Source: Malacoraja senta | Lineage: Eukaryota | Direction of reading: 5' to 3' | NCBI GenBank assembly: GCA_038087875.1 | Contig: CM075989.1 | Location: 4,836,001-4,900,000, forward strand | Length of the DNA: 64,000 bases | Shown: positions 1 to 64,000 of the stretch, one piece after another | How positions within the stretch are numbered: the first letter of the stretch is position 1 | Layout of the letters: every line of letters begins with the position of its first letter | Notes under the pieces: model-generated | Told to the model about the DNA's origin: nothing | The model's input: only the letters and a program-made list of their open reading frames with translations | Databases searched by the model: none | Made by a program: the position numbers and the translations under genes

Positions 1-172
1 TCATTGCAGTCCGTATCGCGCCTTGTATCTATAATGCTGAGCTCATCTATGGAAATTACTTCCAAATAATTTGTTGGATCTGTTTTTAAATAGATGTTAA
101 GTTCTTCCAGTGGAGATTTCACTTTATTTTATTGAATGGTGATTAGATATGAACTTGTCTGTTTGTGAACAG

Positions 173-408
173 GAGAACAAAAGGTTTGCTGTCCTATCAT
201 CCTGGAACCAATTTCTTGTACTCAGAAATACCTGACCGATTCAATCAACATTATTGTAAAAGGCGTTATGTCGAACTGGGATCCAAAAAGGAGAGACCTA
301 TTGCCTACATGTTCTTGGGTCTTGCAGCCAGCTGAACAGAAGGACACTAAAGATAACTGTTTCCTTCAACGACTTTTGCTAGAAATGGCATGCAATGAGT
401 TGCATCTG
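173..408 (+). CDS. TICRR: Treslin coding exon (human exon 3 equivalent; upstream exons lie outside the window)
   Basis: AG at 171-172, GT at 409. Encodes EQKVCCPIILEPISCTQK...SWVLQ...LLLEMACNELHL, matching human Treslin TLEPL...SWML...EELHL as recalled. Confidence 0.9.
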
Positions 409-637
409 GTGTGTACTATTAATAAACATTAATTTGAAGGCTGTTTATAACTTTTTCCGATTAATAACATAATTCCCATATGCTGAACTGATGTCATGGG
501 AGATAAAATATATTTGCAACTCTTTTGATCTTCAACTCTTTTGGATAACATTAGTTAAATCAAAGATTAATTCTTGGAAAAATTGATTGGAAAAAATATT
601 TAAGAACAAATGATGAGATTAATTTTTTTTTTTTCAG

Positions 638-875
638 GTTGCTGATGTAGGGATGAATGATTGCCTGCCACCGTGTACAGGAGTACTGTCTCCCTTGCTT
701 TGTAATACTGCCATGTTCACAGTAATTTGGCAACAAACACAAGAATTTGAGGAGCTTCTCTTTCAGGCAGGGATTGCAGAAAAGATAGATGGTGTATCCT
801 CTGAAGTCTCTGATATTGTGGACAAAGCACTGAGCGTCATCTCCGACATCCCTGAAGAATGTCTAACCTGTTCAG
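638..875 (+). CDS. TICRR: Treslin coding exon
   Basis: T-run+CAG acceptor, GTAAC donor. VADVGMNDCLPPCTGVLSPL resembles human [20 protein letters not shown]. Confidence 0.92.
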
Positions 876-1936
876 GTAACTAAAATGAGCAGTAATTTTA
901 TAAATTTGGTGACCATTAAGATCCCTTTGATCTGTCTGACCATATAATTCCTGAGTTTGAACATTCCTTTTGAATACAGAATAAAGTTTTATTAAATAGC
1001 CTGAGCGAAGATAAGGTTTTGATTTTGTGGATGAAAATTATCTGTAAAGTTAATTTACCTAATGAGACTACTGTTGAAAAAATTACTATAGGGAGAAAAC
1101 ACAACTTTCTTGATGTTAAGAAGTGGGGAGTTCTTGCAATGGATTGCTGAATTACTGTTATCTTGCAATAGAGATCTTGGAAATGAAGGAAATCGATTTT
1201 GAACAAATATTTAATTCCCATTTCAGTTGCCTATTTCATTTTGTGAAATCAGCTTTGAAATCAAGAGTTGACGGTGCTGCATGAATTTTTGATACAAATT
1301 TGACTAAAAGCGTAACAATTTGGCACGCCTATATGCTGCTGCGTTTCTCTAGAATGTGCTCCAGTAGAGGTGAAAACACTCAGTAAACTATTTGAAAATA
1401 AAAACTCCAAGAAATGCAGTCATTGAAATAAAAATTATTAATTCATCAATTGATAAACCAACCAAAAACAGGTTGGTGTATGATGTATTGTGATGTAGAT
1501 AATTTTTCTCGTGTCTCAAATTTTAGCAAATTAAATCTGTATAAACTAGGATCAAACATACAAATTGAACACACGATGGCTCTCGAAGCATCTGTGACTA
1601 ATTAAGCATGATATACTTTAACATTTGAATGTAGGAAAGAATATTATTGCAGTCCATTTAGCTGGTTCCAAAAAAATTACCCAGCTTCTCATTAATGCTC
1701 GGCACTCATTTGAACTTTTCAGCACCATTTATGTATGCTATCCCACTTGAATAATTCATCATGTATTTACTGCCCACTTGAATCATGTTATTTGGAGTGT
1801 GATTTATCTACTGTTTTAATTTTTTAATATTTAAATATTACCATCTCTTCAACGGGGTGCTTGGTTTTCAGCACTCTAGCTTTGTCTTAAAATATAAACC
1901 AAAAAAATTAAATGTGATTTTCTTTTCGTCTGGAAG

Positions 1937-2066
1937 ATGTTACTGTTCCAGATTGGGTCGACTTGGAGCTGTCTGAAACCTCGCAGCAAAATGTTTCCTT
2001 TATTGAAGGGTGGTTTCCATTGTCTGAATTATCAGGAGCAAGCTCTACTCTGATGGAATCGTTCAG
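1937..2066 (+). CDS. TICRR: Treslin coding exon
   Basis: VPDWVDLEL...IEGWFPLSELSGASSTLMESF resembles human VPEWAQQEL...[23 protein letters not shown]/GT junctions are in phase. Confidence 0.92.
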
Positions 2067-2152
2067 GTATATTATTAAAATTACTTCAATTTTATGAAAT
2101 GAGAAAGTACCAGAATCATTTAAAAACTTCAGAACTATTATTTTTGCATTAG

Positions 2153-2289
2153 ATCAATTCATGCAGTGGATGACAAAGAGAATATAGACTCTGAACTTGT
2201 TCTGACTGGTCATTTGGCTGAGTTTTACCAGAGCAAATCTGCAAGTGAAACTGGAGCAACTGTAGAACATGCAAATAAAAGAAAACGAT
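2153..2289 (+). CDS. TICRR: Treslin coding exon (follows an 86-nt intron)
   Basis: SIHAVDDKE...HLAEFYQSKS...KRKR, TAG acceptor, GTAAGC donor. Confidence 0.88.
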
Positions 2290-2859
2290 GTAAGCACTTT
2301 TTTTTCCTGGAATTTAAACTCTGATAATGTTATATTTACTTGCTTTACATATTTTCCAAACTCTGACCTCTCTGTACAGTCTCTTTCTGAATGAGCTATT
2401 TCCTCATTGAATCGCCATTCCACGAGTGTGACTACGGTAGTTGAATAATCCTTGGGATCTTAATGCCAGCAAATTATTCACCCCAGCAGATCAATATGTT
2501 CTGGCCTGAAATAAATTGATTGTAGTAAATAAAAACAGTAAATGCTGGAAGTACTTGGCAGAGCAGGAACACCTGTGGAGAGAGATAGAAACAAAAATAA
2601 TATTTCAGTTGCTGACATTTTATTTGACCACCTGAAATATCACCTATGGTTTCCCCTTCCATTTTCCCCCTCCATAGATGTTTCCTAGCCTGTTGTAGAC
2701 CTATTTCCAGTATTTTGTGCTTATATTTTACATTTTCTGCAAATGCTTTTCTTTTGAATAAACTTTTCAGCCCTGAAACCTAATGACAAAGTCTGAACCT
2801 CATGGCTGGGTATTATTTTGCTCTAAACTCTGATTGAAGACAGTTTTAATAAATTACAG

Positions 2860-3063
2860 CTGGCCCACGAACTCCCATCCGGCAGAAGATGAAATCCATG
2901 AGTCGCTCTCTGCAGATGCTGAATGTTGCTAGGCTAAACGTGAAAGCTCAGAAGAGTCTGACAGATGGGGTGCAACCGCTGACTGGAGAGAAATCCACCA
3001 ATCCATCTAAAAAACGTTCAGGGGACAAGCGGAAAAATAAGAGAGCAAGAAAGGATTTGGCTG
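2860..3063 (+). CDS. TICRR: Treslin coding exon
   Basis: [30 protein letters not shown] is a near-invariant Treslin motif. Confidence 0.95.
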
Positions 3064-3676
3064 GTAGGTCATGGTGACTACTTTTCATTCAATTTTTTGG
3101 GCTGTTTTCAAGACCAGCTTTTTTTCAGAGATGCTGCCTGACCTGATGGGTTACTTTGGCACTTTGGCTATCTTTGGTATAAACCAGTATCTGCAGTTCC
3201 TTCCTATGACGTGAAGGTGGGTCACTGCTTGTTTCCTGTAAGACTTCATTTAGTGGTTAGAAAGCAAAACTGCTCATTATTCCTGCGTTAGTTTGAAATC
3301 TGTATCAATGCGATACAACTGTAGTTTATCAGTCAAATTAAATGGATGTGGAACTATTTTGTTCAATTTACTCATTTGGAACTGGGGTGAGATAACATTT
3401 AAGGAATAATGATCAATTACGTGTCGCTCTGCAAGGCATTGAGAGCCTAATCCGTGCCTAGCCAGGTGCTGATGTCGTGGAAGTTAAATTTGCAAATTAA
3501 AAGGACAGGCAGTATGCTAATTAAAACATGGAGGTGATATGAAGTGTATTAAATGTTAATACCTTTTTTGGGGAGTGTATTAATGGACTGAATGCATAAT
3601 GCAACAATACTTGCACCTTGATTTACAAATTGCCCATTTGCAAATTTAAATCGGCTGCTAATTCTGCTTCTTACAG

Positions 3677-3828
3677 ATTTTAAAAGTAGCGAGGAGATGG
3701 TGTCCAGTCTGAAAGAGACCTACCAGAAATATGTTGTGGAGGAAGAATTGTCCCAGTTCAATTTCACAAAAAATGCAATCACTGTTATGAAAATGTACCT
3801 AGAATCTGCTAACACTGAAGATCTTGAG
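3677..3828 (+). CDS. TICRR: Treslin coding exon (Sld3-homology region)
   Basis: DFKSSEEMVSSLKETYQK...KMYLES...DLE resembles human DFKTEEELLSYIRENYQK. Confidence 0.92.
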
Positions 3829-4647
3829 GTATTCCATCTTTAATTTTGTGATCTGATACTTCTGCAGTAAATGTATGATTGATGCCATTAGGACATTTTG
3901 TGATCTTTCACAAGTTCCTACTTGGAAAATAATTGTACTTGCATACAATTGTTGTTTTTTTTGGTGTAGCACAATACTGTTTATTCTATTGCTAGGATAT
4001 AGGAATTGACGCTATTTAGTTCTCTTGTTGGTAAAAGATGTGATGTGCCATGAGAACTTGTGCTGAGCCATTGTTGACATTGTAACTTTGTATAAACTTT
4101 TGGGATGATTTGTAAGCACATTGTCAAAAACTTGACAATACCAAATGGGAACTACAGTTAAACAAGGGAGTTGCAACAAAGTATGGGAAGACTTGTGGAA
4201 TGGGCATTTTACGCAATATTGCTTTAAAAAAAAATTTAAGCACTTGGGGTTCCCTTCTAGATGGATAGAAATGAAGTGTGTGAGTTGAATTGTAAACTTA
4301 ACAGCCATTTAGTTTGTCCCATTTAAGTTATAGAATATAATAATAAAGAAATGGAAAATGTCTCATGACATCTGAATTGAGAGATTAAATTTATCAAAGT
4401 TGAATCATGGGGCACGTAAAAGAAAAGACACAAGATTTTAGACAATTTTAAAGCTTAAAAAAAAAAATTTAGACAAGACATGAACAAGAATTTTCTGCTT
4501 ATCCAGCACACTATCATAGTATATTATATAGTATATAAGGTGGCTATTGATACTTTTTTTTTAAATCACCTGAAAGATTTTTGATCCCGAGTAGTTAGAA
4601 TGTGAAACTGGCTAATGTATGTAGTTGAAGCGGTGAGCTGAGATATG

Positions 4648-6166
4648 CAGTGCCCTCCATAATGTTTGGGATAAAGACCCATCATTTATTTAGTTGCCTC
4701 TGTACTCCACAATTTATACATTTTGGTTTCACCATGTAGAAATTGCAGCTGTGTTTATACATAGTCCCCCCATTTCAGGGCACCATAATGTTTGGGACAC
4801 ATGGCTTCACAGGTGTTTGTAATTGCTCAGGTGTGTTCAAATGCCTCCTTAATGCAGGTATAAGAGCTCTCAGCACCTAGTCTTTCCTCCAGTCTTTCCA
4901 TCACCTTTGGAAACTTTTAATGCTGTTTAATAAGTCAAAAGAAGCCATTATGAAACAGAAACAAGTGTAAAATTGTTAGAGACATCAGCCAAACCTTAGG
5001 CTTATCAAAATCAACTGTTTGGAACATAATTGAGAAGAAAGAATACTGGTGAGCTTACTCATCACAAAGGAACTGGCAGGCCAAGGAAGACATCCACAGC
5101 TGATGACAGAAGAATTCTCTCTATAATAAAGAAAAAACCCAAAACACCTGTCCGACAGATCAGATACACTCTTCAGGATGCAGGTGTTGATTTGTCAATG
5201 ACCACTGTCCACAGAAGACTTCATGAACATAAACACAGAGGCTACACTGCTAGATGCAAACCACTGGTTAGCCGCAAAAATAGGATGGCCAGGTTACAGT
5301 TTGCCAAGAAGTACTTGAAAGAGCAACCACAGTTCTGGAAAAAGATCTTGTGGACAGATGAGATGAAGATTAACTTGTATCAGAGTGATGGCAAGAGCAA
5401 AGTATGGATGAGAGAAGGAACTGCCCAAGATCCAAAGCATACCACCTCATCTGTGAAACATGGTGGTGGGGGTGTTATGGCCTGGGCATGTATGGCTGCT
5501 GAAGGTACTGGCTCACTTATCTTCATTGATGATACAATTGCTGATGGTAGTAGCATAATGAATTCTGAAGTGTATAGACATATCCTATCTGCTCAAGTTC
5601 AAACAAATGCCTCAAAACTCATTGGCCGGCAGTTCATTCTACAGCTGGACAATGATCCCAAACGTACTGCTAAAGCAACAAAGGAGTTTTTCAAAGCTAA
5701 AAAATTGTCAATTCTTGAATGGCCGTCAATCACCCGATCTGAACCCAATTGAGCATGCCTTTTATATGCTGAAGAGAAAACTGAAGGGGACTAGCCCCCA
5801 AAACAAGCATAAGCTAAAGATGGCTGCAATACAGGCCTGGCAGAGCATCACCAGAGCAACTGGTGATGTCCATGAATCGCAGACTTCAAGCAGTCATTGC
5901 ATTCAAAGGATATGCAACAAAATACTAAACATGACTACTTTCATTTACATGACACTGCTGTGTCCCAAACATTATGGTGCCGTGAAATGGGGGGGCTATG
6001 TATAAACACTGCTGTAATTTCTACATGGTGAAACCAAAGTGGCCTTTATTAAAATCTGACAATGTGCACTTTAACCACATGTGATTTTTTTCTATTATAA
6101 ATCTCAAATTGTGGAGTACGGGTGCAAATAAATAAATGACGGGTCGTTGTCCCAAACATTATGGAG
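4648..6166 (+). mobile_element. Tc1-family DNA transposon (DD34E, IR/DR-type long TIRs), defective
   Basis: Left end CAGTGCCCTCCATAATGTTTGGGA with the inverted copy ending at ~6166, and an inner DR at ~4785. Transposase motifs GRPRK, WTDE, DNDPK, SPDLNPIE with 34 residues between D and E. Start codon deleted; frameshift at ~5724. Confidence 0.93.
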
Positions 6167-6521
6167 TATTTAAGGAGAAGCTGGATAATTGCCTGAAGGA
6201 AATGAATAGTGATAATGTATGTATATGTGATTAGATGAAAAGATGATACATTAAAATTGGGATGCCCTGATGGCCAAGTCAAATATTTAGTTTCTCTCCA
6301 GGAATTACCATATAACACTGGATGTAGTGAATTCTCACTTCAAAATACTTCACTAATAACTCCAATCAGAATTTCCACCAAACACTGAACATTGCTTCAT
6401 CTTGAGTTGGAAAACTCAAACCTCTTAATGCCTTTTTATAAGTTGTAAATGTACTATAGTTTCAACACTGATTCTTCTGCAACTGCTTTGAATATAACAA
6501 TATTACTGCTTTTATTCAAAG

Positions 6522-6622
6522 GCCACATGCATAAATCTAATCCGGATGCAGCTACTAAAGAGCAGTAAATCTATTCGACAGCTGTATGGAAACCAGGAAG
6601 ATAAAGAACGTAAAGTCCGAGA
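6522..6622 (+). CDS. TICRR: Treslin coding exon
   Basis: ATCINLIRMQLLKSSKSIRQLYGNQEDKERKVR, GTGAGT donor. Confidence 0.92.
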
Positions 6623-7351
6623 GTGAGTGGGCTCTTTAGATAATTTCTGGCTGTACTTGCCATTCATAATTGTTTAAAGTAAGATATTTTTTTTATTTGG
6701 ATGCAATGCTTCTAGTGAAATTGTATGCAGTTGTTTACAATGCAAAACTGCACTTGTTCAGTATATTGATAATCTCTCCACATCATTCCTATTGCATTTT
6801 GTTTCATTCAGAGATATGGCATGGAAATGGGTTCTTTGGCCCATTGAGTCCATGCTGACCTGTTCACGATATTTTTGTTATCCCCTTTCGTACCCACTTC
6901 CTGCACACTAGGAGCAATATACAGAGGCCAATTAATTTACAAACCCGCACGTCTTTGAGGTGGGAGGAAACCAGGGCACACAGATGAAACAGTTGCAGGG
7001 AAAACATGCAAACTCCACACAGACAGCACCAGAGGTCATAATTGAACCCGGATCTCTGGTGCTGTGAGACAATGGCTCTTCCAGCTGTGTTAATGTTGTT
7101 TTAAATAGATATTTCTAGCTGGTCATTTACAATTTACAAGCCATTTGGGAAAAGTCGGGGAAATTGTAACCTATTTTTGTCTTGCCTTCGAATCTGCTTA
7201 TCATAACTAGATAATCAATTGGCAAATATTTTCTTCCAACGTTTCAAATTTTGTTTGTTGACGATCATAAGAAAGGAAAGATCACTAAGTTGTATCAATT
7301 TTTATTTTCAAAAGATCCTTTTATAACTGATTTTATTGGTTCTATTTGCAG

Positions 7352-7445
7352 CTGCCAACTGCAGATTTTGTTGCGTTTGGAGATGTGCGAACAGTTTCCA
7401 TCACTGCAAAGTGATACTGAGCAGTTGGAACATTTCGTGGAAGAA
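7352..7445 (+). CDS. TICRR: Treslin coding exon
   Basis: CQLQILLRLEMCEQFPSL...FVEE, GTAAGT donor. Confidence 0.95.
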
Positions 7446-7720
7446 GTAAGTACGGAGTTCGACCAAGTCTAAGTTTGCATCTGGCACAAAGGACAGGATA
7501 AATGTCACGGGTTTAGTATTTTTAATGCAATTTCATTGTTGAAGCAACTGTTTAATGAAACCAAATGAACATTTATGTTTAAAGGCTTTCTGTAGTCATG
7601 ATTGAAAAATCTTCTTTTGTCATGAAAAGTATTAGAAAATGTAGAACCTTCATCAACAAACTATTCATATTCAGTGCAAATTTTACAAACCTGCACATTC
7701 ATATTCAGTGCAAGATTAAA

Positions 7721-8858
7721 ATCATCAATATTGAGGTTTCTACATGATGGCACAGTGCTCAGCAACTGCGGCTCTGAATCCGAGCCCTTCACTATGGAAA
7801 CGTGGGTCAAACAGGGATGCATCATCACGCCCTGTTTATTGCTGCCATACTTCATCTCATTGGTGAAGAGCTGCCACAGGGGATCCCAATCCTCTACAGA
7901 ACTGACGGTGGGCTCTTCAACCTTAGTAGGTTGAAGGCCAAGAGCAAAGTCAGTAACACTGCCATCATGGAGCTTCAGTACGCGGACGACTGCGCCTTTA
8001 CAGCACACTCTGCAGAAGACCTCCAAGGCATCCTGAATGCCTTTGCCAAGGCATACAGAGCCATGGGCCTAGCCTTAAATATCAAGAAGACCCAAGTCCT
8101 ACATCAACCTCCACCCAACCAGCGGTCTACCCAGCCCACTATAAAAGTAGAGGACACCACACTTGAAAACATTGACCGCTTCCCCTACCTTGGCAGCATT
8201 CTTTCTTCAAAAGCTGACATCGACTGAGGTCAACCATCGCCTGAGTTGTGCCAACGGAACCTACGCCAGACTCGGGAAAAGAGTCTGAAGACCCAGACCT
8301 AAATGCTCACACAAAACTGCTGGTCTACAGAGCCGTTGTCCTCCCCACCCTGTTGTATGGAGCCGAGTCGTGCACCTACAGCAGGCACCTGAGAGCCCTG
8401 GAACAATACCATCAAAGATCCATACGAAAGATTCTGAGGATCAGCTGGGAGGACAAACGCACCAACATCAGCGTTTTGGAGGAAGCCAACATGACCAGCA
8501 TCACCACCACAATAATGCAGCACCAACTTCGATGGACTGGCCATGTCATTTGCATGTCCAATACACGTTTCCCCAAACACATCCTGTAGTCTCAATTGAA
8601 GGCCAAAGAAACACTTCAAGGCAGGAAGGACCTGCAGGTCAAGAAATGGAACTACGCCGTGTCGCACAGACAAAGCGACAACACCGTAAGGAGAGAGAGA
8701 GAAGCGGGCTCGACGACTACTAACCACCGCCAGTCTCCACTGCCCATGTTGCACCAAGGTGTGTGTATCGCGGATCAGCCTCTACAGACATCTGCAGAAC
8801 CACAGGTAGAGGAGAGGACAGTCATACTCGTTTCGACTGACCGTCGATGATGATGATC
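7721..8858 (+). mobile_element. RTE-clade LINE, 5'-truncated and frameshifted
   Basis: VKQGC...YRTDGGLFNLSRLKAK...ELQYADD...FPYLGS, LLYGAE, LRWTGHV, C-terminal Cys/His finger, (TGA)n tail. Confidence 0.88.
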
Positions 8859-9698
8859 AAATAATACATATCACTTAAAAGAACTTAAAAGCAAAATACT
8901 TCAATTAGAGAAATTGTAATTTAAAGCACAGAATATCTGGAATATTTATGATAAACTATGGTACCTGCAAGGAAATTGCTGCCTTTCAAATATGTAGAGC
9001 ACAATCCCTTGATTCACATGAAGATTTAAATGCATTGCACTATGACAATATGGCACGATTGGCCATTGTAGTCATGTCCGATGCATGGCTGTATACAGTC
9101 AGTAAATCCTTAGAATCCAATATTTCAATAGTTATAATCAATAGGAATTAATAAGTTCACATCAAAGCAGTTGCATACGTCGTGTTGTGGAGTGGGTTCC
9201 TACATCACTCATAGGAGTAGTGAGCAACCCTTGGAGGAAGTAGTTTTGCACTGAAGATGGACATAAAATGCTGGAGTAACTCAGCTGGACAGGCAGCATC
9301 TCTGGAGAAAAGGAATGGATGATGTTTCAGGTCGAGACCCTTCTTCAGAACTGCAGATGCTGGTACCTTGAGGAGATTTGCACTGTTCGAGTTTGATGCC
9401 ATGTGAACTAGTTAACTGCAGAATCCAGGACAGTTTGCAGACAGCTAATAGAGGTTATGAGCCATCTTGAGTCTTTACTTATTTACCTCGGTTGTTTTAA
9501 CTATCCAATAGAGGTTCTTTGGTATTAATGGTATACATTTTCCACATTGCTAATGCTACAGCATGGAATAAACTGCAGTGAGGAAATATATCAAATTTAG
9601 AAACTGATGTATCAGTGGTGAGTGAAAAGGCATTAAATGTCTTTCCTAATACAATCATCTAAATACTTTTTTTAAACTAAACTTGTTTTTGATTGCAG

Positions 9699-9781
9699 AT
9701 GACAAATCTCCTACGCATCATATCTTTAACAAAAGACACCACATTTCTCGCAAAGTTTCTGGAGGAAGAGATTTTAAAAAC
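9699..9781 (+). CDS. TICRR: Treslin coding exon
   Basis: MTNLLRIISLTKDTTFLAKFLEEEILK, CAG acceptor, GTAAGC donor. Confidence 0.92.
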
Positions 9782-10491
9782 GTAAGCTCAAAACATTCAT
9801 AAAAGGCAGTGTTTTTATCTAGTTTCAGTTTTCTCCTTTTCATTCTCACCTTTACAGTTTGGGATCAAAGGATAATGTGCACTGTACAGAGTTTATACAT
9901 TCTCCCTCACTCACTCGGGTCTCCTCCCACAGTCAGGTTTGTAGGTTAATTGGCTTCTGTAAATTGTGCCCAGTATATAGGATAGTGATGGTGTACGGGG
10001 TGATCACTGACTCGGTGGGCCGTATCTCTAAAGTCTAAATCATGATCAGCAATGACTCCTCGTTCCTGGCAATGATATTTTATGGCCCTCCCACTCCAAA
10101 TTTAATCAACCGGTGAGTAAAACTTATTTGAAATTTTAGGCTCTGAACTTTACTATTTGGTCATTTACCAAGTGGGTTGGTAGAAATAATGAAGTTGCCT
10201 TCATTAAAAATTTAACTTTGCATTTAACAATATATTGTTAGTTTGGCCAAGATTGTAAATTAGTAAATTTTACTGATACATTAATTAAATACTTTTCCCC
10301 CATCTTGCGACATATTGTGATGTGAAAAATTAAATGTTGTTAGTAATGCAAAGTGTAAACGGGTGCTTGATGGTGGACAGTGGGCTTTCCATACTGTATG
10401 ACTCGAACATGACCTGTGAGAAGTTCCCCAACTTAAAAAAATTTAATTACCCGATATAATTTCCAAATTTGCTAATTTAATGTAACATTTA

Positions 10492-10689
10492 TGGGCCCGT
10501 CCCGTCCCACTTAGGCAACTCTTCAGGCGACTGCCAGGGACTAATTTTAATGGAATTCACCTACAACACCTGACAACCTACGACAGCAAAAATTGTCGCC
10601 ACTGTCGCCGAAAATATTTCAACATGTTGAAAATTTTGCGGTGGTCGCCTGTAGTTGCCTAAAAAACCCGCCAATGTGGGACAGGCCCA
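10492..10689. mobile_element. PIF/Harbinger-like MITE
   Basis: TIR TGGGCC..GTCCCAC / GTGGGACAGGCCCA, flanked by TTA on both sides. Confidence 0.72.
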
Positions 10690-10887
10690 TTAGTTTATTT
10701 GTAATTTTCTCTACCGGGTCATGAGTAAGCAAAGGAAGATTGTCTGTGCTTACACTCTACCTGTTGTTGCTTGTATAGTATGACTGCAATATTTAATGTG
10801 AAATGTTAACAGTTTAATATATGGGCATCATTTTCTTGTCCTAAAGTTCTTGCTGGGTTTCAAACTCAAGTGTTTATAAAAACATTG

Positions 10888-11030
10888 AAGGTAGACAAAA
10901 GTCTGAAGAAGGGTTTCAACCCGAAACGTTGCCTATTTCCTTCGCTCCATAGATGCTGCCTCACCCGCTGAGTTTCTCCAGCACTTTTGTCTACCTTTGA
11001 TTTTCCAGCATCTGCAGTTCCTCCTTGAAC
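10888..11030 (+). repeat. Penelope pLTR-derived repeat with an intact minimal hammerhead motif (10903-10930)
   Basis: CTGAAGA-A-GGGTT-TC-AACCC-GAAAC-GTT followed by the family 3' segment, with a short inverted 5' extension. Confidence 0.72.
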
Positions 11031-11748
11031 ATTTTATAAAAACATTAATCCACTCTGCCAAATTTCAAACGTCATCCAAGAAATATTAGATGTAGTGCAG
11101 AGCAGACATTCAAGCACATTTTGATTTTTGTGTGTGTATATAGTTTTACTATTGTGTATCTATTGTTCAATTTGCTCATGATTAGAAATATTTATAATGT
11201 ATTTGAATTGTGTGGATTTAATTACCAGCTCTTTCCTGTTCCATTGCCCCTCTGCTGATTGTTCTATGTGATCCATTGTACGGTTTGGCTTTGACTTCCA
11301 GTGTAATTGTCAAGTTTTTGTCATCTGTGGCTCGATAGCTTTCCCATCTGTTTTGGCATTTGAGTACAGAATATTTGCACTGGCGACTGTGCAGTACTGT
11401 GCAAAGAGAGTGATCTATTCTTGGAGAGCCATCTTTCTAAGGATGCATTACCAAAGGTATCAACCAGTATAGAAAGGCACTAATTCAGAGCAAAATTATC
11501 CTCTGTGCCAAGATTAATATTCAACTCCCAACCAAATATCACCAACAGAGTATTGGTTATTGAAATTGCTGATTATTGGTGTTTCTGTTTGCAAATTTAC
11601 CCTCTGGTTCCTTGCATTGCAAGAATAACCAAACTTCAAAAGATCATTTGCTGTGAGGTTATTTTGCATGTCCATGTGTTGTCAAAAGTAGACTGTAAAT
11701 GTAAGCTGTTTTAAAAAATAAATTTGATTCAACCATATTGCATTTCAG

Positions 11749-11982
11749 ATATTTGCTCACAGTGCCAAAAATATTAGGCGAGTTGTACTTTGGATTGGGG
11801 CAAAATATTCCAGAACGTCTCTCCGCAGTGCTTCCTGCTGATTTCTTCAGTGATGAATCAATGAGTCAAGAGCCCGAGTCACCTGGTGAATCCCAGCCAC
11901 CCTCCCTCGCTCCAAATAGCAGCTGTGCAGAATTTGAAGAACAGCTGGAAAAACTACGTACCAGGTCTTCTAGGAAAGGAAG
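11749..11982 (+). CDS. TICRR: Treslin coding exon
   Basis: PKILGELYFGLG...VLPADFFSDESMSQE...LRTRS resembles human VLPTDFFSDDSMTQE. Confidence 0.95.
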
Positions 11983-13161
11983 GTATGAAGATCCTAAATG
12001 CTTCCAGTGTTTTTGTTAGCTCCCTGCACCTCTGACTTACTAACCATAGTTGTGGAAGTGAATGAAGAGATCATTCAACCAATGCTTTATTGTTATATTC
12101 TGATGTAATTTGTCATTCAAAAATTTCTTAAGGTGTGACGACCACTAATTGTTGACGTGTAATAATAGGCTTGGCTATAAAGTGCAGCCATCCTTTAATT
12201 TAAGGTGCTCCATCACCTTTCCTCGTCTCTCTGAAACCCAGATCATCGTCTTTATTGGCACTAAACTTGGTTTTTCAGTTTATTCTTGCTCAACCTCCCT
12301 TGTATAACTATCTCAAAATGTTGTTGCCTGTATCTTACCGTGCACCAAAATTATTTTCAGGCCCAATTTGACTGGATATTAATAAAATTATCTCTCCAAG
12401 GCATCATGAACCATTTCCAATATTACAAAGCTCTTGAGATCTGTCCACTCCTCAAACTCTGGCTTCCTGTGCATCGCTGACTTTAATTCCTGTCTTCCCA
12501 GCCATGGCTTCCGTTTGAGTCCCTCTGCACTGTGCCGCTAACCTCATCTGTGTCCCTACTTTCCTCCTTGGTGTTCCTTAAAACTTGGATCTTCAAGTTT
12601 ATGATATCTGTTCTGACATTACCTGTGAGGTTTCAGATCAAACGTTTGTGCAATAATGCTTATCTGAAGCATGTTGGGAGCTTTTACTATGATGCATAAA
12701 TAAAACTCATTTGTAGCCTGCATGAAAGCCATAGGTTTATGGTATGAATTATGGGCAAGCACAGTAGTTATAAACAAATGCAGTATTTGAAAGTGAAGCA
12801 GTTTTTGGATATCCTGTCAAAATGACAAACTTTAAATTCCCATTTTCAACAAAAAGTCATTTTGATTATTTAATTTCCAACTGTTTTGTTTAATAAAGAA
12901 TTTAGGTCCCTGACTTTCCTACATCAATGAAAAGATAGCACTTTGCTTGGTATTGAAAACAGGAGTTGTTTCCTCAACAGATGCTAAATCAGCAGATTGT
13001 TCAGTGAAAATTCTGCATACATGTTTCCTATTCCAAAATGTTAACCATACTGAACATGATCTTCTACTTACAAATGTAAATCATCTACTTTGCCTAAAGG
13101 TATAAAATCATTCTAAATAAGCATTAAAAAATAAAGCACTGTTCAATGCTTTATCATCTAG

Positions 13162-13249
13162 GAACCTTCCACTGACCAGACATCGGAGCATGTCTGAGGT
13201 GTCCCATAATTTGCGGCAAATTGAAATGCCTAAGAAGTCTGTAAAACCG
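13162..13249 (+). CDS. TICRR: Treslin coding exon
   Basis: LTRHRSMSEVSHNLRQIEMPKK resembles human [21 protein letters not shown]. Confidence 0.94.
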
Positions 13250-13909
13250 GTGAGTTGTTAAATCTACAAAATTGTTTGTAAATCTACAGTTTCAATTTTT
13301 AAAACCTGTTGAAATTTCTGATTGGCATTGCGGGAGTTCAAGAATGAATGGGTTAAAGGGAAAATTCACAGAATGGTTGGAAAACTGAAGGATGGCCTGA
13401 AGTGTCTGATTTCTGTATGTTGAAGCAAATCCGCCAGTCCCTTTCTCCACCCTCTTATCCAAGGCTCTACAAATTCTTCCTTTTCAAAATTGCAACTGAA
13501 TTCTCTCTGCTTCCACCCGTTGGGGTGTTTCAGACCCAAACCCCTCTCTGCGTGGAATTTTTTTTTTCTTCAAGTCTCTTTCAATGTTCTTTTGAAATTC
13601 ACTTTCATTCAATGTTCCACAGTTCATGATTGTTTATGAAAGATGAAAGTTTATATTCACTGCCAATGCTGCATGGTTTTAAAACACCTCATATCCTTTC
13701 ACAATCTCTTCTTTTTCATGCAAAAATTGTATACTCTTTTACACAAAAGCTATAGGATATATTCTTTGTTTACAAGAAATAGAAGCAGGATTAGGGAATG
13801 GCCCCCTGTGCCTGCTCTACCATTCAGTAAAATCTTGTATTTTTAGGCCATTTTCCTCCTCTAACCCTTCCTTTAATATGTAAACTATCTGCCAGTCTAT
13901 ACCTTAAAT

Positions 13910-13975
13910 CAGGGCTCTCCAAACTATGGCCCGCGGGCCACATCCGGCCCTCCACGAGATTTTATCCGGCCCGCA
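13910..13975 (+). mobile_element. hAT/Charlie-like transposon left end fragment
   Basis: CAGGGCTCTCCAAACTATGGCCCGCGGGCCACATCCGGCCC is a typical Charlie-type terminus. No intact right TIR found. Confidence 0.6.
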
Positions 13976-14034
13976 GCAAGCACTTAACACGTTCTATGCG
14001 GTGGGCTATTTAGCGGGTTCTGTGGTAGCGCAGC

Positions 14035-14280
14035 TTTAGAGATACGGCGCGGAAACAGGTCCTTCGGCCCATCTAAGCGATGCCCGTACCCACTAGCACT
14101 ATCCTACACGCACTCGGGACAAATTCAATTAACCCGCAAACGTGGAGTGTGGGAGAAAAGCAGAGCACCCGGAGAGAACCCACGCAGGTACAAACTCCAT
14201 ACAGACAGCACCCGTGGTCAGAATGGAACCCTGGTCTCTGGCGCTGTAAGGCGGCGACTACCGCTGCCTACCGTGCCACT
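14035..14280 (-). mobile_element. HE1-like tRNA-derived V-SINE
   Basis: Reverse complement of the SINE at 56664-56968. Confidence 0.75.
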
Positions 14281-14659
14281 GCTCTTGTGTTGCAAAGGCA
14301 AGTTGTGCAGGGTGATCGCGTGGGGAGTGGAGCGAGGGGGGGGGGGAGCTAGTAGGCGGCAGGGTCGGTGTGTAGCGGTCTTCCCCCACCCCCTCTGGGA
14401 CGGTGGCTAGTGAACAGCTCCTGCTCCGGGGTGCCACACTGACCTGGACCCTTTGACCGGCCCTTCCCCCTCCCCCCTACTAAAGCCTCTATTTGAAATA
14501 GACATGGATCCTGCACCATATCAATCTTGGGGAAATATTGTACATGGCCTTTCCTCAAATGTGTAAGATTATTTTGTTAATACTGTTTTGATGATACAAC
14601 TTTACATCTATCCATGATGACCCTTAAGAGGAATATCTTACAAACTGCAAAATAATCAC

Positions 14660-14800
14660 AAATTAATAAAATTTAAAAAAACATTTGGACAGGTACATGG
14701 ACAGGAAATATTTAGAGGGATAAGGCCAACTGCGGGACAAGTGTAGATGGGGCAATTTGGTGTGAAGGGCCTGTTTCAGTGCTGACTCTCTATGACTCTC
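14660..14800 (+). mobile_element. CR1 LINE 3' tail fragment abutting a TICRR acceptor
   Basis: TTTGGACAGGTACATGGA...GAAGGGCCTGTTTC...CTATGACTCT, shared with CR1 tails at ~27100-27230 and ~41090-41220. Confidence 0.75.
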
Positions 14801-14806
14801 TAACAG

Positions 14807-14885
14807 GAGAAGGTGCAATCTCGTTTGTCCTTGGGTATTGAGCAACCTGTGCTACTAGAGTCTTCATCACCAATGGAAGTGCAAG
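14807..14885 (+). CDS. TICRR: Treslin coding exon (poorly conserved linker)
   Basis: EKVQSRLSLGIEQPVLLESSSPMEVQ. Phase 0 in and phase 1 out exactly bridge the flanking exons and restore the VQ|EVTKVRRNLF junction. Confidence 0.8.
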
Positions 14886-15919
14886 GTACAGTTTGGCTAT
14901 ACTTAGATTTATAACTAATACATATCCAATTTGTATTATGGCAATGCCTAATATAGCATAACTGTCTGTACTTCAATTATCATTGTCTATTGTCTATTAT
15001 CATCAACAAGACCTTGTGACCATTGCTGGCATTTCACTGGAGGATGCCAATAGTTGCCCGCAACAATGATATTTGATTCAATGCTGCTCCTTTGAAATCA
15101 TTCATGGAAAAATGATTTAGACTTTGACATTTCTTGTTGTAATTCAGCTAGACTGCTTCAGTAGTCTCAGGTTCGGTCTCTGTCCTATTTTGGGTTTGAA
15201 TCGAATGTTAATTGAAACTTCCTGCAAAGCGTATCTCCCCAGTACAACAGCAGTTACGATCAAATGCTTTAAGACTTGCAAAGTTCCACTTAATAGCATT
15301 GGTTTTATATTGTGAGTTTTCCTGTTATTATGATTTGATATTGTACATTATTAGCATGTTTAGTCAGGAAAACAGTATTGAAGAATACAGAAACTTTCAT
15401 TTGGAGATTAGTTTGATCTGAAACAATTCTCTTGAGTTCAGTTTCTGGTCTTTGTTAGGTTAGTTAATCTGGACTCATGATCCAAGTGTGTGTATATATA
15501 AAGTGTAAACCAGTAGGTACACAAAAATGCTGGAGAAACTCAGCGGGTGCAGCAGCATCTATGGAGCGAAGGAAATAGGCAACGTTTTGGGCCGAAACCC
15601 TTCTCTCCTCAAGTGTAAACCAGTTATGCTTTATGCTTCTGTTTACTACCCCTAACCCTTGCCGAACTAGTTCAGAATTGAGCGAGTGCAGCAAATTTCC
15701 AGCAGTGGTTTAATTCGTTAGTTAATATATTTCTCTAACTGGATAAATAAGCAATGTTGGTTTTTCGAAAACTGGGTGAAGGCAAAATGGTATAACCTTT
15801 TGATTTACTGCCATTTTTGTAAATGTAATTGCATGAATTTTACTGCTACAGTTTTCATATTTCCTTTCCTGGTTGCCTACCATTCATTTAATCTTTTCCA
15901 TCTGTTTATTAATCCTCAG

Positions 15920-16051
15920 AGGTCACAAAAGTGAGAAGAAACCTGTTTAATCGTGAAATATTGTCTCCAAGGAAAAAATCAAAGATGCCCAGAAGCCAGT
16001 CTGTGTCCGTTGATAAGGGAGAGAGACAACAATGTAGTGAAGAAAATAAAG
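15920..16051 (+). CDS. TICRR: Treslin coding exon
   Basis: EVTKVRRNLFNREILSPRK...PRSQSVS, including an RxL-F type cyclin-docking motif. Confidence 0.95.
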
Positions 16052-16846
16052 GTGAAGACCTGCTAACTTTCAGTGTGATATTTAAATATTGTCAGTCCTT
16101 TATTGCATTTTGGGTATGAATCTGTTGTTATGATTACTTAGAACTCCTCTGGCTAGTAATGTTTTATTAATCATTCCTTCTTCACTTTTCAAAAGACATT
16201 TATGCAAAGTAACACTCCAACATCCAACTGTTGATTGCAGCACTTGAATCTTACATGTTTTAAGGTCTAATAACAAGTCATTGGACTAGAGGTTTGCAAA
16301 TGAAAACTTTGACAAGGTGCTGAGACTTTATAGTAGGTTTGATGTTCAAAGCGACTCTGGCTGGACGAATCACTATAATAACATAGATACTCAGCTACAT
16401 GCTGATTTTTATTTTTCCATGTTTTCCCCATGTCTCATGGTGCTGATTCGTATTTGCAGACAATTGCAGAAACACCTTTTGGTTCTTGCGATCCCACGTA
16501 TACAGCTTGCATGCTTCAGTAAATGGCAGGCTACTTGCCGTTGAATTTCTTGCCGCTAGTTTTGTTTAATATTTGCTTACTTTTCTATTGGAGTACAGTA
16601 TCTTGTGGAAGTCCAAACCACTTTTGTTTCCCTGTCTCAAGCCTAAGAGTATCCCTGGTGAGATTAGTTAGCTTAATACACTCGGTCAGTTTAATTTAGT
16701 AAGCATGCAGATTGTTGCAACTGACATATGACAAGATATTTCTACTTGTAATACTTAAATTTTAAAATAAATGTATTGCTTACTTTTGTGATGGGTCATC
16801 TAATTAAGAAGGGGAAAGAATGAGTTTAATGTTTTGCCTGCCTCAG

Positions 16847-16937
16847 GTACTCGGAAATTACTAACCAAGAATGTGACTGAGACACCACTTCACAAACAGA
16901 TGTCATGCCGTTTGCTGCACAAGCAGATTCAAGGAAG
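16847..16937 (+). CDS. TICRR: Treslin coding exon with first TopBP1-binding CDK site (ETP)
   Basis: [28 protein letters not shown] resembles human [28 protein letters not shown]. Confidence 0.95.
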
Positions 16938-17063
16938 GTATGAGACCATATGCAGATTAAATTCAGTTGACTTTATTTGCTACAACTTACAATAACGATA
17001 CATCACCAACGCCTTTAGCTAGTGTATTTTAAAATAAAACTTCATTTCTGTTTTCTTTTGCAG

Positions 17064-17128
17064 GAGGTCAGAGTCTAATTCTGATTTTAATGTTGTAGAA
17101 GAATCTCCAGATAAAGCACTGTCTGTCT
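17064..17128 (+). CDS. TICRR: Treslin coding exon with second CDK site (EESP)
   Basis: RSESNSDFNVVEESPDK resembles human DIGVVEESPEK. Confidence 0.93.
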
Positions 17129-18646
17129 GTAAGTCTTGGGTGGTGGGTGAAATACTTAATGAATTGTTTTCATATGCTGCCAACGTTATATTTTTGTAAT
17201 AGAAATGTCTGCCTACAGTGCATTGGGTGAGTCAGTTATGCAGCACATAAACAGGGCCCTTGGATCAACGTCCAAGCTGACCAAGATGTCTCGGTGTTTG
17301 GCACTCATGGGACTAGCTCAGAAAAACGAAACTTTTTCTATCCAAGTACCAGTCTAAATGTCTTAAACATTGTACGCACGTCAGCAGCTTTCACTGGCAG
17401 CTCATTCCACATGCTCACTAACCTCTGTGTGAAAACATTGAACTTTGGATCCCTTTCTACACTTTTTCCCTCTCACCTTAAACCTAAGCCCTCTAGTTCT
17501 TGATTCACCTACCTGGGGAAATAAGACTCTGGGCATTTTCTCTCTCTATTTCTCCACCAGCTCATTAGCCATGCATTTAACACCTGAGATTAACTATAGA
17601 GATGTCTGTTTTTAACATAATCCTAAACACCCTAAATTATTTTTACAGGCCCTGTCTCACTTCCTGCCTGTGTCATTGGTACCATTATGAGCCACCACCT
17701 CTGCCTGTTCACCCTCCCCTTTCAGAATGTTCTGAGCTGGCTCAAACATCCTTGACCTTGGAACCCTGAGTGAGTGTAGTGAAAGCTAATGACTTTCAGG
17801 AAAGAATTAGCCAGTGGGCATCCCTAATGTCTCCCTAAGACATTGGAAGCGAGGCACCATCTTGAACCTCTACAATTAACCCTAGTGGTGAAGGTGTTTC
17901 CACTGTGCTGTTTGGAGGTTTTAGAATTTAGAATAAAGATGCACTTTCTAAGTTAAGTTTGTTTTGACCTGCAAGTGAGCTTGCACATAATGATATTTTT
18001 TAATTTTGTACTTCGTATCATTAACCTTCCAAATTTGAAGAAGCTTTGGTGAATTATTACATTGGATCTTGTAGATTGAACAGATTTCAACCACGATATG
18101 CTGGTAATGTTGGTGGATAGGATGCCAGTTAAGAGGGATACTTTGTCCTGGGTAGTACAAAGCCTTGGACATTGAAGCTGCACGTAGATAACCTTTTGTT
18201 GCCTGGATTAGCTGCTTCTATGATTATATGACCAATCAACGATTGGGTACTGAGTTAAACTAGTGTCTCAAAATTACGACACAAGGAACAGCAGATGCTG
18301 GAACAAAACACAGTGCTGAACTCAGCAGCCCAGCAATGAGTGAAGACATGTCCCGACCCAAAACACCGTTTGTACTTTCCCTCCACAGGTGCTGTCTGAC
18401 CTGCTGAGTTCCTCTGGCACTTTATGTTTTTAATCTCAAAATTGAGTTTTGGTTTGGACATGTATCTGAATTGGGTGTTTAGGTACAAATAAACTGTTTT
18501 GTAGCTGATAGCAAAAAAGAAGTAGATTTAAATTCAAGGTGAAGAACTGAAACTTAAGTGGTAAATATTTGGATCATATACTTTGCCTGATATTTGTGCT
18601 TTGAAAAACAGTTCCTTTCCCTTATATCATTATTCTTTATGTGCAG

Positions 18647-18787
18647 ACCCATGTCTAAGGAGGAGCCCACGAATCAGGAAGGCATCTCTTGCCCGAAGCC
18701 ACTCAAACTCATTCTACTCGGATTCTCGCCCAATGTCTCGCAGTTTGGAGAGGGTCCAGTCATTGTCACAAAAAGCAAATGGAGCAG
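18647..18787 (+). CDS. TICRR: Treslin coding exon
   Basis: LRRSPRIRKASLARSHSNSFYSDSRPMSRSLERVQS resembles human [22 protein letters not shown]. Confidence 0.94.
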
Positions 18788-19821
18788 GTAACAAAAATCA
18801 CAATTTGCCTTCCAAGTAATAATCAGTTTGTCTTACTGTTTTAATGTTCCCGCAAAAATTTAAAATGTGGATTTAATCTACGTCACCAGTTTTGCAAATT
18901 TCTGACCGTTGAAGATATTTTTGTTAAAAGTGGCCTTCCTTGCACATTGATTTTTAAATAGAGTGGATAATTGTGTATTTTATCTCTACCCTCCTTTCTA
19001 TCATTCTACCATTGCACCATAATTCTACCGGCACCAGTATTTTGAATATTCAAGCTATACTGGCCCTTCCTGGTCTGGAAACAGCCCCTTTGGACCAACC
19101 TGTCCGTGCTGATCAAGTTAGAATTCTAGGGCCTTCCCATTTGTTCCATAACCCTCTAAACCCTTCCTATCCATATGTGTTCAAATGTTTTTAAACTTAA
19201 AAGTTCATCATCTAGCATAGCTGAGCCTGCTGTCTTTTAATTTATAAGTAAAGGTCATTGCATCATTTTGGGATGAACCTTTGTTTTGTTGCTGGTTCAG
19301 GAGTTGGCAGATATGTCATTAACTAAAATTCTTGCTGCCGAGACCAGCTAACTTTTCACTTGCCAGTAATTGAACTTGAGTTTTTATATTTGGCAATGCT
19401 TTTACCTCTGGAATCGGAGATTGCAAACATTGTTCTTAACCATTTTAAGAATGTTCTTGTATCATTTTCTAATGGGACATTGTGCTCAATCCCACTTTTT
19501 TTTTTAATACATTTAGTCAAATTATTTTATTTAAATTTACCCTGGCATATGGTTATAGTATGTGTATCCTGGGTGTTTTTGAGGTTCTAGTCTTTTTAAA
19601 AAAGTGCATGGATATGTGAAACGGGCCTTTTAAATTACAAACAAATAATTTATCATTCTATGAACTGCACTATGAAACATATCTGTTTTGTCTATAAAAC
19701 AATATGATTTTCACCTTAAATAACAAAAAATACTGTTTACGGTAAAATGCTAGATGCTTTATACAGGAAGTTATACTCTAGAGGCAAAATGTCTCACAAC
19801 ACTTTGATCTTTTCTCTTTAG

Positions 19822-19925
19822 GCAACCAAACAATCCAATCTCCAACTCGGGTTCTCTTCGGTGCTGTGGTTGGGCTCGTCAGTCCTAAACGCAAGAGCAT
19901 TTGTTCACCTTCTGAGGGATTATTG
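19822..19925 (+). CDS. TICRR: Treslin coding exon
   Basis: QTIQSPTRVLFGAV...VSP resembles human QSIRSPKSLLFGAM...ISP. Confidence 0.88.
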
Positions 19926-20294
19926 GTATGGGTATAATTTAACTTGCAAATTTATTTCAAGAATTGAATTGAAAAATTAGCTGCTCTGCTGAGAAGGTCT
20001 TTTGTCCACTTTTTTTTTTTCCACCCAGGCTTTCTTGAATAGTTACTTGAACGTTAGTGCTATGTATTTGATTTGGAAAATTTGTTTTAATTTTTGTGGG
20101 AAGAGGCTGATGTAAAGTTCTAAAAACTTTAAATGCACATGCTGATAAATTGGTAATTGAAATGGGTAGATTCTCAGTACTCTGTTTTTATCTTATCTGA
20201 GATTGCATTTCAAACATTATCTGTAGAATCTTGCATTTTATGATGTAATCTCATACTGAATTTAGTTTCAATAACTTTTTGTTTAATCTCTCAG

Positions 20295-23210
20295 GATCCA
20301 AAGTCTTATCCCAAGCAAATGTTGATGTCTCCTGACAAGTCCAGAACTGCCCAAGAAACATTGTCAACATCGCATTATTTAACGCCAAGAAAGAAAGCAA
20401 CGAATGGCAAGAGCCTAAATGTTGCCAAAAATTTATTAATTGAACGTTTCTCACCCCAGAAAATGGCAACAGACTCTCAATTGCAGTCACCAAGACGAAG
20501 TGAACGTTTGATTAAAGCAACGTCCAAAGAAAGTAATTCACCGTGGAAAATAGAAGGCCAATCCCTGTTTATATATCCTTTCAATGTCAGTCCACAGCTG
20601 AAGCCGACATCTTACAAAGACCAATCCTTGGTCAAACTATCTTCTAGACGGAGTGAGCGCTTAGCATCTCCTTTCAGAAAAATCTCAACTGCAGAATCTT
20701 CTTCCCAAGTGAAAGCAGCATGCAAAAATGTATCTGTATCAAACTGCTCAGTAACGGAGTCAGAAGAACTATCTCCTTCCTGTTTGATTGATACTTTGCC
20801 AAAAAATAAACTTTCAAAGGTCAGTACATCAGTAAAACTAAAATTAAGAAAGTCAAAATCAGAAGAATTATTTATCTCGTGCATGCCAAGGCAATGTTTC
20901 GATTCTCCCCAAAATTGGACCTGCTGGAGTGTTCAAAGAAGACTGGTGAAAGAGGTCTTGATTCAAGCCCACCTGATAAAAGTACTTATCTGCGGTCAAA
21001 TTCAAGCACCCTTTCTACACCAAGGAGTATTAGCAAACCTAGTCCTCCAACACCGCTTAAAACACCAGTCATGACGAGATCGATGTCTCTTCTACATACA
21101 CCAACTAACTTTAGTGAGAGTCCAGTTGAGTTTTGTGTTACTCCAAAATCGCAGTTGAAGACACTGTCTAAATCTGCAACACCACCTAAAAACCTGGTGA
21201 AGACACGGTCAATGTCTAACAGAACACCAGCAAAATCTCAGTCAAAGCACCCATCCAAACACTTGAAAACATCACCTAAATTCCCTGTAGAAAATCAGTC
21301 AGTTTTAGATACAACACCGTTGTATATTGAAGAGTTGGGAATTTCTAAAAGCACTGCAATATCTCCATGCCTCAAGTCAAGGATAAGAGCAAGGGCTGGT
21401 CTTAACAATGTTTTCTCAACAGTTGATCAGAAAACGCCATCGAAGTGCAACTCGGCACCAGACAAAAGCCCAGCTGAAACTTTGTCACCAACTATGTCAT
21501 GTTCCATGTCTCCATCTCTCAATGATGCAAAGAGAATACTTGGTGTCACAGAACTTAAACATAATGTGTGTGATTTGTTTGAAGCTAGGGCAATACTGGA
21601 TACATCAATTACAACAGTTTCTGAGACTGAAGCAGTTATAGTACCAATAAACATTCCCCCAAAACCTATTACTTCAGCTCCTGGATTAAACCATGAATTG
21701 AAAACCCCAGAAAAAAATAAATGCACAATTTACAAAGCAAAGAATAAATCTACCAAGGCATTAGGGAAATCAAAGTCTCATATGCACAAGGCTATGCAGC
21801 AAGGAAACATTGGGATTCCTAACATAACTGAAAACTCTATCCCCAGCCAAACAGCTTTGGACACGACTGTTGACAACTCGCAGAATCATAGGTCTAATGC
21901 AATTGTAGCTTTGGATTCATCACATCCTGTCTCGTGCCCTTCTGAAAACACAACCTCTGAACTCATTTCCAGTGTGAATTTGATATTGGAGAAACCAGAT
22001 TTGTCTCATTTGGTTAGCAGGATGTATTCTGATGCAGGGAGCTTGCAAGGAGAAGAAAGTAGTGATGTCTCTCAAGTTAATATTTTACCAAGGGACAGCA
22101 CTGGTTTAAGAATGAAAGTTGCTGTGCAGAGAAACCTGTCTAGTTCCGGTGTTCTTGACTTTGTGGCTCCGACTAAATTGCCCCTGCTTCAAAAGGAATC
22201 AATGTCCTATGAGTTCCGCTGGACTCCAGATAGGAGACAGAGACTTGCAGCGGCACGGCAACAGCAAATGCTAGAGGATACAATGGGAATGTCACCGCCA
22301 AAGGTTTTGAATCGGCCCTCGATGCCAATCTATGAGGTTGAATTGGAAATGCAAGATTCTGGGCTTCCCAAACTTCGATTCAAGCGGACCAATTCTAGTA
22401 CAGGGATTAAACCAAAGTTGGAGAAATCTGAAAGCAATAATAGTCCTCCCTCAGTTTGTTTAAAGAAACGTAGATGTGAAAGCCCATTAGGTGAATCACA
22501 GGCACAGTGGTGCGTTAAACATTCAGGAAAAGCTGAAGGCCATATATCTCCAACGCTTTGTTTCCATAGTTGTCTCAGCACTCCAGCAAAGGCTACACCC
22601 AGAAAAGGTGGAGTGCAGACATATATCTGCCAATCTTATACTCCAACCCAGTGCTCCTCTAACACATCCTCTCCGTCACAACCAGATTTGGGAACAGTCC
22701 CATGGACTCCTTCACCCACACACAAGCTCTGGCTGTCCCAAACACCAGATGCCATTAAAAACTGGCCAAGGAAGAAGAAAGCAGCCACCACTCCACTCGG
22801 TAGGAAGAGGCAGAAGGTGGACGAACCTGCAGTGGTGCAAAATGATGGCAGCTGTTCTACTGAACACAAAAGCAGCAGAACTGTACCTTTGGAAGAGCTA
22901 GGTATGGAGGGAGTGAGCAGGTTGCAAGATCAATCGCCTAATGTGGAATGGGACCAAAGATTGCTAGATAGTCCAGTGAAAACTTTTGCCCTCCGTTCCA
23001 GAAAACGTGGGAGTGGTTTTATTTCTCCTGTGGCAACAGAAGGAAGAGATGTTAAAAAGCGAAAGGAGACTAATTTTACTGGAACATGCTCAGATTCGGC
23101 ATTTGCAATGGTAGAGCTACAAAATAAGTCATCTTCACCCAGCACTTCTGCTCCGATTCATAAAACTATCTTGCACTGTTCCGTTGAGGACGAGGTCTTC
23201 AGTAATCCAG
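20295..23210 (+). CDS. TICRR: Treslin giant exon (S/T-P-rich disordered C-terminal region); contains an apparent -1 frameshift near 20820-20915
   Basis: CAG acceptor 20292-20294, in frame with ORF 20319. Continues in ORF 20879-23284 with Treslin motifs YEFRWTPDRRQR, YEVELEMQDSGLPKLRFKR, GGVQTYICQSYTP, NWPRKKKA. Donor GTGAAT at 23211. Confidence 0.88.
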
Positions 23211-23289
23211 GTGAATTTCCGAATTCCCTAACTTTTCTCAAAATTATAATTGCACTAAAGAAAATACAGTTGCCGGAAATTTGATATAG

Positions 23290-24400
23290 ATTCAGTTTAG
23301 TTTATTGTCACGTGTACAATGAAAGGCTGTTTGTTGCGTGCTAACCAGTCAGCAGAAAGACAATACATGATTACAATCAATCCATTTACAGTGTATAGAT
23401 ACATAATGGGATATTGTTTATTGCAAGGTAAAGCCAGCAAAGTCCAATCTAGGATAATCCAAGGTAGATAAAAATGCTGGAGAGACTCAGCGGGTGAGGC
23501 AGCATCTATGGGGTGAAGGGAAAGGTGATGTTTCGGGTCGAGACCCTTCTTTAGAAGTCTGAAGAAGGGCCTCGACCTGAAACGTCACCTTTTCCTTCGC
23601 TCCATAGATGCTGCCTCACCCGCTGAGTTTCTCCAGCATTTTTATCTACCTTCGATTTTTCCAGCATCTGCAGTTCCTTCTTCGGGATAATCTGAGGGTC
23701 ATCAAAGAGGTAGAGTAGTTCCGCACTGCTCTCTGGTTGTGGGAGGATGATTCAGATGCCTGATTACGGCTGGGAAGAAACTCACTGAATCTGGTGGTGT
23801 GTGTTTTCACGCTTCTATACCTTTTGCCTGATGGGAGAGAGGAGAAGAGTGAGTGGCCAGGGTGCGACTCGTCCTTGGGTATGCTGCTGGCTTTGCCGAG
23901 GCAATGCGAGGTATAAAAAGTCAATAGAAGGGAGATTTGGTTTGTGTGATGGTCTGGGTTGTGTCCACAATTCACTGCAATTTCTTGCGGTCGTGGATGG
24001 AGCTGTTCCCAAACCAAACAGTGATGCATCCTGATAAAATGCTTTCTACAGTGCATCTGGAAGTTGGTGAGGGTCGTAGGGCACATGTCAAATTTCCTAT
24101 ATCTTCTAAGGAAGTAGAGGTGTTGGTGTGCTTTCTTGATCGTTGCTTCAATCTGGGTGGTCCAGGAGAAGTTGTTGGTAATATTGACTCCTAGGAATTT
24201 GAAGTTTTCAACCATCTTCGGCACAGTCAATACAAACTGGGGTGTGTGTACCGCTTCGTTTCCTGAAGTTAATCACATCTCCTTTGTGTCGTTGACATTG
24301 AAAGAAAGGTTGTTGTCTTCACACCAGGACACAAGGTTCTCAATCTCCTTCCTGTCCTCCGTCTCATCATGATTTGGTATCCGGCCCGCATTGGTGATCA
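23290..24400 (-). mobile_element. Rex1/L2-type LINE 3' fragment
   Basis: ENLVSWCEDNNLSFNV, VENFKFLGVNITNNFSW...HLYFLRR, HPGHSLFSSLPSGKRYRS, plus a GTGACAATAAACTAAAC tail. Confidence 0.82.
23461..23676. repeat. Penelope-derived fold-back repeat with two back-to-back hammerhead motifs, inserted in the Rex1/L2 fragment
   Basis: 23461-23652 is a near-perfect palindrome. GGATAATC occurs on both flanks. Confidence 0.78.
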
Positions 24401-25819
24401 TGGGGCAAAAGTGTTTCCAGCATTTTTTGCTTTTGTTATCAAATTGTATTAGGACAGCACAATGGTGGAGCTGTTTCACAACACCTGACCTCGGGTGCTG
24501 TCTATGAGGAGTTTGCATCATCTGTGACCACATGGGTTTCTTCCGGGTGTTCGGTTTCCTCCCAAAAACGTGGGGGATTGCAGCTTTAATTGGCATAGTG
24601 TGTAGGGAGTTGATGAGAAAGCGGAATAATATGGAACTAATGTGAATGGGTGAACAGTTGGTCAGAGGTGAACTCTGGGCCGAAGGGCCTGTTCGCATGT
24701 CGTATCTGTAAACTATTGGCTTCTAGTTGAAAAGGACATGGATCAAAATACTCTGACCCTGAAAAGTGTCATCATGGTGTTATGAATTCATCTTTTAGAG
24801 GTAACCATGTTATATATCCTCATAGTTGAAGAAGGAGGGATGCAACTTCAAATGGATCTTTCTTCAACTGAAAATCAGATGAAGATACCATTATAAAATG
24901 ACACTGGTACGCAAAAATCTGGCCCCTGCGACCCATTGATTTGGTAACACAATTATAATTCACTGTGCAATCCACATATGTGCTTGTTGCATCCATAAGA
25001 ATGAGGGCCTTTGCAAGAGTTCAGCTTGCTTGAAGTATTCAGTCTAAGTGAATCCATGTGCAATGCAAAATTTGGTATAACACTGCTATTAATTCCCAGG
25101 ACATTTTATTGGGGTTATCAGTCATTTGTATTTATTTGTTTTTTTTAAAGAAATGTTGCTTGTCTGCACTAATTTGTTTGCAGCCCATTTTTAAAATGTC
25201 CTGTAAGTTAGACATGCCTTGTCTAGTCTTCAGCCCATCACTTAGCCCTGCATTGGGAATTTTGGTGACTATTCATTTTCAACATGAGAAGAAAAAGAGT
25301 AGAGTGGTCTGCATTACAGGGAAAAAGAAAAATTGCTGGAAACACTCAGCAGGTTGGGCAGCATGCGATTAAAGATAATGTTTATGTTTCGGGTCTGAGA
25401 CTTTTTGTTGAACAAAAAAGAGAAACAAGTTAGTTTTCATTAGCAAAGAAGCCGATAGTTTAGAATGACAGGGGGGTGGGAACCAGAGCAGCAGGTGAGT
25501 AAATGGAAGGGTTGATGAGAAAGTGGAGGTTATGGTGAGTAAGTCTCAAAGGAAGGATGGGCAGGGAGAGGTTCATGAATATGGGATTATGAAGGGCTGA
25601 AGTGTGTTTACTTCAATGTAAGGGGTATTGTGGGTGATGGACTTAAAACCTAGATCAGTGTTTGGAATTATATTCCTCAACGTGCCTGGGATTCTATGTT
25701 TCAGATGAGGGACGGGGTGTGAAGGAGGTGGAAGAGTTCCTTTGCTATTCAGGGAATAGTGGAAAGTGGATATTCTGGTTGAAGACACCTAAGTTGGTGG
25801 AGTTGCAGACAATGAGAAA

Positions 25820-27230
25820 GGCTGTCGGGAGATACAGCGGGATATCGATAAGTTGCACAGATGGGTGGATTGAGTTTAACCTGTGTAAGTGTGAGGTGTT
25901 GCATGTTGGGTGGTTGAATGTAAGGAGAGAGTATATAATGGCAAGACCCTTAACAGCATTGATGAGCAGAGGCGATCTTGGAGTCCAAGTTCATAGCTCA
26001 TGAAAGGTGTCAGCATAAGTAGATATAGTAGTAAAGAAGGCATATTCTATGCTGGCCTTCATTGCTTGGGGAATTGACTGTAAGACGCAGGAAGCCATGA
26101 TGCAGGTCTATTGGACTGAATGAAAGCTATGCAAAAGTGGCCTAATTCTTATCATCATTACCTTTTTGCATATCTTTCATTCTGGTCGAGACCGTTCTTC
26201 AGACTGAGCGTCGGGGAAAGGGAAACGAGAGATATAGACGGTGATATAGAGAGATTTAGAACAAATGAATTAAAGATATGTAAAAATGGCCTGTGTCCTT
26301 TATCTTTTTTTTTGCATATTTTTCATTCATTTGTTCGATATCTCTATATATGTCTATATTTCTCGTTTCCCTTTCCTCAGAGTCTGATGAAGGTTCTCGA
26401 CCCAAAAACGTCACCTATACCTTTTCTCCAGAGATGCTGTCCGACCCGTTGAGTTACTCCAGCTTTTGGTGTCTATCTTCGACTGTGATAAATAGTTGGC
26501 CTGTGATTAGCACTGAGGATTTTATCTGTTCCTTTTCTGTTTGGGGACTGAGGTCGATACATTTTGCACAGGAAAGATTTAGAGGGATATGGGCTGAATG
26601 CGAGCAGATGGGACTAGTGTAGATGGGACAGATTGATTGCCATGGGCAAGTTGGGCCGAAGGACCTGTTTCTGTGCTGTATGACTCGCTGGCCGTTTATA
26701 GGTAATTAGGTGATGAAGCAGAAAATTGTAACAATTGCCAAGCTGGAAAGCTGGCAAGATATCAAGCTGGAAAGTGTACAGAGAAGATTTACAAGGATGT
26801 TGCAAGAACTAGAGGGTCTGAGCTATAGAGAGAGGTTGAGTATGCTGGGTCTCTATTCCTTGGAGCATAAGGGGTGATCTTATAGAGGTATATAATTCAT
26901 GATAAGAATAGATTGGGTAGATACATAGAGTCTCTTGCACAGAGTAGGTGAATCACGGATCAGAGAACATAGGTTTAAGGTGAAGGGGAAAAGATTTGAT
27001 CGGAATCTGAGGGGTAACATTTTCACGCAGTGTTCTGGTTGTATGGAACAAGCTGCCAGAGGAGGTAGTTGAGGCTGGGACTATACCAAATGTTAAGTAA
27101 CAATTAGACAGGTACGTGGATAGGACAGGTTTGGAGGGATATGTGCCAAACGCAGGCAGGTGAGACTAGTGTAGCTGGGACGTTGGCCAGTGTGGGTAAG
27201 TTGAGCCGAAGGGCCTGTTTCTAGACTATG
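25820..27230 (+). mobile_element. Degenerate CR1 LINE 3' region, interrupted by a Penelope-derived inverted repeat (~26125-26480)
   Basis: FN..KCEVLH.G, RGDLGVQVHSS, ERV..RFTRML, and a CR1 tail. Confidence 0.75.
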
Positions 27231-27278
27231 ACACAATACTTTATTTCTGTTACTTTATATTTTATTTGTGTTCTGCAG

Positions 27279-27401
27279 TTGAAATATCACCAAGTTGTGC
27301 AGTTAGATCAAGCCTGTCTGCCAGTGGCCTAATGGCACTCACTCAGTCACCATTGTTGTGCACTGGGAGAACACCAGTGAAGAGAAAAGCTGGCACCAAA
27401 G
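27279..27401 (+). CDS. TICRR: Treslin penultimate exon
   Basis: [29 protein letters not shown] resembles human [29 protein letters not shown]. Strong pyrimidine tract plus CAG. Confidence 0.93.
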
Positions 27402-28286
27402 GTAAATATGATATGGGAATTGGATTTTAACTTGTGTATGTATTGTACATCTAATTGAGATTAATTTCAACTGAACTAAAAGAAGACTAGTTTCATTTAG
27501 GACAAAATTCCATATTTTCCATTTAGCATCTTTCCTGCGTGCCTGTGTTTTACGCTGTAATTCCCTGGGATAGAGAATTCCATTCAGGTATGACCTACAT
27601 GAAGTTCATCCCCATGTGCATCAGTGGCTGTCTTATTATGAAACTATATGCCCCTTGTTTTGGCTTCATGCAGGTGGGGAACCATCATTCATTAAGCTGC
27701 TACTCAACTAAACCCCTTCACAATTTCTCCTTCCTATAAACTCCAATGACTATTGACTCAAACCTTTCTCAGAAGACAACTCTTCATTGGGAATCCACCT
27801 TGTGAACACACTCTTCATGACCTACAAAGCGAGTCGGTCCCTCCTTGATTAAAGAGACAAAACTAGTACAGGCACTCCCAAACTAGTATAATAAGCGAGT
27901 GATGTAAACTCGCACTTTCGTAAACAATTCACCATAGGGGGCCCCGTTTCCTGAATCGCCTTTATTGCAATGGGAGGATGGTGAGGACTTCCTGTCCACT
28001 TCATAGATATAAACACGTTGCCCGGTCTCAGTGTGACACTGGGAAGGCAGTGGAGAGCAACTCCCGGTCAAGTCACCGACATCTTCTACAGGATGCACCA
28101 GCGGGCCCTTTACGAGATGCAGCTGTTGTCACGGCTCACATTGTAGCCCATGGTTGACAGTGTTTTCTTCAGGCTGCCAACACCGACAGGATGCTCTCGG
28201 ATAACGTGGGGCTCCTGCCCCTCTTGCGATTCACTGTGAAGGTCCTTCCCAGGTTTGACTTCCCAAAATGCAACCCCTCATACTTA

Positions 28287-30082
28287 CAGTGCCCTCCATA
28301 ATGTTTGGGACAAAGACCCATCATTTATTTATTTTCCTCTGCTCCACAATTTGAGATTTGTAATAGAAAAAAATCACGTGGTTAAGTGCACTTTGTCAGA
28401 TTTTATTAAAGGGTATTTTTATACATTTTGGTTTCACCATGTAGAAATTACAGCTGTGTTTATACATCGTCCCCTCATTTCAGGGCACCATATTTTTAGG
28501 GACAAATGGCTTCACAGGTGGTTGTAATTGCTCAGGTGTGTTTAAATGCCTCCTTAATGCAGGTATAAGAGAGCTCTCAGCACCTAGTCTTTCCACCAGT
28601 GTTTCCATCACCTTTGGAAACTTTTATTGCTGTTTATCAACATGCGGACCAATAAGTTGTGCCAATGAAAGTCAAAGGATCTATTATGAGATTGAGAAAC
28701 TAGAATAAAACTGTTAGAGATATCAGCCAAACCTTAGGCTTACTGAAATGAACTGTTTGGAACATCATTAAGAAGAAAGAGAGCACTTATGAGCTTACTA
28801 ATTGCAAAGGGACTGGCAGGCCTAGGAAGACCTCCACAGCTGTTGACAGAAGAATTCTCTCTATAATAAAGAAAAATCCCCAAACACCTGTCTGACAGAT
28901 CAGAAACACTCTTCAGGAGTCAAGTGTGGATTTGTCAATGGCCACTGTCCGCAGAAGACTTCATGAACACAAATACAGAGGCTACACTGCAAGTTGCAAA
29001 AAGTCGGTGGGGGGGTGTTGCAAGCCGGCTGCCCTGCCAGCAGCGTGTTCGTTTTTTCTACTTTTTTTGTTTTTTTATTATGTCCTAATGTGTGTTTTTA
29101 TTGTTTCTTGGTGTGTCTTGTGTGTGGGGGGTAAGGGGGAAACCGCTTCGGTCGCCTCCTCCATGGAGAGGCAACTTTTTCCATGTCGCCTCCCTCGCGG
29201 CCTAACACAAAGGATCGGTGCGGCCTTTCCCGGAGGTGCACCCGGGGCTTCAGCAGCGGGCGCAGCGTAGACTTTTTCATCGCTGAGCGGGCGAGCCCTC
29301 GCCAGGGGGTCGCCGGAAGGGAGCGCTCCGTTTGCTGGCCTGCGGCCGTGGTCTGCGGAGCTCCAGCTGGCGCGGCGTCTGGAGCCTGGGATCCCTCGTT
29401 GGGGACCCCGGAGGAGAAGAGCTCGGACCGCCGGCCCGTGGCCTACATCATCCAAAAGCCGCGGAATGCGGTGCTTCCAACTGGCGCGCCGTCCGGAGCC
29501 TGGGATCCCTCGTTGGGGACCACGGAGGAGAAGAGCTCTGGCCCGCGGCTTACTTCTAACCGCGGGCGCGGCGGGGACTTACCATCCAGAGCGGGATCCC
29601 TCGCCGGGGATCGTTGGAGAAGAGCTCCGACCGCCAGCCCTGCGGTCTGCGGTGCTTCTAACTGCGGCGTGGCAGGGGCTTTAGATCTTCAACTGCCGGC
29701 CTGCGGCCTACACCATCTTGAAGCCGCGGCCTCCGATAGGGAAGCACCGATTCGGGACTTACCTTGACTGCACATCTGGCCGCCCGCAGCGGTGACTGCG
29801 GAGGGTTGTGATCCCGACCACGAGGGAAAATGGAGGAGGACTGACTAAACTTTGTGCCTTCCACCACAGTGATGAATGCTGTGGTGGATGTTTGTGTTCA
29901 ATTTTTATTGTGTATTGGTGTTTTTTTATTGTACCGCTGCTGGCAAGTTCATTTCACTGCACTTTATCGTGCACGTGACAAATAAATCTGACTTGACTGA
30001 GTTGACTTGGTTAGCTGCTAAAATAGGATGGCCAGGTTACAGTTTGCCAAGAAGTACTTAAAAGAGCAATCACAGTTCTGGA
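28287..30082 (+). mobile_element. Tc1 left half (duplicated copy), interrupted by a GC-rich element
   Basis: TA|CAGTGCCCTCC left TIR. The transposase 5' part ends at the duplication junction. Confidence 0.88.
29001..30006 (+). mobile_element. ~1-kb GC/CpG-rich non-autonomous retroelement with a Rex1/L2-like tail
   Basis: Interrupts the Tc1 ORF. Ends TTTCACTGCAC...GTGACAAATAAA plus a microsatellite. Relatives at 31807-32813 and ~38567-39377. Confidence 0.72.
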
Positions 30083-30084
30083 AG

Positions 30085-30207
30085 TTGAAATATCACCAAG
30101 TTGTGCAGTTAGATCAAGCCTGTCTGCCAGTGGCCTAATGGCACTCACTCAGTCACCATTGTTGTGCACTGGGAGAACACCAGTGAAGAGAAAAGCTGGC
30201 ACCAAAG
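30085..30207 (+). other. TICRR: Identical duplicate of the TICRR penultimate exon inside a tandem duplication
   Basis: Same 123 nt and donor as 27279-27401. It is preceded by a junction-derived AG (TTCTGGAAG) without a pyrimidine tract. Confidence 0.85.
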
Positions 30208-31806
30208 GTAAATATGATATGGGAATTGGATTTTAACTTGTGTATGTATTGTACATCTAATTGAGATTAATTTCAACTGAACTAAAAGAAGACTAGTTTC
30301 ATTTAGGACAAAATTCCATATTTTCCATTTAGCATCTTTCCTGCGTGCCTGTGTTTTACGCTGTAATTCCCTGGGATAGAGAATTCCATTCAGGTATGAC
30401 CTACATGAAGTTCATCCCCATGTGCATCAGTGGCTGTCTTATTATGAAACTATATGCCCCTTGTTTTGGCTTCATGCAGGTGGGGAACCATCATTCATTA
30501 AGCTGCTACTCAACTAAACCCCTTCACAATTTCTCCTTCCTATAAACTCCAATGACTATTGACTCAAACCTTTCTCAGAAGACAACTCTTCATTGGGAAT
30601 CCACCTTGTGAACACACTCTTCATGACCTACAAAGCGAGTCGGTCCCTCCTTGATTAAAGAGACAAAACTAGTACAGGCACTCCCAAACTAGTATAATAA
30701 GCGAGTGATGTAAACTCGCACTTTCGTAAACAATTCACCATAGGGGGCCCCGTTTCCTGAATCGCCTTTATTGCAATGGGAGGATGGTGAGGACTTCCTG
30801 TCCACTTCATAGATATAAACACGTTGCCCGGTCTCAGTGTGACACTGGGAAGGCAGTGGAGAGCAACTCCCGGTCAAGTCACCGACATCTTCTACAGGAT
30901 GCACCAGCGGGCCCTTTACGAGATGCAGCTGTTGTCACGGCTCACATTGTAGCCCATGGTTGACAGTGTTTTCTTCAGGCTGCCAACACCGACAGGATGC
31001 TCTCGGATAACGTGGGGCTCCTGCCCCTCTTGCGATTCACTGTGAAGGTCCTTCCCAGGTTTGACTTCCCAAAATGCAACCCCTCATACTTACAGTGCCC
31101 TCCATAATGTTTGGGACAAAGACCCATCATTTATTTATTTTCCTCTGCTCCACAATTTGAGATTTGTAATAGAAAAAAATCACGTGGTTAAGTGCACTTT
31201 GTCAGATTTTATTAAAGGGTATTTTTATACATTTTGGTTTCACCATGTAGAAATTACAGCTGTGTTTATACATCGTCCCCTCATTTCAGGGCACCATATT
31301 TTTAGGGACAAATGGCTTCACAGGTGGTTGTAATTGCTCAGGTGTGTTTAAATGCCTCCTTAATGCAGGTATAAGAGAGCTCTCAGCACCTAGTCTTTCC
31401 ACCAGTGTTTCCATCACCTTTGGAAACTTTTATTGCTGTTTATCAACATGCGGACCAATAAGTTGTGCCAATGAAAGTCAAAGGATCTATTATGAGATTG
31501 AGAAACTAGAATAAAACTGTTAGAGATATCAGCCAAACCTTAGGCTTACTGAAATGAACTGTTTGGAACATCATTAAGAAGAAAGAGAGCACTTATGAGC
31601 TTACTAATTGCAAAGGGACTGGCAGGCCTAGGAAGACCTCCACAGCTGTTGACAGAAGAATTCTCTCTATAATAAAGAAAAATCCCCAAACACCTGTCTG
31701 ACAGATCAGAAACACTCTTCAGGAGTCAAGTGTGGATTTGTCAATGGCCACTGTCCGCAGAAGACTTCATGAACACAAATACAGAGGCTACACTGCAAGT
31801 TGCAAA

Positions 31807-32813
31807 AAGTCGGTGGGGGGGTGTTGCAAGCCGGCTGCCCTGCCAGCAGCGTGTTCGTTTTTTCTACTTTTTTTGTTTTTTTATTATGTCCTAATGTGTG
31901 TTTTTTATTGTTTCTTGGTGTGTCTTGTGTGTGGGGGGTAAGGGGGAAACCGCTTCGGTCGCCTCCTCCATGGAGAGGCAACTTTTTCCATGTCGCCTCC
32001 CTCGCGGCCTAACACAAAGGATCGGTGCGGCCTTTCCCGGAGGTGCACCCGGGGCTTCAGCAGCGGGCGCAGCGTAGACTTTTTCATCGCTGAGCGGGCG
32101 AGCCCTCGCCAGGGGGTCGCCGGAAGGGAGCGCTCCGTTTGCTGGCCTGCGGCCGTGGTCTGCGGAGCTCCAGCTGGCGCGGCGTCTGGAGCCTGGGATC
32201 CCTCGTTGGGGACCCCGGAGGAGAAGAGCTCGGACCGCCGGCCCGTGGCCTACATCATCCAGAAGCCGCGGAATGCGGTGCTTCCAACTGGCGCGCCGTC
32301 CGGAGCCTGGGATCCCTCGTTGGGGACCACGGAGGAGAAGAGCTCCGGCCCGCGGCTTACTTCTAACCGCGGGCGCGGCGGGGACTTACCATCCAGAGCG
32401 GGATCCCTCGCCGGGGATCGTTGGAGAAGAGCTCCGACCGCCAGCCCTGCGGTCTGCGGTGCTTCTAACTGCGGCGTGGCGGGGACTTTAGATCTTCAAC
32501 TGCCGGCCTGCGGCCTACACCATCTTGAAGCCGCGGCCTCCGATAGGGAAGCACCGATTCGGGACTTACCTTGACTGCACATCTGGCCGCCCGCAGCGGT
32601 GACTGCGGAGGGTTGTGATCCCGACCACGAGGGAAAATGGAGGAGGACTGACTAAACTTTGTGCCTTCCACCACAGTGATGAATGCTGTGGTGGATGTTT
32701 GTGTTCAATTTTTATTGTGTATTGGTGTTTTTTTATTGTACCGCTGCTGGCAAGTTCATTTCACTGCACTTTATCGTGCACGTGACAAATAAATCTGACT
32801 TGACTGAGTTGAC
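31807..32813 (+). mobile_element. GC-rich non-autonomous retroelement (duplicated copy)
   Basis: Near-identical to 29001-30006. Confidence 0.72.
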
Positions 32814-33169
32814 TTGGTTAGCTGCTAAAATAGGATGGCCAGGTTACAGTTTGCCAAGAAGTACTTAAAAGAGCAATCACAGTTCTGGAAAAAAGTTCTT
32901 ATGGACAGATGAGACAAAGATCACCTTATACAGAGCTGCCAAGTAGTAAGGATTTTCTGCATTTTGTACGGAAATACGATTAGAATACGGATGTACGATT
33001 TTGTGTTGTGAAATATGGATTTTAAAAATATGGAGTTCAGCTCAGTCTGAAGAAGGGTCTCGACCAGAAACGTCACCCATTCCTTCTCTCCAGAGTCGCT
33101 GCCTGTCCCGCTCCAGGTTTAAACAGAGCACTGTCAGTTTAACGCGTGGGAATTTAAATAATATAATAA

Positions 33170-33600
33170 TAATATCTTTTATTGTCATTGCACAGAGGTA
33201 CAACGAGATTTGGTATGCAGCTTCCATCCGATGTAATAACTTAATTAACTAAAAATTTAGACACCCAGAGAAACATGATTTTTTTTTTTAAACAGTTAAA
33301 ACAGTATAAAGTTCAAATAGGTCTGTGCCGGCTCAATGTGCGACGTCACCATCCGAGGAAGACAGTTCATTGTGGGGGGGGGGGGGGGGGCACTCAGCAG
33401 GGCCGGTTCAGAGCAGCTATAGCTCTGGGGATGAAGTTGTTCCTAAGTCTGGAGGTGCGGGCGTAGAAGGCCTTGTAACGTCTGCTGGATGGTAGGAGTT
33501 CGAACAAACTATTGCAAGGGTGTGAGGAGTCTTTGTGAATGCTGATGGCCTTCCTGAGGCACTGTGTATTGTAGATGCCCTCCAAGGCTGGTAGCTGTGT
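33170..33600 (-). mobile_element. Rex1/L2-type LINE 3' fragment
   Basis: CLRKAISIHKDSSHPCNSLFELLPSSRRYK...RLRNNFIPRAI. Confidence 0.78.
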
Positions 33601-33711
33601 CACTATTATCCCAATGAAGCGCTGTCGGCTATAGCGCTGTGGGTTCTAAATATAGCGCTACCGGCTGGAACGCCATGGGCTGTTCCAGCCGGTAGCGCTG
33701 GAACAGCCCAT

Positions 33712-34586
33712 GGTCGTGACCTCTCCCTCCCCCATCTTGCAGAGACTGAGCCACGCCCACGCTTCCGGGTTTATAGTCCCTCCCACCAGAAGGGGCGTGG
33801 CCTTAATGGCGTGATTGACAGGAGAGAGAGAATCACAACATTTTTTAAACAGTAATAACTCTTCTTTTTCATCGATGGGAAAAATCCTTGGCACCTGATG
33901 AGCGGAGGGGGACTCTGAGTAAGATGGCCAAAAATCACAGCCGTACATGGTAGCGTTTTTTTCCAAAATCAATATAAAGCGCAAACAGGGTCAAGATTAG
34001 ACTTTTAATTATATAGAAGGCAAGGCAGCTCGCTTTAGCACTTTCAAAACCAAAGGCAAGGCAGCTCACTTTAGCACTTTCAAAACCAAAGGCAAAGCAG
34101 CTCACTTTAGCACTTTCAAAACCAAAGGCAAGGCAGCTTGCTTAAGCACTTTCAAAACCAAATGCAACACAGCTTTAGCACTTTCAAACCAAAACACATT
34201 TTTGCATTTTCAAACCACATTAAGGGCACTGACAGGTCAGTAAAACCACTCACAGTTTAGTATACATGTGTTCAGTGTTATTCACAGCTCAGACTGAGAA
34301 TTGCGACCTCTCGTTCCCCCATCTTGCAGAGAACTGAGGCACCTCCACACTGCCAGGTTTTATAGTCCCTCCGGAAGGGGCGTGGCCTGCAGGAGAGAGA
34401 ATCTCAACATTTTTTAAACACTAATAACTTTTATTTTTCATTGATGGGAAAAATCCTCTTGTCCTGCGCAGCAGAGGGGGGCTCTGAGTAAGATGGCCAA
34501 AAATCGCAGCTGTAAGTGGCAGCGTTTTTTCTAAAATCAATATACAGAACAGGAAGTGGTCAAGATCAGACTTTTAGTAATATAGA
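33712..34586 (-). mobile_element. 3'-truncated non-autonomous Helitron (same family as 41690-43094)
   Basis: Minus-strand start A|TCTATATTACTAAAAGTCTGATCTTG, a second internal 5' module at ~34018, and a 36-bp minisatellite. Confidence 0.78.
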
Positions 34587-34671
34587 TAACTTTTTTTCAG
34601 TAAAATGGCACTGCGTAAAAATACTCAGGTACAAGAATACTGAAATGCTCTGACAAAACTTGGCAGCTCTG

Positions 34672-34800
34672 CTTCTTCTTGCTTATGGCGTGCACAGCCT
34701 AAAGTTGTTGGACAACTTGTTCTATTTGATTGTGCACGCCGGGTTGATTGCATTTGTCGAAACAGGGCGGACCACGTGAAGGTTGCAATATCCCACCCCA
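34672..34800 (-). mobile_element. Short retroposon fragment with (AAG)n tail
   Basis: Second copy at ~50038-50180 with the same two ends. Confidence 0.6.
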
Positions 34801-35654
34801 GCTTATATCAGAGTGATGGCAAAAGCAAAGTATGGAGGAGAGAAGGAACTGCCCAAGATCCAAAGCATACCTCCTCATCTGTGAAACAGTGGTGGGGGTG
34901 TTATGGTCTGGGCATGTATCGCTGTTGAAGGTACTGGCTCACTTATCTTCATTGATGATGCAACTGCTGATGGTAGTAGCATAATGAATTCTGAAGTGTA
35001 TAGACACATCCTATCTGCTCAAGTTCAAACAAATGCTTCAAAACAAATTGACCAGCAGTTCATTCTACAACAAGACAATGATCCCAAACATACTGCTAAA
35101 GCAACAAAGGAGTTTTTCAAAAGTTAAAAATGGTCAATTCTTGAGTGGCCAAGTCAATCACCCGATCTGAACCCAATTGAGCATGCCTTTTATTTGCTGA
35201 AGAGAAAACTGAAGGGGCCTAGTCCCCAAAACAAGCATAAGCTAAAGATGGCTGCAATGCAGGCCCGGCAGAGCATCACCAGAGCAGACACCCAGCAACT
35301 GGTGATGTCCATCAATCGCATGCAAAGGATATACAACAAAATACTAAACATGACTACTTTCATTTACATTACATTGCTGTGTCCCAAAAATGGTGCCCTG
35401 AAATGGCAGGACTATGTATAAACACTGCTGTAATTTCTACATGGTGAAACCAAAATGTATAAAAATGGCCTTTTTTTAAATCTGACAATGTGCACTTTAA
35501 CCACATGTGATTTTTTTCTATTACAAATTTCAAATTGTGGCGTACAGAGGCAAATCTATAAATGATGGGTCTTTGTCCCAAACTATCTGCATTAAACTTG
35601 CAATTCCTTAGACCACTTACCCAGCTGATCAAGATCCTGCTATAGTGCTTGATA

Positions 35655-36410
35655 ATGAATGAATAAGTATATTGGCCAAGTATTCACATATAAGGAATTT
35701 GCCTTAGTGTTCCTCCCGCAAGTGACAACATGACATACAGTGACAGTTAGGAATGATACATTAAACATTAAACATTAATAATGAAACATTATTGATTAAA
35801 CATGTGAATTAAATTAAATACCAGAGCAAAAGGAGGCTACAGATTTTTGGTTATTGAGTAGAGCTGCTCGTGGAAAAAAGCTGTTTTTATGTCTGGCTGT
35901 GGCAGCTTTGACGGTCTGGAGTCGCCTTCCAGAGGGAAGTGATTCAAAGAGTTTGTGGCCAGGGTGAGAGGGGTCAGTGATGATCTTGCCCGCTCGCTTC
36001 CTGGCCCTTGCAGTGTACAGTTCGTCAATGGAGGGAAGGTTGCAGCCCATAACCTTCTCAGCTGATCGGACGATTTGCTGCAGCCTCCGGATGTCATGCT
36101 TGGTGGCTGAGCCAAACCAGACCATGATGGAGAAGGTGAGGACAGACTCGACGATGGCCGTATAGAATTGGACCATCATTGCCTGTGGCAGATTGTGCTT
36201 CCTCAGCTGCCGCAGGAAGTACATCCTCTGTTGTGCCTTTTTGACTGTGGAGTCGATGGTGGCCCCCCCCATTTAAGGTTCTTGTAGATGATGGTTCCTA
36301 AGAACTTAAAAGACTCCACAGATGTGACCGTGGTGTTGTTGATCGTGAGTAGGGTGAGGGGAGGGGGAGCACTCCAAAAGTCTACTATCAATTCCACTGT
36401 CTTAAAAGCA
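35655..36410 (-). mobile_element. Rex1/L2-type LINE 3' fragment
   Basis: VESFKFLGT..., KKAQQRMYFLRQLRK, DPSHPGHKLFESLPSGRR. Confidence 0.85.
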
Positions 36411-37158
36411 TTCTTAATCCTATTCACTCGCTACAATACCACATATTTTGGTGTCTTCTACAAACTTACTGCCCATGGCTTGTACATTCTCATCCAAATT
36501 GTTGATATAGATAACAAGCAACAATGGAGTTAGTCATGGGCCTCCAAAATCTTTCCATCATCCGCTTCCTACCATCAAACCAACTGTGTCCAATTAGCTA
36601 CTTTCTAACTTTCCAAGGCAGCCTACCATGCGGAGCCTTTTCAAATACCTCACTGAAGTTCATTTAGACTACATCTACCGCTCTGCTGCAATCAACCTGA
36701 GTTACTTCAAACAACAATCCAATTCATGAGATATGATCTCCCACGTATGCTGGCTATTATTAATCAGCACTTGTTCTTCCAAATGCATGAATTCTCTCCT
36801 TGACTTACCACAGATGTGTCATCCTTGAAGTTGTTTTAATTGCTGGTATACAATTTGAGCAGTCATCAAATTTCCGTTGCCTTTTCCAAGTGGCATTGTC
36901 TACATTTGTTTTGTAATTCTTTGACCTGAAGGGCAACTCAAACTAATTTCTACCCTTCCCTCAGCTGGTGAATGCTTGTGAATGTAAAAGGTGGTGACTT
37001 GTTTCTGAGTCTGTCAACCTATTTTTTTTACTATAGTAAATTAAAAAAAACAAAAGCAAAATGAGAAACGGCCTGGGATTTTAGAACATGTAATTTCTAC
37101 TTTGCTTGGCACATTTAGAATTGTGAAACTAATGTTCGTCACTTTGAATTGTTCACAG

Positions 37159-37301
37159 ATACAGTGTGTGAAGCATTGCAAACTGACAACTCGCCTTGCA
37201 AGAGATTGGCCAGCGACATTGACCAAGATAATTCTCCTTTCGCCAAAATGCCTGTTCGCCGCTGCATCACAAAGACATACTCCAGGAAAAAAAACTACTA
37301 A
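37159..37301 (+). CDS. TICRR: Treslin last coding exon
   Basis: DNSPFAKMPVRRCITKTYSRKK resembles human [23 protein letters not shown]. As read, the stop TAA is at 37299-37301; an alternative TAG at 37325-37327 applies if the A-run is mis-sized. Confidence 0.88.
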
Positions 37302-38203
37302 TTAACAAGCATCCAAATCTAGGGTAGTTTTGTTTCAGTTCCTTTTCACTGGAGAAGCAATATGCAGGTCTACAGAAATCTTGAATATTGGAATTGTTTT
37401 GTGGTAACACTGGAATGTCATAAAGCATTTCAGGTGGGATCAATTTGGAGGGAAGCAAGAACACTACATTGCCACAAGGTTTTGAGTAAACCTGTTTACT
37501 TAATGAGACAGACTGATCCATTCGAGCTGGAATTGCCATCAAAGGAAAAAGTGATATGTTTTTAATATATAAATATTGTATTTGAAAAATGTTCCCTGTC
37601 CCCTAATTGCGAGTACAAACTTGGACTAAAACCATTTGGATTAATTGAAGGCAGAATTTAAAGTGGGTCATTTACTCGGTCTTTTTCACAAGGCTGGATC
37701 AAATGAAAAGGGACTAAAACTCTTGCTGTGAATTGAATTTCACACATAGAAATGGGTGGTTCAATTATTTATTTGGATGGATGTTGCTGATGAGAGGAAT
37801 AATATTATAAAGGATAAAGTAAAGTGGATTGAGGGTCATATTTGTCATACCTATGATTAAAATCATTATAAGTTGCAATGTTTTTTAAACAGAAAGTCAA
37901 AAGTTTGCAGTGATATACCAACAGTATCCATTTTAACTTTATCCAGATTTTATCTTTAGCTCTAATTGGAATGTGTATGAAAAATATACTTAAAAGCTGC
38001 CTTGAATTCCCAGTGACTTCAAGGGCGTTAACCTGAGAAGAGAGCAGATTCTTAAACCACATGCCTCTGCCCCTCGCGTCGCAGTGGTCAATGTAGTTCA
38101 GTCGTCCATCTGAAATATTTAATTTGATCCTGGTTTTAAAATTGAATTCCCTATTGTGCTAACAAAACCTTTACTACTGGGAAGCACACATTTTATACTA
38201 TTA

Positions 38204-38509
38204 AATAAAATTTTATCTTTTCAAACTTTGTCACTAATTTTTTTATGGATTTTTACAGAAAAGCCACAATGGTTTTTACTGGTTTTGAGGTTTGTTTTAA
38301 ATGAACTCCATTGATGGTTAAATTTCAGCAGAAGATAATGAGCCCGTCACACATTGAATGCAGATGTTGGTCGTGTACAAGATTTCTCTCTGTATGTACT
38401 AAATTAGGGTAGTGGAAGTGTAAATATTGTGTAAAGTGGTCTTAATTTAATGAAAGCTGTTATAAGTATTTCATTTAGATTGTGATAAATTTGTTTATTT
38501 TGGAATAAA
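38204..38509 (+). promoter_or_regulatory. Candidate TICRR polyadenylation signals (AATAAA at 38204 and 38504) in an AU-rich 3'UTR
   Basis: Two canonical hexamers 0.9-1.2 kb after the stop, in repeat-free AT-rich sequence. Confidence 0.5.
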
Positions 38510-38566
38510 CTGGAAATTATATTACAAGCACATGCAACTTGTACATGTTACTTCATACTCCATACT

Positions 38567-39377
38567 GGGCTCTGGGCAGCGGCCATGTCAGCAGCGCGTC
38601 AGATTTTTAGTATGTTTTAAAGTGTGTATTTAATGTCTCTTTGTGTGTCTTGTGTGGGGGGGGGTAAGGGGGAAACCGCTTTGGTCGCCTCCTCCATGGA
38701 GAGGCGACTTTTTCCAGGTCGCCTCCCCTGTGGCCTAACATCAAGGATCGGCGCGGCCTTTCCCAGAGACGCGCCCGGGGCTTCAGCGGCGGGCGCAGCG
38801 TGGACTCTCGGCGTGGAGCGGGTGAACCCTCGTTGGGGCTCGCTGGAGGGGAGCGCTCCCTTTCGCTGGCCCGGGGCAGCCGGCAGCCTGAAGTTGCGGT
38901 CTGCAGAGCTGCAGCTGGTGCGGCGTCTACAGCCCGGGATCCCTCGTGGGGGACCCGGGGGAAGAAGAAGAAGCCATCACTGCCAGCCCGCGGTCAACTT
39001 CTACCGCGGGGCCGGCATGGACTTACCAACACCCCTGCAAGGGAGCTTCGACCGCCGGCCCTGCAGTCTACGGTGCTTCTGGCTGCGGCAGAGACTTTAT
39101 ATCTCGACAGCCGGCCTGCGGCCTACAACAACTTAAAGCCGCGGTCTCCGGTGAGGAAGAGCCGATCCTGGACTGACTCTGGTCCTGTCCACGGAGGGGA
39201 AATGGAGGAGGATTGGCCAAATTTTTGTGCCTTCCACCACAGTGTTGAATGCTGTGGTGGATGTTTGCGTTACATTTTTTTATTGTGATTGTGTGTTCTT
39301 ATTATTGTATCGCTGCTGACAACCCAAAATTCCACCAGCTTGGCTGTGTGGTCATTAAAATACTATACTATACTATA
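38567..39377 (+). mobile_element. GC-rich non-autonomous retroelement, diverged relative
   Basis: Shares the 5' GGGGTAAGGGGGAAACCGC...CCTCCATGGAGAGG block and the 3' GTGCCTTCCACCACAGTG block with 29001-30006. (ATACT)n tail. Confidence 0.7.
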
Positions 39378-40499
39378 GACCTTGATGAAGGTGCATTAAA
39401 GACAAATAACCTTGCGTTTCAAGTGTTCATCCACCAACAATATGTTTCCAATGTGTTGTTTTCATTTTCACTAAGTTCTTCCAACTATGAAATAATAAAG
39501 AGACTTACAAGTCCAAGTTTGTTACTAAAATCGCAGATATGTAACAGAGAATAACTTGATGCCTGTCCTCTCACAAAAAAATCTTATTTACACAGAAAAT
39601 TATAGCACAGGGACATGTAGGCACAAGGAACTGCAGATACTGGAATCTTATGTAGAACACAATGCTGGAGTAACTCAGTGGGTCAGGCAGCACTTTTGGA
39701 GGGAAAAGGGTAGGACAGGGCAAAGGTCAATTCAGTTTAGTTTATTGAACTAAGGTACAATGAAAAGCTTTTGTTGTGTGCATCCGAGGTCAATATTGAA
39801 CCCAGGTCTCTGATGCTGTGAAGGAGCGGCTCTACCAGCTGTGCCGCCTATGTTCCTCTGATGTGCCCCTGACGTTTTAAGCTTGTCATGTATCAGAAGT
39901 TATACTAAACTATATACACGTGCACTTGAGTTTTTATTATTATTGAGGATTTGGATAAGTTTTCCTCATTTGAACTATCTGACGTCCAGAACCTTTTTTA
40001 TGTTCTCTTAAAATGTTCAGGTTGTTTTCTTCATTCCTTCTTCAAAGGGTTGATTATTGTAGCAAAATTGGTATTGGTTTGTCACTTCACCTAGGATGTT
40101 CTTCATAAAATATTCCCATATATTGTGGGTAAGTAATTTGATCTTTGTGATGAGGTGTGGGTAGGGATGAATTAGTTGGGCAGACAGTTGTCTATATTCA
40201 AAATTCTGATAGGAACATATGTTTGCTTAAGGTTGTGCTGGATTGTGCCCCCGGAGCAAAGACACAGAGTTAGAGCATTGTGCATAGCACTTAAGCTGGA
40301 AAGAGTGCAGAGAAGATCTACGAGGATGTTGCCAGGATTTAAGGGCCTGCGTTATAGGGAGAGGTTGGGCAGGCTAGGACTTTTTTCCTTGGAACACAGG
40401 AGGATAGGGGGGTGATCTTGTAGAGGTGTATAAGATCACGGGAAAAGGTAGGGTAAATGCAGTCTTTTACCCAGAGTAGGGGAATCAAGAACCAAAGGA

Positions 40500-40940
40500 A
40501 GACACAAAATGCTGGAGTAACTGAGTGGGACAGGCAGCATCTCTGGAGAGAAGGAATGGGTGACGTTTTGGGTTGAGACCCTTCAGACTGATGTCAGGGG
40601 AGTGGGCGGGACGGAGAATGTAGTCGGAGAACTGGGAAGGGGGAGGGGATGGAGAGGGAGAAAAGCAAGAAGTTAGACAAGTCGATGTTCATACCGTTGG
40701 GGTGTAAGCTACCCATGCAAAATATGAGGTGCTGTTACTCCAATTTGCACTGGGCCTCACTCTGACAATGGAGGAAGCCCAGGACAGAAAGGTCAGATTG
40801 GTAATGGGAGGGGGAGTTGAAGTGCTGAGCCACCGGGAGATCAGGTAGGTTAAGGCAGACTGAGTGGTTCAGCGAAACGATCGCCAAGCCTGCACTTGGT
40901 ACTGAGCGGAGGTGTTCAGTGAAACGATTGCCGAGCCGAA
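40500..40940 (-). mobile_element. Penelope-like element fragment (GIY-YIG C-terminus plus pLTR), inserted in a CR1 fragment (~40290-41220)
   Basis: RLGNRFTEHLRSV...LPVAQHFNSPSH..SDLSVLG.LHCQSEAQ.KLE, followed by the hammerhead-bearing repeat. Confidence 0.82.
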
Positions 40941-41689
40941 CCAAGGGAGATGGGTTTGACGTGAGAGGGGAAAGGTTTACCAGGAGCCCGAGTGATAGCT
41001 TTTTTTACACAGGGTGGTGGGTATATGGAACGAGCTGCCAGAGGAGGTAGTTATGGCAGGTACTATAACAACATTTAAAAGGCATTTGGTAAGGTACATG
41101 GATAGGAAAGGTTTAGAGGGATATAGGCCAAATGTGAGCAGGTGGATCTAGTGTAGATGGACATCTTGGTCACATGGGCAAGTTGGGTCGAAGAGCCAAT
41201 TTCTATGCTGTATGACGCTCTGTATAGATGTCATTGGAAAAGACCAGGTTATATTTCACGGGTAGCTTACACCCCAGTGGTATGAATATTGATTTCCTTA
41301 CCTCCAAGTAACCCCGCCATTCCCTCTCTATCCCTCACCCACCCAGTTGTTTTCACCCAACAAATAGCTGTTTAAGAAGTAAGCCATTTAGAACGGAGAC
41401 GAGGAAACACTTTTTCTCACAGAGAGTGGTGGAGGCAGGTTCTCTGGATGCTTTCAAGAGAGAGCTAGATAGGGCTCTTAAAAATGGCGGAGTCAGGGGA
41501 TATGGGGAGAAGGCAGGAACGGGGTACAGATTAGGGATGATCAGCCATAATCACATTGAATGGCGGTGCTGGCTCGAAGGGCCGAATGGCCTACTCCTGC
41601 ACCTATTGTCTATTGTCTGCCATTGGCCTGTTTCCTTTGTCATTGCACCTTTTTTGCATTTTTTAAATTAATTATTCTTTATCTCTACA

Positions 41690-43094
41690 TCTCTATATTA
41701 CTAAAAGTCTGATCTTGACCACATCCCGTTCGGTATATTGATTTTAGAAAAAACGCTGCCACTTCGGCTGTGATTTTTGGCCATCTTACTCCGAGTCCTC
41801 CTCCGCTGCGCAGGACAAGAGGATTTTTCCCATCGATTAAAAATAAAAGAGTTATTAGTGTTTAAAACATGTTGAGATTCTCTCTCCTGAAGGCCACGCC
41901 CCTTCCGGAGGGACTATAAAACCCGGAAGTGTTGAGTGCCTCAGTCAGTCTGCAAGATGGGGGAGCGAGAGGGTCACGTCTCTCAGTCTGAGCTGTGAAT
42001 AACACTGAACACATGTCTACTAAACTTTGAGTTGTTTTACTGACCTGTCAGTGCCCTTAATGTGGTTTGAAAATATAGTTTGGAAATGCTAAAGCTGTGT
42101 TGCCTTTGGTTTGGAAATGCTAAAGCTGCGTTGCCTTTGGTTTGGAAATGCTAAAGCTGTGTTGCCTTTGATTTGGAAATGCTAAAGCTGTGTTGCCTTT
42201 GGTTTGGAAATGCTAAAGCTGTGTTGCCTTTGGTTTGGAAATGCTAAAGCTGTGTTGCCTTTGGTTTGGAAATGCTAAAGTTGCCTTGCCTAATTAAAGT
42301 TGCCTTGCATAATTAAAGTTGCCTTGCTTAAAGTTGCCTTGCCTAATTAAAGTTGCCTTGCCTAATTAAAGTTGCCTTGCCTTCTATATAATTAAAAGTC
42401 TAATCTTGACCACTTCCTGTTTGTGCTTTATATTGATTTTAGAAAAAAACGCTACCATCTTACTTGGAGTCCCCCTCTGCTCATCGGCTGCCGAGGATTT
42501 TTCCCATCGATGAAAAATAAAAGAGTTATTAGTGTTTAAAAAATGTTGAGATTCTCTCTTGTCAATCATGCCATGAAGGCCACGCCACTTCTGATGGGAG
42601 GGGGAGGGACTATAAAACCCAGAAGTGTGGCCGTGGCTCAGTATCTGCAAGATGGAGGAGGGAGAGGTCATGACTCGCTGTCTTTAGTGGCCTTGCACCC
42701 TGCTTGAAATGGTATGAAACTGCACTTGAATTTGGTGGCCTTGCACCCTGCTTGAAGTGGTAAGAAACTGCACTTGAATTCGATGGCCTTGCACCCTGCT
42801 TGAAATGGAATTTCAAGGAATAGCCGTGAGTGAACTGCCAGCCCATCAGCCATGAGTGAGATGCCAGCACAACAGGCTTGAGTGACTGAGCCGACAGCCC
42901 AAAAATCCATTCGGCCCACAATGTCCATACTAGCCCTCTGGAAACCAATCCCTTCAGCCCACAACACCCATACCAGCGCTCCAGAAAGCCCCCACTGGCC
43001 ACCAATATTGGAATTGTTGGTGAGGTGGAATATTGCGTTGGGGGACCAGCCCTCACCTGTGATGCTGGGACCCAACGGGTCCCACTTAGTCTAG
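41690..43094 (+). mobile_element. Complete non-autonomous Helitron (1405 bp)
   Basis: A|TC 5' end, CTAG|T 3' end, perfect hairpin TGGGACCC-AAC-GGGTCCCA at 43066-43084, no TSD, splits a Penelope-derived repeat. Confidence 0.87.
42078..42382 (+). repeat. Minisatellites inside the Helitron: 31-bp unit x ~6.5, then 19-bp unit x ~5.5
   Basis: GGTTTGGAAATGCTAAAGCTGTGTTGCCTTT and AATTAAAGTTGCCTTGCCT in head-to-tail arrays. A 48-bp unit x ~2.5 also lies at ~42687-42808. Confidence 0.9.
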
Positions 43095-44238
43095 TCATCA
43101 TCTATATTTCTCGTTTACCTTATCCCTAACCAGTCTCCCCGAAACGTCACCCATTCCTTCTCTCCAGAGATGTTACCTGCCGCTGAGTTACTCCAGCTTT
43201 AATGTCTTTTAATTGCACTCATGGGTTGGTAGCACTGAGTTTGTTTTTTATGGCTTGGAGAGCAAAATTTGAGAAGTTTGAGTTCTAAAATGAATTGATA
43301 CAGTTTATGATGTGTAAGAAAAGCAAAAGCATTTCCAAGAGTTGAGATGAGATTTGAGAGACGAAGTTAGGGGGTTGGGGTGGTTCTCTTTTAAACTTGG
43401 CCCTATTGATTTATGAAAGTGGCAACATATGCAGCAAATGAGAGTGAAGCAGGCGAGCTGGAAGGAAAGCAAACAATCGGACTGCTCTTGGCTTGGGGGG
43501 TGAGGGCAGAGGTCTGTAGGAGAAAGGCACATTTGTGAAAGCGTGCTCTGCTGTGCTGTCCTGATGAAAAATCCATTTTCTTAATGTTGTCCTTTCTCTG
43601 GATATCCTCCAGAGGGCACACCTTGTTCAGTTTTAACAGCAATTGGACCTTGAGTGATTCAGTCGTATTTAATTCAGCCTTTGATGGGTTATATTTCTGG
43701 GAAATATAGACTTATCTTTCAAGGCATCTTGAAGGAATAAAGTCCTCAATTCATCTTAAACACTTGACTGTTTATCATTTCTCATTTTGTGTTTTTTATT
43801 TTAGCGATAAGTTTCATAGAGTGGTAAACAACTAGCCTTTAGTCCTCCAGGCAATTGGGTCACCAGTTAGAACTGGTTAACAGAAATCGATTGTCTTAGA
43901 ATTAGTAGAATAGTCTCTGGGTTATGCTGAGGCAAGGTATGTTTTAGCCCAGCATGTAGTACCTGGAGTATGGACCAAGTAAAAGAGTTTCACACAAAGT
44001 GCTGGAGTAACTCAGCGGGTCAGGCAGCATCTCTGGAGAAATGGAATAGGTGACATTTTGGGTTGAGACCCTTCAGACTGAAGAAGACTAAAAGGGCTTT
44101 GCAAGTTTGGGCCAAGTTTTTAGATATATATTTAAATATTTAAAAGAATTAAGACGAGCAGGAAGCCAGAAGCTGATGGAAACTTAAAGACAAAAGCTGA
44201 GGCAATGAAAGACTAAATGATAACCAGAATCAATCAAG

Positions 44239-44462
44239 AGGGTCTGTCCCATTTGGCGATTTTTTTCGGCGATTGCTGGCGACATATCAGTGTCGCCAAA
44301 AGATTTTGAACATTTCAAAATCCAGCGGCGACAAAGAAAAAATGTTGCGACACTTGAAAAAACACCGAGGCGTCATACGTCCTCACGTATTTTTCGGCGA
44401 CCTGATACGTCTGCCAATGATGCCGGCAGTCGCTGAAAAAATCGCCAAGTGGGACAGGCCCT
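44239..44462. mobile_element. Harbinger-like MITE
   Basis: TIR AGGGTCTGTCCCATTTGGCG / CGCCAAGTGGGACAGGCCCT. Confidence 0.72.
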
Positions 44463-45439
44463 TAACAGAAAACCTTTAATTAAAGTCAGCAAGGAAAAAA
44501 TAAATAAAAAGTCAAAATTAAAGGCTCTTTATCTGACCACATCCAGCTTTCAGAACAGGATAGATCATGGGGTGATCTGAGAGCTTTTAGGAGGATGTAT
44601 TCGCAATATGACCGAGGATGGTTATTAAATATTCCAGGATACTTCCACTTTATCCCCTTTCTAACATTTTAAAGAAATGGTAGCCCTAGTAATAAAGAGT
44701 GGGATAAAGGCAGTGCAGCAAAGTGATTATAGCTTGGAAAACTATAACAGCAGAATAACAAATTTTACAGTGAGCACAATGAATTTAAAGGGAACAGGAA
44801 ACTGTCCTGGTGAGTTTATGGGGAGTGCTGGAACAGAATCCAATAGGTTTTAGCTTGTGTTTGTCAAAATAAGCTGAAACATGAATGTTCTGGATCGAAT
44901 GTTTCTCCAAGTAGTATATTGGCTTCAACCATGTAACAGCAAGGGGTGGAAAAGCATTGGCAGGAGTTATCTATGGGCTCTCATACTGTAGTGGTAATGT
45001 AAGGCATAATATAATACAGGAAATGAGATGGTGCCTATTAGAACAATATAATAATCATGTGGGATTTTACTCTTGTAAATGTTTCTAATATAATAAAATC
45101 GCAATGGTCTGGCATCTGATTGAGTTGGCACTGCCTCACTCATTAGTGCACGAGGTCTTGGTTATCAATGGACCCCTGCAATGCACAGACTCACAAGCTT
45201 GGCTGTGCGTGTGTTTGAGATCAGTGAGGGTCAGAAACATGCATAGGTTGTGGCCAGGAGTGGCCTTTTAAATTCTAGGAAAGGGGTAAAGTGAAAATAA
45301 CGCAGAATATTTAAGCTTCTATGGGTGTGTAAAGGGGGAAAAGATCAGAACTGGTTAATTTGACAGACGTGCTGGAGAAATTACACTGGTAGAGAAATTA
45401 AACAGACAGTCTTTTTGTGTCCTTCATGATATTAAAGGC

Positions 45440-46885
45440 AACATAGAAACATAGAAACATAGAAAATAGGTGCAGGAGTAGGCCATTCGGCCCTTCGAGC
45501 CTGCACCGCCATTCAATATGATCATGGCTGATCATCCAACTCAGTATCCCGTACCTGCCTTCTCTCCATACCCCCTGATCCCTTTAGCCACAAGGGCCAC
45601 ATCTAACTCCCTCTTAAATATAGCCAATGAACTGGCCTCAACTACCTTCTGTGGCAGAGAGATCCAGAAATTCACCACTCTCTGTGTGAAAAAAGTTGTT
45701 CTCATCTCGGTCCTAAAGGATTTCCCCTCTATCCTTAAGCTGTGACCCCTTGTCCTGGACTTCCCCAACATCGGGAACAATCTTCCTGCATCGAACCTGT
45801 CCAACCCCTTAAGAATTTTGTATGTTTCTGTAAGATCCCCCCTCAATCTCCTAAATTCTAGCAAGTACAAGCCGAGTCTATCCAGTCTTTCTTCATATGA
45901 AAGTCCTGACATCCCAGGAATCAGTCTGGTGAACCTTCTCTGCACTCCCTCTATGGCAATAATGTCCTTCCTCAGATTTGGAGACCAAAACTGTACGCAA
46001 TACTCCAGGTGTGGTCTCACCAAGACCCTGTACAACTGCAGTAGTAAAACCTCCCTGCTCCTATACTCAAATCCTTTTGCTATGAATGCTAACATACCAG
46101 TCGCTTTCTTCACTGCCTGCTGCACCTGCATGCCTACTTTCAATGACTGGTGTACCATATCACCCAGGTCTCGTTGCATCTCCCCTTTTCCTAATCGGCC
46201 ACCATTTAGATAATAGTCTGCTTTCCTGTTTTTGCCACCAAAGTGGATAACCTCACATTTATCCACATTATACTGCATCTGCCATGCATTTGCCCACTCA
46301 CCCAGCCTATCCAAGTCACCTTGCAGCCTCCTAGCATCCTCCTCACAGCTAACACTGCCCCCCAGCTTAGTGTCATCCACAAACTTGGAGATGTTGCATT
46401 CAATTCCCGCATCCAAATCATAATATATATTGTAAATAGCTGGGGTCCCAGCACTGAGCCTTGCGGTACCCCACTAGTCACTGCCTGTCATTCTGAAAAG
46501 GACCCGTTTACTCCTACTCTTTGCTTCCTGTTTGCCAGCCAGTTCTCTATCCACATCAATACTGAACCCCCAATACCGTGTGCTTTAAGTTTGTATACTA
46601 TTCTCTTATGTGGGACCTTGTCGAAAGCCTTCTGAAAGTCCAGATATAACACATCCACTGGTTCTCCCCAATCCACTCTACTAGTTACATCCTTGAAAAA
46701 TTCTATAAGATTCGTCAGACATGATTTACCTTTCATAAATCCATGCTGACTTTGTCCAATGATTTCACCACTTTCCAAATGTGCTGCTATCCCATCTTTA
46801 ATAACTGATTCTAGCAGTTTCCCCACTACCGACGTTAGACTAACTGGTCTGTAATTCCCCGTTTTCTCTCTCCCTCCCTTTTTAA
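45440..46885 (-). mobile_element. CR1 (HER1-like) LINE, young 5'-truncated copy
   Basis: GNYRPVSLTS, YLDFQKAFDKVPH, SGVPQGSVLGP, FVDDTKLG, HLEYCVQFWSP, (TTCTATGT)n tail, few frameshifts. Confidence 0.93.
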
Positions 46886-48274
46886 GGCATGTGGCATTGG
46901 TGAATGACTGAAGTCCTGGAATGAATGGCAAGCTGATAGAAGTTGGCATTAATCAAAAGTCACAACTAGAGAGTGATCCTAAGCTACTATTTATCTCTTT
47001 GGAAAAGCTTGGACTATCTTTAATCAGCGTTTACTGGACGATACCGACGATACCTTGCATTAAACGTGAATCCCCTTATCTTGTATCTGTACACTGTGGA
47101 CAGCTCGATTGTACCATGGATAATCTTTCCGCTGATTAGTTAGTACCCAGCAAAAGCTTTTCACTGTTCCTCGATACACATGACAATAAATTAAACTAAT
47201 AGAGCCATTAAATGGAATTGGTCTAGAAAATCCGAGGTTTGATGACCTGCATCCCAAGGCTACAGTATGTAAGAGATGAAGGACAATGGGTGCAGAGATT
47301 GGAATAGATCATACAGTAGGACATGAAACAGTACAGCACATCATGTTTGTGCTGTCTGCATTTGATCCATATCCGTCTATTCCCTCCACTTCCATGTGCC
47401 TCTCCAAAAGCATCTTAAACGCCACTGTCGCATCAGTCTCTACCTCCAGCCCTGGCAGCAGATTCCAGGCCCCCACCACCCTCTGTGTAATAAACTTGCA
47501 CTGCACGACTCCTTTGTGGAATCTTAATTTGAGAACAGTTCTGGTTGGAAGGTAGCAAATGTAACTGCACTGTTCAAGAAAGGCAGGAGAAAGTAAAATG
47601 ACAATGACAGATTAGTTAGCCTTTCATCAGTGGTGGGGAAATTGCAAAAATCTAATAAGAAACTAGCAGAAGATCATTAGTAAAACATGACAGCAAAATT
47701 GTTCATTGCAACATTTGAGACACTGTTGGTAGATGAGCAGATTTTACGGATTATTGGATGGTATTTTTATTAATACTGCAACATGTGTGTAATTCATTTT
47801 TCTAGATGGTCTTCTCCTTATCGAGTCCACATGCAAGATTAGAAGTTCAGCCAGAGTTGAACACACTTCTCGGCATCTGCATACAATGGTGTCTGTTTTG
47901 CCGCTTCTTGTGCTTCTTATGCGTGGTGGTGGAAAGATTGGTGGAGACAGGGCCGCCCGCGATCGACGTGAACACTCTTTCCTTGATGGTTTAAATGGCA
48001 ATTTCCAGTGAACCTACAAGGTTTAAAGGGAGCACAGGGAACAAGGACCTGGAAGGTTTTAAATGAACATGGGGAAACAAAACCAGGTTAGATTTAAGGG
48101 AATGCGACTGACTGAGTAAGTTTAAAGGTGAGTTTAACCTGGAATCTCATTCAGTTAATGGAGTGCATAAGTGAACACTTGATGAGTCAGTCACTGAGCC
48201 GTTGGTATCTCCAGATGGTCAGGTTATGGTTTATCAGAGTTTTACTGCAATAGGTTTGGATGGAATAAATATGG

Positions 48275-48566
48275 ATTTAGTTTAAAGATACAGTGCGGAA
48301 ACAGGCCCTTCGGCCCACCGAGTCCGTGCCGAACGGCGATCCCTTTACACTAACACTATCCTACACACACTAGGGACAAGTTACAACTTTACCAAGCCAA
48401 TTAACCTACAAACCTGTATGCCTTTGGAGTGTGGGAGGAAACCGGAGCACCCAGTCACGGGGAGAATGTACAAATTCCGTACAGACAGCACCTGCAGTCA
48501 GGATTGAACTCGGGTCACTGACTGCGTGTAAGGCAGCAACTCTACTGCTGCGCTACCGTGCTGCCC
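48275..48566 (-). mobile_element. HE1-like V-SINE
   Basis: Full-length reverse copy of the SINE family. Confidence 0.8.
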
Positions 48567-49569
48567 TCATGAAAGGGAAATTAATTTTGATTAATCTGCT
48601 AATTATTTTTAACTTTGGAGTGGAAGTGATATGTTTGCACTTTCAGAAGGCCTTTGATAATGTGTCACATTGTTTATTAAACAAATTTAGAGCTCAAGGG
48701 AGTTGGATAACTTACTGCTGCCTGTTTGAGGATTAGTTAACAGACATTAAATGGCTACTATAGTTTATATAAAGTCATACAGCACGGAAACAGGCCCTTC
48801 GGCCCCACTCGTCCATGCTAGCCAAGATACCCCACGTAAACTAGTTCCATTTGCTCACATTTGGCACATTTAAACCTTTCCTATTCATTTACTAGTCCAA
48901 ATGTCTTTTAAATGTTGTTTATGTACCTGCATCAACCACCTCCTCTGGCAGCTCATTCCATGTAAACACCATTTGTGAATTAATAGGTTGCCCTATCTAC
49001 TCCCCTCATGATTTTATACACCTCTATATGATCACCATCAAGCCTCCTGTGCTCCAAGGAATAAAGTCCTCGTCTGCTCAACCTCTCAGAGGTTAGCCCC
49101 TCGAATCCTGGCAACATCCCTGTAAATCTTCTGTGCGCTCATGCTAGCTTAATGACATCCTTCCTATAGCAGGGTGACCAGAACTGAATATAGTACTCCA
49201 AAGGCAGTCTCACCAACGTCTTGTACAACTGCAACATTGGTTGGAAGGCAGTAACTACATCATCTGGCACGGACTGTCTGCTGTTCAAAATTACTATTGG
49301 TAATTTGTAAAAGGAGTTCAACTGGCTCTCTGATGATGCAAAAGTGTGTGCTGGTGTGTGGTGTGAGTGGGATGTAAGGAGGGTTCTGGGGATATAATCT
49401 GAGTGAAGATATAGCTAGTGGATATTTTGTGGACAAATATGAGAACCTGAATGTGGATATTGCAGGAAAATGGCACTGAATATTGGCCATAATATTGAAT
49501 GTTATTTATGTACCTGCATCAACTACCTCCTCTGGCAGCTCATTCTATATACCCACCAGACAGGGTAAG

Positions 49570-49860
49570 TGGCAGCATGGTGGCACAGCGGTAGAGTTGC
49601 TGCCTTACTGCGCCAGAGACCCGGGTTTAATCCTGACTACAGGTGCTGTCTGTTTGCAGTTCGTACATTCTCGCTGTGACTGTGTGGGTTTTCTCCAGGT
49701 GCTCCGGTTTCCTCCCACACTCCAACGATGTACAGGTTTGTAGGTTAATTGGCTTCAGTAAAATTCAGTAGAATTGTGTTAGTGTACGGGGCGATCGCTT
49801 GTCGGTGCGGAATCGGTGGGTCGAAGCGCCTGCTTCCGCGCTGTATCTCTAAAGCTTAAA
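49570..49860 (+). mobile_element. HE1-like V-SINE
   Basis: A-box-like GGCACAGCGG, B-box-like GGTTTAATCC, V-domain TGTGGGTTTTCTCC...TTCCTCCCACA, CR1-like tail. Confidence 0.82.
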
Positions 49861-52800
49861 TCTCTCATTTCTAAAGTCTAAACGGTCACAAGGTGGAGTG
49901 GGCTCCTCTTATCTCACTTCCTGATTTTCACTTACGTTAGCTAATTTGTTGATGTCCTTAAATTAATTCAGTGTTGCAGGAAGGGAACATTTCAGCAAAG
50001 GTTTAATATGATTATTTAGTTACTGGTGCTTAAAGATACTTCTTCTTCTTGCGTATGGTGTGCACAGCCTAAAGTTGTAAGACAACTTGTTCTGTTTGAT
50101 CTTCTGTTTATGCCCGCCAGGTCGATTGCATTCATCAAAACAGGGTGGACCACGTGAAGGTTGCAATCTCCCACCCCCTTAAGGATACATAGAAAATAGG
50201 TGCAGGAGGAGGCCATTCGGCCCTTCATGCCAGCACCACCTACAAGTCTCAGGCTTTCTGTTCCCAATTAAACAATCCTGTGAATGTCTCATCTTATGCA
50301 TGATTGGGGTAAAATTCTACTTTGATGTTATCATTGTGCGCCTTTAAACTTAAGGAAAAGTTTGAAAGATGTAGAGAAAACCCGCTGGGGTAATCTGTAC
50401 CAGAGACTTCAAAATAAAGGTGGTGATAAATAAAATCTACACACACAGGAGACTGCAGATGCTGGAATCTTCAGCAAAATCCGATTTCTGCAGGAATTCA
50501 GCAGGTCAGGCAGCATCTATAGAGGGTAGACACAAATTGCTGGTTTCAGTCTGAAAAAGGGTCTCAACCCGAAATGTCACCCATTCCTTCTCTCCAGAGA
50601 TGCTGCCTGTCCTGCTGGGTTACTCCAGCATTTTGACTCTATCTTCGGTGTAGTTCTTTCCTACACACGGCATCTATGGAGGGAATGGACTGAGAACATT
50701 TTGGATTGGGGGCCCTACTTCAGGCTTACACCCCTTGGTACATAGTGAGTGAGTGTTGTACTGTTAGAGGTGCTGCCCTTCGAATACAACGCTGATCACA
50801 TCTACTCCCTCAGGTGAAGTGGAAAATCCCATCGCACGGTGCAAAGAAGAGCAGGGTTGTTATTCCCTGGTGTCCTGATCAGTAGTTATCCCTTGCCCAA
50901 GTTTAAAGAAGCAGATCACCCAGGATGTAGAGAGGAAAAGCGGGATGAAGACCATATAACAGGTAGAGCCTATCTCCAGAGATGCTGCCTGTCCCGCTGA
51001 GTTACTCCAGCTTTTTGTGTCCATGTACGGTTTATACCAGCATCTGCAGTTCCTTCCTACACATTTCTTCCACTCCACTGTGAAACCTCCTCAAGGTATG
51101 TCTACTTTGAAGAAGTTCCCTTCCTCTCTCCAACGAGAGTTCTGTCTCCAGAGATGCTGCCTGTCCCGCTGAGTTACTCCAGATTCTTGTGACTATAATA
51201 GGTAGAGCATATTGCAGGTGGAATGACATACTGTTGGATGGAAAATCAAACCGTGCCCTGGAGTGATGAGGAGCCAGTTTGTTTTCCAACTGGGGGATAA
51301 GCAGTTAGCATACGGGAATGGATATTATTCCAGGCAGAAACCGTTCTCCATCGTGGACTATGACTATGTTTGTTTAAGCGTGTGGTATTTTTTTCCTTTT
51401 ATGACCAGGCGGGGATTTCCTGCTGAGCCCATCCTACCTGTCCCTCAACCACCCACTCCCTGCTTCCCACCGACAGGGTTCACTGGGAACTGTAATTGGG
51501 AACAGCAAGCCCAAGGGACACTGAGACCGATTGTTCTATTTTCCACTTGTCACTTTGGCTGAGACTGATTAACTTCCCACATATTGGAAGTTTGTCCTGA
51601 TACCTTCTTGTTCCGTCTGACTGTATACAGCTGACTATCTCCATGTCAGTGATAGGCATGGCAGCATGGAATCAGTAGCCGCTGCATACATGAAGCCTAC
51701 AGTCCTTCAGCAGAAGGTAGTGAATCTGTTTGGAGTCATAGTTCTGAACAAGGGTCTTGACCCAAAATATCACCCATTCCTTCTCTCCAGAGATGTTGCC
51801 TGTCGTGCTGAGTTACTCCAGCTTTTTGTGTTTATATAGAGTTATCTTTTAGTTTAGTTTATTGTCACGTGAAAACATTTTGTTGCGTGCTATCCAGTCA
51901 GCAGAAAGATAATATATGATTACAATCGAGCCATTTACAGTGTATTGATACATGATAAGGGAATAACGTTTAGTGCAAGGTAAAGCCAGCATAGTCCAAT
52001 CAAGGATAGTCCGAGGGTCACCAATGAGGTTGATAGTAGTTCAGCACTGCTCTCTAGTTGTGGTAGGATGATTCAGTTGCCTGATAACAGCTGGGACGAA
52101 ACTGTCCCTGAATCTGGAGGTGTGCGTTTTCACACTTCTGTACCTTTTGCCTGATGGGAGAGGGGAGAAGAGGGTGGCCACGGTCATACAGCACGGAAAC
52201 AGGCCCTTCAGCCCAATTTGTCCATGCTGACCAAAATGCCCTATTTACACTTGTCCCACCAGCCTGTGTCTGCCCCCCTATCCCTCGAAACCTTTCCTAT
52301 TTACCTACCTGTCTAAGTGTCTTTTACATGTTGTAACATTACCTGCATCAACAGCCTCCTCTGGCAGCTTGTTCCATACACCCATCCCCCTCTGAGAGAA
52401 AAAGGTGCTCCTCAGCTTCATATTAAATCTAGCCCCTCTCACCTTAAACCCATGTCCTCTGGCTTATGATTCTCCTGCTCTGGGTCAAAGCATTCACCTT
52501 ATCTATTTCCTCATTATTTTATACACCTCTGTAAGATCACCACTCGGCCTCCTGTGCTCCAAGGAATAATGCCCTAGCCTGCCCAACCTGTCCCTGTTGC
52601 TCAGCCCAGTTTGAACAACATTTTTCTGTAAAAGGCTGGCTCATTACAGTGGCAGTGTTACCCGCTTTCTATGGAAATTCACAACTAAAGTTGTCTACAT
52701 AAGTGGATGCCTGCCGTCCCCATCAGATTCATGAGAGCAGTCAGGCAGATTTCAGTAGCCGGAGGAAACCCCCCACATGGTCACAGGGAGAACGTTCAAA

Positions 52801-53679
52801 CTCCACATGAACAGAACCCAAGGTCAATATCAAGCCAAGGTCTCTGGCGCTGTGAGGCATGTTGCATGTTATCCAGTAGGCAGAAAGACCATTACAACAG
52901 GTGTCAGAGTTTATGGGGAGAAGGCAGGAGAATGGGGCTAGGAGGGAGATAGATCAGGCCATGATTGAATGGCGAGGTAGACTTGATGGGCCGAATGGCC
53001 TAATTCTACTCCTAAAACATGACCTTAAGACCTCTACCAGCTGTGCCACTGTGCCACCCTTGCACAACGCGCAATGTTCAGGAAACCTCTGTGAATAATT
53101 ACATTTATAAATGTTATATTAGGTTGGTCAAATGTTTATTGTACAGGGGGAATGAAACACTGGCCATTTGGGATAGCCAAGTGAACTATAATTGTATTTA
53201 CAGTTCAGATTATTGTCACATGTACCAAGGTACAGTGAAAAGCTTTTGTTGCATGCTATACCAGTCAGCAGAAAGACAATACATGATTACAATCGAGCCA
53301 TTTACAGTGCATAGATGCATGATAAGGGAATACTGTTTAGTGCAAGGTAAAGCCAGCATAGTCCGATCAAGGATAGTCCGAGCGTCACCAATGAGGTAGA
53401 TAGTTCAGCATTGCTATCTGGTTGTGGTAGGATGATTTTAGTTGCCTGATAACAGCTGGGAAGGAACTGTTCCCGAATCTGGAGGTGTGCGTTTTCACAC
53501 TTCAGCATTAATTGGATCAGGCTTTCATCTCACAACTGGCTTTTCACTGGCACGATGTTGAACAGGCGTCAATCTAATCCAATCCATTTCCTGTAGGTTG
53601 GTAATAATCAAGATTCACACCAAGTACTTTGGATAAAGTTATCCCATTCTGGGAAGCTCCATGCAGAAAGAAGACGTCA

Positions 53680-54575
53680 ATCCATTCAGTCCACCTTGGC
53701 CTACGCGATCTCCCAGTTGCCAAACACTTTAACTCCTCCTTCCCATTCCCACACTGACCTTTCTGTCCTGGGCCTCCTCCACTGTCAGAGTGAGGCCACA
53801 CGCAAATTGGAGGAACAAAACCACATATTCCGCATGGGCAGCTTACACCCCAGCGGCACAAATATTGATTTCCCTAATTTTCAATAACTCTTGCATCCCC
53901 TCCCCTCCCCCCCCTCCCCCCTCCCCCACTCTAGCATCCTACCAGCTCCACTTGTCGCATCCCTCTTGTCATCACACCTTCCCCAGCCAACAATGGACCA
54001 TTGTGGGCTCTACCCTTCCTGAGGTCATCTGTTGCAAGGCCTTATTTATCTGGCTTCTTCTTGCCTCCAGTTCACTCCCACCTTCAACCCTCCCCCACAC
54101 CCCCACCCCTCCACTCACCACCTCTACTTTTAGACTGAAGAAGGGTTTCGACCCAGAACGTCACCTATTCTTTTTCGTTTATGTCACCTATTCCTTTCCG
54201 GGAGAGGACCCGGCGGTGGGCGGTGAACGATGAGCCCACGTGAGTCCCGGCAATCGGTCGAGGATGTGCCGCTGAGAACAAAGAGGGGCCCGGCGTGGGG
54301 GGGCACCAAGAATAAAGAGGGGCCCGGCATGCGGAGGGGGACGGGGAGGGCCGAGAAGGATGAGGGACCATTGGGATTATAATTAATACTTTTGGAACTT
54401 TGTCAGCGCTCTTTAAGTGGCGACTCTTTGCATACTTTGTGGATTGTAAGCGGAACAAAGCATTTCACTGTACTTAAAAGTACATGTGACAATAAAGCAT
54501 AATTGAATCGTTGAATTCAATCCTCAGAGATGCTGCCTGACCCGCTGACTTACTCCAGCAGTTTGTGCCTATGTC
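53680..54575 (+). mobile_element. Penelope-like element 3' fragment (GIY-YIG C-terminus plus pLTR), interrupted by a GC-rich insert (~54200-54520)
   Basis: SHSHTDLSVLGLLHCQSEATRKLEEQNHIFRMGSLHPSG.NIDF, with a degenerate hammerhead at 54135-54162. Confidence 0.82.
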
Positions 54576-55017
54576 CACTTCCTACACCGCTGACTGCAGC
54601 ATCACCTTGAGATTGCTGTTGGCAGCTGCTTCTGACCCGTGAATAGTGACTTCATGTTTGTGTGTCAACATGCTGAGCCCCTGGAACATCGAGTCTCTGG
54701 CAAGCTGAAGAGGTACAAACATCAGAGGCTTGGTCATCCGGTGAAAGATTCCTGACTGCTGCCAGCTGCCCACGTGCCAGTATCCGGGCCAGCTGCACCA
54801 CCGCTAGTCCCCATCACACTCTGGCAATGCTACTTTGCTGTGATCTGGGCTTCTGAACATAGCCTGGTTGTTCAAACAGGCAGCAGCATTGAACTGCGTT
54901 ATGGACGAGGGAAAGGGAGAGAACATCAAATATGCGATTGCACAGTCAGTCATACTCTGATATAGAACATGATGTGCTTTTAGTTTAGTTTTAGTTTAGA
55001 AATACAGCGCAGATACA

Positions 55018-55375
55018 AGGATAGTTAGGCGCGACACAACTTTGGATTTAAATCTAACTATGGGCTGGGTGAGGTGGGTGGGGAGGGACGAGAGGCAGGT
55101 CACCACTTTTCTTTCTCTTTTTCTTTTTGTTCTTTTTTTTCTATTCCTCTCTTCTTTCTTTCTTTTCCCCACTATTTGGCTCCACCACTGGTGGTCTAGG
55201 GGTCCTATCTTTGCACATCTCACTTTTTCTCTTTCTTGCTCTTTCTCTTTTCTTTTCTTCTAATTCAAAGCTAAAAAGTCAAAATTGAATCTGTACAATA
55301 ACTGTATCATTTTATATGCCGTTTGTTCTACTCTTGTACATTTGCTTCTAATAAATAAAAATATATTTAAAAAAA
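55018..55375 (+). mobile_element. Poly(A)-tailed L1/Tx1-type 3' fragment inserted in a V-SINE tail
   Basis: AATAAA plus A-tail. A ~20-bp TSD AGAAATACAGC(G/A)CAGA(T/A)ACA lies at 54998-55017 and 55376-55395. Confidence 0.65.
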
Positions 55376-55667
55376 AGAAATACAGCACAGAAACAGGCCC
55401 TTCGGCCCACCGAGTCCACACCGACCAGCAATCCCTGCACATTAATACTATCCTACACTAGTGATATATTTTTTCCATTTAACCTACACCTATAACTTAT
55501 AAGCCAATTAACCTACAAGCTTGTATGTGTTTAAGTGTGGGAGGAAACCAAAGTTCTCGGAGAAAACCCACGCGGTCACGGGGAGAAGGTACAAACTCCG
55601 TACAGATAGCACCCGTAGTCAGGATCGAACCCGGGTCTCTGGCGCTGTAAGGCAGCAACTCTACCAA
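55376..55667 (-). mobile_element. HE1-like V-SINE
   Basis: Reverse copy; its tail continues at ~54980-55017. Confidence 0.8.
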
Positions 55668-56663
55668 CGCCTTTTCATCTTCAACTCCGGGCTGGTGTAA
55701 TGTGTGCAGAACACAGAATGTTAGGTAAAAGTGGAAGTATCTTATGATCATTCGAGTTAGCGTAAACTCCAGTCAGCTCGCCTGGGTTACATGCCCCATT
55801 CCATGGACCAGTGGGTTGTTTTTCCCTCGTACACATCAGAACATTGGGAAGGTTGGGTTGGGAATTTCAAATGAATTGATCCCTTCTGGCGGCTTCTGTT
55901 TTCTTTCAGCTCCCACCCAGGTTTTCCTGCTCAAAATAACCTCCCTCTGTGCTCCCAAAGTGACTGACTGCTCTGATGAATTCCAGGAATGGCAGGGTTG
56001 CGTTTGAATTTCCAACGCCAGCCTGTTTCCTTCTGCTGGAGTCAAAGCCGTGCTTGTCTGGGGGAGGCTGTGACCCCTTTGGTGGAGAGAAAAGCAACTG
56101 GGCAGCGGGATATGCTCAGTGCCTCCCAAAGGGTGGAGATTGATGGGAAGCAGATCCCACCGAGGTTGTGACAGGACTTGAATTGAATTGCATTGAATTG
56201 CCAAGGTATGCAAATAGTTGCCCATAAAGGGCGCTTACAAAGTTGCAAATTGCCCCCTCCCCCCTCCCCCCCCACCAGTTCCCCATTTTTTCTTCCCAAC
56301 CCACCCCCCCCCCCACACCCTCGCTCACGGCCGTTCCCCGACGTCGGGTTCTCCATTGTCCATTGCTCATTATGATGATCATTCTGTTTTCCAGCTGCTA
56401 CTAAAACTGGTAAGTTGCCCGCGTGAGGGGGAGTTGTACATTTGTGTCCCCACCCGAGACCTCGTCTATCTGTTCCCTCCACAGATGCCGCCTGACCGCT
56501 GTATCAGGACGACGTGACACGTTTAGTCTTTCTAGCCAGCGGTGAACTTTCAGGTGGAACTCCAGACTCCACAGCGGTTTGGAGGAATGAGCTCCAGATG
56601 TCAACCACATATTGCAGGATGAAAATGGGTCAAACGTACTGAATCTACACGTTGATCATCTCC

Positions 56664-56968
56664 ACGGTGGCACAGTGTGGAGTTGCTGCCTTACAGTGTG
56701 GGAGACCCGGGTCCAATCCTGACTACGGGTGCTGTCTGTACGGAGTTTGTACGTTCTCCCCGTGACCGCATGGGTTTTCTCTCAGATCTTCGGTTTCCTC
56801 CCACACTCCAAAGACGTACTGGTTTGTAGGTTAATTGGCTTGGTAAAATTGTTAATTGTCCCTCGTGTGTGTTGGATAGTGCTAGTGTACAGGATCGCTG
56901 GTTGGCACGGACTCGGTGGACCGAAGGGCCTGTTTCCACGCTGTATCTCTAAACTAAACTAAACTAAA
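56664..56968 (+). mobile_element. HE1-like tRNA-derived V-SINE (representative copy; others at ~6805-7090, 9865-10040, 24452-24715, 59630-59912, 60018-60310, 63017-63240, 63245-63555)
   Basis: Pol III box-like head, conserved central V-type domain, GAAGGGCCTGTTTCC tail shared with CR1, (CTAAA)n end. Confidence 0.85.
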
Positions 56969-57262
56969 TCTGATCACGCTATATAATGCGGCCTAAAGCA
57001 GGAGAGATGATTACATTTGGAAGAGAGAGATTGAATAAAAGAAAGAAAAAAAGACTTATTTATAATATCGTTCCTGTCCATTTCAAAACAATCCCAAAAG
57101 GACATGACCTTTGAAGTGTGCTTACTGGTACAATGAGGGAGTAAATGACGAAGTACATCAAAGAAACATGTAGCAGTCAGAACCATTTCCCCAGGGTAGT
57201 GGGCATGCCTTTACAGTGAGAGGGGCAACGTTTAAAGATGTGCAGGAGATTTTTACTCAGAG

Positions 57263-58299
57263 TAGCAATGTTACAACATTTTGAGATTTTAAAAATAAAG
57301 TCTGCAATTTATCCCATCAGATAAAGCATAAAAAGAAGTTTAATTTGACACCTAATTCACTTTCATATCTTCAGTATTAAAGAAGTTATGGCCATTTTCA
57401 TACTCGGAAATTAGCATCTTGTTCCCTATTGCTTTTCCATTGACTTAACACAAAAGCTGTGATCGAGGACAGTTAAAAGCCCATAACTTTCTTAAAAATT
57501 AAGATAACTGAAAGAAATTTTCAGTTATTATAGATTGAAGCATTCTGAAACAAATATGAAACAATCTTACTTAGAAGACATGAAAGTAAAGCATATAATT
57601 AGTTAGTTACCTAATTGTAGCTAATTACAAAATTCAATTACTAGATCTAAACATCTATCAATTTCTTAAGAATAAATTAACATTTTTAAATAGCCTAAGT
57701 GTCCAAATAACATTCACACAATAATTCACAATATAACATAATTTTTTTATCTCATTTTCATGAATTTACAGGCCAAATGGAAGGAATTGAATGTTTAATA
57801 CCTGTAAATTAATGGGCATTTAAATCATCTTGTGAGTGAGGATTTCTGGAACGCGATCTTTTGGAACGTTCATTTGCGATGAATTTAACCCGTATTGGCA
57901 TGAAAAATACTGCCGTTAATTCGGGGAATAAAATCACCGTGTCGCATGAAAAATGTGAATTAAAAGCTTCTTAAGAAGCACTTTTATACATTTAAAGAAA
58001 CCACTTTCGTTTACCTGTCCCATGTGTGAAATCCGTCCCCGTTATCGGCGTTGACGCTTCAGGAGCTGATTTTAAATTACTCTAGCGCTGACATTGACGA
58101 TTTAATAAAAATAAAAAATACACAAAAGGCCACTAGGACCGATTCTTCAGCCAACGCTTGTACTCCAACAAAATATTAACCAGTACAAGGTAGGAGAAAC
58201 CGCGTTTTAACCCCGCCCCCCCTTAAAGGCGCCAAAATCGCGCACACGGCCAGTGGCAGAATTACAGCGCGACTGAAGGTAAGTTTTGTAACATACCTA
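57263..58299. mobile_element. 1037-bp non-autonomous TIR DNA transposon with a 7-bp TSD
   Basis: TIR TAG(CA/GT)ATGTTACAA, with CTCAGAG at 57256-57262 and 58300-58306. Splits a CR1 3' fragment. Confidence 0.8.
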
Positions 58300-58707
58300 C
58301 TCAGAGGATGATGGGTTCCTGAAACACGCTACTGGGACTAGTTCATAAGTTCTAGGAGAAGAATTAGGCCATTCGGCCCATCAAGTCTACTCCGCCATTC
58401 AATCAAGGCTGATCTATCTTTCCTTCTCACACCCATTCTCCTGCCTTCTCCCCATAGACCCTGACACCCATGCTGGTGGTGGTGGAAGCAGCTACAATAG
58501 TGGGATTTGCGCTTTTAAGTTAGGCACATGGATATGCGGGGGATGGAGGGATAAGGATTATGTGCGGGCAGATAGAATTGGCATCATGTGTAGGAAGGAA
58601 CTGCAGATGCTGGTTTAAACCGAAGATGGACACAAAAAGCTGGAGTAACTCAGCGGGACAGGCAGCCATTCCTTCACTCCAGAGATGCTGCCTGTCCTGC
58701 TGAGTTA

Positions 58708-58920
58708 AGGGCTTGTCCCTATTTCACGACCTAATTCACGACCTCTGCCGAGTTTTCCCTTGACTCGTACTCGCAGTATGGTTGTCACGAGGTCGTAGGA
58801 GATGGTAGGGGGTCATAGGTAGGTCGTAGGTAGGCTGTGATGCTAGTTTTTCTATCATGATGAAAAATGTCCACGAGTAAAAAAGGTCGTGAATTAGGTC
58901 ATGAAAGTTGGACAGGCCCT
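58708..58920. mobile_element. Harbinger-like MITE inserted in a Penelope-derived fold-back repeat
   Basis: TIR AGGGCTTGTCC..TTTCACGACCTAATTCACGACC and its inverse. Splits GAGTTA|CTCCAGC. Confidence 0.75.
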
Positions 58921-60595
58921 TAACTCCAGCATTTTGTATCTATCGAGAGTTGGCATCATGTTCGGCAGAGACATTGTCGGCCGAAGGGCCTGTTCTTGTG
59001 TTACACTATTCTATATTCTGCCCGCTGTGTGGGTTTGTGCTTTCATAGTAAAACCCTTGCACGGTTGCCTGTGTTGAAGTCTGGACCATAAGCAGCCATG
59101 CGATCTGATCAGACAAGAAGCCAGGAGATAGGATGACAAAGGGGAGGGAGGAAAGTCGGGAGGTGGAAAGTGTGACCGCTGTTTGTAAGATTCGTGCTGA
59201 CAACAGGCAAGTGAAGGTTTTCCTGTAGCATCCCTGGAAGCAAGGTCCATCCTTCCCCCTGCATCTGCAATGAATGGGTGGAAACAGCTGCCGCCGGGAC
59301 CCAGAGTGAAGGGAAATTGAAGCAACATCAAACTAACCCAGTGGCAGGAAACATGGCGGCCCCAGGCTCAGAGGGTCAGGTAACAGGGGAAATACCACAT
59401 CATCATCCTGGATGGCCGTGAACAACATGTCACTACTTCTGTTCAAGTGGCAGTAAATGCTGGTGGCTTCAGGGTCCATTTTCTTCCAGCTCCTGGGGGC
59501 ATTCTTTTTTTTTCTATTTAGTTTAGAGATTCATTCATCATTGTTGAAAACATGCTACGTACGACAGTGATAGCAACTTCTACTGAAGTGTGGACGGCCG
59601 TTGGCTTGCTAGAAGCTCATCCGCCCTTTGTTTAGAGATACAGCAGGGAAACTGGCCCTTCGGCCCATCGAGTCCACGCTGACCAATGATCACCCGTACA
59701 CTAGTTCTATCCTACACACTAGGATTTACAGAATCAAATCATTTACAGAAGCCAATTAACCTAGAAACCTGCATGTTTTTGGAGTGTGGAAGGAAACCCG
59801 GTGAAAACCAACGCAGGTCACAGGAGAACGTACAAACTCCCTATAGACAGGATCAAACCCAGGTGTCTGGTGCTTTAAGGCAGCAACTCTACCGCTGCAC
59901 CACTGTTCCACCCTTTCATTTCAGTCGTAGTCATACAGCATAAAAACAGGCCCTTCAGCCCAACTTGTCCATGTCGACCATGGGCCATGGGTGCCATAGT
60001 AGCCATATATATTTAAACATAGTGGCGCAGCGGTAGAGTTGCTGCCCTATGGCGCCAGAGACCCGGGTTCAATCCTAACTACGGGTGCTGTCTGTACGGA
60101 GTTTGTACATTCCCCTGTGACCGTGTAGGTTTTCCCCGAGTGCTCCAGTTTTCTCCCACACTCCAAAGACATGCAGGTTTGTAGGTTAATTGGCTTCTGT
60201 AAATTGTCCCTATAGTCTAAGATACAACCAACTGGTCAGCACAGACTCGGTGGGCTGAAGGGCCTGTTTCCACGCTGTATCTCTAATACTACAAACTGAA
60301 ACCAAATCAAAGCTATTTGTCTACATTTGGCCCATATCTTTCTAAATCTTTCCAATCTATGTACCTGTCCAAGTGTCTTTTACATGTTGTTATTGTACCT
60401 GCCTCAACTACCACCTCTGGCACCATGTTAGCCCTTCGCTCTCCTCTACTGCTGAAGACTGGGAACTGTCCCTTCAGATGGACTTCCAAAGTAAATCTTG
60501 GATTTGGATCTAAGACTTGGATTGTTTTCTGTGGGAGGCCGAACGATGAGGGGAGACCCGATATAGGTATATAAAATGATAAGAGGCATAGATAA

Positions 60596-60827
60596 AGGGC
60601 CTGTCCCGCAGGTGGTGAGCGAGGATTTTGAGAATCCCAAAATCCTGGGGCGCCGTGCGTGACTGTGCGTCACTGCCTACGCCACCACGCCTCACCACGT
60701 GCCATGCGCGCGTAATGCACGCCATGCGTGCGTCACCCGAGCGTCACAACGTGTGCGTCGTGCATCGTGACGCGTAAATGATGTCGCGTAAATGACGCGC
60801 AAATGGCACCCAAGTGGGACAGGCCCT
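60596..60827. mobile_element. Harbinger-like MITE, CpG-rich interior
   Basis: TIR AGGGCCTGTCCC / GGGACAGGCCCT, inserted in a CR1 fragment. Confidence 0.72.
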
Positions 60828-61277
60828 CTAGAACCTTTTTCCCCAGGGAGACTAGAGGACATAGGTATGAAGTGAGAGGGACAAAGTTTAAAGGAAATAC
60901 GCAGGGCAAGTTTTTTACACAGAGTGTGGTGGGTGTCTGGAATGCGTTGTGGAGGCAGATACGACAGTGGGTTTAAATTACTTTTAGATAGGCCCGTTAT
61001 GCGGGGAATGGAGGGATATGGATCACGTGCAGGCAGAGGAGATCAGCTCAATTTGACATCATATTCGGCACCAACATGGTTGGCCGAAGGGTCTGTTCTT
61101 GTGCTGCACTGTTCACTGTTCAACCCACTGCTGTGGAATTTCCTTCCTCACTGCTTTGTGTTTATTCACTGCTATTGTTACTTCGAAACCAGGCTAAACC
61201 TAAAATTATATTCTTGAAGCCCAGCACTCTGCTTGCCGAAGGTACCCCCATATTTGGGTAGGGAGTTTCAGCATTTG

Positions 61278-61695
61278 GAGCCAGAGGTGAAGGCAAGGTC
61301 ACGCTGCCTCGGCAAGGCCAGCAGCATAATCAGGGACCAGTTCTACCCTGGTCACTCCCTCTTCTCCCCTCTCCCATCAGGCAAGAGGTACAGAAGTGTG
61401 AAAACACACACCTCCAGATTCAGGGACAGTTTCTTCCAGCTGTTATCAGGTAATTGAACCATCCTCTCACCAACTAGAGAGTGGTCCTTACTTCCCATCT
61501 ACCTCATTGGAGATCGAACTATCTTTAACAGGACTTTATCTTGCACAAAATATGATATCATATATCCTGTGTCTGTGCACTGTGGGCTTCTTGATGGTAA
61601 TCGTGTATAGTCTTTTCACTAACTGGTTAGCATGCAACAAAAACCTTTTCACTGTTCCACGGTACACATGACAATAATAAACTAAACTAAACTAC
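61278..61695 (+). mobile_element. Rex1/L2-type LINE 3' fragment (other tails at ~47010-47200, 51850-52180, 53205-53505)
   Basis: CLGKASSIIRD..PGHSLFSPLPSGKRYRSVKTHTSRFRDSFF plus a (CTAAA)n tail. Confidence 0.82.
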
Positions 61696-61869
61696 ATTAA
61701 GCCTCATGCAACCTGCAAGGCACCCTGCAGGAGGCAGCATTGCTATGCAATCCCACAGCTGCCCACATCCCCCTAGATATAGCATCAGAGACACGGGTTC
61801 AATCCTGACTCCAGTGCTGTCCCTGTTTAATTTGCACCCCTATCTATCCATCTATCTTCTATCAATCTA

Positions 61870-62750
61870 TCTATACACAACTAAAACTCTGATCTTGTTA
61901 TCTTCCGGTTTGCGCACAAACGGTACGCGACAGCGCTAGGATTTTTCGCCAGCTCACTCACTGCTCTCCTTTGCTGCGAGTGCACAAAGTTTCATTCCGA
62001 TCAGTGATCTATTGTAAAAGTTAGCGAGGTTTAAAAATCTTTAAAACCGCACGTGCGCAGATCGATTTCCTCTCCTGCCAGTCAGTGCCATGTGGATTAG
62101 TCTCTTCTCCTGTCACTCCGCGGGACGGTCCGCCCCTTCCTGCGCCATCGCGTCTTTACTGGAGCTGAGGGAGGCCCTGGATGGCCGGTGGACGTCTCCA
62201 ACCGGAGATGTTCGGAGGGACCGGATGTGGCCCGGCCCAACCCAGCGCGGAGTTGGAGATGTCGCCAATGTCGCCAAACGGAAAGTGGAGACTCTGATCC
62301 CGGCGGAGGAGAATGACCAGCAGCCCACTGTGAGTCCCCATCGCAACGCCAGCTCCAGCCCCTTCCCCTCTGGTCCCCCTCGCTGGCTCCTGCCCCCCTC
62401 CCCCGTGATACCTCCTCTCCCCCATGGCTCTCCCCCCGTCTTTTCTCTGAGCTCTCGCCCCCCCTCCCCTCCCGCCCACACAGCTCTCTCCCCCCACAAC
62501 CACCCCACACCCACACACCCCCCTCCCCCCACAACCCCCCTGCCCACACACCCCACTCCCCCCACAACACCCCCCCTGCCCACACACCCATCCCCTCCAC
62601 AACCCCCCCCACCCCACCCCCCCTCCCCCCACAACCCCCCTGCCCACACACCCACAACCCCCCCGCCCCCAAACCCCTCCCCCACGCCCCTCCCCGCCAT
62701 ACACATACCCCTCTCCCTGCCCACACCCCTCCCCGCCGCCCACACATGAG
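61870..62750 (+). mobile_element. Probable Helitron-related 5' fragment ending in a C-rich degenerate tandem array
   Basis: A|TCTATACACAACTAAAACTCTGATCTTG resembles the Helitron start at 41690. No 3' CTAG/hairpin seen. Confidence 0.45.
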
Positions 62751-63850
62751 GGGAGAATGAAACAAAGGAAGTGATGATGTAAGATCAGCGTAAATGGGTG
62801 GTCAATGATCGGTGTGAATTTGGTGAGCTGAAGGGCCGAATGGCTTACTCCTGCACCTATTGTCTATTGTCTATCAAGTCTGTCTCCTGTCTCCATCTCT
62901 CTATCATTCCATGCACTTACCGCAGGTTTGGTGGACACAGTGGAAGGTTTGCAGCCGTATCTATTGTCATGTAAGCTACAATAAACCTACATGAAGCTTC
63001 TGTGTCCTTAGCTCCAACGGTGGAGCAGCTGGCAGAGTTGCTGCCTCACAGCCCCATTGACCCAGGTTCGATCCTGACCTGTCTGCGTGGAGTTTGCATG
63101 TTCTCTCTGTGACCGTGTGGGTTTCCTCCGAGTGCCCTAGTTTCCTCCCACGTCCCCAGGACGTACGGGTTTGTCCTGAAAGTGTAGGGAGTAGATGAGA
63201 AAATGGGATGACATAGATCTAGTGTGAATGAGTGTGTTGGTCTTAGTTTTACTTTAGACTTTAGAGATACAGTGCGGAAACTGGGCCTTCGACTCACCGA
63301 ATTTGCATCTACCAACGACCCCTGTACACAAACACTATCCTACACACGAGAAACAATTTACAATTTTAGTGAGGTCAATTAACCCTCAAATTTGTACGTC
63401 TTTGCGTGAGGAAGGAAACCGAAGCACCCGGAGAAAACCCACGCGGGCACAGAGAGAACGTATAAACTTTGTACAGACAGCACCCGTAGTCAGGATCGAA
63501 CCAGGTCTCTGGCATTGTAAGGCAGAAACTCTACCGCTGCTCCACTGTGCCGCCCTTTTCTAATGAATCCTTCCCCTTCCACAGTAGTTTGAATGTAGTG
63601 CGATGGCCAGCGTGGACTCGGTGGCTGGAGGGCGTGTTTCCATGATGTATGGCTAAACTAAAGCTAAATAGATTGTGTCCTCCACCTTAGGAGACTTTAC
63701 AATTGGTGACAAATCTCATAAAACATTTTTAAAACATCAGAAAATAAAGGTGATCGCCACGCCCTTATAGTCCGTGCTTCTGTTTTGTGGTCGGTGTGGG
63801 CAAGTTGGGCCGAAGGGCCTGTTTCCACACTGTACTGGCTCTGTGACTCT

Positions 63851-64000
63851 GAGTCGGTGGAAAAGTTGTTCAAGCTGTAGGAACAAGTTCAGCCAGTTGG
63901 ATGAAAATGTAGGAGGAGAGGAACTGGTGGGATGTTTGTTGCAGGACGAATCGGAGGGCTTTCAGTCCTTCATGATGGGGAATGGAGGTGTACGAGGTAC
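63851..64000 (-). mobile_element. Penelope-like reverse transcriptase fragment (runs off the window)
   Basis: Minus strand reads SYTSIPHHEGLKALRFVL...IQLAELV..(frameshift)LNNFS, typical of PLE RT (SLYTSIPH..GL.AL...LAELVLTLNNF). Confidence 0.72.

Follow-up and report, generated by a model that had tools for sequence, protein, structure and literature searches.

The dispersed repeats in a 64,000-nucleotide stretch of the Malacoraja senta genome (contig CM075989.1, positions 4,836,001 to 4,900,000; hereafter the window, numbered from its first letter) are probably insertion products that were dead on arrival, left by several subfamilies of a Penelope-like element (PLE) of a cartilaginous fish, an endonuclease-bearing element of the Neptune/Nematis type. 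Four lines of evidence from the window carry this reading: the sequence of the repeats, whose motif matches the minimal type I hammerhead known from PLEs, their insertion anatomy, their link to GIY-YIG endonuclease remnants, and the decay of the copies.

The repeat family and its source element

The dispersed family is real: a copy was found at all 13 positions, and on the strand, given in a preliminary description made from the sequence alone. A degenerate core pattern allowing ≤3 mismatches matched the window 9 times against 0.02 expected (100 shuffles gave at most 1), and a profile built from the window copies recovered 28 fragments (E ≤ 0.05), against 0 when the window was reversed. About 15 of these fragments were absent from the earlier list of 13 copies, most of them lacking the hammerhead. 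Several details needed revision. The motif as quoted holds as a consensus but matches 0 of 13 copies letter for letter; stem II, given as 5 bp with a 2-nt loop, folds in the majority sequence as 4 bp with a 4-nt loop; and the unit, put at ~150 nt, measured ~90 to 135 nt, in two length classes. The copies at 26183(−) and 54135(+) are present but incomplete, the former ending after GAA of the core and the latter ~15 nt past the cut site. An Rfam scan of the window returned 10 matches at E ≤ 1, none of them to a hammerhead family, and no structured-RNA family matched the repeat unit; because minimal motifs may score below the models, this blank was not counted against the hammerhead. The exact family pattern gave 0 matches in metagenome contigs.

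A Penelope origin had been proposed, and GIY-YIG coding remnants noted upstream of two copies. The origin was supported and the remnants were confirmed: remnants of a Neptune/Nematis-type PLE adjoin two copies, at 40669-40938(−) and 53680-53884(+). That most copies lack coding sequence also held, with endonuclease remnants adjoining 2 of 28 fragments. A window remnant was 62% identical over 90 amino acids to a skate GIY-YIG piece, and shark proteins combining reverse transcriptase (RT) and GIY-YIG match the window remnants; relatives carry Pfam GIY-YIG and RVT_1, and a Pfam scan of the two window remnants themselves gave no match. A Cys linker (CX2-5CxxC between RT and endonuclease) is described as a mark of Neptune/Nematis (10.1101/2021.04.23.441226). 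The form CX4CxxC was present in 4 of 5 shark RT plus GIY-YIG proteins, and the window remnants end short of the linker region. By these sequence likenesses the source element would be of the Neptune/Nematis type, the two not being separated and the clade being assigned by way of other sharks' proteins. With the whole of skate protein P0003 as query, LINE reverse transcriptases were returned, because its N-terminal half comes from another element; only residues 137-236 were used in later searches. The C terminus of zebra shark P0125 looks like the product of translating through the hammerhead, a likeness that was not counted (E = 0.084). In 4 of 4 runs, the summed contig depth of the hammerhead-downstream part was 7.3 to 11.4 times that of the endonuclease part, a depth ratio rather than a copy number.

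Insertion anatomy

The copies show the anatomy of PLE insertions, with two 3′ ends, inverted 5′ arms, and target duplications. Counted from the cut site, the 3′ ends of 22 fragments fell into two classes ~35 nt apart (13 at +57 to +75 and 6 at +89 to +104, none at +76 to +88, and 3 shorter), the difference being the tail. Among the metagenome families, the two largest also had both classes (12 and 13 of 37; 9 and 9 of 23). Target duplications of 14 to 19 bp flanked 5 of 19 units (p ~0.003-0.005), where unit limits were set by hand and some only after the duplication had been noticed by eye; 10 of 19 units had none. Tail, inverted 5′ copy, partial tandem, and target duplication all occur among the window copies; the first three, together with 5′ truncation, are described PLE features (10.1101/2021.04.23.441226; PMC3846280).

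The complete insertion unit at 10873..11046(+) consists of a hammerhead (10903-10930) and a downstream part with tail, flanked by a 14-bp target duplication (10873-10886 and 11033-11046) and preceded by a short arm (10886-10902) that repeats the 3′ end in inverted orientation; its hammerhead, with the cut triplet GUU, is the only one in which core, stem II, and palindrome are all intact. A 14-bp duplication and a short inverted arm (50530-50543) also mark the unit at 50513..50683(+), whose hammerhead (50551-50578) has lost G8 and which is enclosed by an older minus-strand copy at about 50448-50730. The short copy at 15501..15624(−) starts inside the core, lacks the tail, and has a 14-bp duplication (15501-15514 and 15611-15624). 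Two units without hammerhead carry longer duplications: a partial tandem at 50955..51212(+) with pieces at 50973-51062 (with tail) and 51145-51196 (without), flanked by 19 bp, and an inverted pair at 58574..58961, flanked by 16 bp and split by a later 215-bp insertion, with a minus arm at 58586-58667 (with tail) and a plus arm at 58663-58707 and 58923-58945 (without).

Two further inverted pairs retain hammerheads. At 23452..23692 the minus arm (23461-23554, no tail) and the plus arm (23555-23682, with tail) are joined head to head at the hammerhead upstream edge, with an 8-bp candidate duplication; at 26146..26480 the arms include ~85 nt of upstream (pLTR/3′ UTR) sequence, the minus hammerhead (26180-26202) is cut short, and the plus one (26384-26412) has lost G12. 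The 5′-truncated PLE insertion at 40489..40948(−) comprises its GIY-YIG C-terminal remnant (with one in-frame stop and a small duplication), a pyrimidine-rich UTR, a broken hammerhead (40562-40586), and a short 3′ end, with an 11-bp candidate target duplication. At 53680..54176(+), the C-terminal remnant is followed by ~250 nt of pyrimidine-rich UTR and a hammerhead (54135-54162) that has G12 and A13 changed and is cut short downstream.

The remaining copies are simpler. At 9250..9366(−) the hammerhead (9321-9348) has an intact core and a broken palindrome, a tail piece of like orientation (9349-9366) abuts the core on its 5′ side, and the target duplication is weak (score 9, p ~0.02). Short copies lie at 33042..33126(+) (core intact, first stem II pair broken, internal deletion downstream), 43990..44082(−) (3-nt core deletion and loss of G12, with a candidate duplication of 14 bp that has 2 mismatches), and 51743..51831(+) (G8 and G12 lost). 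A copy absent from the earlier list, 43095..43207(+), has an upstream piece common to the 26384 type and lacks the 5′ half of the core. An old diverged copy at 18340..18429(+) spans a hammerhead with broken core, and a fragment at 39622..39705(−) has a tail and no hammerhead. The profile added an old diverged fragment at 25328..25401(−), two older fragments within 2629..3206(+) (2629-2728, and 3116-3206 with tail), and two further ones within 54522..56500(+) (54522-54576 and 56447-56500).

A sharp 5′ boundary

Of the 14 copies that reach C3, 9 have their 5′ ends bunched ~5 nt upstream of the core, a tighter cluster than random truncation would give; about half of all fragments start away from this cluster. 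The clustering suggests either that the RNA has a fixed 5′ end or that a short unit propagates itself. Ends produced by hammerhead cutting were not seen: 0 of 22 fragments start at +1 (nine have starts between +3 and +24), and none of the 24 loose ends listed from contigs, out of 2739, lies at the cut site. The copies span the cut site and were therefore copied from uncleaved RNA. A splice acceptor was set aside as the cause of the boundary, since the copies keep the AG and the metagenome families lack it; a pyrimidine tract plus AG precedes the core in 5 to 6 copies, and in D. virilis an intron is reported to end at the corresponding place before the hammerhead core (PMC4209133).

The preliminary description had proposed a SINE-like family. 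A separate non-autonomous SINE- or retrozyme-like family would consist of a 90- to 135-nt hammerhead-headed unit with a fixed 5′ end, itself transcribed and re-copied by the PLE protein; transcription would come from its own start site or by read-through, possibly as head-to-tail arrays. The SINE-like proposal was supported in part, by the sharp 5′ end. In 4 of 4 runs (2068-4307 contigs), the loose ends at 40584 carry TTCAGACTGA, after which the consensus is lost (agreement 0.41-0.45); most copies therefore start ~5 nt upstream of C3. Head-to-tail units are indicated by joints between a 3′ end and the hammerhead edge in at least 15 to 31 contigs per run and by the tail-to-core junction at 9349, yet such tandem joints amount to at least a few dozen among 100,039 to 207,679 contigs per run, and the window holds no array. 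While pLTRs are reported to suffice for mobilisation in trans (PMC3846280) and tandem retrozymes derive from pLTRs (10.64898/2026.07.22.740005), the short and the endonuclease-bearing copies here agree in sequence type, in 3′ ends, and in the pattern of their target duplications. Copies come from several subfamilies, several of which have the 5′ boundary in common, the 5′ ends of the metagenome families spread up to 400 nt, and solo motifs from truncated PLEs have already been described (PMC4209133). A separate family thus seems unlikely. Animal non-LTR retrozymes (PMC7229834; 10.64898/2026.07.22.740005) are likewise non-coding, carry a type I hammerhead, are PLE-derived or PLE-moved, and occur in a chondrichthyan; they form tandem arrays with a (mostly canonical) hammerhead per unit and circular RNA, whereas the copies here lie scattered as monomers or inverted pairs, and their cores are minimal and mostly broken. 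No tandem array with a complete hammerhead in ≥2 consecutive units was found in the window.

The hammerhead and its decay

The family majority sequence contains the core CUGANGA ... GAAA ... UH in type I order, an extra base after A9, and a 4-bp helix II with G10.1-C11.1 closure; stem I is 2 bp (U-A, G-C). Among the 16 hammerhead-spanning copies, all 11 core positions are intact in 4, the 10.1/11.1 pair is G-C in 10, and the palindromic 15.2-16.2, which has no helix III loop, is CG in 8 and otherwise CpG-decayed, deleted, or cut off. Of 13 copies, 7 keep the catalytic G12; measured by contig depth, its retention is 64-70%, compared with 69-77% for non-core CpG G and 95-97% for non-CpG G. G12 thus decays like other CpGs, and the ribozyme load is mostly relic. 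At non-CpG sites the core was no more conserved than the flanks among copies (93.5% versus 90.3%), an outcome that the preliminary description had named as evidence against its reading; this result counts against selection acting on the copies and does not count against the hammerhead of the master element.

The suggestion of a very large load of active ribozymes found no support in the window copies: of 16 that span the hammerhead, 1, the copy at 10903(+), retains all 11 core positions together with stem II and an intact stem III palindrome. That the repeats are a working load of self-cleaving ribozymes, cutting host transcripts or circularising RNA, is highly improbable despite the great abundance of the family and the four intact cores. 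The core is broken in 12 of 16 copies; copies are solo or inverted, so that a dimer partner is missing and a long hairpin encloses the motif, and the window has no same-strand tandem pair of intact motifs. For 10903 and the majority sequence, the predicted dimer fold is 2.6 to 8.4 kcal/mol less favourable than the two-strand minimum, published single motifs are reported to have shown no cleavage (PMC4209133), and 8 of 9 frog dimers were uncut (10.64898/2026.07.22.740005).

The proposed identity of the motif as a Penelope-type minimal type I hammerhead was supported by its position after PLE endonuclease remnants and by stem I covariation in the motif class. Covariation was assessed across 27 groups of similar motifs in metagenome contigs, which come from other animals, not the window family, and some of which are stray members of larger groups; the search pattern left stem I unconstrained. 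Pairs 2.1:1.1, 2.2:1.2, and 2.3:1.3 were Watson-Crick in 27, 25, and 17 of 27 groups, against shuffle means of 14.4, 10.1, and 8.3 (observed values reached by 0, 0, and 3 of 10000 shuffles) and 2 to 8 groups in slid controls. In helix II three pairs were preset by the search pattern, and the one left free, 10.4:11.4, had Watson-Crick bases in 9 of 27 groups (against a shuffle mean of 6.0, with 579 of 10000 shuffles reaching 9). The downstream stem-loop showed no folding advantage over shuffles in any of 4 stretches (z −1.0 to +0.4). A chance likeness in a palindrome-rich repeat end is the least credible reading, for although Rfam gave no hammerhead match, 41-nt stretches fold no better than shuffles, and stem I is so short, it stands against the covariation across groups, the position of the motif downstream of a PLE endonuclease both here and in L001, and the hammerheads published in PLE terminal repeats (PMC4209133; PMC11167929).

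Proposed mechanism and relation to known elements

If the repeats are dead-on-arrival PLE insertions, the transposition steps may be modelled on the lizard element PAc, for which an internal RT start downstream of the hammerhead, an uncleaved template, and protein-assisted cleavage have been shown (PMC11167929). The terminal repeat of the element would hold a minimal hammerhead with a 2-bp stem I, a 4-bp stem II, and an ACGU palindrome replacing stem III. The element's protein would nick AT-rich DNA, and reverse transcription would start within the RNA, still uncleaved, at either of two sites (~60-70 and 95-105 nt downstream from the cut), run backwards through the hammerhead, and mostly stop ~5 nt beyond the core. 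Frequent re-priming or template jumping at this stop would give the inverted arm, tail piece, or tandem, and a minority of copying would run on into the UTR and endonuclease gene. Inserted copies would then decay neutrally, CpG first, so that G12 and the palindrome are hit. The hammerhead of the master element is probably a weak cutter, acting in dimeric form or together with the element's protein, and almost every genomic copy is probably inert. PAc resembles the window family in its two 3′ ends downstream of the hammerhead with the tail between, in copies that span the cut site, and in AT-rich targets. It belongs to another clade (Poseidon, Anolis carolinensis), and its ORF starts inside the hammerhead, whereas the window copies have no open frame after it; activity is shown for PAc only.

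A simple truncation model leaves the sharp 5′ clustering unexplained. As a tentative extension, the template RNA may begin ~5 nt upstream of the core; RT run-off would then yield a fixed 90- to 135-nt hammerhead-headed module in very large numbers, and the module or head-to-tail arrays might re-enter the cycle.

The minimal hammerheads in PLE pLTRs of metazoans (Cervera and De la Pena 2014, PMC4209133), reported from Xena, Poseidon, and Neptune elements of fish, share with the window family the type I order, the extra base after A9, G10.1-C11.1, the palindromic 15.2-16.2 without loop 3, and a short helix I (2 bp in D. virilis, as here); helix II is 6-8 bp in Schistosoma and Drosophila versus 4 bp here. 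That work also reports opposite-strand pairs and thousands of solo motifs ascribed to truncated PLEs; its available text does not name cartilaginous fish, and its supplements may list shark or skate motifs. Neptune/Nematis-type units are described with 5′ truncation, partial tandems, an adjacent inverted 5′ copy, a 30- to 40-bp tail on one end, target duplications, a C-terminal GIY-YIG, and the Cys linker (10.1101/2021.04.23.441226; PMC3846280). The window family differs in its very high density, in target duplications of 14-19 bp versus 8-10 bp in rotifer, and in the pile-up of 5′ ends at the hammerhead upstream edge, which is absent from the available text of these two sources.

The motif and solo copies from truncated PLEs have thus been described before, and the window family is a very abundant case from cartilaginous fish, to which it extends the 2014 finding. 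It also lends genomic support, from another PLE clade, to the 2024 in vitro result that copying starts inside uncleaved RNA at two sites (PMC11167929). With so many copies, 5′ and 3′ end positions become a statistical read-out of the transposition mechanism. If the RNA does start at about −5, a vertebrate PLE start site would have been mapped from genomic copies alone, the pLTR, inverted arm, and tail would be explained as template jumps at that end, and a step from PLE to retrozyme would be marked.

Identity of the repeat and its parent element

At each of 13 places where the preliminary description had put a dispersed repeat, a copy of one repeat was found on the strand claimed. The motif that it quoted (CTGAAGA-A-GGGTC-TC-GACCC-GAAAC-GTC) occurs letter for letter in none of these 13 copies. 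The core pattern, with up to three mismatches, matched the window 9 times (mean in 100 shuffles, 0.02), and a profile built from 14 window copies retrieved 28 fragments from the window (E<=0.05) but zero from its reversed form; 24 were aligned, 16 of them covering the hammerhead columns. When the window was scanned against Rfam, 10 hits had E<=1, and no hammerhead family was among them.

The majority sequence follows the type I order: a 2-base 5' stem I strand, CUGAAGA, an extra A, stem II (in the fold, a 4-bp helix capped by a 4-nt loop), GAAA, CG, UC, and the 3' stem I strand. Stem I consists of U-A and G-C, with the third position mismatched. To see whether a stem of this length carries meaning, metagenome contigs were scanned with a pattern that omitted it, yielding at least 121 loci; among those listed, 128 motif matches (115 distinct, 111 with enough flank) formed 27 groups by downstream sequence, about 6-8 singletons of which look, by eye, like stray members of larger groups, so that independent families number nearer 20. 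Among the matches listed, the 2.1:1.1 position pairs in 27/27 groups (A-U 17, U-A 10; shuffle mean 14.4, observed value reached in 0/10000), 2.2:1.2 in 25/27 with four pair types (10.1; 0/10000), 2.3:1.3 in 17/27 (8.3; 3/10000), and 2.4:1.4 in 8/27 (7.4; 4669/10000). Because pairing at the first three of these positions exceeds both the shuffles and the slid-partner controls (2-8 of 27 groups), the motif class keeps a stem I of 2-3 bp under selection, and the window family, with its U-A and G-C, fits that class. The free pair of stem II showed no clear covariation, being paired in 9/27 groups among the matches listed (shuffle mean 6.0; 579/10000).

By tblastn, 24 of the at least 121 loci match proteins of Penelope-like elements (PLEs). 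One contig locus, L001, holds at 1060-3609 a near full-length PLE with reverse transcriptase (RT) and endonuclease regions; its hammerhead follows the endonuclease at a distance of 139 nt, and a second, inverted motif copy lies just before the open reading frame. Loci L003-L121 include several unrelated animal repeat families with a common hammerhead frame, freely covarying stem I, and two 3' end classes; inverted or tail-to-core junctions lie near the upstream core edge (e.g., L039 and L083).

Protein matches bore out both GIY-YIG coding remnants noted beside window copies: that at 40669-40938(-), with an X at its stop, shares 62% identity over 90 aa with a GIY-YIG segment in a protein from skate, and that at 53741-53884(+) retrieves the same protein (E 1.9e-10). 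The skate GIY-YIG region as query found 6 longer proteins, 3 from sharks. Pfam, applied to 5 of the 6, recognized GIY-YIG in 5/5 and RVT_1 in 4/5, several under its cut-off; 4/5 carry the CX4CxxC linker, by which Neptune and Nematis are recognized (10.1101/2021.04.23.441226). These related proteins match both window remnants, and the host would accordingly be a cartilaginous fish. A short RT remnant of the same PLE type at the window end (63882-63992, minus strand; 57% to residues 7-43 of P0124, from the related-protein comparison) has no link to any hammerhead copy.

The type I order, the stem I covariation of the motif class, and the GIY-YIG link support reading the motif as a Penelope hammerhead. 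PMC4209133 describes minimal hammerheads in the Neptune, Poseidon, and Xena elements of fish, ascribes thousands of solo motifs to truncated PLEs, and includes opposite-strand pairs. In the titles and abstract openings searched, no earlier account of the family from cartilaginous fish came up, which is not to say that it is unpublished.

The window also contains remnants of LINE reverse transcriptases, two of which Pfam confirms as RVT_1, and another abundant family of short repeats at 7778-8589 (+), 45541-46952 (-), 23646-24722 (-), and 35814-36272 (-); Tc1-type transposase remnants (Pfam HTH_Tnp_Tc3_2) at 4713-6005 (+), with copies near 28418-29000, 31224-31806, and 34889-35150; adjoining 31-bp and 19-bp tandem arrays (42048-42400); and a near-identical tandem duplication of period ~2806 bp (27277-32574), either recent or an assembly artefact. 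A large host exon at 20244-23284 (+) has an 824-aa open frame overlapping one of 276 aa, which suggests a frameshift around 20810-21074 that may come from misassembly. The atlas clusters closest to this exon bear the name TICRR (score 0.85), which serves only as a lead.

Decay of the ribozyme

All 11 core positions are intact in 4/16 hammerhead-spanning copies. In three of these four, either a stem II pair or the palindrome is broken; the fourth, 10903(+), with triplet GUU, is the sole copy of the 16 in which core, stem II, and palindrome are all intact. In the proposed check of core against flank, at non-CpG sites of the 13 copies, agreement with the majority was 93.5% in the core, 92.3% in the rest of the hammerhead, and 90.3% downstream, and no selection on the core after insertion is visible in these sequences. 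The core position G12, within a CpG, is kept in 7/13 copies (other CpG sites, 76-82%). Across four public sequencing runs its share of depth was 64-70%, that of a downstream CpG G 69-77%, and that of a non-CpG G 95-97%, at sites where the reference always differs from the majority.

Each copy stands alone or in an inverted arrangement and therefore has no partner with which to form a dimer; the predicted dimer fold energy lies above the two-strand minimum. In published tests, single minimal motifs did not cleave and dimers cleaved weakly (PMC4209133), and 1/9 frog dimers cut (10.64898/2026.07.22.740005); a review covers dimer cleavage (PMC6765202). Given one fully intact copy, the frequent loss of G12, and the missing partner, the large load of active ribozymes once suggested is not supported.

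Anatomy of insertions

Measured from the predicted cleavage site, the 3' ends of 22 fragments fall at 57-75 nt (13) or 89-104 nt (6), with 0 at 76-88; the remaining 3 are shorter as a result of deletion, interruption, or age. Among the matches listed, the largest metagenome family ends at 46-58 in 12/37 and 101-113 in 13/37, and the second largest at 46-57 and at 84-90 in 9/23 each. Target duplications of 14-19 bp flank 5/19 units with hand-set limits (p about 0.003-0.005, with 1500 random positions as background); of the remainder, likewise hand-set, one reached p 0.02, three p 0.05, and ten had none. A short inverted 3'-end piece precedes the core at 10903 and 50551, and a piece of the ~35-nt tail between the two 3' ends does so, in the same orientation, at 9348; the head-to-head pairs at 23461-23682 and 58586-58945 carry the tail on one arm and not the other. 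One PLE arm is interrupted at 58708-58922 by a 215-bp putative PIF/Harbinger-like miniature element, which has terminal inverted repeats and a TTA/TAA target.

Tails, inverted pieces, head-to-head pairs, and duplications like these are known as PLE insertion features (10.1101/2021.04.23.441226; PMC3846280). In the lizard element PAc, reverse transcription has two internal start sites, both downstream of the hammerhead, and the segment that separates them makes up the tail; the main template is uncleaved RNA, the ribozyme cutting only with protein (PMC11167929). Carried over to the window family, this model would predict copies that extend across the cut site, as those in the window do.

A sharp 5' boundary

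Computed starts lie within -5 to +7 of core position C3 in 11/22 fragments. Two of these (26384 and 40585) run on upstream and, with three further long copies (26202, 43138, and 54135), extend beyond the C3 region; thus, of the 14 copies that reach C3, 9 go no farther upstream. Another nine fragments begin 3-24 nt past the cut, and not one of the measured fragments begins exactly at +1. When contigs of four runs from four organisms (X1, X3, X11, and X14; 100,039-207,679 per run) were aligned to 40440-41010, the largest loose-end class in 4/4 fell at 40584, reading TTCAGACTGA, after which consensus was lost (agreement 0.41-0.45). Joints from the 3' end to the hammerhead edge occurred in 15-31 contigs per run. 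Summed depth of the downstream part was 7.3-11.4x that of the best endonuclease bin across the four runs; this is not a copy number, and the reference copy's UTR matches other copies poorly. Among the matches listed, starts lie <=20 nt from C3 in 12/34, 5/21, and 12/15 members of metagenome families, the others spreading to 400 nt.

The sequence before the boundary is often re-primed, as would be expected of a jump made at a template end or at a hard stop. The boundary could stem from a start site at -5, from a structural stop where a near-palindrome surrounds C3, or from a separate short master, each of which is compatible with these observations. That the short copies form a SINE-like family, as the preliminary description proposed, is possible but rather unlikely, and such a family is unnecessary as an explanation. 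Retrozyme identity was rejected, the window copies lacking the tandem arrangement that marks retrozymes (PMC7229834). Within the finding as a whole, it is this sharp boundary that merits following up.
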